In this document: one piece after another, positions 1-41,801 of the stretch
Numbering within the stretch: position 1 is the stretch's first letter
How the letters are laid out: each line of letters begins with the position of its first letter
Virus record (IMG/VR): IMGVR_UViG_3300020045_008362
Coordinates: 1 to 41,801 of that record
Length of the DNA stretch: 41,801 nucleotides
Direction: 5' to 3' (one strand)
DNA from: a virus
Taxonomy: Duplodnaviria; Caudoviricetes
Notes under the pieces: generated by a model
What the model saw: the letters and a program-made list of their open reading frames with translations, nothing else
What the model was told of the DNA's origin: nothing
Databases searched by the model: none
Position numbers and translations under genes: made by a program

Positions 1-10
1 ATAACAATGT

Positions 11-1066
11 ATGGAAGAAGAATTTAAAAAATTAAGCCTTGTAAATTGTTTGGATAAGGTTTTAAATATGCCTTACGGTTCAACAAACGTCGTTTATATG
101 GACGACAAAGCAAGGGAAGAAACAGGGCTAATAATCGAAACAATAAATAACATTGCAGGCCTTCAAGTTATCGAAGAAAGGCCGTTTATTGACAATATTC
201 CTACGGCAGACGGTTGGGAGTCTAAAGAGATTCCAGGCAAATACACTATCATTTATTCCGACAGGCATAATCCAATACCTTCAGTTACACAGGACGATTT
301 AAGCGTATGGAATATAATACAGGAAGTTTCTTTTAGAAAAACAATTCAGCGAATTAAAATAAATAACGCCCTTCATAAGAAAGTAAGAAAAAAATGCTTA
401 GAATCAGGTGTTAAGTTTAGTTTAGACTATGGTTTTGTAGTTATAGACGGCAGGGAAAAAAGCTTATCTGTATACAGGCAAATACAGAAAGCCCATAGTG
501 AAGGAAAAAAAGAAATTTCTTTCAATCTTAAAGAAATAAACATGCCGACTGTGCGCACGTATGCTTCGCAGTTTGGATCCGCTATAGATGAAAAAATACG
601 TTGCACTGTGGCCGATGGTTTTATAACCGTTATTTTTTACCGTGGGCCATTAGACGACTTTAAGGACGCAGTAATTAAAGCTACTGAATTTTTATCACAA
701 GAAGATATTTTAAATATAGTGAAGTCTGTTTTTACCCCTGAAAATGATTTTCACAGACCGGAATTTACAGAAGTGCTTTCTGAAGAATTAAAGCGTCCTG
801 AAGCGGCTGTGTTGCTTGTATGGGAAGAAATGGGCTTTGATTCAGAAAGCGAATATACAGCCTACCAGGATAAGAAAAAAGCTGATCTGGCAGACTGGGA
901 ACAAACAGCACAGCCGAAGACAGCGACTGGTAGCGATAACGAGCCTACAAACAGCACAGCCGAAGACAGCGACTTACCGCCTAATGTTGAAATTGTGGAA
1001 GGCCTGCCGCAATACGTTATGCAGATACCTGAAAAAACCGACGGTATAGAAGACGCAGATTTTTAA
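11..1066 (+). CDS. hypothetical phage protein with acidic disordered C-terminus (ends IEDADF)
   Basis: 351-aa ORF followed by a bidirectional terminator; no family recognised. Confidence 0.7.
   Translation: MEEEFKKLSLVNCLDKVLNMPYGSTNVVYMDDKAREETGLIIETINNIAGLQVIEERPFIDNIPTADGWESKEIPGKYTIIYSDRHNPIPSVTQDDLSVWNIIQEVSFRKTIQRIKINNALHKKVRKKCLESGVKFSLDYGFVVIDGREKSLSVYRQIQKAHSEGKKEISFNLKEINMPTVRTYASQFGSAIDEKIRCTVADGFITVIFYRGPLDDFKDAVIKATEFLSQEDILNIVKSVFTPENDFHRPEFTEVLSEELKRPEAAVLLVWEEMGFDSESEYTAYQDKKKADLADWEQTAQPKTATGSDNEPTNSTAEDSDLPPNVEIVEGLPQYVMQIPEKTDGIEDADF
901..974 (+). repeat. 28-bp direct repeat ACAAACAGCACAGCCGAAGACAGCGACT (901-928, 947-974)
   Basis: Exact copies seen 46 bp apart, so they are read in different frames within ORF 11..1066. 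Confidence 0.9.
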
Positions 1067-1079
1067 AATGATATAAATA

Positions 1080-1113
1080 AAAACCCGCTGTAACAGGCGG
1101 GTTTTTATTTTTT
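1080..1113. terminator. bidirectional intrinsic terminator
   Basis: AAAACCCGC-TGTAACAG-GCGGGTTTT with A/T tracts on both sides, between convergent genes. Confidence 0.85.
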
Positions 1114-1371
1114 TTAAGGGAGAAACGCTATACATTTTCCAGTCTGAAAATAATATGCTCTTTGTCTAAAACCGAAGGTATGATCGTTTTTACCTTCATC
1201 GTTATTTATTATATTTTCATTTTGCCAAGCTATATAGCTTTCAATGTCGTTAACCTTCATTTCGCCAGATTCAGCTTTTGCTATGCAGATTTTACAATTT
1301 TCCCTGTACCAGTCCCGCGATTTCTTTATAGCTTCTGTAGTGAGTATTTCCCCGTTAAAATTGTTTTCCAT
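1114..1371 (-). CDS. small hypothetical protein
   Basis: 85-aa ORF, second gene behind the promoter at about 1600. Confidence 0.7.
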   Translation of the reverse strand: MENNFNGEILTTEAIKKSRDWYRENCKICIAKAESGEMKVNDIESYIAWQNENIINNDEGKNDHTFGFRQRAYYFQTGKCIAFLP

Positions 1372-1376
1372 TTTGG

Positions 1377-1568
1377 TTAAAAATTGATTATTTCTTCAAT
1401 ATTGTTTTGTATAAACTCAATCCTCATTCCGGCCCTGATTGCTAAATGTTCTATGCCTACTTTCAGAAGTTCTTTGTTTTTGCTTTCATAGGCATTTTTA
1501 AGACTTTCCTGTAGCATAGGACTGATTTTAAAACCGTCCTTAATTAGTTGTTTTTCCCATTCTTCCAT
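1377..1568 (-). CDS. small hypothetical protein
   Basis: 63-aa ORF with an A-rich start region directly after the promoter. Confidence 0.65.
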   Translation of the reverse strand: MEEWEKQLIKDGFKISPMLQESLKNAYESKNKELLKVGIEHLAIRAGMRIEFIQNNIEEIINF

Positions 1569-1599
1569 TATACTGATTTTTATTGAATTAATAGTTCAG

Positions 1600-1636
1600 C
1601 AAATATGTACATTAAATTTAATGTAGCAAATTTAAT
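1600..1636 (-). promoter_or_regulatory. Bacteroidota-type promoter with palindromic operator (copy 1)
   Basis: Minus strand TTTG-N19-CATATTTG; perfect 18-bp palindrome TACATTAAATTTAATGTA at 1608-1625. Confidence 0.75.
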
Positions 1637-1649
1637 ACAATAAAAAAAA

Positions 1650-2069
1650 TTATATAGTTTTATCTTTTAAGTATTTTATAAAATCATCAATATTTGTAAT
1701 TTGATGTTCTTTTTTAATTATTTTGGTAAGCCTTAGCATTTTACTGTAAAAACAAAACCCTCTATTGTCTAAATTTTTCTTCCTGCTAACACATTGTAGA
1801 TTGTATGAATCATTATTACTTTTATCTCTGTCTTTATGGTCAACTTCTAAATCTTCGCTATAGTCGCTTATAAACGCCTGTGCTACCAATCTATGTATAC
1901 GACGAGGATATCTTTTCTTATTTTTAATTAGCCCTACTTTTTTATAACCTCTATCGTCTTCCTGTTTCATTATGGTATTTCTTTTATCACTTCTTACCCT
2001 TCCAAAACAAGAGACTGAATAATTTTCAAATCCTTTTATTTTAACCCAAACTTCATAATTATTTTTCAT
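1650..2069 (-). CDS. NUMOD4-HNH homing endonuclease
   Basis: EVWVKIKGFENYSVSCFGRVRS (NUMOD4); IHRLVAQAF...VDHKDRDKSNNDSYNL (HNH). Confidence 0.9.
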   Translation of the reverse strand: MKNNYEVWVKIKGFENYSVSCFGRVRSDKRNTIMKQEDDRGYKKVGLIKNKKRYPRRIHRLVAQAFISDYSEDLEVDHKDRDKSNNDSYNLQCVSRKKNLDNRGFCFYSKMLRLTKIIKKEHQITNIDDFIKYLKDKTI

Positions 2070-2072
2070 AAC

Positions 2073-2170
2073 AAAAAAAGATACGGCTTTCGGGGTTGCG
2101 GTCCCTACTAACCATATCTTTAATGTGAATTTCTTATAATTGTAGCCGCAACTCTACAACAGCAAATATA
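2073..2170 (-). promoter_or_regulatory. promoter plus structured 5' leader (two hairpins with complementary loops, U-tract) of the HNH gene
   Basis: TATATTTG at 2170-2163; hairpin 2159-2140; long hairpin 2121-2077 followed by U7. Confidence 0.65.
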
Positions 2171-2185
2171 TGATTTTTTTTTGTT

Positions 2186-2650
2186 TTATAAGTAAAATTT
2201 AGGTATGTTATTAAAGTCCATTATGAATTCCGACTGGCCTTCAGTATATGTTTTGCCTACCTGAATAACGTCCCGGCTTATAGCTATAAGGTTACGTTCT
2301 TTTTCAGGTATTGGCATTAACACTGCCGGTTCGCCGGAATAAAACAAATAATCATACTGATTTGCTATGAACGTTCCTGCGATAATAAGGCGTTCAGGTA
2401 GCGGTTTCTTAGTCAGGCGCTGCCACCACGCAGCGTCCCAATTCGTAGGTGGCACACTTGAAATTAAGTCAGCATCCAGGTTTGATAATTGCCGGGCCGC
2501 GTATGCTAATTGCCCGAACTGGTAAAATTCAGGGTGTTCACGGTGATACTTTGGTGTGAACCCGTGCTTATCAATCTGATATTTAATTTCTTCAGTAAAA
2601 CACTTAATTGCGGGGCCATTATGTTCTGGCCTTGTGGTTTCTGTTTTCAT
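2186..2650 (-). CDS. conserved phage protein of unknown function
   Basis: EEIKYQIDKHGFTP...GQLAYAA...W..WW...RLIIAG resembles the widespread 'ERxRQ..EGWTPEHDD...GELA.AA...WPW..WWKP..LVKAGAL' phage family. Confidence 0.65.
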   Translation of the reverse strand: MKTETTRPEHNGPAIKCFTEEIKYQIDKHGFTPKYHREHPEFYQFGQLAYAARQLSNLDADLISSVPPTNWDAAWWQRLTKKPLPERLIIAGTFIANQYDYLFYSGEPAVLMPIPEKERNLIAISRDVIQVGKTYTEGQSEFIMDFNNIPKFYL

Positions 2651-2784
2651 AATTCGTTAAAAGATTTATTAAAATTTGAATCGTCAGGATCAGCGCTGCA
2701 ATACGCTTCCGGCGGCTTGTTGTCTATAAGATTTCGTTTAAGCTGCTCGTTATGGCCTTCAAAAATAGTAAGGATGGCTTTCAT
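2647..2784 (-). CDS. 45-aa small protein (not in the ORF track)
   Basis: MKAILTIFEGHNEQLKRNL...FNEL*; fills the gap, and its TGA overlaps the next ATG (ATGA coupling). Confidence 0.55.
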   Translation of the reverse strand: MKAILTIFEGHNEQLKRNLIDNKPPEAYCSADPDDSNFNKSFNEL

Positions 2785-2785
2785 A

Positions 2786-3172
2786 CTATTTAGCTATTAA
2801 AATTCCACCTATAAGCCCTACAGCGCCATATAGCCACGGTGAACGCCACCACGGAACGCCTTCTGATTTTATTTTCTGTATTTCTACAGCTGCCCGTTCC
2901 CGTTCGTCGTACATTTCATTCAAACGGTAATCGTATTCTTCTATTTTTTGGGATAGCGAAACTAAACTGTCGTTCTGCTGCTGTATAATAGTGTTTAGCG
3001 TGCCTGTGGCTTCCAGGCAGTCGCTGTATCGCTTCTTATATGCTTCACCCTGCTTCAGGCCATTGTATACGTTTTTAACCTGTGCAGGGGCTATTTTAAG
3101 GCTGTCCTGGGTAACTTGTGATATACTTACACATGGCATTGTAAGTAGTATCGCGAATAATAGGTTTTTCAT
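2786..3172 (-). CDS. putative spanin-like protein (signal peptide, coiled coil, C-terminal TM)
   Basis: MKNLLFAILLTMPCVSIS|Q; heptad-rich middle; PWWRSPWLYGAVGLIGGILIAK end; overlaps upstream gene out of frame. Confidence 0.55.
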   Translation of the reverse strand: MKNLLFAILLTMPCVSISQVTQDSLKIAPAQVKNVYNGLKQGEAYKKRYSDCLEATGTLNTIIQQQNDSLVSLSQKIEEYDYRLNEMYDERERAAVEIQKIKSEGVPWWRSPWLYGAVGLIGGILIAK

Positions 3173-3416
3173 GTGGTAATTTTTTAATAATTAAATCTGC
3201 TTTTTCGACTTGTTTTTTTGAATTTACAAGCGCTTCCGTTATGGTACTGTTTTTAACCCCTGTAGTTGAATCTATACTTTTTTGAATAGATTTTTTTTCT
3301 GATTCCTTAGTAACTGTGTTAGGCCGCGGTAAGGTTAAAAAGAAAATTACTATACCTAAAGAAATAGCGATTAAAACAACTAACCACGTAGGCGGACTGT
3401 ATTTTTTTTCTTCCAT
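3096..3416 (-). CDS. putative i-spanin-like membrane protein
   Basis: Single N-terminal TM followed by a soluble domain; Rz/Rz1-like overlap with the next gene. Confidence 0.55.
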   Translation of the reverse strand: MEEKKYSPPTWLVVLIAISLGIVIFFLTLPRPNTVTKESEKKSIQKSIDSTTGVKNSTITEALVNSKKQVEKADLIIKKLPHEKPIIRDTTYNAMCKYITSYPGQP

Positions 3417-3430
3417 GATATTAAAATTAT

Positions 3431-3450
3431 GGCCCGGAATTAACCGGGCC
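3431..3450 (-). terminator. intergenic hairpin (possible terminator or processing site)
   Basis: GGCCCGG-AATTAA-CCGGGCC, weak U-tract. Confidence 0.45.
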
Positions 3451-3457
3451 TGATTAA

Positions 3458-5743
3458 TTATTGTTGTTCAAGTAACACCCTGCATAATGCAGTTATCTGG
3501 TCTGATTTTTTAACGCCTTCCTGCGAAGGTGCTACTATTATATCATAAACGGCCTGGGCAGTATCTTTTGTACCTCTTATAAAATAGGCCCTGGCCTTTT
3601 GGTAATTTTTGTTTTCCAAAGCTTCTACATTCTCTAAGTCAAGTTTGTTAAGAATGTGGTTTTCTGGTGCAGGTGGATAGTAAGTCAGTTGGTAGGGGTA
3701 TTTTACAGGTACGGCAGATTTAGGCTGCTGTACCGCATTATCTACCACAGGCGGGGCTATAGGCGCGGCAGGCGACTGTATGGGTGTATGTGCCGGCGTT
3801 GTAGCGTTGTATGTTTGGGCAGGCGTATGATTTGGCATAGGTGGCGCTGCCGGGGCAGGTGCGGCTACTACCGGTGCAGCGGGCGCGCCAGACGGCGTAT
3901 ATGGCTGACCTGTAAGTTCTGCAATGCGTTTTTTTGCAGCTTCCAGTTCTTCGTCTTTTTTACGCTGTTCTTCTGCGGCGGCGTCCAGACCAGCTTTTAT
4001 ACCGGCGGCCTGTGTTACCAATAATGAAAATTCTTCGTCTGAAGCACTTTCTATTTGCGAAGGCATAATGTACAACGTACCAATGTTGTAGGCTGTACCT
4101 GTAAAAACCATAGGTATAGCAAACAAAGAATCTGTTCTGGATTTTATTTTTTCCAGTTTAACCCTTTGTTCTTCGGCAATACGTAGCGCTTCTGCGTTTT
4201 CATATTCAGATATAGCCTGGGCCTGTTTGTCGTGCGCTTCACGCGTTATTTTTGAAGCGGATCCTATGACGTTTTTTATCATTGCCTTAAAAGTGTTAAG
4301 GAACTTTGAAGCGTCAGTTTCTATTTTTTCGGTAGAAGTAGAAGCCTTCAACAATGCGGCTTTAGCAGCTTTTGCTTTTTTAAGTGTGGCCGCGTTGGTT
4401 ATTTCTACAAAAGGGTTTGCCTTTACAACTTCCAGTTGTTTGTCTTTAAGGCCTTGTAATTCCACTATACGGTCTTCCGACAAAGCGCCTATAGTGGCCA
4501 AAGAAACAGGATTTTTTTTAACAGGTTCTGTAGCTGAAGCTTCAGCCGGTGCAACTGGCACAACTGGCGCAGGCAAAGATTCCGCTACAGGCTGTGCAGG
4601 TTCTTTTTCTTCAGTAGGTTGGCCTGAACTTATTTTTTCAATATCTATCATTAAGCCGGTCCACTTCCTGTCGCTATAAGTCTGAATATCCAATATATCT
4701 ACAGCAAAAAACGCTGATTTAGTGGTAAGGTTAAATGTTCTGTCACCATCAAATTTAAGGCCTGCCGCAATAAGTTCTGCCACCCTTGATTCAGTGCTTC
4801 CGCCTTGCTGCGGTGCAAGTACGGGGGGCGCTACGGCTTCAGGCGCTACGGGTGCAGCGGGCGTGCTGTCTGCCACAACACCTTCTATCCTTTCTATGGT
4901 GTTCTGCCAGTCTTCTTCGCTGTCATTTTCTACGCTGTTTCCGGTTATGGTAAATCCGTGGCCTGAAAAACAGTCTTCGCCGGGAACGTACTGAAGTCCC
5001 AGTGCTGTTAATTGGTTTTCTCTAATTTTTGATTCCATTTTACTATTTTTGAGATTAATAATTTTACTTGTTTCTGCTTCGCTTCTGGCTATGAATTCGG
5101 GAATAGTTTCTTTAGGTTCTTTAGATATGGTTCTTAAAAATCCCTTCAGGTCTTCAAACCCTGACTTCCTGCCAAACCTGCTTAAATGCGTGTGAAGCTT
5201 AGAAATCATAAAGTAAGGGTAATCAGGAAACATAGATTCTAATTTTTCATAGTCTACGTGGCCGAATTCGTCTATATTTTGTTTTTCGCTTACATGAATA
5301 CCTAAGTCGCTGTAAGGTATCTTTTTAGCTAATATGGCTTCCTTAATTATTGAGGTGTCCGCGTGAATTCCGTATTTTGAAATATATACTTCCTTCCATT
5401 TGTCGTCTTTACCAAAAAGCACTATAGAATGATTAATAATCATACTTTTTAGCAAATTGGCTATTTCGTAAGTTTCGCCTTCAATATTTACAGTGATTAT
5501 GTTGCCGGCCGAAAATCCTTTAGATAGTTTTTTCATAATTTTTTCTTCAATGTACTTCCATTTAACAACCTGTAAAGTGAAATAACTTTTTATATCAACG
5601 CCTGACCATTGCCAACCGCTATGAAGTTCTTTAGATTCTAAGCGCTGTATGATGTATTTTTTAATTTCATTCTTGTGGTTTTTACATTTAGCATAAACAT
5701 GCTGACCTATAATCGGTAAGCCTTCATAAATACTGACCCACAT
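3458..5743 (-). CDS. large multidomain protein with Pro/Ala-rich linkers and a coiled coil
   Basis: 761-aa ORF; N-terminus WVSIYEGLP is DUF551-like; candidate internal in-frame starts at 5536 and 5038. Confidence 0.75.
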   Translation of the reverse strand: MWVSIYEGLPIIGQHVYAKCKNHKNEIKKYIIQRLESKELHSGWQWSGVDIKSYFTLQVVKWKYIEEKIMKKLSKGFSAGNIITVNIEGETYEIANLLKSMIINHSIVLFGKDDKWKEVYISKYGIHADTSIIKEAILAKKIPYSDLGIHVSEKQNIDEFGHVDYEKLESMFPDYPYFMISKLHTHLSRFGRKSGFEDLKGFLRTISKEPKETIPEFIARSEAETSKIINLKNSKMESKIRENQLTALGLQYVPGEDCFSGHGFTITGNSVENDSEEDWQNTIERIEGVVADSTPAAPVAPEAVAPPVLAPQQGGSTESRVAELIAAGLKFDGDRTFNLTTKSAFFAVDILDIQTYSDRKWTGLMIDIEKISSGQPTEEKEPAQPVAESLPAPVVPVAPAEASATEPVKKNPVSLATIGALSEDRIVELQGLKDKQLEVVKANPFVEITNAATLKKAKAAKAALLKASTSTEKIETDASKFLNTFKAMIKNVIGSASKITREAHDKQAQAISEYENAEALRIAEEQRVKLEKIKSRTDSLFAIPMVFTGTAYNIGTLYIMPSQIESASDEEFSLLVTQAAGIKAGLDAAAEEQRKKDEELEAAKKRIAELTGQPYTPSGAPAAPVVAAPAPAAPPMPNHTPAQTYNATTPAHTPIQSPAAPIAPPVVDNAVQQPKSAVPVKYPYQLTYYPPAPENHILNKLDLENVEALENKNYQKARAYFIRGTKDTAQAVYDIIVAPSQEGVKKSDQITALCRVLLEQQ

Positions 5744-5907
5744 TACATTTTTTCGTATTCAATTTCCTTCTCGGATATGTTAACGGAAACTTTATCCCAA
5801 TCAAAATATGAAATAGGCCTTCCTATCAGTGGTGTTATGTCTTCGCCTAATTGCACGCTTAATTCGATTAAACGCGCAAGCAACTTAAGTTTTTCTTTAC
5901 GATTCAT
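5743..5907 (-). CDS. small hypothetical protein
   Basis: Likely ATG start at 5907 (MNRKEK); TAATG coupling to the next gene. Confidence 0.55.
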   Translation of the reverse strand: MNRKEKLKLLARLIELSVQLGEDITPLIGRPISYFDWDKVSVNISEKEIEYEKM

Positions 5908-6211
5908 ATTTAAAAATATAATCAGGATTAATTTTTTTAGCACAAGTAGCACCAACTGGCATTTCCCATGTATCGTTATATTCTGTTTTATCTACAGGTA
6001 TATACATGCAGCCACCAAACGCAGAATTAATGTAAAATTTTCTATTTTCTTCTTTTATTCCCTTACCACAGCAAGGGCACGGTTCTAAATTATCTTCGTT
6101 GGCTTTTTCCTGATTCCTGCTATACATAGCGTCATTAACGGTTTGAGGTATTGAAACTAATTTTAAAACTTTCTCTAATTCTTTAGTTATAGTGAATGAT
6201 TGAGTTGCCAT
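5897..6211 (-). CDS. hypothetical Cys-containing (possible Zn-finger) protein
   Basis: CPCCGK...GATC motif; likely start 6211 (MATQSF) just after the promoter. Confidence 0.7.
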   Translation of the reverse strand: MATQSFTITKELEKVLKLVSIPQTVNDAMYSRNQEKANEDNLEPCPCCGKGIKEENRKFYINSAFGGCMYIPVDKTEYNDTWEMPVGATCAKKINPDYIFKYES

Positions 6212-6237
6212 AATGTTTTTTGCGTTTAATAGTTCAG

Positions 6238-6276
6238 CAAATATATACATATTAAATTTAATGTAGCAAATTTAAT
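6238..6276 (-). promoter_or_regulatory. Bacteroidota-type promoter with operator (copy 2)
   Basis: TTTG-N21-TATATTTG; 26-bp core at 6251-6276 identical to 1611-1636. Confidence 0.8.
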
Positions 6277-6277
6277 A

Positions 6278-9082
6278 TTAATTATTTTTAAAATTTATTT
6301 CTTCCTGTGTTTGCAAAGGTGGTTTTTCTACAGGTATAAATCTTATAGGTTCTATTATTGAACCGAAAATTTCAATCGTAGCTATTTTGGTGGCCCTTGT
6401 TTTTACATGAGAACCGAACATAACATTATCTGCTTTTACAGCGCCGTTAACCCGTGAAAGTATTGTAGGGTAATTTTTAGAATATGGCGTGTTGTATAAT
6501 AGTTTAGTGATAAATTGCGAATTATCAGAAAAAATTGCGTCCTGACCTTCTATAAGTATACCTACCCTTTTTAAGGTTTCTATAGCGCGTTCTTTGGTTA
6601 TTAGCGCAGATTCTAACGGGTCCCTGTTGTCGCCCCTGGCCGCTATAATTAATTCACCTATGGTTCGTGTCCGAGTGTCGGAATTTGCGGTTTCTACCCT
6701 TGTTTCAGCATCCATTATACGGTGTAATATTTTGACTTCATCCCTTGTAGCTTCAGACATTCGTTCTTCTGACCAGTCACGTTCTTTAATCCACTTTTTA
6801 GCGTCGTCATACGAAATTAAGCTGTCAGAATATAAACTGTAAGCACCGGCCAGTAAAGCGCCTAACTGGTCGCCTGTGCGTTGGTTGTCCAGTTCTGAAG
6901 CGGCAGCGTTTGAAAAAGTTTCAGCGTTTTTCATTATTACCGGCATTAACATTACTGATCTGGACTGGAAGGCTTTTATAAATTCTTCAGTCACTACGCT
7001 GTAATATATATCCAGTGTTTCCTGCCAACGTTCTTTTTTATCTGGGCGAAGGTCTGGTTTTATTTCTAAAACCGTAATTCTGGATATATCGGAACGCTGT
7101 GTAAGGTTAGCGCCTATGGAAGCAAAAGCGAAGCACGAACGTATATTAAACTGCGCGGCAGAACCCCCGGAAGAACCTTTAATTATTTTTCCGCCGTCAG
7201 ATGTGGAACTGGCCCGCATTATCTCTAAAACTGCCTGCATACGTTCTGAAGCTTTACGGTCTTCAGATTCTGCTTCGTCAAACACCACAGGCAGGGCGTC
7301 AGCCTTCAAATATTGGCGTATGCCGGCTTCTGTGGTTGCGCCCTGGGCATCGACAAACATTTGCCCTAAAAAACGCTTAATAAACATTTTCATTACTTCA
7401 GATTTTCCAGATCCTGAAGCGCCGGTTAACCACATGTGGGAACGCCACGACAGCGCACCGCATAACGGGGCTATTACAATCCATCCTGCCAGAAGCCGGG
7501 CGTTTATGTCCCTGGCCCAGTTAAGACGTTCCAACATTTGAATTAGTTTATTGGCGTCACGCGCCGGCAGTGGTGCGGTAAGTTCAAAGCCTAATTCCTG
7601 CCCCGCTTCATATATATACCGGCTTTTGTGTTTTACAAACGGTGTGCGAACCCCGTTAACTATAAGCGTGTCGCCACAATGTATAACAGGCACGCCATTA
7701 TCTATCCAAGCGCCCCGGCCGCGTATTTTTGTAGGATTGAAAATATTTTGTTTTGTGCATAGCGTTATCAGGTGATCCGCTACAGTGTTTATTTCAAATT
7801 TTACTGTTCCAGACCGCGCAGTGGGTTTTGGATATGCGCCTTCCCAATAATTTAATGGTGCAAGCTGTAGCAGGTTGGCAGTAGTGATCCCGCCTGCTGA
7901 TAATTTCACTATGGTATTCGTTCTATACACAAAAAAAACATATAAGGACGTTTCGTTATTTTCAAAGCCCAAACATTTAAAGTAAGGGTTTTTCATTTCC
8001 GGTTCGTCTTCATGTATTTCAGGTATGGCGGATATTGGCGCTGCCGGGGCAGGCGTTACAAATACCGCATCCGGCAGCGGGGGGGCTACTACTTCAGGTA
8101 ATGGCAATTCATTAGGCGGAAATTCAGAAACGGCAGGTATATCAATTCTGTTAGCCTTAAGGTATTCTGCGGCCTGTTCCTGTGTCCAGTCAGCGTCGGC
8201 TATATCCCATTTTTTAGGGAATGAAGGTGAATTCTGAATCCTTTTGAAGTTGGCGGCCACATATTCGCAAACACCCTTAAATCTTTTGTACACCTGTGTT
8301 TTCTTGTTATACTCCCAACCGCCAAACATTGCCAGCACGCCGGCCAGGTCGTTGTCCCCCCACAAAAAAACATTGCGACCGGCTAACGGCGTCCAGTCTG
8401 CTGACTTAACATTATCTTTGCCGCCGCACCAGGTAACGCATACATATTGCGGAAACAGTCTTTTTGCAGCTTCGCACGCTTTTTCGCCTTCAACTACAAG
8501 GACTATAGCAGTAGGCCTTAAATACAGTTCGTGAAGGTTGTATAATATCCGTGGCAAATCAAAGCCACGCCATTTCCAAGCGTACTTCTGGCCGTCAGTA
8601 TTGTAGGTGTATGGTATCACGTCTTTTTTGCCGTCAGGCAGGTTAAATCTTAAGACATACCCCATTATTTGCCCCTGCGCGTTATGGTACGCCCAATGTG
8701 CTGCCGGTGTTCCGTATTCTTTGAACACAAGATTTTCAGGTGCAGGAAGCGATAACTGGTCAGGGACAGCATTAACCCAGACTGGCGCGGGCGGTTCAGG
8801 AACTCTTACCACTTCAGAAGCTATTGTCCTGCCTTCTGTGATAATATTTTTAGCTTCTGAATACGTGTAGCCCTGTTTTGTAAAAAAGTCGAACATGTCG
8901 CCTGATTCGCCACAGGCAAAGCATTTGAATATCTGCTTCACCGGGTTTACTTTCATAGACGCGTGTTCGTCATTATGAAATGGGCAGTTACCGACGCGTT
9001 CCGGTCCCTGTTGCTTCAGGCTTACGGAACGCCCTATAACTTCTTCTATTCTGTAATTGAATTTTATTTCGTCTATAGTCAT
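6278..9082 (-). CDS. DNA primase-helicase (CHC2 Zn finger, TOPRIM, P-loop ATPase)
   Basis: CPFH...CFAC; VVEGEK...GDND; GASGSGKS Walker A; VVFDEAE Walker B. Confidence 0.9.
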   Translation of the reverse strand: MTIDEIKFNYRIEEVIGRSVSLKQQGPERVGNCPFHNDEHASMKVNPVKQIFKCFACGESGDMFDFFTKQGYTYSEAKNIITEGRTIASEVVRVPEPPAPVWVNAVPDQLSLPAPENLVFKEYGTPAAHWAYHNAQGQIMGYVLRFNLPDGKKDVIPYTYNTDGQKYAWKWRGFDLPRILYNLHELYLRPTAIVLVVEGEKACEAAKRLFPQYVCVTWCGGKDNVKSADWTPLAGRNVFLWGDNDLAGVLAMFGGWEYNKKTQVYKRFKGVCEYVAANFKRIQNSPSFPKKWDIADADWTQEQAAEYLKANRIDIPAVSEFPPNELPLPEVVAPPLPDAVFVTPAPAAPISAIPEIHEDEPEMKNPYFKCLGFENNETSLYVFFVYRTNTIVKLSAGGITTANLLQLAPLNYWEGAYPKPTARSGTVKFEINTVADHLITLCTKQNIFNPTKIRGRGAWIDNGVPVIHCGDTLIVNGVRTPFVKHKSRYIYEAGQELGFELTAPLPARDANKLIQMLERLNWARDINARLLAGWIVIAPLCGALSWRSHMWLTGASGSGKSEVMKMFIKRFLGQMFVDAQGATTEAGIRQYLKADALPVVFDEAESEDRKASERMQAVLEIMRASSTSDGGKIIKGSSGGSAAQFNIRSCFAFASIGANLTQRSDISRITVLEIKPDLRPDKKERWQETLDIYYSVVTEEFIKAFQSRSVMLMPVIMKNAETFSNAAASELDNQRTGDQLGALLAGAYSLYSDSLISYDDAKKWIKERDWSEERMSEATRDEVKILHRIMDAETRVETANSDTRTRTIGELIIAARGDNRDPLESALITKERAIETLKRVGILIEGQDAIFSDNSQFITKLLYNTPYSKNYPTILSRVNGAVKADNVMFGSHVKTRATKIATIEIFGSIIEPIRFIPVEKPPLQTQEEINFKNN

Positions 9083-9114
9083 GGTTCAGGTAGTAGGGTA
9101 GTAAAGGTAATTTT

Positions 9115-10086
9115 TTATCTGAAAGGTTCGCAAGAATCTACACAGCCACCGTTAGGGGAATCTAATTCTTCGTCATATTCATAAATTACGCTATCGTCTT
9201 CAGCAAAATCAGTGAAACCTACCGCCATTTTTTTGAGATCTGAAACTGATCTATTTTCCCTAAAAAACCTTATCGGAAAATGAACACCCTTCCCTTTCAA
9301 TTGTATTTTTTTTAATCTTTCAGGGTGAACATAATTTTCATAATTTAATTCCATTCGTTCGGGAAAATCATAAATTTCAGGGTCTTCATTAATTAGTGTT
9401 AAATGCTTCCTTAGTGTTTTTTTATGGCACCATCTACAATTACCCTGATAACCTTTCAATCCAAGCCTGAAAGGTCTTTGCTCCCACCTGGCGTTAACCA
9501 TTGGCTTCGTTACCCCTGATGCAAAAGGTTCATAAAAAAGCTGATCACTTGTAACCCTGTTTAATTCGTCGGCTCGAATACCTACAACAGTATGAAAGTC
9601 TTCAAAGCCATGTGTTTTTAAGTAATGTTCCATAGGCCGCGTTTTTAAATCACGGGTGCAATGCAACTGATCTTTATTAGGAATTCCTAATTTTTTAATA
9701 AGTTCTTCCATTGGCGTATCAGGATCCGTATGCCTTTTTGCCGTATAAAAATCAACAACCCTATGTGTAACACCTTTACCATATACTGGATTTATAACAG
9801 CTTCTACCCATATTATAGGAATTTTATAATACGTTTCTATGTTGTGGGCGAATTGTAATGTTTTTTCGTCTTCCTGTCCTGTGTTTGCGAATAAAACTAT
9901 TATTTTACGTTTTCCGCTATATTTTGCCCACAACCTCAATAGCATATCCCCAGAAGTTTCACCGGCAGAAAAACTAACAAATATTGGTTTGTCGTCGTCG
10001 TCAATAGTCTTTATTAATTTAAAAGACTTAGGGTTGTTTAAGAAGTCTAAAACCCTTTGAGGTGTATTTTTAGTTACTGGTTTCAT
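9115..10086 (-). CDS. phosphoadenosine phosphosulfate (PAPS) reductase-family protein
   Basis: SFSAGETS PP-loop, FANTGQE, CTRDLK, GIRADE, GNCRWCHKK, C-terminal CVDSC. Confidence 0.85.
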   Translation of the reverse strand: MKPVTKNTPQRVLDFLNNPKSFKLIKTIDDDDKPIFVSFSAGETSGDMLLRLWAKYSGKRKIIVLFANTGQEDEKTLQFAHNIETYYKIPIIWVEAVINPVYGKGVTHRVVDFYTAKRHTDPDTPMEELIKKLGIPNKDQLHCTRDLKTRPMEHYLKTHGFEDFHTVVGIRADELNRVTSDQLFYEPFASGVTKPMVNARWEQRPFRLGLKGYQGNCRWCHKKTLRKHLTLINEDPEIYDFPERMELNYENYVHPERLKKIQLKGKGVHFPIRFFRENRSVSDLKKMAVGFTDFAEDDSVIYEYDEELDSPNGGCVDSCEPFR

Positions 10087-10496
10087 GGCTTTTTATTTAA
10101 TAATTCTTCGGCTTCGTCTTCAGTTTTAACTATAAGGCCAATACCGCCAAATTTGTTTACCATTTCTGTAAAAGCCACCTGTTCTACAGTAGCCCTTCCG
10201 GTTTTTGTTTTAACTTCTACTGTCATAAATACAGCTATAGGCCTACCCACCATTTCGGCGGTAATAATAACAGATTTTAAGCCTATTATATCGGAACTTC
10301 CTTTGCATAGGCCGGCGTGAAGTACACGGGCATTTTTTATAAGAACGTCGCCTGATTCCACATTTACAGTTTCTTTTTTAGTAAACATTTTGCTTGCACC
10401 AACCCAGGCGGTAGCTACATTATTTCTAAAAAGCCTGACACCGTTTATTTGTCCAAGTCGCAGCATTATACTACGCATCAAATCCCCTTCGTTCAT
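10083..10496 (-). CDS. VRR-NUC nuclease (Holliday junction resolvase-like)
   Basis: RLFRNNV...GSSDIIG...VEVKTKTGRATVEQ..F...GG.G. Confidence 0.88.
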   Translation of the reverse strand: MNEGDLMRSIMLRLGQINGVRLFRNNVATAWVGASKMFTKKETVNVESGDVLIKNARVLHAGLCKGSSDIIGLKSVIITAEMVGRPIAVFMTVEVKTKTGRATVEQVAFTEMVNKFGGIGLIVKTEDEAEELLNKKP

Positions 10497-10506
10497 AATA
10501 TATTTT

Positions 10507-10998
10507 TTAAAATGGTAAATCGTCTTCGTCTTCGTTAAAATTATTTTCTTCGTGCGCCGGGGGTTCTGTCCCTGCTACATACCAATCTGGCGGCGGTTCC
10601 TGATAGCGATCGTAATTGTTATATTTTGAAACATTCTGCTTATTGGTAAGCAACTGTATGTTATCTATGTTATATCCTTCCCAGTTCCTTATCCTGTCTA
10701 CGGTGGCGTTCTGGCCGCGCTTACCGGGTTTTAAAATATACCCCGTGTCTTCGCAGAATTTGCGAAATTGTTCTAATGTAATGGCAAAATCTATACGTCG
10801 CTTAATGGCGTTTTTTTTGAACGCATTGTACCTGATATATACAGGATCAGTAGCGCGGCGTTTACGCCAAAAGTGTTTATAACACAAGCCGCCTAATTTC
10901 TTAACAGGCTTATTGTTGCAGGCATACGCGCAGCACTGTTTACCTGCCTTTTTTTTGGCTTCAGAAATACAAAAATCAAAAACGACAGCAGTTTTCAT
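10507..10998 (-). CDS. Zn-finger plus HNH-like (beta-beta-alpha) protein ending DDLPF
   Basis: CCAYAC...LCYKH; TVDRIRNWEGYNIDNIQLLT..QN.SK. Confidence 0.75.
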   Translation of the reverse strand: MKTAVVFDFCISEAKKKAGKQCCAYACNNKPVKKLGGLCYKHFWRKRRATDPVYIRYNAFKKNAIKRRIDFAITLEQFRKFCEDTGYILKPGKRGQNATVDRIRNWEGYNIDNIQLLTNKQNVSKYNNYDRYQEPPPDWYVAGTEPPAHEENNFNEDEDDLPF

Positions 10999-11195
10999 TT
11001 TTCATTATTCATTTTTGATTCTACAATTATAAACCTGTCCTGTGAAAACGGCTTACTATACCCGTCTATGATTTTCTTTACTTCGTGCTGTGTTAGCCCT
11101 ACAGTAAAAGCGATCAAAGGAATATCCATATTAAAAATATGATATAAGGTAAGTATTCTTTGCGTCATGGCTACCAGTTTATTTCTTCTTCCCAT
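10995..11195 (-). CDS. small HTH-like protein
   Basis: IPLIAFTVGLTQHEVKKII fits a helix-turn-helix pattern; coupled to neighbours. Confidence 0.55.
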   Translation of the reverse strand: MGRRNKLVAMTQRILTLYHIFNMDIPLIAFTVGLTQHEVKKIIDGYSKPFSQDRFIIVESKMNNEK

Positions 11196-12769
11196 TCATT
11201 AACCTGGGCGGGCGGCGGGGGAATTAGGGCTTCGCGTTCTGACTTCCTGCGGGCTACAGCTTCAAATCTTTGTTTTTTCATTTTATACTGAACCCCTATC
11301 CAAGCTTCATTATATCCGCGATCCATAGCTATTTTTTGCAGGTCTTCCAAAGATTCAGCCATGCCTACTTCTAATGTTTTTGCTTTTTTGAAAGCTTTTA
11401 TAGCTTCGCTGCTTACTTCTAATAATTCGCCTTCAACCTGTTTAGGTTTGCTGTCCTTTACTTCGTATACGTGTCCGCAGTCAGGGCATACCGGCGAAGG
11501 TTCATGTACAGCAAAACAGGACAGGCATTGTTGTACGCGAACAGCAATTTCTTTGGGGCCCTTTTTTGATTTGTTTTTTACTTCACCGTCCAAAGACCAT
11601 TCGTGCAACTTATCAGGCAGCCCGTGGTTTTCTAAAAATTCACCATCTACCCAGTTGCCTACGTTGCCCACGTGGTCAAGTATGTACGCAAACGGCTTAT
11701 CTGAAAAAGCAATAGCAGCCAAACGGCCTTCACGCGTATTAAGGTCAAACCCCGGCGCATATACCGGCCTTAAAACCCTTCCCCACTGTTGTATAGCTAA
11801 AGACAGCGACTGGGTAGGCCTTAACATTACAGCTACGGTAGCTTTTGGAACGTCCGTCCCTTCGCTTATTAGATCACACGAACAAACGCCGTCTACCGTG
11901 CCGTCTGCAAGCCCACCCAGTACGCGCTTCCTTACGTCGTCGTCTGTAGTGCCGTCAATAGCGTAAAAACGGTAGCCTTTATCCCTGAACGCCTGGGCCA
12001 CTTCTTCAGTATGTGGAACTGAAACGCAGAACACTATAGCGGGCAGTTTTTTACCCTGGCAAACTTCTTCGTAGTGCGATACTGCGTCACCTGTAATAGT
12101 TGCTTTGTTTACAAGGTTTTCAAGATCGCGGGCGTTCCAGTCGCCTTTAGCTTTTTTCTTAGGCGCAGCGAATTGTTTTGGCGGCGACAGTACTTTGGCC
12201 TTAACTAAAAAACCTTCGTCCTGCAACCATTTTACGGATGGACCGGAAACGAGTTCTTCAAAAATGCCGTTATGATGCACACCCAAACCCTGACCGTCTG
12301 TCCTTACCGGCGTTGCAGTAACGCCTATAACTTTTATTTCTGGGTTTAAATCTTTAAAATGATTTATAGTTTTTCTCCATGAACCCGCTGTGGCGTGGTG
12401 CGCTTCGTCAACTATTATAACGTCAGGAATCCAGTTGGCAGCCGCGAAATAATTAAGCCGCTTTATTATAGTCTGAATGCTTGCAACCTGTACGCGGGTG
12501 TCAAAATTTGGTGTGAACAGCGGGTTTATCATTCCATGTTCTACATTGAAGTCCAGAAGGGCTTTAGAGGTCTGGCGAAGTAATTCTATCCTATGCACCA
12601 GAATAAGCGTTTTTTTGTCCTTAAGTGCCGCCTGCTGCGACATATAAGTGAAAACCACCGTTTTACCGCCACCTGTTGGCAGTACTAAAAGGATATAGTT
12701 TATTAACCGAACAAAACAGTCGCGAATTTTCGCCACGGCGTCGCCCTGGTAGTTGCGTAGTTTTATCAT
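11171..12769 (-). CDS. superfamily 2 DEAH helicase with C-terminal Zn finger
   Basis: LPTGGGKT, DEAHH, TATP, EGTDVP, QQWGRVLR, CLSC...CPDC. Confidence 0.93.
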   Translation of the reverse strand: MIKLRNYQGDAVAKIRDCFVRLINYILLVLPTGGGKTVVFTYMSQQAALKDKKTLILVHRIELLRQTSKALLDFNVEHGMINPLFTPNFDTRVQVASIQTIIKRLNYFAAANWIPDVIIVDEAHHATAGSWRKTINHFKDLNPEIKVIGVTATPVRTDGQGLGVHHNGIFEELVSGPSVKWLQDEGFLVKAKVLSPPKQFAAPKKKAKGDWNARDLENLVNKATITGDAVSHYEEVCQGKKLPAIVFCVSVPHTEEVAQAFRDKGYRFYAIDGTTDDDVRKRVLGGLADGTVDGVCSCDLISEGTDVPKATVAVMLRPTQSLSLAIQQWGRVLRPVYAPGFDLNTREGRLAAIAFSDKPFAYILDHVGNVGNWVDGEFLENHGLPDKLHEWSLDGEVKNKSKKGPKEIAVRVQQCLSCFAVHEPSPVCPDCGHVYEVKDSKPKQVEGELLEVSSEAIKAFKKAKTLEVGMAESLEDLQKIAMDRGYNEAWIGVQYKMKKQRFEAVARRKSEREALIPPPPAQVNEWEEEINW

Positions 12770-12781
12770 AACTGTATAGTG

Positions 12782-13006
12782 TTACTCTATTACAGCAGAT
12801 TCAGCAATGTTTTCTGTTTTTTTGGCCCGCAACCTATCTAAGGTTTCGTTTAGCTTATTTAACGTTTTAATTGGCTTAGGATCGTCACGCTCCCAATTCT
12901 GTATAGTAGCATGAGGAACCCCGGCTTCCCTGAATAGTTCAGAAGCTGAAAGGCCTAATTCCTGACATTTTTCCTTAATAATGTCTATCTGTTTTTTTTG
13001 CGACAT
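12782..13006 (-). CDS. Cro/XRE-family HTH regulator
   Basis: LSASELFREAGVPHATIQNWER; first gene of the leftward operon at the divergence point. Confidence 0.85.
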   Translation of the reverse strand: MSQKKQIDIIKEKCQELGLSASELFREAGVPHATIQNWERDDPKPIKTLNKLNETLDRLRAKKTENIAESAVIE

Positions 13007-13133
13007 GGTGTAAAATTATTTTAGTATTAATTTCAATACAGCAAAAATAATACATTAATTTTAATAAAAAAGTTTTTTATTTTGATTTTTATTTATTAGG
13101 TTTGCTGCACTATTAATTCAAATAATATTCAAA
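13007..13133. promoter_or_regulatory. divergent control region
   Basis: Minus-strand TATTTTTG (13049-13042) beside operator variant TACATTAATTTTAAT; plus-strand TAGGTTTG (13097-13104). Confidence 0.7.
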
Positions 13134-13955
13134 ATGAAAATTAATCGAAATTTAATCATCACAGTACAAAATCAAAATGATTTTGAAAACTTAACTGAAG
13201 TATCAGGTTCCGTTGACGTTCGCCAGGGCGCTACATTCACCGCACCGGCCTTAACTGAAGTATCAGGTTCCGTTTACGTTCGCCAGGGCGCTACATTCAC
13301 CGCACCGGCCTTAACAAAATCAGGTTCCGTTGACGTTCAGGAGGGCGCTACATTCACCGCACCGGCCTTAACAGTATCAGGTTCCGTTTACGTTCGCCAG
13401 GGCGCTACATTCACCGCACCGGCCTTAACAAAATCAGGTTACGTTGACGTTCGCGAGGGCGCTACATTCACCGCACCGGCCTTAACAATCAAAAACAGCG
13501 TTGCTGTTTTTGGAAAAAGCAAAAATAAATTAAACGTAGTGCATAATGACGGCATGATGTTTATAGTAGAATCTGAAAAAACATCTAAAGGAATAAAAAT
13601 ACTTTCCGGGCTACATTCTATTAAAATAATAGATTCTAAAGTTAATGGTATTTCAGGATTTTTAGTTTCAAAAGAAAGTTTTTCTGCTCACGGAGAAACA
13701 GTTAAAAAAGCAATATCTGACCTTCAATTTAAATTGGTGGCTGAAAAACTAAAAAAAGAACCGATAACACCAGATACTATAATAACTGATAATTATTACA
13801 GGCTTATTACAGGCGCTTGTGAATTAGGCGTTAAGGAATGGAGAAACAGGCACGGCATTACGCAAGAAGAAATAACAGCAAAAGAACTACTCCCTATTCT
13901 GGAAAAAAGCAACGCTTATGGTTTAAGTAGATTTAAAGAAATGCTTAAATTTTAA
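13134..13955 (+). CDS. repeat-containing (beta-solenoid-like) phage protein
   Basis: Five LT(EV/K/V)SG(S/Y)V(D/Y)V(R/Q)(Q/E)GATFTAPA units; C-terminal HGET...ITGACELG domain. Confidence 0.85.
   Translation: MKINRNLIITVQNQNDFENLTEVSGSVDVRQGATFTAPALTEVSGSVYVRQGATFTAPALTKSGSVDVQEGATFTAPALTVSGSVYVRQGATFTAPALTKSGYVDVREGATFTAPALTIKNSVAVFGKSKNKLNVVHNDGMMFIVESEKTSKGIKILSGLHSIKIIDSKVNGISGFLVSKESFSAHGETVKKAISDLQFKLVAEKLKKEPITPDTIITDNYYRLITGACELGVKEWRNRHGITQEEITAKELLPILEKSNAYGLSRFKEMLKF
13191..13481 (+). repeat. coding tandem repeat of 5 units (60, 60, 57, 57, 57 bp)
   Basis: GGGCGCTACATTCACCGCACCGGCCTTAAC is invariant in all units. Confidence 0.95.
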
Positions 13956-13961
13956 TACGCT

Positions 13962-14759
13962 ATGACACCCGAACAATACACAAGCGAAGACGCTATATCA
14001 AAAACGGGTTTAGATTATATAGAAAAATCGCCACTGGACTACTGGTGGCGGTTTTTAAATCCAGAACGCGAAGCCCATGTAAAAGATAAAGATATGTTAT
14101 TTGAAGAAGCTTTTAGGTGTTCAGTTTTGACACCTGTTGAATTTTCAAAATTATATGTTAAGCAGCCGCCTATAAAAAGAACCAATAATTTTGGTAAAGC
14201 AGAATACGCTTCTTTGGTGGCTACTGTAGAAAGTAATGGACAAATTTTAATGTCGGCTGCAAGCTATGAAACCATAGTGGCTATGAGGGATGCTGTTTTA
14301 AGCCACCCTACTACCAAACTACTTTTTGACAACAATAACGGTTATCCCGGCGAACCTTTGCGTTTTGAAGAAGCTAATTCTGGCGCTATAGTTAAGTTTT
14401 GCCCGCATTGGGTGCATATACGAACAGGCAAAAAGCTTATAGTTAACCTAATGTCTACCGAAAACGCGGGCAAAGAAAAATTTTCTAAGGAAGCGTATGA
14501 TTTAAAACTTCACAAAAGGGCTGCCCTTCAAATGGATGGACTGGTAGGAAGCGCTATGGTCTTTGTAATGGTAGAAAGAAGTGCGCCGTACAAATTACAG
14601 GTGCATTCACTTGACGATCGTTCTATAGACCTGGGCCGTTCTGTATATGTTGAAAATTGCGTAACATATATGGAATGTCTGGAATCTGGAAAATGGCCTG
14701 GGCTTCCTGAAAAAATACAACCTGCAAGTTTACCGGACTGGGTTTTTAAAAATTATTAA
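13962..14759 (+). CDS. RecE/exonuclease VIII-like (DUF3799-type) protein with degenerate catalytic motif
   Basis: ISKTGLDYIEKSP..Y N-terminus; FVMVERSAPY; CLESGKWPG...LPDW C-terminus; PD/DLK replaced by PH/NLM. Confidence 0.8.
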   Translation: MTPEQYTSEDAISKTGLDYIEKSPLDYWWRFLNPEREAHVKDKDMLFEEAFRCSVLTPVEFSKLYVKQPPIKRTNNFGKAEYASLVATVESNGQILMSAASYETIVAMRDAVLSHPTTKLLFDNNNGYPGEPLRFEEANSGAIVKFCPHWVHIRTGKKLIVNLMSTENAGKEKFSKEAYDLKLHKRAALQMDGLVGSAMVFVMVERSAPYKLQVHSLDDRSIDLGRSVYVENCVTYMECLESGKWPGLPEKIQPASLPDWVFKNY

Positions 14760-14760
14760 C

Positions 14761-16002
14761 ATGAAAAATGAAGCGCCAGACAGCCCAGATATGATCCCCG
14801 ATCGCAAGAATAATCTTTCTGAAGACCATAAGAAATTTATTGATGCGGTAGAAGCGGGAAAAAACGTATTCCTTACCGGTAAGGCCGGCACTGGAAAATC
14901 TCACGTAACCAAATTGGCTATGGCTATTCTGGAAGACAAAGGTTTAAAAGTGGTAGCTTTAGCCCCTACGGGAATTGCCGCCAACAACATAGACGGCGCA
15001 ACACTTCATAGTACTTTTTCGCTTAGGCCTTTTGGTGTTCTGGACTATGACGCCTGTAATTTTGTTAAGTCTTCCAAAAGGCTTGTTTTGAAAAATATAG
15101 ACGTTGTTTTTATAGACGAAGTTTCTATGCTTAGGCCTGATATTTTAGACGCGCTTAACTGGACTTTTATTAAAAACGGCTGCGGCAGCTTAATAGACAG
15201 GCAGGTTATTTTTATTGGTGATATGAGGCAGTTAGGAATAGTGGCCGACGATAATATGGTTTCTGTTCTGCTTCAGAAATACAACGGCGCAGACTTCAGG
15301 AAGGCCGACGTTTATTCTTACCTTAATGTAGAAGAAGTGGAATTAAACAAAGTTCTTAGGCAGTCAGATAATGACTTTATAGAAGCGTTAAACACCGTAA
15401 GGGAAGGCGGTAAACACGCTTACTTTAAACAATTCGTTACCGGTACGCCTTCAGGGATAGTGTTAGCACCACATAACGCAACCGTCGAGCGCTACAATAA
15501 CACCGGCTTCAATTCTGTTGAAGGCCAGGTGTTCACATTTAACGCAACCGTCGAAGGCAACGTTAAGGCGGCGGACTTTAATTTGGATCCTATTATAAAA
15601 ATAAAGGACGGCTGCAAAATTATGTATCTGGCCAACAGCAAAAACAATAATCTGTATAATGGAACTTTGGGTATATTCCGCGCGCGGGACGTTGGTACTG
15701 AAGACGAATGTTTTTTTATTGATGTAGATGGCGTTCATTTTGCTTTAGAAACAGTAATGTTTACTAAAAAAGATTATGTTTTCAATCCCAGTACTAATTC
15801 TTTGGAATTAATGGATTTAGGAAGCATTACCCAGATTCCTATAAAATTAGCCTACGCGCTAACCATACACAAGTCACAAGGCCTAACGTTCGACGAAGTT
15901 ACTGTAGATTTATCATTGCCATGCTTTGCAGACGGTCAGTTATATGTAGCCCTAAGCAGGGTTAAAACCCCAAATGGATTAAGCATAATTGTAAACCGGT
16001 AG
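14761..16002 (+). CDS. PIF1-like (SF1B) helicase
   Basis: GKAGTGKS, APTGIAA, DEVSM, GDMRQL, TIHKSQG, YVALSR. Confidence 0.92.
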   Translation: MKNEAPDSPDMIPDRKNNLSEDHKKFIDAVEAGKNVFLTGKAGTGKSHVTKLAMAILEDKGLKVVALAPTGIAANNIDGATLHSTFSLRPFGVLDYDACNFVKSSKRLVLKNIDVVFIDEVSMLRPDILDALNWTFIKNGCGSLIDRQVIFIGDMRQLGIVADDNMVSVLLQKYNGADFRKADVYSYLNVEEVELNKVLRQSDNDFIEALNTVREGGKHAYFKQFVTGTPSGIVLAPHNATVERYNNTGFNSVEGQVFTFNATVEGNVKAADFNLDPIIKIKDGCKIMYLANSKNNNLYNGTLGIFRARDVGTEDECFFIDVDGVHFALETVMFTKKDYVFNPSTNSLELMDLGSITQIPIKLAYALTIHKSQGLTFDEVTVDLSLPCFADGQLYVALSRVKTPNGLSIIVNR

Positions 16003-16006
16003 CCAC

Positions 16007-16402
16007 ATGAGCGATAATATAGAAAACTTTATACAGCTTACATCTGGCCATAAAAATATAGCTGTTATCGGTTCGCGTGGTTATAGCGACTACGAACATT
16101 TTTCAGCATGGGTTAAGCACCATACTGGCCATATTAAAAAACCCTGCTTTGTTTCCGGCGGGGCCAAATCAGGCGCTGATAGTCTTATAGAAAGATATGC
16201 TGACGAATTTATTTTTCCCATACTTGTTTTTTATCCAGAATACGGCAAATACGGGAAGTCAGCACCGCTTAAAAGAAATCATTCAATAGTATTAGCTTCA
16301 GATTGTTTACTGGCATTCTGGGACGGCGTTAGCACTGGTACTGCCTACACACTTGATTTAGCTTACAAAAAAGGAATACCTGTAAAAATTATAAAAGTTT
16401 AG
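16007..16402 (+). CDS. SLOG-superfamily protein (YspA/DUF2493-like)
   Basis: IAVIGSR, VSGGAKSGAD, GKSAPLKRN, AFWDGVSTGT. Confidence 0.85.
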   Translation: MSDNIENFIQLTSGHKNIAVIGSRGYSDYEHFSAWVKHHTGHIKKPCFVSGGAKSGADSLIERYADEFIFPILVFYPEYGKYGKSAPLKRNHSIVLASDCLLAFWDGVSTGTAYTLDLAYKKGIPVKIIKV

Positions 16403-16443
16403 ATTTTAAATTTTAAATCCCGGCGGGGTTACGTATAAAACAA

Positions 16444-17040
16444 ATGGCAACAGCAAACGAAGTAGTAATTACCGGCACCGTTCAGGTGGTTTTTGAAAGA
16501 ATAGACACCGGTAATTTTAGCAAACGCGATATAGTGATTCGTACAGACGAACAATATCCGCAGGATATATCTATTCAGTTTACACAGGATAAATGCGACC
16601 TGTTAGACTTATACAAGCCCGGCGAAGTCGTTACCATTGCCTACAACTTAAGAGGTAAGGCGGGCGGTTGGGTAAATCCACAGGGCGAAACAAAATATTT
16701 CACTACCGTTCAGGGGTGGAAAATACAAAGACCGCAAGGGCAGCACGCAGCGCCGCAAACAGCAGGGCAGCAACAAGCGCCGGCCAGAACTATGCCGCCT
16801 GCTACTGCCCCCGCAGCCGCACCGGCAGCACGCGTATACGTACACACGGCCACGGATCACCCAGAAGCTGTTTATTTGGCTTCGCCTGGATGGAATCACG
16901 AAGTTTTAGTGGCTCAAAAAAAAGGCTACTGGCAAATACCAACGCCCGCAGCCGCACCGGCAGCACCGGGCGCGCCGCAGTTTCCGGCAGGTAGTTACCC
17001 ACCTCCAGGCGCACCCGGTAACGACGATCTACCATTTTAA
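16444..17040 (+). CDS. single-stranded DNA-binding protein (DUF3127 OB-fold)
   Basis: FSKRDIVI.T.EQYPQ.I.IQF.QDKC...NLRG..W...YFT...GWKI; Pro/Ala linker; DDLPF tip. Confidence 0.88.
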   Translation: MATANEVVITGTVQVVFERIDTGNFSKRDIVIRTDEQYPQDISIQFTQDKCDLLDLYKPGEVVTIAYNLRGKAGGWVNPQGETKYFTTVQGWKIQRPQGQHAAPQTAGQQQAPARTMPPATAPAAAPAARVYVHTATDHPEAVYLASPGWNHEVLVAQKKGYWQIPTPAAAPAAPGAPQFPAGSYPPPGAPGNDDLPF

Positions 17041-17051
17041 AAACTAACCAT

Positions 17052-17756
17052 ATGGCAGAAACACAGTTACCTAAAATAGCAGACCTTTACGGCGAAATAG
17101 AGTTAATGAAAAAAGCAGATTTGCTAACCTCATTACTAAGTCAGCCCCCGAAACCCGAATGGGTAAAAATACACCCGTACATAGCAGGTTACAAATACCT
17201 GCCTATAGACAAAGTGGAATTTCTTCTGAAAATGATTTTCAAAAAATACAGAATTGAAATCACTGGGCAGGGCAGCGCTTTTAATGGTGTATGGGTTACG
17301 GTAAGGGTTCACTACCTTAACCCTATTACCGGCGAATGGGATTATCACGACGGCATAGGCGCTAAAGAACTTCAGGTTAAAAAAGGTACAAGCCCGGCAG
17401 ATTTATCTAACATAAACAGCGGCGCGTTAGCCATGGCGTTTCCTATAGCAAAAACAGTAGCCATAAAGGACGCTTGCGACCACTTCGGAAGCTTGTTTGG
17501 TTCTGATCTTAACCGTAAAGACGTTATGCAAATTAAGCCTGATGAAAATTTACAGGCAAAAAGCGTTATAGACGATATAAACGAAAAACTAACCACAGAA
17601 GGTAAGACAGCTCCGCCTGTGGTAGATAATGCGGTACAGCCCACAGAAACGCCTTCGTATACAGCTTTTGAAGACCTGACTGTAAATAATCCTGAATACG
17701 TAACACCTGGGCCGCCCATAGCGCCGCCGCCACCAATAGAAGACGCAGATTTTTAA
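17052..17756 (+). CDS. single-strand annealing recombinase (Rad52/Sak-like)
   Basis: YKYLPIDKVE.LL..IF, HDGIGA, AKTVAIKDA...G.LFG.DLNR; located next to SSB and RecE-like genes. Confidence 0.7.
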   Translation: MAETQLPKIADLYGEIELMKKADLLTSLLSQPPKPEWVKIHPYIAGYKYLPIDKVEFLLKMIFKKYRIEITGQGSAFNGVWVTVRVHYLNPITGEWDYHDGIGAKELQVKKGTSPADLSNINSGALAMAFPIAKTVAIKDACDHFGSLFGSDLNRKDVMQIKPDENLQAKSVIDDINEKLTTEGKTAPPVVDNAVQPTETPSYTAFEDLTVNNPEYVTPGPPIAPPPPIEDADF

Positions 17757-17775
17757 TTATTAAAAACACCATATC

Positions 17776-18228
17776 ATGGCAAAAACAAAAATGCAATTAG
17801 TAGATTATCTTAAAACGCAACGCAGAAGGGTTATACATAAACCTTCAGGACAATTAGGCTTTGTGGCCGACGAACCTATGACCTTAGAAGAAGGCCAGAA
17901 TCCTGACGATTATATTTCAGTTTTCTACCCCTACCCTGCGCCAGAATACAGGCAGGAAAATATACAGAACCTGGATTTACTGGCGTTAAACGAAGGGGAA
18001 TCTGAAGACAGCCCAGACAGGGAACTGACATTAGGCGAAAAAACTGTAAGGTCTAAATTTAACCCGTCAGGATCCGGTAACGTTAATTTCTTCAAAAACA
18101 TGGTAGCTAAAGCTATAGACGTTGCGGACACACTTAGGGATGTAGAACCCCGACTGGCCGCAATAACTATCACTAAATTTGAAGAAGCAGGAATGTTTGC
18201 CGTTAAATTGGCCACTACAGATAAATAA
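17776..18228 (+). CDS. protein with C-terminal Acb2/Tad1-like helical hairpin
   Basis: TLGEKTVRSKFNPSGSGNV..FK...A..ID......RLAAITITKFEEAGMFAVKLAT. Confidence 0.65.
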   Translation: MAKTKMQLVDYLKTQRRRVIHKPSGQLGFVADEPMTLEEGQNPDDYISVFYPYPAPEYRQENIQNLDLLALNEGESEDSPDRELTLGEKTVRSKFNPSGSGNVNFFKNMVAKAIDVADTLRDVEPRLAAITITKFEEAGMFAVKLATTDK

Positions 18229-18299
18229 CATTTGTTTATTGAAATATAATGTATATTTTTACAATCACTAATAGTTGGTGATTTTGGGTTAATAGTGTT

Positions 18300-18330
18300 A
18301 AAAGCTGTCTTCGGGCAGCTTTTTTCTTTT
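18300..18330 (+). terminator. intrinsic terminator of the plus-strand operon
   Basis: AAAAGCTGTC-TTCG-GGCAGCTTTTTT. Confidence 0.88.
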
Positions 18331-18355
18331 TACGTAATCGCCTGCGTAACCGCAT

Positions 18356-18383
18356 AAAAAAACCGGCTCAATATGGCCGGTTT
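18356..18383 (-). terminator. intrinsic terminator of the late operon
   Basis: Minus strand AAACCGGCC-ATATT-GAGCCGGTTTTTTT. Confidence 0.8.
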
Positions 18384-18431
18384 AAAAACAGTTCTAATCG
18401 ACTGGCGGAACTGTCGTGTTATCGTTGAAGG

Positions 18432-18914
18432 CTATGCAGGCGCAGCTACCTGAAAGTGCATCCAGTCCATGTCTGATTCACGTCCCAAACTCACAAATCC
18501 ATGCTTGTAAAATATATCAATCATTTTTCTATATTCAGGCCGGGCAAATCTGGCAGTCTTTTTAGTCTCTCTAAGCAGATTACGCGTAGGGTCTAAATCT
18601 ACAGCCACACCCCAACAGTGAGTGCTGTAATTAGATCCTGTCCGCATAACACGGAACTCAAAACAGCCACCAAAACGGTTTATTCCTAATTCCTTTATTT
18701 TCTCTATACCATACACTAAAAGTATTTCTGAAAATATAGCTTTTAGTTTTTCGGCTACAAGTTTATGACAACGCATTTTTTTTACAGGTACATTTAAATC
18801 CCAGGCTAAAACCATAGGATAAGGCAAATCTATCATTACAAGATATTTTCCTTCAGGATCAGGCTTACCGTAAGTATCTATAAGCTGTTTAGTAGTTATT
18901 AGATTCTTATTCAT
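18432..18914 (-). CDS. endolysin, M15-family peptidase
   Basis: R....[11 protein letters not shown] and DWMHFQ zinc-peptidase motifs. Confidence 0.9.
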
Positions 18915-18915
18915 G

Positions 18916-19521
18916 TTATATATTTGTTAAATCAAACGCTTCTATGTGCATTCTGATATTTTGCGAAGAAGAAGTAGCTTCCCTTAAAACCACATCAAAA
19001 GTAGTACTGTTTATTATCCTGTAAACTGGCGAATACAGATTGTTGGCCTGATTTATATCTGTGGCCAATGTCTGCATACTTAATTTTACAGAATAGTTCA
19101 CAGAAGGCATAGCGTTTGACATAACGATACGTACAGTAGAACTGTTGCTTCCTGAAGCTGTGACAGTGGCCGAAACAATATCCCCTAATTTTCCAAGTGT
19201 ATTGCCTACGGTCATTCCGTCAGGGTCAAACCCATTAAAGTAACCCCTGTTTTTAGGTATGTACCTAAGTATCGTGTTTATTTGGTTTTGCAAAACTGTA
19301 TCTGCGTCTGCCCTATCCAGTATTTCTTCCGCTAAATCGTCAGCTACCTGATCTATATTCGTTTCAAGATCGCCTGCTTTGTCTTTAAGCCATTTTGTAC
19401 GACTTGCAAGGTCTATAATAGCCTTGTTTAAAATTCCGTCTACCCCGCCTTCTAACGGGTCTGTTGTTTCAAGTTGGTAAACGCCTACAACGTAACCAAG
19501 TCCTTCAGGTAGTGTAGCCAT
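18916..19521 (-). CDS. short tail fibre protein
   Basis: [17 protein letters not shown].....LASRT.WLK baseplate-anchoring N-terminus; follows J/I genes. Confidence 0.8.
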
Positions 19522-19524
19522 AGT

Positions 19525-20052
19525 TTAAAAAGATATTGTCCAATTACCGTTTAAGATAATATCGGAATTTTTGTTAATAAGTTCACGAACCTTCCGGGCA
19601 AATAAAGTACTGTCTGTTGACAAAATACCAAATTCCCTTATTGCTATGCCATTGGCTTCACCCGCGCCCAGTGACCAGTCAAACCGTACTGAAGAAATAG
19701 TAGGATAGGTAACGGCCCCAAGGTTTTTAGTAAACGCGCCGGTAATAGCAGTGTTAGAACCTACAGGCTGCGTGCCATTAGTGCCTACTGCTAATTTAGA
19801 AAGCTTCTTATTAATATTGGCAGAACCTAATAGCAGCATCACAATTTGACGGCCATTGTTAACTACCAGATTTTTGTCTTCGTAATGCTCAATAACCTGG
19901 CCAGTGTGCGCGCAAATTATATCCATTACAAATTCGCCTTTTAAAGGCGGTATGGCTTCCTGAATTTCTACGCCATTATTCCGGGGGTTTATAGCAGCGT
20001 ATTTAGCGGCCACACCCGAAACCATATCCATGTTTTTTTCTTCTGGTATCAT
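19525..20052 (-). CDS. tail collar/baseplate-associated protein
   Basis: NLVVNNGR...AVGT...EANG.AIREFGI......LFARK pattern; position in the tail operon. Confidence 0.75.
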   Translation of the reverse strand: MIPEEKNMDMVSGVAAKYAAINPRNNGVEIQEAIPPLKGEFVMDIICAHTGQVIEHYEDKNLVVNNGRQIVMLLLGSANINKKLSKLAVGTNGTQPVGSNTAITGAFTKNLGAVTYPTISSVRFDWSLGAGEANGIAIREFGILSTDSTLFARKVRELINKNSDIILNGNWTISF

Positions 20053-20729
20053 TATACGTTTACAATATTAATAGTTAATGTGTCGTGTGATTCTATAGCA
20101 TTAATACTACCGTCGGCAAAATATGTACCGTCGGCAAACCTTCCAAAATAACCCAGGTCTTCGTCCATTGTAGGCGCTTCAAATAATATATTCAGCGTGT
20201 CGTTTATTACTCCTATAACGTCAGATATGGCTATAGTGTACGATATGCCTTCAAGGAACGAACGTGCGGGCTTATATTCCCTTACCAGTTTAGCTAAATC
20301 AGTTTGCGAAGTTCCTTCTACCCCTACAGTGTCGCCCAGAACAGATTCTATTTTGAACCTGGCCCAGTCTGTATCGGGGTCGCCGGTATCTATACCTTCT
20401 ACCAGAACAGCGTCCGTGTAACCTACTGCCTGCATAGCCTGTTTTATAGCCCAGACAGTACCCATATAGCGTTTTAATTCTATGGCTTGTTTTATGATAG
20501 ACCTGCGCTGTTCGTCAGTTGTTGCAAGGCCGTAACCCCTGAATCCTTCTACATCAAACTGGCGTGCCAGTGTAGGCAATGCGGACGCCTGTACGCTGTC
20601 TATTACGTAAACCAGTAGGTTTTCCACTTCAACAACTGAAAGCCTGGCGTTAGCCATAGCGTCAAAAGCTGCAAGGTGTGGAATACCTGCTATAGAATCA
20701 GCTAAAATATTTTCGTTAGACTGGCTCAT
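20052..20729 (-). CDS. baseplate protein, P2 gpI-like
   Basis: LPTLARQFDV...R..IK.AIEL.RY.GT.WAIK...YKPARS. Confidence 0.85.
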   Translation of the reverse strand: MSQSNENILADSIAGIPHLAAFDAMANARLSVVEVENLLVYVIDSVQASALPTLARQFDVEGFRGYGLATTDEQRRSIIKQAIELKRYMGTVWAIKQAMQAVGYTDAVLVEGIDTGDPDTDWARFKIESVLGDTVGVEGTSQTDLAKLVREYKPARSFLEGISYTIAISDVIGVINDTLNILFEAPTMDEDLGYFGRFADGTYFADGSINAIESHDTLTINIVNV

Positions 20730-20731
20730 TT

Positions 20732-21838
20732 TTACCCTGGGTTTGTACCGGTAACGGTTACATTTATGGCTGTTATGTTGGCGAATTGCGTCTGGCTTAT
20801 AACCAGGTCAGCAGAAGGCACTGTAACGTTAGCCTTATAAACGCCGTCTATCATACAAAGTGCTTTTATCTGGTCTATAACTATGTCCTGCCCTAAAAGC
20901 TTCCGCCTGCCGTCCCTGAATGCGGTCAGGTTAGACTGCACCACAGGTAATATGTCAGCCTGCACAGCACCTTCGTACAATATAAGGCCAACAGTGATAA
21001 CTGTATTTACCGCCGTTGGGGAAGTAACTACTACTGTGTCGTTAAGCGGGCGTATACGGTCAGCGTTAAGGACTGAAAAAACAGCGTCTAAAATTTCAGC
21101 GGGTGTCGTTGTTAGCCCTTCAACAAGCGGGAAAACCTCAACAGTTCCGGGTATAGGGTTTGTAACTTCCACATCTATAATTAAAGGACTGGCGGATTTT
21201 GCCCAAAATTCATAGGCTTTATAAGGACCGGCTACGGAAAAACTATTAGGGGCTAATTTTATGCGGTCCCTTAACTGATCGTCTGATTCTTCGTCGCTGC
21301 CACCTTCGGACACAGAAGTGTTAGAAGCTGTAGACAGGTATGGCTGCGGATCCAGAATAACAGAAATAGTTCCTAAAGCGTAATCATTGCCTATTTTGCC
21401 GGCTGTTTGTGATATTGCTATTACTGAAGCCGTATCTGTGCCGGTGGCCACAGAAGTATCTTGTATGAGTTGAAAAACAGTCCTGCCGTCAGTAGTCTGC
21501 ACGCGAAGGCCTTGTGGTATAACTATGTCGCCGTGGCCTTCAACAAGCGTCAGAAGTATTGTGGTTTTTGCTGAAGCTGAAGGCAACCTGATAACCCCCA
21601 CCAGTTCGCCCAGGTAATCCAACATAGGGAAGCGCGCGAAGGCTACAAGGTTTTGCAAAGCAGCGTCCTGTATCTGGTTACGAACCAGAAATTCCCGGTA
21701 GGCAAAAGCATTAATAAGCAATTGTTCTACCTGGGCCGGTTCTAATGTTTTTCCGGTTCTGGCTTCATAATCCGCAGTCATTTCTGCTATTATGGTTTGC
21801 GGGTCCCTTGTTATGAATTCAGGTGTTGGTAAGCCCAT
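20732..21838 (-). CDS. baseplate wedge protein, P2 gpJ-like
   Basis: GGSDEESDDQLRDRI...FSVAGP..AY.FWA...IRPLND. Confidence 0.93.
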   Translation of the reverse strand: MGLPTPEFITRDPQTIIAEMTADYEARTGKTLEPAQVEQLLINAFAYREFLVRNQIQDAALQNLVAFARFPMLDYLGELVGVIRLPSASAKTTILLTLVEGHGDIVIPQGLRVQTTDGRTVFQLIQDTSVATGTDTASVIAISQTAGKIGNDYALGTISVILDPQPYLSTASNTSVSEGGSDEESDDQLRDRIKLAPNSFSVAGPYKAYEFWAKSASPLIIDVEVTNPIPGTVEVFPLVEGLTTTPAEILDAVFSVLNADRIRPLNDTVVVTSPTAVNTVITVGLILYEGAVQADILPVVQSNLTAFRDGRRKLLGQDIVIDQIKALCMIDGVYKANVTVPSADLVISQTQFANITAINVTVTGTNPG

Positions 21839-21842
21839 GTAT

Positions 21843-22151
21843 TTAGTTTTTTAACGGGCAGTTATCACACTGCTTCGGTTGTTTTTCTATTATTTTTCGC
21901 AACATCCCTATTTCCTGTTCCATTTGCCCTATTTTCAGGTCAGCTTCTTTTTTATAGGACATAACGTCTTTTGTCAGTTCTCTGTAAGCTTCCCTAAGCA
22001 TTTTTATAGTGGTAAGGTCTGTTACGTCGGCTTCACCGCTTTTTAATCTGGCGGCCACCCTGCGTTCTTTAACTGAAAGCAAAAACATAATTATACCTGT
22101 GGGCGCTGAAATAATTTTAACTACATCCCAAAAGATATTCCAGTCAAACAT
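21843..22151 (-). CDS. membrane-anchored coiled-coil protein (holin/antiholin-like)
   Basis: N-terminal TM, coiled coil, C-terminal CDNC. Confidence 0.6.
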   Translation of the reverse strand: MFDWNIFWDVVKIISAPTGIIMFLLSVKERRVAARLKSGEADVTDLTTIKMLREAYRELTKDVMSYKKEADLKIGQMEQEIGMLRKIIEKQPKQCDNCPLKN

Positions 22152-22441
22152 TAAATTTTCTTTAACGTTTGTTTTTCAATTTCTTCCGCCGCGTCATTGG
22201 TTTTAGTAGTGATTTTAACATACGGGTTAGCTACTAAACTTTGGAATATTTTAAATACAAAAGTTGCTACGGCTGTCATTGCTAAAAGTTTCCAGTTCAA
22301 TTCGCTTTGAATACCTTTAGCCATGCTGTCTAAATATTGTTGTATAGCGACGCCTACCGGTATTACAGCAGCATACAAAGCAGCTTTTACAAAATCAGGT
22401 AATTGCAGCTTCCATCTTTTTGATATGGTTATTTTTTGCAT
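22151..22441 (-). CDS. putative holin (2 TM)
   Basis: DFVKAALYAA...LNWKLLAMTAVA..V.KI; basic ends; likely start 22441 after its own promoter (22473-22466). Confidence 0.65.
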   Translation of the reverse strand: MQKITISKRWKLQLPDFVKAALYAAVIPVGVAIQQYLDSMAKGIQSELNWKLLAMTAVATFVFKIFQSLVANPYVKITTKTNDAAEEIEKQTLKKI

Positions 22442-22477
22442 AACGTTAACTTTTTTATGTTCTGACAAATATAAAAT

Positions 22478-22506
22478 AAAAAACCACACTGTTAAGGTGT
22501 GGTTTT
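22478..22506 (-). terminator. intrinsic terminator
   Basis: AAAACCACAC-N7-GTGTGGTTTTTT on the minus strand. Confidence 0.8.
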
Positions 22507-22525
22507 AAATATATTGGATTGAATT

Positions 22526-22894
22526 TTAAGACTGTCGTTTCCAAAAGTAGAAACGCGCCAGTAATACGGATATTAAGCCTATGGAAATAAGTGTTATTCC
22601 ATACGACAAACCGTCCCATTCTTTGGGCAGAAACAGCAATAATATTGCCAGTGATCCGGCGGTTATGCCTGCGGCGGTAGTTTCCTGCTTATTGTTGGCG
22701 GCAGTATGGTGTGTTTTTTCACCCTGTACGGCGTTCAATATACCCTGAAACCACCATGCACCACCGGCAGCACACAGCAATACAAAGGCCTTCAAAAAGA
22801 AATCTACCGGCTGTTTTGGAACGGCGGTAAATATGCCGAACAATATAAGCAATATGCCTGCCGATAATGTAATGTTTACAAGTAATTTTTTCAT
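22526..22894 (-). CDS. 4-TM membrane protein
   Basis: Four hydrophobic segments; likely start 22894 (MKKLLV). Confidence 0.7.
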   Translation of the reverse strand: MKKLLVNITLSAGILLILFGIFTAVPKQPVDFFLKAFVLLCAAGGAWWFQGILNAVQGEKTHHTAANNKQETTAAGITAGSLAILLLFLPKEWDGLSYGITLISIGLISVLLARFYFWKRQS

Positions 22895-22896
22895 AA

Positions 22897-24510
22897 TTAA
22901 AAAGTTGTCAAAGGGCTTCTTACCCATGTGTTAGCACCGGTGCATACGTAAATGTATGTAGCTGTTATTCTTATCTCGCCAGTTGTCCCAGTGTCTGTAG
23001 AACTTGACGGGGCGGTATTTAGTGCCGATACTTTAAACGATGCGGCTGTAAGTGTGCTTGAGTAATCTCCTAAAACCGAAAACATATTACTAAATCTATT
23101 CCCCGATGTACCTGCGGATTGCGCATTATTTACGGCAGGCTGAAATGCTCCGGAGCTTGTAATCTGCATCCTCGTAGCTCCGTTTGTTTGAAAGTTTATA
23201 GCCGTTGATGTAGTAGTGCCAATAGTCATTGCGCCAGGGTTGGTTAAGGTTGGAGCCGTAACCGTGCCGGTGAACGTGGGTGAAGCCAAATTAGCTTTAA
23301 GTGCTAAAGCCGTATTAACAGCCGTTTTACTCGGTGCTACTGTGGTACTTGCTGTTAGGTTATCGGCTACTTTACCATCGGCATAAGCATCCCGTGCAGC
23401 GGTGTATGCTGAAGCTATTCCTATAACCGGTTCCGTTGTACCGTTTGCAACCGTTGTTTCCCCTGATACACCTGTAACGCTGGTTACCGTGCCTCCGCCG
23501 CCTGTAATATCTGACAATAACGCGATAGTGCCGTCCTCTTCAGGTAATGTCCATTGATATGTGGTTGTATTCGATATAGGCGTGTTTAAAATGTGCTGTC
23601 CTCCTGCAAGCCCGCTATTACTAAGTTGCAGGGATTGATTAGTGCGGAGTGTTCCCGTTTCATCAGATATAAGATTTGTTACGGCGCCATCATTAACCTT
23701 ATATAAGTAGGCGGTAATATTAGCCTCGCTTTCAATATCCCCCGTAACAGGGCTACCTACTTCCGTACCGCTTAGGGGGATGCCCGTAACATCGGATAGC
23801 AGGGCTATGGTGCCGTCTGCATCGGGTATATTAAGTGTCCTGCCAGTAGTTAAATCGGCGGTTGTAAAAATTGCACTTACTTCTGATGTGGTATTAAATA
23901 TATTAAACTCATCATATGAAGTAACTTTGCCCCCCTCATCTATAACAATTTGGTCAAAAGGTGTGTAATATCCAAAACTTTTAATTGCGTAATCTCCTAA
24001 ATTCACATCACTATCAGCTCCACTATAAGGTACAAAAACCCCAGTAGTAGCCGCCTCCACATCGCTAAGCCTGGCAGCATGTCCACCCTCAGTAGGTGCG
24101 CCAACGAATATGGGGCTGTCTATTTGTGCCGATGTGTCGTTAAGACTAAATGTGTTGTCCCCAGCCGATAAAGCCGCAAAGCCGTCCGTTAATGATAGGT
24201 TGCTAAAGTCTGCACCTGCCCCGTGTGTTATCTCTATATCAGTTGATACGGTTGCCGTGCTGCCTGCATTCATTACACTTTGCCAGTTAGGAACACTACC
24301 GCCACCGCCAAAATAAGCCTTTAACTGTGCCCAACTGGGTTGTACTACGCGCTTATCTGAAACACGACGCGCCAGTATTTTAATTGCCGTAGTATCTACA
24401 CTTACAGTTGGCGGCGGGGAATCTATTTTAACAGGCCCGTAAAGCGTAGTTTGAGAAAAACCTAATGCTGACATAAGCAGCATACACCAAATAATAATTT
24501 TAGTCTTCAT
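22897..24510 (-). CDS. tail-fibre-like protein with N-terminal signal peptide
   Basis: MKTKIIIWCMLLMSALGFS|Q; FVPYSGA...VNLG, two P..DGTIALLSD(V/I)TG, GGGGTVTSV and KANLASPTFTGTVTAPT fibre motifs. Confidence 0.75.
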   Translation of the reverse strand: MKTKIIIWCMLLMSALGFSQTTLYGPVKIDSPPPTVSVDTTAIKILARRVSDKRVVQPSWAQLKAYFGGGGSVPNWQSVMNAGSTATVSTDIEITHGAGADFSNLSLTDGFAALSAGDNTFSLNDTSAQIDSPIFVGAPTEGGHAARLSDVEAATTGVFVPYSGADSDVNLGDYAIKSFGYYTPFDQIVIDEGGKVTSYDEFNIFNTTSEVSAIFTTADLTTGRTLNIPDADGTIALLSDVTGIPLSGTEVGSPVTGDIESEANITAYLYKVNDGAVTNLISDETGTLRTNQSLQLSNSGLAGGQHILNTPISNTTTYQWTLPEEDGTIALLSDITGGGGTVTSVTGVSGETTVANGTTEPVIGIASAYTAARDAYADGKVADNLTASTTVAPSKTAVNTALALKANLASPTFTGTVTAPTLTNPGAMTIGTTTSTAINFQTNGATRMQITSSGAFQPAVNNAQSAGTSGNRFSNMFSVLGDYSSTLTAASFKVSALNTAPSSSTDTGTTGEIRITATYIYVCTGANTWVRSPLTTF

Positions 24511-24718
24511 TTGTAATTTGTGCGGGATTAAGGGTTTGTAATATTTTAGTTTCTACTTTTATGTTAACGGTTTCAATTACACCATCAACAATCGGGGCGC
24601 TTTCACTTACCGTAACTTCTACAGGCTGGAAACATCCGTCTTTTTCACGCCACCCAATAAATTTATTAGGGATAGCGGTTTCTTTTAAATCCCCGTTTGG
24701 GTAAATAATTTTAATCAT
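24500..24718 (-). CDS. small hypothetical protein
   Basis: 72-aa ORF in the tail operon, overlapping the next gene. Confidence 0.65.
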   Translation of the reverse strand: MIKIIYPNGDLKETAIPNKFIGWREKDGCFQPVEVTVSESAPIVDGVIETVNIKVETKILQTLNPAQITNED

Positions 24719-24737
24719 ATATGTGTTTTAAAAATTA

Positions 24738-25187
24738 CTATTCTTCAAATCCAGGTTCACCCGGCAGCGGTTGGCGACTACTGAATAAAATTTTATGGTT
24801 GGCCACATTATTTATATCTGCGCCGCTACCAGTAACCCACCTGGTTATATAAAAATATCCTTCTACGTCAGTACCGAAACAAAAATCACCTAATAAAGCT
24901 TCGTCAGGATAATTTACAGTTTCGTCTGTGGGAGTAGTACCGGGCTTCCATCCTTTAGCTATAGGCCTGAAGGCTTTAAACGGTGTAACCTTATAATCAA
25001 TAACACCGGTAAGCGCATCAATATTTATAGGGTAAACGGCAGTTAAATTGCTTGCAGAACTATCATTTCCTGCACGCTGATTTATAGCCTTCAATACCTG
25101 ACGTAACCGGGATGGATTCACATAACCGGTAGTGTTGTCAATTATAAGACCGTCAATAATATTATCTACTTCCTGTTGTGATGCCAT
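24738..25187 (-). CDS. putative fibre adaptor/structural protein
   Basis: IIDNTTGYVNPSRLRQVL N-terminal motif; lies between the gp25-like and fibre genes. Confidence 0.6.
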   Translation of the reverse strand: MASQQEVDNIIDGLIIDNTTGYVNPSRLRQVLKAINQRAGNDSSASNLTAVYPINIDALTGVIDYKVTPFKAFRPIAKGWKPGTTPTDETVNYPDEALLGDFCFGTDVEGYFYITRWVTGSGADINNVANHKILFSSRQPLPGEPGFEE

Positions 25188-25196
25188 AGTGTTATT

Positions 25197-25634
25197 TTAT
25201 GAAAATCCAAAGTCAAAACCATTGCTAAAAGCCCTGCCTATGGATGGTATTATTTCCAGGTTGTCCTGTCTGTCTATGTAGAATGCCAATTCCGTAGCTT
25301 CGTTAGAATCTACAAGTTCAGCAAACATATAAAATTCTATCCTATAGCCTATTATATCGTAAATAAGTTTTTTGATAGTTATACGCGGTTCCCATTTTCC
25401 GATACAGTCTAAAATTTCAGCGCAAATAAGCGGCGCGGCAGAAACCACCGGATCGTCTATGTACTGGTATAACTTAGAACCGAACAACGGGCGTAGCGGA
25501 TCACTGCCCTGCGTGGTAGTCAATATAAGCTGCACGCACTGGCGCACATCGTTAAGGCCTTGCGTAACTTCACCGGGCGCGCGTAACGATAGCTGCCAGG
25601 CTGTTGATTGTATGTCGCTTATCTGTATAGCCAT
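25197..25634 (-). CDS. baseplate wedge protein, gp25/P2 gpW-like
   Basis: QCVQLILTT..GSDPLRPLFGS......D.P...I.KWEPRI; likely start 25634. Confidence 0.88.
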   Translation of the reverse strand: MAIQISDIQSTAWQLSLRAPGEVTQGLNDVRQCVQLILTTTQGSDPLRPLFGSKLYQYIDDPVVSAAPLICAEILDCIGKWEPRITIKKLIYDIIGYRIEFYMFAELVDSNEATELAFYIDRQDNLEIIPSIGRAFSNGFDFGFS

Positions 25635-25638
25635 AAAT

Positions 25639-26325
25639 TTACGGTGTTGGTGGCCCGGAAGTTCCGCCGCCTGTTTGTACGCCACTGTGCGTATGTGTTC
25701 CTAAGTCTACAGTTCCTGCCGCTACAGTCGATCCAGTAACAGCACCTTCAGCCGTAACGTCGCCTTCTACGGCTAAATTACCACCGTCAGCCACCATACC
25801 GCCACCGGTAATAGCGCCTGAAGCAGCCGCCAACGAAGCAGCTGTAAGCGCCCCGGCTACGGTTAGAGTTCCTGACATGGTTACGGCTGTAGCATCCACT
25901 GAAACAGCTTCAGCTTCTATAGTAACCATAGTGGCTTCCACGGACACCACCTGGGCTTCTATGTGCGTTTCACCTTCAGAAATTATATTTACTTTACCCT
26001 TAATGTTTATATTGTATTCATGGGTAGCCCTATTGTATTCTATAAAAGATTCGTCAGTGAACTGGACACGAACAATATCTTTGCCGCCGCCTTCGGGTGG
26101 TGTCTTATCGTTAAATAGCGCACCCAGTATAACCCCGTCGTCGCTGTGTTCGTCCATAAGGCACGCCACCTGTTCGTTAATGTCGAACATGTGAAAAAAC
26201 TTATTGCTTAACGCACCCATGACGCATATTTGAAGCCAGTCAGAAACTATATCGTCGTCTATGAATGTTACACGGGCGTAGCATTTTTCAGTATCAATTT
26301 CGGTTATATTACCTATTCGTAGCAT
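25639..26325 (-). CDS. baseplate spike, P2 gpV-like
   Basis: ARVTF.DD..VSDWL, GVILGA, C-terminal HTHSGVQTGGGTSGPP iron-binding apex. Confidence 0.92.
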   Translation of the reverse strand: MLRIGNITEIDTEKCYARVTFIDDDIVSDWLQICVMGALSNKFFHMFDINEQVACLMDEHSDDGVILGALFNDKTPPEGGGKDIVRVQFTDESFIEYNRATHEYNINIKGKVNIISEGETHIEAQVVSVEATMVTIEAEAVSVDATAVTMSGTLTVAGALTAASLAAASGAITGGGMVADGGNLAVEGDVTAEGAVTGSTVAAGTVDLGTHTHSGVQTGGGTSGPPTP

Positions 26326-26343
26326 GGGTGTAAATATATAAAA

Positions 26344-27480
26344 TTATCTATTCACCTTTACCAAATCAGCAGCGGTAGTTACACCTGAAGCTGAATTTCT
26401 GACTGTGGCCGTATTTCTTACAGGAACATTTTTGGCCTGTGGTTTCGGCGGCTTGTTGGTTATCTGCTGTGATTTAGTAGGTAACTGAAGGCGTTTAATC
26501 TCTAATGTAGAAACAGCGCCGCCACGGTCTATCCTGTGCGAACTGGCCGTTATGTGATATTTTCCAGACAATTTTCCCAGACCGGTAAGTGTGAAATTAT
26601 TTCCGGCGCAGGCCAAAGGATTAAACTGCATAGTTATACTGCCTTCCTGTAGGTTAGATATAGAAAGGTGCATATTTTTTTTAGCTATAGCTTCGCCCTG
26701 CTGTTTGTTTTCTGCTGATTCATAAGAAACATTATCGTCGCCAGAAGCTTTAGGCTGTGCTGTGTACTGCGGGTTTTCCTGCGTGAATTTATCAAAAGCC
26801 AAATCCGTTTCTACTTTTTCGTTCTTTTTTGAATTTTTAGATTTTACTTTTGCATTCTGGGCAGCCCCTTCTGATTTGTCTTTTATTGAATACTGGGACA
26901 ATTCCGTTTTATCCACGCTAAAAGACACGTTACGGCCTTCCAGTTTGTATATATCTGTAAATGTTATAACAGTACCCCTTACTGAAAAAATAACGCCGTA
27001 TTTGCCAGATATGCGCTTCAGGAAGGCTACATCTGTTTCTTTATTCTGCGTTACCCTTCCTATAGTTATTTCCGGAATGTCGCCTGCAATAGTAAAATTG
27101 TTCTTTGTTGCTATTTTTTCAGCTATCTGCCGAAGCGTTTTGTTTTCGTGCGCGTCAGACTTAGGGGTTCTAAGGCTGTTTTTTATACCGGTGGCCATAC
27201 CCCGGATAGTTACCGTGTCAGGCGGCCCCTTCAATTCTATTTCGTCAATCTCAAAATCACCGCAGTTAAGCCTTCCTATGGTTACTTTTAGCGCTGCCCC
27301 GTCTTCAGGGTACCAACTGTTTTGCCAGTGGCCGTCTACGTCTTCAAGTTCTATAGAAACTTCGTCTGATTCCCCTTCTGTTTTATCTGAATATGTGAGC
27401 GACAGCAGATATTTAGCTATATCGGCTGTTATGTTTTTATTATTATACGTTACTGAAAACGCAGTTTGTGGCACATTCAT
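26344..27480 (-). CDS. baseplate hub, P2 gpD-like
   Basis: LTYSDK.EGESD.V.IELED, TLRQIA..IA, TQNKETDVAFLKR; likely start 27480 (TAATG coupling). Confidence 0.9.
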   Translation of the reverse strand: MNVPQTAFSVTYNNKNITADIAKYLLSLTYSDKTEGESDEVSIELEDVDGHWQNSWYPEDGAALKVTIGRLNCGDFEIDEIELKGPPDTVTIRGMATGIKNSLRTPKSDAHENKTLRQIAEKIATKNNFTIAGDIPEITIGRVTQNKETDVAFLKRISGKYGVIFSVRGTVITFTDIYKLEGRNVSFSVDKTELSQYSIKDKSEGAAQNAKVKSKNSKKNEKVETDLAFDKFTQENPQYTAQPKASGDDNVSYESAENKQQGEAIAKKNMHLSISNLQEGSITMQFNPLACAGNNFTLTGLGKLSGKYHITASSHRIDRGGAVSTLEIKRLQLPTKSQQITNKPPKPQAKNVPVRNTATVRNSASGVTTAADLVKVNR

Positions 27481-27701
27481 TATTCCGTGATTGATTTTAG
27501 TATGCCTATTAATAAGCACGCTACGCAGAAACCTATACAAAAACTATAAAAACTAAATTTAGGAAAATCAGCTTTATAGCCAGAAAACACTATTTTATCG
27601 GCTTCATTTTTACTTATTTCATTACCCTTAAGATCCATGTATTTTCCGCCATGTTTCATATAATATAACGGCCTTCCCGCGTTGTCTTTTATTAAAACCA
27701 T
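27480..27701 (-). CDS. small membrane protein inserted between gpX and gpD
   Basis: 73 aa, C-terminal TM, AT-rich. Confidence 0.55.
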   Translation of the reverse strand: MVLIKDNAGRPLYYMKHGGKYMDLKGNEISKNEADKIVFSGYKADFPKFSFYSFCIGFCVACLLIGILKSITE

Positions 27702-27713
27702 AATATTTTTATT

Positions 27714-27935
27714 TTATCGTTTCCAGGGTGGTAATAAATCGCTATCCAGTTGAACTTCGCCCTGTTCTATAACCGGTATTTTTAATCTGGTTCCTATGGG
27801 CAGTATAGGCAATATTGAAGCCGAAGGGTTAGCTTCTATTATGCCATTTATATTGGTGGCGTCACCGTAAGCCTTAGAAGCTACAGTGTCCCACCTTTCA
27901 CCTTCTTTAGTTATGTATTCTACAAATGAAGCCAT
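27714..27935 (-). CDS. tail protein, P2 gpX-like (LysM-like)
   Basis: YITKEGERWD.VA.KAYGD...IIEANP...LPIGT.L.IP...LPPWKR. Confidence 0.92.
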   Translation of the reverse strand: MASFVEYITKEGERWDTVASKAYGDATNINGIIEANPSASILPILPIGTRLKIPVIEQGEVQLDSDLLPPWKR

Positions 27936-28792
27936 TATTTACGACGGATTATAGAACTGTTACTTATTTTTACATTGGCGGTTTTTGCCGTCAACACAGA
28001 ACCCTGAAGCTGCCTGTTAACAACTTTGAAAGATTCTATATAGGTTATCGGGAATATAGCTTTCATATTTTGTATTTGAGTGTATATTTCCTGCAAAGCA
28101 ACAGGAAGCGTGCCGGCTAAATCCTGTAAATCCTGGGCAGCGCTTAACTGATTTTGCACAGATTGAATATTACCTTCCATGCTATCCAGACTGTTATTTA
28201 TTTTTCCTGAATAGTAATCAAAAGTGTTAGGGTTAGATTCGGCTGCCGCTGTGTACTGGTTTATTTTTACGGCCTGAAGCTGAATTTCATATACATTTTG
28301 CGTTACGCCCATAGCCGGGGACATTCTGGCCGGCAAAACAGTTCTTACATTTGAACTGCGCGCTGAAGTAGCGAACCCGTCTTTTATAGCCTGTCTTTTA
28401 GCGTCCAGTAACGGATCGTCGCTGTAAAATTCCAGAAGCTGAACCGTTAACGTTGCCGCTATTAAGTTTCCCGAAGGATCAGTAAACAGGGTTGTTTTTG
28501 AAAAACTGGGCACAACAAAATTACCAACAACATTACCGTTACCCAGAACAAGCGGTAAAACCTTACGTTCTATGGTAGCCGTCCGCAATTCCTCTATATC
28601 AGCTTCAGGATCCGTAAAACTGGCATGTAAGTACATTTCAAAAGAAATAGTGTCCAGAACGTCGCCTGTGGCTTCCAGGCGTGGTTTCCTGTTTATTCTG
28701 GCGTGTTGTGCATATTCCACGCCGAAAGTTTCTTCTAATGAAGAAAAACCTTTGGGGCCTGTGAATCTTATATTTCCTAATTGTGCATACAT
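27935..28792 (-). CDS. tail tube initiator, P2 gpU-like, with helical C-terminal extension
   Basis: MYAQLG.I.F, YAQHARI..KPRLE.TG..LD.I, LPLVLGNG. Confidence 0.85.
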   Translation of the reverse strand: MYAQLGNIRFTGPKGFSSLEETFGVEYAQHARINRKPRLEATGDVLDTISFEMYLHASFTDPEADIEELRTATIERKVLPLVLGNGNVVGNFVVPSFSKTTLFTDPSGNLIAATLTVQLLEFYSDDPLLDAKRQAIKDGFATSARSSNVRTVLPARMSPAMGVTQNVYEIQLQAVKINQYTAAAESNPNTFDYYSGKINNSLDSMEGNIQSVQNQLSAAQDLQDLAGTLPVALQEIYTQIQNMKAIFPITYIESFKVVNRQLQGSVLTAKTANVKISNSSIIRRK

Positions 28793-28840
28793 GCCGTAAA
28801 TATAAGTATTTTAAAAATACGTTAACGTAGCCTGTAAAAT

Positions 28841-28872
28841 AAAAAACCACGGACAGTAAAGCCGTGGTTTTT
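28841..28872 (-). terminator. intrinsic terminator after the tape measure gene
   Basis: AAAAACCACGG-N10-CCGTGGTTTTTT. Confidence 0.8.
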
Positions 28873-28944
28873 AGCCCCCATAAAATACCGTAAAATTAAT
28901 TTTACAATGCGTATGACTGCAAATATATAAACTTTTTATTAATA

Positions 28945-30816
28945 CTAATACGATAAACGTTGTTTTCTGGCCCAGGCAGCTTCTAATTCACGGATAAGCT
29001 GTGGCGTATATTGCTTTATGGCTGCCAGAATATCCTGCGGATTGCCGGCGCCATGTATTACCGGCGCAAAAGTAACCGTTATACCGCCACCACCGCCACC
29101 GCCGCGCCCTGAACGATTAGGCGAAATACCCTGGGCCATGTTACCGGAAGCACCCACAAGCGCAGGCGAACCTTTTTCAATCCCCTTTTTAGCACCTTCA
29201 GTAATGTTTACGCCGTAATCCATAAAAACTTTGGATGGTGAAGCGATACCCAAAACAGATTTAAACGCCCCGGCTATTTTCTTACCTATATCTTTAACGT
29301 AGCTAAACAGCGCGGTAGCTTTTGATTTTATACCTTCCCAGATACCCATAACGATATTAGAACCTATAAGCAGGAACTGGGCGGGCAGTTTTTTAAGCCA
29401 GTCCCAGAAGCCTATAAATACCTGCTTCACTTTAGCCCATATCTGCGGGAAAAACTGGATAAGTAAAGACCATCCTTTTATCATCCATCCCACAGGCCCC
29501 AACATAAGCCACCCCCATTTTTTTACAAATTCCCAGGCAGCAGCAAAAAAACCTTTTATTTTCTCCCACAGGTTGCGGAAAAACGCCGAAACTTTATCCC
29601 AGTTTTTAACAAGCAATATAACAATAGCTATAAGGGCTATAACAGCGATAATAACCCACGCTATAGGGTTAGCTAACAGGGCAGCATTAAAAGCCCAGGT
29701 AGCAGCAGAAGCGGCCCAGGTAGCGGCTGTTTGCAGGTAGGTAGGTATAAGCAGCGCTTTACTGGCTACGCCTAACAGCCATTTACTGGCCGCGGCTGCT
29801 TTTTCGGCGGCCACAGTATACCATATTACTGCGTTCAGTTTTATTTTTGAAAAAGTTTCGGCGTTTGTAAGTATTAAATACAAGCGTTTCACGGCTAACA
29901 TACCCTGATATACTTTAAGAAGGCCACCAAATAAGAATGCCACGGCTGACACAGCTAAAGACAATAATCCTAAGCCGCCCACTACTTTTATTATTGTAGA
30001 AAGCAATTTGGGGTTATCCTGCGCCCACTTGTTGAACCTGTCGGCGGCCTTGCCTACAGAAGCCATTGTTTTAGCCACGGTAGGCAAAAGCGTTTTACCG
30101 GCGGTTTCGGCCACTTCACTAAATGCCACTTTCATTTTAGCAGCAGACGTAGCGGTGTTGGCGGCCTGTCCTTTTACCTGTTTTTCAACTGCTTTTAGAA
30201 CGTATTCCTGTGCAGCACCAAGCCCGTAAGTAGCCTGTATTTGCTTTATCAAAGGAATATCAGATTTATTAAGTGCGCCGGCTTTGGCCAGGGCCTGCGC
30301 GCCCAGTGCGGGGTTCTGCAAAGCCTTACCTAACTGAACGGCATTACTTGAAGCTTCACCAAAGCCACCGGCTGCCAAATCAAAAGCCGCTTCTGTAGCC
30401 CTGTCAAACACCCCGGACATTCTGGCCGTTTCGTCAGAAACCTTTCTGAAGGAAGCTATTTTGGATTGAACGGCCTGTATTTCTTCGTCTTCTACCCCTA
30501 TTCTGGTCTGCAACTGGCTTGCATAGTTAGCGGCGGCTATTGCGGCTTTGTTGTCCGTTTCGCCCATTGTTTTGAAGGTACTTGAAAGCCGCCTAAATGC
30601 TATTTCTGATTCTTCAGCAGCGTTTACAGAAAGCGCAAGCGGCGCCAATATAGCTAAACCTATAGCGCCAGAAGTACGGCCAACCCCGAAGGCAGAATCC
30701 GCCATACTACCCACTTTCTTCATTTGGTTGTTTATCTTAGTGGTAGCTTCGGAAACAACCCTGGTAGCTTTATCTGTGGCCGACAATATTAAAGCAACTT
30801 CAAAGGCTTTTTTCAT
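28945..30816 (-). CDS. tape measure protein
   Basis: Ala-rich helical; ANPIAWVI..VIAL...KNWDKV and W/F periodic repeats; GIASPSKVF; likely start 30816. Confidence 0.92.
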   Translation of the reverse strand: MKKAFEVALILSATDKATRVVSEATTKINNQMKKVGSMADSAFGVGRTSGAIGLAILAPLALSVNAAEESEIAFRRLSSTFKTMGETDNKAAIAAANYASQLQTRIGVEDEEIQAVQSKIASFRKVSDETARMSGVFDRATEAAFDLAAGGFGEASSNAVQLGKALQNPALGAQALAKAGALNKSDIPLIKQIQATYGLGAAQEYVLKAVEKQVKGQAANTATSAAKMKVAFSEVAETAGKTLLPTVAKTMASVGKAADRFNKWAQDNPKLLSTIIKVVGGLGLLSLAVSAVAFLFGGLLKVYQGMLAVKRLYLILTNAETFSKIKLNAVIWYTVAAEKAAAASKWLLGVASKALLIPTYLQTAATWAASAATWAFNAALLANPIAWVIIAVIALIAIVILLVKNWDKVSAFFRNLWEKIKGFFAAAWEFVKKWGWLMLGPVGWMIKGWSLLIQFFPQIWAKVKQVFIGFWDWLKKLPAQFLLIGSNIVMGIWEGIKSKATALFSYVKDIGKKIAGAFKSVLGIASPSKVFMDYGVNITEGAKKGIEKGSPALVGASGNMAQGISPNRSGRGGGGGGGITVTFAPVIHGAGNPQDILAAIKQYTPQLIRELEAAWARKQRLSY

Positions 30817-30862
30817 TTTATTTTTTATTAAAAAAGCCATACCGACACCGGTACGGCTTTAA

Positions 30863-31012
30863 TTATTCTTCTTCTGTTTTGTTCAAAATGTTATGCAGCT
30901 TTAAAGATTCTACATACCAGTAGTAAATCTCTTTAGCGTCCATTTTTAACACTTTTGAAATACCCCCGCCAGTAAAGTGCGCCAGGAATGCTATGTGTTC
31001 TGGCTTTACTGA
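30863..31012 (-). CDS. tail assembly chaperone -1 frameshift extension (gpE'-like), 49 aa
   Basis: Open -1 frame after A-GTT-TTT-C: SVKPEHIAFLAHFTGGGISKVLKMDAKEIYYWY...; no ATG of its own at the start. Confidence 0.8.
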   Translation of the reverse strand, partial: SVKPEHIAFLAHFTGGGISKVLKMDAKEIYYWYVESLKLHNILNKTEEE

Positions 31013-31311
31013 AAAACTGTGCTAAAATGTTCCATTAGTTTCATGTAGTCGCCGGCAGACATTTCTTCCAGTTCTTCCATAGTAACCATTTTGTCATTTA
31101 CAGAAGTACATACGGAAATTAAAGCAGGAAACATTTTTTCGGCGTCACCGTCCATTAGCCTCTGGGCTTTAATAACGTGCTTTCCTTTGGCAATAATACA
31201 TTTAGCTACAACACCATCAGATAGAACTATTTCAGTAATGTTTGAAGGTTTTTCGTTTAATGTAGCGTCCCTTAAAGCCCTGCTTTTTTGTTGTGAGGGT
31301 GTTTGTCCCAT
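31006..31311 (-). CDS. tail assembly chaperone (P2 gpE/Mu gp41-like)
   Basis: Between tube and tape measure; EELEEMSAGDYMKL. Confidence 0.88.
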   Translation of the reverse strand: MGQTPSQQKSRALRDATLNEKPSNITEIVLSDGVVAKCIIAKGKHVIKAQRLMDGDAEKMFPALISVCTSVNDKMVTMEELEEMSAGDYMKLMEHFSTVFQ

Positions 31312-31340
31312 AATAATAGTGATTTTTAGATTTAATAGTT

Positions 31341-31365
31341 AAAAAACCGCCCTGGGTTGGGCGGC
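31341..31365 (-). terminator. terminator after the tail tube gene
   Basis: GCCGCCCA-ACCC-AGGGCGGTTTTTT. Confidence 0.75.
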
Positions 31366-31369
31366 TGTG

Positions 31370-31891
31370 TTATGCTCCTATGTTAGCCCGGTAAGTAGCG
31401 AATATATCTACACCGTCTACCATGAATATATTAGCCAAAGCGTCAAACTCTATTACAGGCTGCCCGTCAATTTCTAACTTGTAGTAAGTCAGCGTCATTT
31501 TAGAACTGGCTTCTACGTTATCGTGCTGTTTGAAGTTGCCACCCGGAAAGTTCTTAGGCGTGCCGGTAATGTAAGCTACGCAGGGAACTTCAGAATTCAA
31601 ACCTTCGGATCCGTAATTTTCAAGTGAAGAACGAACCTGAAGCTTTAGCGCTTTACGGGGGTCGGCAAACTGTTTCATTACGTCGGCATAGTACGAATTC
31701 CACTTTAAAGTAGCTTCCATTTTATCCACGCCAGAAAACAATTCTACCTTACCTATCATTCCCAATGCCTTGTGTTCGGACATCATGTGGGTAATATCTG
31801 GAAGGTTTATTTCTTCCACTTTACCAAGCTGCGACTGGCCGTCAACGTAAACGTTGGCGTTTGTCAATCTGTTAACTGTTATCCCTGCCAT
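31370..31891 (-). CDS. tail tube protein (P2 FII-like)
   Basis: LTNANVYVDG...G.VEEINLP...YYKLEIDG..V.E.D...N...VDGVD. Confidence 0.92.
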   Translation of the reverse strand: MAGITVNRLTNANVYVDGQSQLGKVEEINLPDITHMMSEHKALGMIGKVELFSGVDKMEATLKWNSYYADVMKQFADPRKALKLQVRSSLENYGSEGLNSEVPCVAYITGTPKNFPGGNFKQHDNVEASSKMTLTYYKLEIDGQPVIEFDALANIFMVDGVDIFATYRANIGA

Positions 31892-33303
31892 TATGCTATC
31901 TGTTCTAATAGGTTAATATCTAAATAAGATTTAAACGTGATACGTTCAGCAGGCGTAGGCACCATGAATACCAGATCAAAGGTAACATGGCCCAGGGCCA
32001 GTTCTTCAGGCGTGTTATCCGCACTGTAAACACAACGCGAACCAGGCAAACAAGCGCCACGGCCTATAAGGGTTCTAAAAAACGAATTTCCTGATTCACG
32101 AACTGCGTCTATAGTGGCCTGGGTTAAAGGCTTATCTATAAATGGCAATATTGCCTGTTCCAAAGATTCGTGAACTATATCCGCAGTCCTGCGAACCGGA
32201 ATAAAGTTCTTAGGATCAGTGTTTGTAGGCCATGCCGCCGAACGGTTGCCCCAGGTGCGCGTTCCTGTGCCAAACCCTGTGAATGTGGTAGTGATACCTT
32301 TTTCATTCAGTAGGTTGGCTTCAGTACTGGCGTCATTTATTGAAGCCGTAACCGGTATTTCTGTACCGTCTATACCAAAAATTTCATGGTTAGAAGGTGA
32401 AACCCAGTAGCCTTCTTCGCGATCCACGCGGGCTATAACGCCGGCCATATATTGGCTATAAGGAACGCTTACGTTTGAATCACTGGCAGCGTCGTAAGCC
32501 TTAAGGTGCGGGTGAAGCAGGTAAGAGCGTTCAGAAGACGTTTTAAAATTAATAGTTGAAGCCGGGCCGCGGCCTGCTATTGCTGCTGCGTGTGAAGTGC
32601 CTAAAGGTGAATCTACAAGGGATATAGCCCTGTATTTGTCTTCTAAAGACCTCAACGCTGTAGATACGGCTACCTGTTCAACAAAAACAGGTGCTATTAA
32701 TATCTTAGGGTAAAAACCAAAAGTATTAAAAATCAATTCCCAGGCCTTCGTTCCTGTTCTGGTGCTTCCGGTGGTTGTTCCTATAACCTGTGAAGAAGTC
32801 ACAGTTCCGAAGTCTAATTTTTTATAGGTAAATTTCAGCACAAGGTCTTCAGCGGCCACAGCAGACAACGCAGTGAAATTTCCAAAGGCGTCCAGTGTGT
32901 AATCTGTATCTTTTACACCTGTCCAGGCGGTAGTTCCGTCGGTAAGGAAAATAGAAACGTTGCCTATTGGCGCAAACCCTAACTTCAGCTTACCTTCAGT
33001 TATGGTTTTAGATTCCAGACTAACGTTAGCTGTGTTGGTTGTGGAATTAAAAACATTCACAACAACAACGGTAGCCGCGCCCTGCTGAAATATAGCGTCC
33101 AACGCCTGCGGTATTGTAAAGCCCGGAAGCATCTGGCCGAATTGGGCTGCGTCAGTAGGTGATAGAACCAAAGTAGGCGTGTTTACCGGTCCCGCCGGTG
33201 ATATGCCTACAAGGGCTATAACGGAAGACTTAACCACCTGGACAGCGCGCGGGCCTTGTTGAACTTCTATAGTTTCAACACCATGTAAATAGTTAACTGG
33301 CAT
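31891..33303 (-). CDS. contractile tail sheath protein (P2 FI-like)
   Basis: YLHGVETIEV, GYWVSPSN, ANLLNEKGITT, WGNRS, FIPVRRT, PAERITF. Confidence 0.95.
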   Translation of the reverse strand: MPVNYLHGVETIEVQQGPRAVQVVKSSVIALVGISPAGPVNTPTLVLSPTDAAQFGQMLPGFTIPQALDAIFQQGAATVVVVNVFNSTTNTANVSLESKTITEGKLKLGFAPIGNVSIFLTDGTTAWTGVKDTDYTLDAFGNFTALSAVAAEDLVLKFTYKKLDFGTVTSSQVIGTTTGSTRTGTKAWELIFNTFGFYPKILIAPVFVEQVAVSTALRSLEDKYRAISLVDSPLGTSHAAAIAGRGPASTINFKTSSERSYLLHPHLKAYDAASDSNVSVPYSQYMAGVIARVDREEGYWVSPSNHEIFGIDGTEIPVTASINDASTEANLLNEKGITTTFTGFGTGTRTWGNRSAAWPTNTDPKNFIPVRRTADIVHESLEQAILPFIDKPLTQATIDAVRESGNSFFRTLIGRGACLPGSRCVYSADNTPEELALGHVTFDLVFMVPTPAERITFKSYLDINLLEQIA

Positions 33304-33315
33304 AGCTTGTTAAAT

Positions 33316-33837
33316 TTAGTTATCTACAGGCAGCGGAACTACTATCGTGTCGCCGTCCGGCCTGTCTATAAGAGTTACTTGTTTTAATAAAATAGATATG
33401 TCTTCAGTGTAGTTTTCTACTGCTAAAGATGTTGTTTTGAATACGGCCTGAAATTGCCAGACGTTGTCTTTTTTTACTGCTTCAGGCGAACCTAACAAAT
33501 GATGTTTTACAGCCTGCATCCTATGGCAGTTAGTTGGCCTAAAGCCCAACAAAGCCTGTTTAAGTACAGCTAATAATCCATAAACGCCATTAGCACCGCG
33601 CAATAAGTTACACTCAATAAGCACAGCAATAAAAACGCTTTCCATTTGGCTTACTTGTGCTGTAGAATTTACGTTTTCATATTCAGAACCCGCATACATA
33701 ACAGTGAATTGCGCTTTTGTCGGTTCTGGTTTTAATCTTTCGTTTTCTACTTCAGGCGTTTTAACAACCCTAACACCTACAGCCGCAAACGGGGCTAACC
33801 GATTAAGTACGTCGTTTTCTAATTGTTCGTAATTCAT
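33316..33837 (-). CDS. tail terminator/completion protein (Mu gp37-like)
   Basis: V.YAGS.Y...Q...LRG..G.Y.LL..L...LLGFRP; position before the sheath gene. Confidence 0.78.
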   Translation of the reverse strand: MNYEQLENDVLNRLAPFAAVGVRVVKTPEVENERLKPEPTKAQFTVMYAGSEYENVNSTAQVSQMESVFIAVLIECNLLRGANGVYGLLAVLKQALLGFRPTNCHRMQAVKHHLLGSPEAVKKDNVWQFQAVFKTTSLAVENYTEDISILLKQVTLIDRPDGDTIVVPLPVDN

Positions 33838-34181
33838 GGTATAGAAGGTTGCATGGTTGCTATATAAGTGTCGCCGTCTGATTTTGTGGTAACTTTTAGA
33901 ACTACGTAATAGCCTTTACCTATCACTTCTACGTATTCAGGATTACCTGCGTCTACGCTTGTTTTTAAGCCCGGAAAACTGCTTACAAAATAATCCATAT
34001 AAGGTTTTTCAGTATCAAAGTCTTCCAGTCCTGCCAGGTATTCTTTTTCCGAAGGGTCTTTAAACCCTACCCTTGCAGTATATGTTTCCCCAGAAGCGCC
34101 GGAAACCCAAACAGCGTCGTAACCAAAAAAATTAGTTATAGTTCTGTGTACGTTGCCTTTTAGCGCATCAAAAGGATTCAT
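33834..34181 (-). CDS. head-tail joining protein
   Basis: Position after capsid decoration gene; MNPFD...FGYDA.W and beta-rich pattern. Confidence 0.7.
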   Translation of the reverse strand: MNPFDALKGNVHRTITNFFGYDAVWVSGASGETYTARVGFKDPSEKEYLAGLEDFDTEKPYMDYFVSSFPGLKTSVDAGNPEYVEVIGKGYYVVLKVTTKSDGDTYIATMQPSIP

Positions 34182-34182
34182 G

Positions 34183-34509
34183 TTATCGGGATAAAAGAAC
34201 GTTTATAACAGTAGCGCCGTCAGCCGCCGCTTCATAGGCCACGCCGGCAAATGTGTTAGATGTTGCGGTACCTGTTATAGCGGATCCGTCAGCTAAAAGA
34301 TATACTTTTTTGCCTACAGCAATAGCACCTGAAGCCACTTTAGGAAACGCATAAACGCCACACATGTTTATAATAGCTGTTTCGCCTTCAAGATATTTGC
34401 CTGAAGAAGCCCCCACGGTGTCGCCTACTGCTACCGGTTCGCCGGAATCATAGCCGCCTACTGGCGCAACCACGGCGATAGTTTCGCCTTTTGCTACAAA
34501 ATTTTTCAT
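34183..34509 (-). CDS. capsid decoration/cement protein (DUF2190-like)
   Basis: MKNFVAKGETI.V.AP....SG..V.VG...GV...PK...G.KVY. Confidence 0.85.
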   Translation of the reverse strand: MKNFVAKGETIAVVAPVGGYDSGEPVAVGDTVGASSGKYLEGETAIINMCGVYAFPKVASGAIAVGKKVYLLADGSAITGTATSNTFAGVAYEAAADGATVINVLLSR

Positions 34510-34540
34510 TTATTATGTTTTTAAACGTGAATTTTTATTT

Positions 34541-34565
34541 AAAAAAGGGCGACCGTAGCCGCCCT
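34541..34565 (-). terminator. terminator after the capsid gene
   Basis: AGGGCG-GCTACGGT-CGCCCTTTTTT. Confidence 0.75.
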
Positions 34566-34585
34566 GGTTATTTTTTATACAGACA

Positions 34586-36601
34586 CTATGCCGGGGCAGC
34601 GCCGTTGTTCCTGAATAAACCGCGCCAGTCTATTGCTTTGGCAGCAAAAACCATACGGGCTTTAACTTCTATACCGTCGATATTGAAGCCTTCGCGCTGA
34701 TCCATAAACAGTTCTTCTTCACCATCCAAAAAGGCGTACTCTACAGTATCTACAGCTTCAGGGCTTGCAGATAAGAACCATTTATAATCCGTTATGCGTG
34801 GATCAACAATGGTAGTCAATCCCCTTACAGCGGCTATAGAAATATCAGACTGCTTATTAGGTGTGTAATTAGCAGAAGTCATTTGTATGGCGGTAAATTC
34901 ATTTTGCGGGCCTACAATAAGGAATTTAGGCGAAACGTTTATAAAGTCCCCTACATCGTCTTTTTGTGTCCTGAACTTCTGGAAAGCCACGTTAAGACTG
35001 GTAGGGCTAAGTGCAGTACCGGTGCTAATGTAGTTACCGTGGTCTACGTGGAACAAAGCTTTATTGTCATACATAACAGGGTTGTCGTTAAGTATGCTGT
35101 AAACAATATCAGATTGCTTAATAGCAGCCTTCGCAGCAAACGCCTGCGGAATTCTGTTAAACGCTGATAAATCGTCGTTTATAATAGCTTCCCAGGTAAT
35201 ACCTATGATCTTACCGAATTTAGCAAGCCTGTAACTAACGCCGTGTTCAGACATTGTACCGTATTTGTATTCCTGACCTTCCTTAACTTCGTCAAGATTG
35301 CCAAAAATACCGGTAAGCGCCACGCGTGTAACAGCCCTGAAGTCGTTTATTGTGGTGCGCCTGGCCCACGCCTGAAAGGTGCGTTCCTGTTGCAGGTACT
35401 GGGCTAAAAGTGTCCTTTGTATGGTGTCACCTAAAAGCAACGGAAAATCCGTAGTGTGGTGAAGCCCCCTTACTTTTTCACCCAAAGCCAGTTTTGCTAT
35501 GTTACGCTGCGACATGCCGTGGGTGCGAACACCCGCACGGATCAAAGATTCTTCAGCCATTCTTAGAAGGGACATACCCTTAAAGTCTGAAGCAGCCCTA
35601 ACGTTTTCTTCGCCCATAGCTGAAGCAGCACCTGGGTTTATCCTTAACAATAAGGCGTTAGACATTGCGGAACGGGTTTTTTCGCTATCCGTGTTCGGCT
35701 GTGCGGCCGACGGATGGGCGTTTACAGGGTTGCCTTTTTCCCATTCAGATAATGCGCGTTCACGGGCCACATTAACGTCTACCTTATCGTCATTGATAAG
35801 TGTTTCCGCGAACGTATCAGGTAGTTTTAAAGACCTGGTTACGCTGCGTATGGTTTCGATTCTTTGGCGTTCTTCAGCACGCGCCAACGAACGAGCCTGA
35901 TCCAATCCTTCCGGTGTCGGTGCAGCCGGTGTTGTTGGTGGCGTTTTTACTTCTTCTGCCATTTCGTTATTATTAGAATTAGAATTATTTTCTTCGGTGT
36001 TTGGATCAGTATTTTCTACCGGCGCTGCCGGGGTTACGTCTTTTACTGTAACGTCGTGTTCTGATTTGTCTTCGGAACGAACACGGCTGTTTATGTCTGC
36101 CTGCACGGGAACAAAAGAAATTTCTGTGGGTTCCCAGTTGACGGCTTTATACGTAGGCAATTCAGAATCTACAGCGGAACGCGTCAGTTCATAGGCGTAC
36201 ACATCGTATCCGGCAGAAACGCCTGTAACTATGCCGTCGGCCACTTTATCCATTAATTCCGTATCGTCTTCTGATTGAGAAAACCTAACCCTGGCGCGGC
36301 AAACTCCATCCGCTACCCATGCGTCTTCTACGACGCCTACAACCATTTTACGGGTGGCGCCATATTTGTTATGGTTATCCAAAACAGGCGCGCCTGACTT
36401 AAGGCGGGTTAAATTAACGTGTGCAGGATCGCACGACAGAACTTCTTTGAACTGTCCTACTTCCCAGTCGTATGAACGAACTGGCGTTTCTGTGGCAAAA
36501 GTAACTTCTACCGTTCTTTTAGCCCTGTCAAAAGTAGCTATATCCAGTTTTGCCCTGGTATATTGCTTATGTACTTTTACTATTTCTTTAGCTTCTGCCA
36601 T
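34586..36601 (-). CDS. prohead protease-major capsid fusion protein
   Basis: GAPVLDNH, VSAGY, WEPTEISFVPVQAD (HK97-type protease); TTDFP.LL, EG.EYKYG, IINDDL, AKAIDWRGL (Mu gpT-like capsid). Confidence 0.93.
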   Translation of the reverse strand: MAEAKEIVKVHKQYTRAKLDIATFDRAKRTVEVTFATETPVRSYDWEVGQFKEVLSCDPAHVNLTRLKSGAPVLDNHNKYGATRKMVVGVVEDAWVADGVCRARVRFSQSEDDTELMDKVADGIVTGVSAGYDVYAYELTRSAVDSELPTYKAVNWEPTEISFVPVQADINSRVRSEDKSEHDVTVKDVTPAAPVENTDPNTEENNSNSNNNEMAEEVKTPPTTPAAPTPEGLDQARSLARAEERQRIETIRSVTRSLKLPDTFAETLINDDKVDVNVARERALSEWEKGNPVNAHPSAAQPNTDSEKTRSAMSNALLLRINPGAASAMGEENVRAASDFKGMSLLRMAEESLIRAGVRTHGMSQRNIAKLALGEKVRGLHHTTDFPLLLGDTIQRTLLAQYLQQERTFQAWARRTTINDFRAVTRVALTGIFGNLDEVKEGQEYKYGTMSEHGVSYRLAKFGKIIGITWEAIINDDLSAFNRIPQAFAAKAAIKQSDIVYSILNDNPVMYDNKALFHVDHGNYISTGTALSPTSLNVAFQKFRTQKDDVGDFINVSPKFLIVGPQNEFTAIQMTSANYTPNKQSDISIAAVRGLTTIVDPRITDYKWFLSASPEAVDTVEYAFLDGEEELFMDQREGFNIDGIEVKARMVFAAKAIDWRGLFRNNGAAPA

Positions 36602-36605
36602 AGGA

Positions 36606-36634
36606 CAAATATACTATTTTTTTGATTTAACAAA
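36606..36634 (-). promoter_or_regulatory. promoter immediately upstream of the capsid ATG
   Basis: TTTG-N17-TATATTTG-TCCT-ATG. Confidence 0.6.
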
Positions 36635-36651
36635 TATTTTAAGCTAATTAT

Positions 36652-36885
36652 TTATAAAGTTGATTGTTCCGCGCCGTTTTCAGTGGGTGTTTCTTCTACT
36701 TTAAGGGTTATAGGTGTCCTGAAACCGCCGGCTTTAGCCCATGCCTGTTCTACAGCTTCAGTCATTTCCGGAAGACCACCCAACGACCTGAAGTGTTCTT
36801 CGTCATTTTTTATAGGGGTTATAGCGCCTGCGCGAACAGCAACCCCGTAACTATCGACTATACGTTTTAATTCTTCGCTGCTACC
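36652..36885 (-). CDS. -1-frame C-terminal extension of the portal (77 aa)
   Basis: GSSEELKRIVDSYGVAVRAGAITP...RTPITLK...STL*, open directly from the G10 tract. Confidence 0.7.
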   Translation of the reverse strand, partial: GSSEELKRIVDSYGVAVRAGAITPIKNDEEHFRSLGGLPEMTEAVEQAWAKAGGFRTPITLKVEETPTENGAEQSTL

Positions 36886-38360
36886 CCCCCCCCGTTTTTG
36901 GCGGCGGTTTCAGTGGTAGCTTTTTCTATAATCCATTCCACTTCTATTCCTGCTTCAGTAAACATTTCTTTATCCCTTTTTATCTGGGCTAAAACAGCAT
37001 CCGGGTTATAGCCCATTTGCTTACAGGCTTCAGTCCATGAAATAAGACCTGATTTTAATTTAAGAATCAAACCGTTTGTTTCTTTCACCGGATCCAACAT
37101 TTCACGGCCTTGTGGCGTCCAGTCTGCCCAGAATTCGCGGGTTATAACGCCGTTTATCATAAGGCCTTCAATAAACCATTTCCAAACCGGTTTACAAAAT
37201 TGCTGAATAAACATGTTGTGCTGCCAGTCTTCTACCTGCCTGTTTGCTTCTATCCATCCCATGCGGCCAGAACTGAAGTTAACATTACCCATGTCCCCGG
37301 TAAGCTGCTCATAAGTTATACCGTAGCCGGCAGCGTTTTTCTGTTGGTTTTTGGAAACATATTCGCTGTATGATTGTGGCGTAGGCGGGGTATTAAATGT
37401 TACTTCTTCGCCGGGCGCTAACCTGGTTATAAGCCCAGGTTCTAAATATTCATTACCGTTTTTACCTTCGCCGGTTTCGTCGTCAAGATCGTCGCCGTCT
37501 GGCGCGGGCTGTGTGGTGAATGCCACATGGGAAGCTGCTACTTTAGCAGACATTATAGCTGCGTCTTCGTAGTCTGCTAAATCCCGCATATTCAACATAG
37601 CGGGCGTGCCTGCCGGAATTCCGCGAACCTGTTCTGGAAAATCTTTATAGAAGACATGTATAACGTCTTCTTTAGAAACAAATTTCGGCGCAAGTCTTAT
37701 CAGGTATTCATTTTTAGGGTCATACTCATACATCCAGTAGCCCACTTTACGTCCGCGGCTGTCGAATTCTACGCCCTGAACAACGTAATTGCCCTGCCTG
37801 TCGCTAAGTATTAAGCTGTTTTTTTGAATGTCTACCATTTGCGGCGCCATTACCTGAAGCTTAAAGGGAACGGGTTTGTTGGCTGCGTCGCGCTGCCTGA
37901 CTACAAAAACTTCACCCTGCAAAAAAGTATTCCTTACGGATAAAGACTGAAGGCCGTAAAAATTAAAAACTTCGTCAAAATCACAGGATTCTACAAACAA
38001 TTCCCATGAATTTTTAATTTTTTTTAATTCAAGCTTTGAAATATCTTTGTCGCCTGGTTTAGCTATAGGCGTTGGCATAATTCCAGTACCAACAACGTTA
38101 TTTTGTATAGTTCTTATAGCCCGGAAGACATTTGAATTATTCTTATATCCGTCTATGGATCGTTCACGAAGTACTGTAGCTGAACGCTGTATATCCTGAT
38201 TCTGGTTCTTATTTCCGCCTACAGCCCAACCGTCGCCACGTCTGGTTAATGTTGCGCCGTCGTAGCCCCTTACTTTGTCGTATTGCATACGTGAACGCAC
38301 GCGTTCCAGTCCCGCTTTAGGTGAAAAAAACGCTATAGCTTTGTCTATTATATTTACCAT
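36867..38360 (-). CDS. portal protein, lambda gpB family
   Basis: YDGA...RR..GW, NVVGTGI, QGVEFD..GR..GYW, QVRGIP, LTGD..VNFSSGRMG, DPVKE. Confidence 0.95.
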   Translation of the reverse strand: MVNIIDKAIAFFSPKAGLERVRSRMQYDKVRGYDGATLTRRGDGWAVGGNKNQNQDIQRSATVLRERSIDGYKNNSNVFRAIRTIQNNVVGTGIMPTPIAKPGDKDISKLELKKIKNSWELFVESCDFDEVFNFYGLQSLSVRNTFLQGEVFVVRQRDAANKPVPFKLQVMAPQMVDIQKNSLILSDRQGNYVVQGVEFDSRGRKVGYWMYEYDPKNEYLIRLAPKFVSKEDVIHVFYKDFPEQVRGIPAGTPAMLNMRDLADYEDAAIMSAKVAASHVAFTTQPAPDGDDLDDETGEGKNGNEYLEPGLITRLAPGEEVTFNTPPTPQSYSEYVSKNQQKNAAGYGITYEQLTGDMGNVNFSSGRMGWIEANRQVEDWQHNMFIQQFCKPVWKWFIEGLMINGVITREFWADWTPQGREMLDPVKETNGLILKLKSGLISWTEACKQMGYNPDAVLAQIKRDKEMFTEAGIEVEWIIEKATTETAAKNGGGVAAKN

Positions 38361-38581
38361 GATCCGCGGCAGTTACGACGGCCCGTAAATGTTCCTTTTG
38401 AAAAAGAAGCGTATTTTCGGCCCTGATTTTTATTTGGGAATAGTTGTCTTTCCATTAAAGCCAAAATGCGTAACATGTCGTCTAAAGAACGATAAGTTAC
38501 AGATTTATCGAAGTATTTAACTTCTAAAACACCCTGGGCAATGGCATCTTTTAAAGCATTATATTGATCTATTGTGTACAT
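38354..38581 (-). CDS. head completion protein, lambda gpW-like
   Basis: AL.DAIA.GV..V.Y.DKSVTYRS.D.M; directly before the portal gene. Confidence 0.85.
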   Translation of the reverse strand: MYTIDQYNALKDAIAQGVLEVKYFDKSVTYRSLDDMLRILALMERQLFPNKNQGRKYASFSKGTFTGRRNCRGSW

Positions 38582-39218
38582 AAGACAAAGATGTATTATT
38601 TATTAAACGCCCTCTAAGTCTGGCGCAAAGTGTAGATTCTTTTAATTTCAATTTACCGGCAGCTTCTTTTATAGAATTGTAAATCTTTCCTGTTTTTGAA
38701 TCTATAACTTTAGTTCCGTGCGAAATTTTTAAATTTTCTATATGCTTTTTAGAAAAAATAATACCTTTTCGAGATTCAGAAAGTAATCTTTTTGATTCTT
38801 CAGACATGAAACTTCCCTTTTGGGCATTAGATATTCTTAATTTCGTTTCTTCTGAAAGGGAATTATTTTTGCCCCGCCTCGCTTCTTTATTTTTTAATGA
38901 TATTTTGTTTTTAGTATATTGTGATAGGTTACCAGATCTGTCAGAAGAAGCGGTTAGCCTACAATTAAGGCCGGATTTACTGCAAACATTGTAAACGTCC
39001 TGCCAGTGTCGTTCCCTGTCGTTTAATAGGGTTATATCACATTCTTCTAAAATCTCAAACACATGGTTTTCGGTACCGTATTTTATGAACGAACTGTGAA
39101 GCCGTCGCTGCTCTTTGCAGGCCTTTTTTTTATATTGTCTAAAACGAACAGGAATGTTCACGCTTTGCCCTATATACACACGGCCTTTAGGTGAGGTTAT
39201 TTTATATATTCCTGTCAT
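38559..39218 (-). CDS. GIY-YIG homing endonuclease with NUMOD3/NUMOD1 repeats
   Basis: GIYKITSPKGRVYIGQS; SEETKLRISNAQKG; IYNSIKEAA. Confidence 0.92.
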   Translation of the reverse strand: MTGIYKITSPKGRVYIGQSVNIPVRFRQYKKKACKEQRRLHSSFIKYGTENHVFEILEECDITLLNDRERHWQDVYNVCSKSGLNCRLTASSDRSGNLSQYTKNKISLKNKEARRGKNNSLSEETKLRISNAQKGSFMSEESKRLLSESRKGIIFSKKHIENLKISHGTKVIDSKTGKIYNSIKEAAGKLKLKESTLCARLRGRLINNTSLSYVHNRSI

Positions 39219-39242
39219 TGGTTTAATTTTTGGTAAATATAT

Positions 39243-39272
39243 AAAAAAACCCGATATAAAATATATCGGGTT
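39243..39272 (-). terminator. terminator closing the small-gene cassette
   Basis: AACCCGATATA-TTT-TATATCGGGTTTTTTT. Confidence 0.85.
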
Positions 39273-39276
39273 AATT

Positions 39277-39399
39277 TTAGCAGTTGTACCAAGCCAACAG
39301 CCAGACCAGTATAGCCATAAGCATAAGCGCTATTAAAGCCAGAAGTATACAGAATATGTTGGCCAATCTATTTATTTTACAGTATTGTTTGGGTGTCAT
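39277..39399 (-). CDS. 40-aa single-TM peptide (not in the ORF track)
   Basis: MTPKQYCKINRLANIFCILLALIALMLMAILVWLLAWYNC*; fills the gap before the terminator. Confidence 0.6.
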   Translation of the reverse strand: MTPKQYCKINRLANIFCILLALIALMLMAILVWLLAWYNC

Positions 39400-39401
39400 A
39401 A

Positions 39402-39584
39402 TTAATTAATTCTTTGTTTGATAAAAAATATTACTTCGTTCCAGTAGTTTTCATTTTGAGATCTTTCCAAACCGTTGCAAACTTCATTAGTCTGTTTTTT
39501 CACAACTTCCGCCGTAACCATAGCATGTTTGGCGCTGCCGTTGTGTTGCTCAATAATCCAAAGGGCTTTTGTGCGTGGTGCCAT
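39402..39584 (-). CDS. small hypothetical protein
   Basis: 60 aa, tightly packed in the cassette. Confidence 0.65.
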   Translation of the reverse strand: MAPRTKALWIIEQHNGSAKHAMVTAEVVKKQTNEVCNGLERSQNENYWNEVIFFIKQRIN

Positions 39585-39586
39585 GG

Positions 39587-39877
39587 CTAAACGTTGTTTG
39601 TATTGTAAGCTTCCACTGCCTTAACAACGTCGTCACCTACGTATAGGCTTGTAATTGCCGCATCCTGTTTAACAGTGTTGCCGCCTGCAAGTTTTAAGGC
39701 TTCTATGTTAGTTCGGGCTACACAATAATTACGGTTTTTATTTACGAACATGTCTACACATTCTGAATCGTTGGATTTACCAAATAAACTACGTGTGCCG
39801 GTGTCGCTGTCTGCATTAATTTTGTCAAGCACATTGCTAACCATTATTTTTTCTGTACCAAAAATTTCTGATTTCAT
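39587..39877 (-). CDS. small hypothetical protein
   Basis: 96 aa, A-rich start region. Confidence 0.65.
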   Translation of the reverse strand: MKSEIFGTEKIMVSNVLDKINADSDTGTRSLFGKSNDSECVDMFVNKNRNYCVARTNIEALKLAGGNTVKQDAAITSLYVGDDVVKAVEAYNTNNV

Positions 39878-39919
39878 AATATTGTTTTTAAAGGGCGGTG
39901 TTAACCGCCCCGTGGTTAA

Positions 39920-40123
39920 TTAATTTACAGCGTAATAGTCAGATGTTTTTAAAAACTGCTTCCAGTCGTTTTCAGTATTATTTTCGTTTTCTTCAAACTC
40001 TTGTTTTGAAAATTTTACTGTCCTGTACTTGGTATAAAACACCCCATTAACATAAGTTCTGATAGTAAAAGTCCTTGCTGATTGGTTAGCTGTTACTTTA
40101 AGTGTTTGGTTTGAAACTTGCAT
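39920..40123 (-). CDS. small hypothetical protein
   Basis: Likely start 40123 (MQVSNQ) after promoter copy 3. Confidence 0.7.
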   Translation of the reverse strand: MQVSNQTLKVTANQSARTFTIRTYVNGVFYTKYRTVKFSKQEFEENENNTENDWKQFLKTSDYYAVN

Positions 40124-40160
40124 GGTTTTTATATTTTTGTTATTGTTATTATTTCTTCTA

Positions 40161-40197
40161 CAAAGATACATATTAAATTTAATGTAGCAAATTTAAT
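40161..40197 (-). promoter_or_regulatory. Bacteroidota-type promoter with operator (copy 3)
   Basis: TTTG-N19-TATCTTTG perfect consensus; 26-bp core at 40172-40197. Confidence 0.82.
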
Positions 40198-40243
40198 GTA
40201 TTAAATATAATAATTATTTTGTTATAAATATAACAATTGTAAT

Positions 40244-41691
40244 TTACCTGCGCTTACGGTCAAACCACCCGCCGCCGCGTCCTTTTTTTCCTGCCTGGGT
40301 AGCCGGGGCGGTAGGTACAGCTACTGGCGCAGCTTCTTTTTTTACTTTTGAATTTGATTTTACTTTTTCCCACATACCGTCTGTAAACCTATCCATACCA
40401 ACAACCCAGGCCGCGGCCCGTGCGTAACAGCGAATATCTAAAGCTTCGTTTCGCTCAAACACTTTTACCCATTGCCATTCGTCGTAACCTTTAGCGTTTT
40501 TTTGCAGGCGGAGTTCTTCAGCAGTAAGCATTTTAAAATAGTACCGGTCCAGTGTATTAGGAAAATGACAGTAGCCTGGCGGAAAACCAGATTCAGAAGA
40601 ATTTAAACGAAGGTTACTATACAGTTCTTCTTTAAGCATATAGGTATCTACCCCCCAGACTTTGGCGGATCCTATCTTTTTGCCGGCCTTCGTTATGGTA
40701 GTTATTTTTGGCATGTGTACCATTATACCGGTGTTTCGCTGTGGCAAACCCCTAACCGGTATTACTTTTGAATAACCGTGTTTTTTAGCGAAGTCGTAAA
40801 CCTTTTGCGTGCGGTGTCCGCCGCTGTCTATTGCTACCTGTCGAATACTCATGTATGATCCATTAGCGCACAAATATTCAGCCCTTACAGCTTCGCTTAG
40901 TTGCGCCCATACTTCGTTATTTGCGGTATCACCTACCAAAACTTTATATTCTATATCCCATGATTCACGGCCTTTACCCCAACCCACTACAGTATATTCT
41001 AAACGGTCGTTCTGGGTATCAACACCCATAGTTAAAAAATATACACCTTCCGGCACCTGGGCAGGGTATTCTTCCCGGCGGTCATATAGTGCGTCCTGAT
41101 CCGGTACTTCTGCTTTAACTTTGTAGGTTTCTCCCAGTACTGTATTTACAAACGTCTGCATTAAAAATTCGTCGCCTTCAGCTTTCAGGTAATCCCTTAC
41201 GGCGTCTTCCCATGAGTAGAAACCAAAGGGGGAATAAAGCCCGGACAGGTGAAACGATATTTTTTTAGGGTTGCTGCTTTTTTTTGTGGCCACCCATTCA
41301 GCTTTACCGTTTTTACTGTAGCCTTTTTCGGCAAACATTTTTGTTTTGTGTCGTTCTTCGTGTAAATACCCACATTCAGGGCAGGCGCAGCGAACCGTTT
41401 CCGGCTGCCCTTCGTTCCAGGTTAAGCAGGCCCAGGTTATTAAAAACAGGTCGCCGCAGCCCAGGCAAAGAACGTTGTAATATTCCATGTCGCCGTCCCT
41501 GAATTCTTTATCTATAACAGATTCGCCTTCAAGTGTTGGAGTAGAAACAAGGATTATTTTTTTGTTCTGAAACGTTCTGGCCCTGGCCCTGGCTAATTCC
41601 ACAGGTGAACCTTCGTCGCCGGCAGACAGCGGAAACCTGTCTACTTCGTCCATTAGTATTTTGCCTACTGGTGTACTGGATAATCCCACCG
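40244..41691 (-). CDS. terminase large subunit, lambda gpA family (5'-truncated)
   Basis: MDEVDRFP...EGSP, STPT, GVDTQ..RLE, IDSGG, RNEALD...YA.AA; N-terminal ATPase part missing. Confidence 0.93.
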
Positions 41692-41801
41692 GTGAATCAT
41701 GGGATATAGAATATAAAGTTTTGGTAGGTGATACCGCAAATAACGAAGTATGGGCGCAACTAAGCGAAGCTGTAAGGGCTGAATATTTGTGCGCTAATGG
41801 A
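41692..41801. repeat. 110-bp inverted duplication of 40859-40968 (probable chimeric contig end)
   Basis: Exact reverse complement; GTGAAT microhomology at the junction. Confidence 0.9.

What the first reader, a model, noticed from the sequence alone, without database searches (positions are those of the whole stretch)
6278..36601. Strand-symmetric depletion of GAG/CTC in core genes
Seen (hand counts, approximate, GAG plus CTC): about 5 in the 2.8-kb primase, about 2 in the 1.4-kb sheath, about 4 in the 2.0-kb capsid gene. Base composition alone would predict several tens per gene. Both orientations and all frames are depleted, so GAA codon preference or SD avoidance alone cannot explain it. 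Inference: long-term selection against a very short DNA target, or a context-specific mutational process. Candidates include a host restriction or DNA-modifying defence with a GAG/CTC core, overlapping R-M sites, or a PAM. A 3-bp avoidance signature is unusually short and could point to an undescribed host defence.
Basis: partly seen in the sequence, partly recalled or inferred. Interest (0 to 1): 0.72.

Follow-up and report, generated by a model that had tools for sequence, protein, structure and literature searches.

The report
Phage repeatedly purges three-letter word GAG
This bacterial virus, and several separate branches of its family, have lost about four-fifths of the DNA word GAG/CTC on both strands, likely because a host defence reads that three-letter word, and it also avoids the spaced two-part words typical of Type I restriction sites.

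Summary
Confirmed. The 41.8-kb window is a myophage with a likely Bacteroidota host. GAG/CTC occurs 130 times against 652±22 in dinucleotide shuffles. All frames, both strands and non-coding DNA are depleted.

The trait is on or off among kin (O/E 0.07-0.36 versus 0.73-1.24), changes at least three times on the capsid tree, and no phage gene tracks it. In sister phages GAG is the least conserved trimer and changes at all three bases, which points to selection rather than a mutation hotspot.

There are two layers. (1) The genome avoids Type I-like bipartite words en masse; a published survey saw no Type I avoidance. This explains only about twofold of the loss. (2) A further 3-5-fold loss covers nearly every flanking context.

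Best reading (0.5): a host system reads bare GAG/CTC. A phosphorothioate system (BREX type 4, N*CTC) is the best-named but unproven candidate. Main rival (0.3): many GAG-containing restriction sites piled up. The scan saw the same depletion before in unrelated phages (e1-3410703); I confirmed it for KL1 and PA73 and add Bordetella phage PY223.

The parts
1..41801 (.). Whole phage contig depleted of GAG/CTC (130 sites) and of Type I-like bipartite words; also CTAG 0 vs 103, CCAGC 5 vs 74 and several 6-mers near 0
6278..9082 (-). DNA primase (CHC2 zinc finger + DUF6371): 5 GAG/CTC vs 76 expected
31891..33303 (-). Tail sheath: 2 GAG/CTC vs 40 expected
34586..36601 (-). Protease-major capsid fusion: 4 GAG/CTC vs 58 expected; marker used for kin and tree
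10062..12250 (.). Longest stretch without GAG or CTC (about 2.2 kb, between sites at 10059 and 12251)
22897..24510 (-). Tail-region gene with the weakest depletion (22 vs 45); found in 1 of 17 kin contigs, so likely a recent import not yet purged (inferred)
16444..17040 (+). DUF3127 single-strand DNA-binding protein; host marker, with DNA 66-70% identical to stretches in Bacteroidota genomes

Best explanation
The phage has been under selection to keep the bare three-letter word GAG/CTC out of its double-stranded DNA, likely because some of its hosts carry a defence that reads unmarked GAG/CTC and would charge a small cost per site; it also avoids spaced words of Type I restriction geometry, which lowers GAG about twofold more where a T lies 8-11 bases downstream. 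SHOWN: (a) depletion on both strands, in all frames and between genes; (b) sites are short-lived and lost through any of the three bases; (c) an on/off distribution among kin with at least three changes; (d) no phage gene of 40 aa or more tracks the trait; (e) a plateau across flanking contexts, with GAGAG (two overlapping sites) at about the square of it; (f) Type I-geometry avoidance. INFERRED: that the agent is host-encoded; that kin differ because their hosts differ; a per-site scaled cost of roughly 1.3-2.4 (from ln O/E, assuming mutation-selection balance).
For: Observation. Selection: in five depleted sister pairs GAG is the least conserved trimer (0.29-0.68 vs medians 0.67-0.96); it is not among the six least conserved in the non-depleted pairs. 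All four junction classes are 0.05-0.38 in 10 depleted genomes and 0.41-1.52 in 8 others. On/off: 9 of 37 capsid kin at 0.08-0.36 and 28 at 0.73-1.24; 5 changes on the tree, 3 forced by starred branches (quick tree). Different hosts: depleted kin are 38-45% GC and most avoid CCAGC; the others are mostly 33-40% GC, avoid CGCG/GGCC/GATC and mostly carry a GH108 endolysin. Context-free part: GAG without a downstream T is still at 0.20 in the window, while CAC is 1.22 and CAG 1.84; in KL1+PA73 GAG is 0.04 and CAG 1.10. The safest a-priori class in core genes is 0.30 of non-depleted kin. 16 of 16 contexts are at or below 0.5 and GAGAG is 0.05. L222 avoids Type I words (index 0.81) without GAG loss (0.95). 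Recurrence: GAG is the only trimer repeatedly below 0.45, in 17 of 310 sequences of 7 kb or more (some overlapping; next is TAA with 4). Candidate: PMC12914056 section 10; GAGG (=CCTC, the preferred BREX4 site) is the lowest context pooled, 0.14 vs 0.21-0.23. Host phylum.
Against: No host and no defence gene were identified. Flanking context still changes survival 6-7-fold: a leave-clade-out model on core genes rises from 0.08-0.09 to 0.58-0.64 in the 95-99th percentile and 1.0-1.3 in the top 1% (18-24 sites, partly homologous positions). GAG has the strongest downstream-T deficit of the five cores tested (0.52-0.67), and GAG loss travels with Type I avoidance among kin (p=4e-5, 27 loci); both fit the rival. 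Against BREX type 4 in particular: full-length BrxP was found in only 2 of 401 Bacteroidota genomes, and the paper gives 0.6% of genomes; its motif differs by strain; B. salyersiae sites were ACTC, CCTC and TCTC, yet GAGC (=GCTC) is depleted too and is the lowest context in the window (0.106); and I found no report that phages escape a phosphorothioate system by losing the motif.
Confidence: 0.5

Rival explanations
1. Pile-up of ordinary adenine-methyl restriction sites: GAG is the shared half-site of many Type I enzymes and the end of many Type IIG/III/BREX-1 sites, so avoiding all of them collapses into a three-letter gap without any single GAG reader.
For: Survivors lack T at +8..+11 (z -5.3, -7.1, -5.9, -3.1 in 680 sites). 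45 of 3033 spaced words with A...T 7-10 apart are below 20% of expectation, against 0 of 6795 others and a mean of 2.6 in synonymous shuffles. GAG is the top half-site among ten counted in Blow et al. Table S4 (29; CAG 25, CCA 23, AAG 21, CAA 20, GAC 19). Prevotella intermedia has GAGN6TGG, GAGN6TTA and GAGN4TAC, and one enzyme relaxed its second half when overexpressed (PMC5608340). C/G-rich upstream context lowers survival. Unrelated phage L403 has lost CAG and GAG together.
Against: CAG is in as many motifs in the same table (cag+ctg 134 vs gag+ctc 109 string hits) yet is not depleted (1.09). For other cores avoidance is sparse and deep, for GAG it is a dense plateau. No-T GAG stays 4-5-fold down where no-T CAC and CAG are near or above 1. 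An m4C partner (G at +8..+11) does not explain the rest (0.17). GAG O/E is bimodal while the Type I index overlaps (0.73-0.88 vs 0.86-0.92).
Confidence: 0.3
2. The phage encodes its own GAG-cutting or GAG-modifying enzyme (for example to degrade host DNA) and avoids the word in its own genome.
For: It would give a strand-symmetric, context-free loss. The genome carries several nucleases.
Against: No protein cluster is present in the depleted genomes and absent from the others; the nearest is 13134-13955, in 4 of 6 depleted and 1 of 16 others. The PAPS-reductase gene is absent from 20 of 20 kin records and its carriers are not depleted (1 of 62 below 0.5). Kin contigs are incomplete, and a changed specificity in a shared gene was not tested.
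Confidence: 0.08
3. A context-specific mutational process (deamination or repair bias at one base of CTC/GAG) erodes the word without selection.
For: GA/TC is low overall in the window (0.69) and CTAG is absent.
Against: Loss is as strong where only the middle A/T is the free codon position. The substitution spectrum equals that of controls (p=0.99). A mutagenic defence that selects against the motif is not excluded, but that falls under the best explanation.
Confidence: 0.05
4. Avoidance of a CRISPR PAM (GAG or CTC), or of an RNA-level or translation signal.
For: PAMs are three bases long and work on both strands (general knowledge).
Against: One spacer uses one PAM, so genome-wide 5-30-fold loss is not expected (my reasoning). 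RNA-level causes would be strand-specific, but both orientations are depleted in genes. No gene has a Shine-Dalgarno site (0 of 40); in KL1 and PA73 the survivors are mostly Shine-Dalgarno sites. No spacer match was found in 401 genomes for the first 20 kb.
Confidence: 0.04

Closest known systems
Restriction-site avoidance in non-temperate dsDNA phages (Rusinov et al. 2018, PMC6286503; abstract and passages read)
   Same: Genome-wide, strand-symmetric loss of short words under host defence. The window shows the classic form too (CTAG 0 vs 103, CTGCAG 0 vs 11).
   Different: The word is three bases and non-palindromic, and is reduced to a plateau in all contexts rather than removed in a few. 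That survey reports no avoidance of Type I or IIG sites, whereas here Type I-geometry words are clearly avoided.
Type I R-M sites with a GAG half-site (EcoCFTI gAgN7gTca, Polaribacter gAgN6rTgc in Blow et al. 2016 Table S4; Pin17FIV/V GAGN6TGG, GAGN6TTA in PMC5608340)
   Same: The T deficit at +8..+11 matches their A...T spacing and is sharply bounded (offsets 7 and 12 near 1).
   Different: They predict normal GAG where no T follows; the observed value is 0.20-0.25.
BREX type 4 and Dnd phosphorothioate systems (PMC12914056 sections 10 and 12; PMC11931770 passages)
   Same: Very short consensus with a CTC core (A/C/T-CTC; GAGC/GCTC), found in Bacteroidota, CCTC preferred.
   Different: Rare (2 of 401 genomes), motif varies by strain, GCTC not among the B. 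salyersiae sites, and escape by motif loss is not shown in what I read.
Earlier scan finding e1-3410703 (PA73/KL1/RcTitan family purged of GAG/CTC)
   Same: Same word, both strands; confirmed here for KL1 (29/809) and PA73 (28/826).
   Different: An unrelated myophage family with a likely Bacteroidota host, a partial rather than near-total loss, an on/off pattern among close kin, and separation of a Type I layer from a context-free layer.

Membership tests
Type II restriction-site avoidance | Loss confined to a specific 4-8 bp site, other contexts of the core normal | tested here: not met
   For GAG all 16 contexts are at or below 0.5 in each 5-mer scheme. It is met for other words such as CTAG and CCAGC.
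Type I restriction-site avoidance | Bipartite words with A and T 7-10 bp apart are depleted, other spacings are not | tested here: met
   45 of 3033 vs 0 of 6795; synonymous shuffles mean 2.6, maximum 6 of 20 runs; gaps 5-7 only.
Type I restriction-site avoidance | Half-site is at normal frequency where no partner T follows | tested here: not met
   GAG no-T 0.20 vs CAC 1.22 and CAG 1.84 in the window.
Type I restriction-site avoidance | Host encodes Type I enzymes with these specificities | not testable with these tools
   Host unknown; no methylome.
BREX type 4 / Dnd phosphorothioate defence target | Avoided word equals the modified consensus (CTC core, CCTC > TCTC > ACTC) | tested here: inconclusive
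   The core matches and GAGG is lowest pooled (0.14), but GAGA, GAGT and GAGC are alike (0.21-0.23) and GAGC is lowest in the window.
BREX type 4 / Dnd phosphorothioate defence target | Host carries brxPCZL or dndCD with this motif | not testable with these tools
   Host unknown; full-length BrxP in 2 of 401 Bacteroidota genomes.
BREX type 4 / Dnd phosphorothioate defence target | Restriction scales with the number of unmarked motifs in the phage | not testable with these tools
   Needs plating assays. Recognition of unmarked sites is shown for BREX type 1 (PMC11842806 passages), not for type 4 in what I read.
Context-specific mutational bias | Loss through one base, with a skewed substitution spectrum | tested here: not met
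   22/58/71 vs 64/176/211, p=0.99; all frames depleted.
CRISPR PAM avoidance | Host spacers flanked by the avoided word | tested here: inconclusive
   No spacer match in 401 genomes for window 1-20000.

The most novel reading that the evidence does not exclude
A widespread, undescribed bacterial self/non-self system reads the bare trinucleotide GAG/CTC in incoming DNA and acts by site dose. It has driven the same three-letter purge several times within this Bacteroidota phage family and independently in phages of Pseudomonas, Burkholderia and Bordetella, and cultured phages PA73, KL1 and PY223 make it directly testable.
Probability: 0.3. Interest if true: 0.85.

Novelty: new variant of a known kind. 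Interest (0 to 1): 0.58.

Why it matters
A three-letter target cannot be removed by a few mutations, so its repeated purge implies a persistent, shared host pressure that no characterised system yet explains. The signature names the target word of the missing defence and gives cultured test phages. Separately, the spaced-word test shows that some lytic phages do avoid Type I-geometry sites on a large scale, against the conclusion of the main published survey. That test needs only a genome sequence and could help predict which phages survive heavily armed hosts.

Tried and rejected
Shine-Dalgarno avoidance: 0 of 40 genes have one. Codon preference alone: junction classes and intergenic DNA are depleted. 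The phage's PAPS-reductase gene as cause or counter-measure: weak SspD match only (E 2e-7), absent from 20 of 20 kin records, carriers not depleted. An anti-restriction gene restricted to non-depleted kin: the candidate proved to be a GH108 endolysin. m6A/m4C Type I partner: failed. Type I half-site as the whole cause: failed. A trade-off with GAATTC: GAG before TTC is not retained (3 of 52). The T deficit after GAG in KL1/PA73 was set aside because survivors are Shine-Dalgarno sites. TdpABC, recalled as marking GAG, marks GATC according to PMC12914056. The DarTG1 preprint hit was irrelevant. Single-sequence scans of viral contigs found no kin. No sequencing run was listed, which is no evidence. 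The 761-aa protein 3458-5743 stayed unassigned. No CRISPR spacer was found. Ten paper searches listed no paper on GAG/CTC depletion in phages; the library lacks most subscription journals, and bioRxiv supplements could not be seen. The careful tree did not finish; the quick tree was used.

Full report
What the window is. One 41,801-bp virus record with a contractile tail, lambda-type portal and terminase, a protease-capsid fusion, primase, two helicases and several nucleases; no integrase was among the 47 ORFs scanned. No cultured phage exceeds about 40% capsid identity. The host is likely Bacteroidota: 0 of 40 gene leaders have a Shine-Dalgarno site and they are A-rich, TAnnTTTG occurs 52 times (Bacteroidota promoter element, recalled), the SSB is DUF3127, and its DNA matches Bacteroidota genomes at 66-70%.

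The observation. GAG/CTC occurs 130 times against 652 +/- 22 in 100 dinucleotide shuffles, O/E 0.20, far below any other trimer. Both in-frame codons are rare (Glu GAG 38 of 799, Leu CTC 10 of 950), all four junction classes are 0.09-0.27 of synonymous shuffles, and intergenic DNA has 4 against 32. The loss is genome-wide and weakest in patchily distributed genes such as 22897-24510. Twenty stretches of 14 Bacteroidota chromosomes are at 0.71-1.06.

Distribution. Of 37 viral loci with 56-67% capsid identity, 9 are at 0.08-0.36 and 28 at 0.73-1.24. The primase and helicase scans gave 4 depleted loci among 101, all kin, one of them a contig already counted. On a quick capsid tree of 48 rows the 10 depleted rows need 5 changes, 3 forced by starred branches; gain and loss cannot be told apart. 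None of 116 distant capsid loci and 1 of 62 PAPS-reductase loci fall below 0.5. Among cultured phages KL1 is at 0.04 and Bordetella phage PY223 at 0.31, MinM1 at 0.73, PA73 has 28 against 826, and eight further regions are at 0.58-0.87. KL1 and PA73 were chosen because of finding e1-3410703. Over 310 sequences of 7 kb or more, GAG is the only trimer repeatedly below 0.45 (17, some overlapping).

Selection, not mutation. In depleted sister pairs (87-98% identical) GAG is always the least conserved trimer; in non-depleted pairs it is not among the six least conserved. Single-base differences fall on the first, middle and third base 22, 58 and 71 times, as in controls (64, 176, 211; p=0.99). A hotspot on one base would skew this and would spare the frames where only the middle base is free; it does not.

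No phage gene tracks it. Clustering ORFs of 18 contigs (60 aa or more) and of 22 contigs and early regions (40 aa or more) found no cluster present in the depleted genomes and absent from the rest. The cluster restricted to non-depleted kin is an endolysin. Depleted and non-depleted kin also differ in GC, Gln codon use and other avoided words, which I read as different hosts (inference). The contigs are incomplete.

Layer 1: Type I geometry. The Prevotella methylome paper (PMC5608340 passages) suggested GAG as a Type I half-site. Surviving GAGs do lack T at +8..+11, sharply bounded, and so do CAC, CAA, GAC and CAG. In the window's genes 45 of 3033 spaced 3+3 words with A...T 7-10 apart are below 20% of expectation, against 0 of 6795 others and 2.6 in synonymous shuffles; depleted kin give 47 and 99, non-depleted kin 12-19 against 3-5. 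KL1 (159 of 2179 vs 1 of 6269) and PY223 (82 of 1884 vs 5 of 6672) show the same. Rusinov et al. report no avoidance of Type I sites; avoidance in an early-injected region is known (PMC12455610 abstract). That these words are restriction targets is inferred from spacing alone.

Layer 2: a context-free loss. If Type I sites were the whole cause, GAG without a downstream T would be normal. It is 0.20 in the window against CAC 1.22, and 0.04 in KL1+PA73 against CAG 1.10. In core genes the odds relative to non-depleted kin go from 0.11 (two or more T) to 0.21 (no T) and 0.30 in the safest a-priori class. Every 5-mer context is at or below 0.5, most near 0.25-0.3, with GAGAG at 0.05, about the square; other cores have medians near 1 with a few deep holes, except CAA near 0.6. 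Against this, a leave-clade-out model reaches 0.58-0.64 at the 95-99th percentile and about 1 in the top 1%, GAG heads the ten half-sites I counted by string search in Blow et al. Table S4 (29 vs CAG 25; supplement only, main text not read), and the two layers travel together among kin.

Mechanism. I commit to a host-encoded reader of bare GAG/CTC with a small cost per site, on top of Type I avoidance (0.5). The only characterised systems I found with a CTC core this short are phosphorothioate systems: BREX type 4 of Bacteroides salyersiae marks CCTC 17%, TCTC 4% and ACTC 0.2%, and a Lachnospiraceae Dnd system marks GAGC/GCTC (PMC12914056 section 10). The phylum fits and GAGG is the lowest context pooled, but BrxP is rare (2 of 401), GAGC is also depleted, and escape by motif loss is not shown, so this identity gets about 0.2. 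Pile-up of ordinary methyl-based sites gets 0.3, a phage enzyme 0.08, mutation 0.05, PAM or RNA causes 0.04.

Novelty. It works like restriction-site avoidance but fails the Type II test and is only partly Type I, so it is a new variant of a known kind. Ten searches of the open library listed no paper on it; the KL1 genome paper's passages on restriction do not mention it (PMC3483164). The scan itself noted the same word before in another family. Other papers seen as passages only: PMC11931770, PMC8594841, PMC11842806, PMC12707154, PMC12839542, PMC11257639.

Noticed in passing
window 9115-10086 (-): PAPS-reductase-family gene with a weak SspD/BrxP match, inserted between primase and VRR-NUC; absent from 20 kin records. 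A common phage family, unrelated to the GAG trait.
   Followed up: yes
window 17776-18228 (+): Weak Acb2/Tad1 hairpin match (E 7e-4), a possible signal-sponge anti-defence protein; homologs seen only in three depleted genomes. Nearby 16007-16402 is a YspA/SLOG-like gene.
   Followed up: partly
window 13134-13955 (+): 273-aa gene of no known family with five tandem 57-60-bp repeats at 13190-13480; homologs in 4 of 6 depleted and 1 of 16 non-depleted kin.
   Followed up: partly
window 3458-5743 (-): 761-aa protein conserved across the family with no assignable function.
   Followed up: partly
window 41692-41801 and 40859-40968: The last 110 bases are an exact inverted copy of an internal terminase stretch, probably an assembly artefact at the contig end.
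   Followed up: no
window 1-41801: CCAGC/GCTGG (5 vs 74) is avoided by most GAG-depleted kin and by none of the non-depleted kin; G008 has 23 sites where its 87% identical sister G012 has none. ATC and GTC codons are also unusually rare.
   Followed up: partly
L403:1-19987: Unrelated phage lacking both CAG (0.12) and GAG (0.16) regardless of downstream T, with AG at 0.30.
   Followed up: partly
L223:1-20969: Phage locus with GAG enriched twofold (O/E 1.97) while GATC (2 vs 63) and CCAGC (1 vs 24) are purged.
   Followed up: no
window 18432-18914 (-): Endolysin swap within the family: M15 peptidase here and in G013, GH108 in most non-depleted kin.
   Followed up: partly
L220 and L221 (KL1, PA73): Surviving GAGs are mostly ribosome-binding sites written AAGGAGT rather than AAGGAGG.
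   Followed up: partly
depleted kin, coding regions: Glu before Phe-TTT keeps GAG at the non-depleted rate (15 of 84 vs 164 of 3227 elsewhere); unexplained, partly homologous positions.
   Followed up: no
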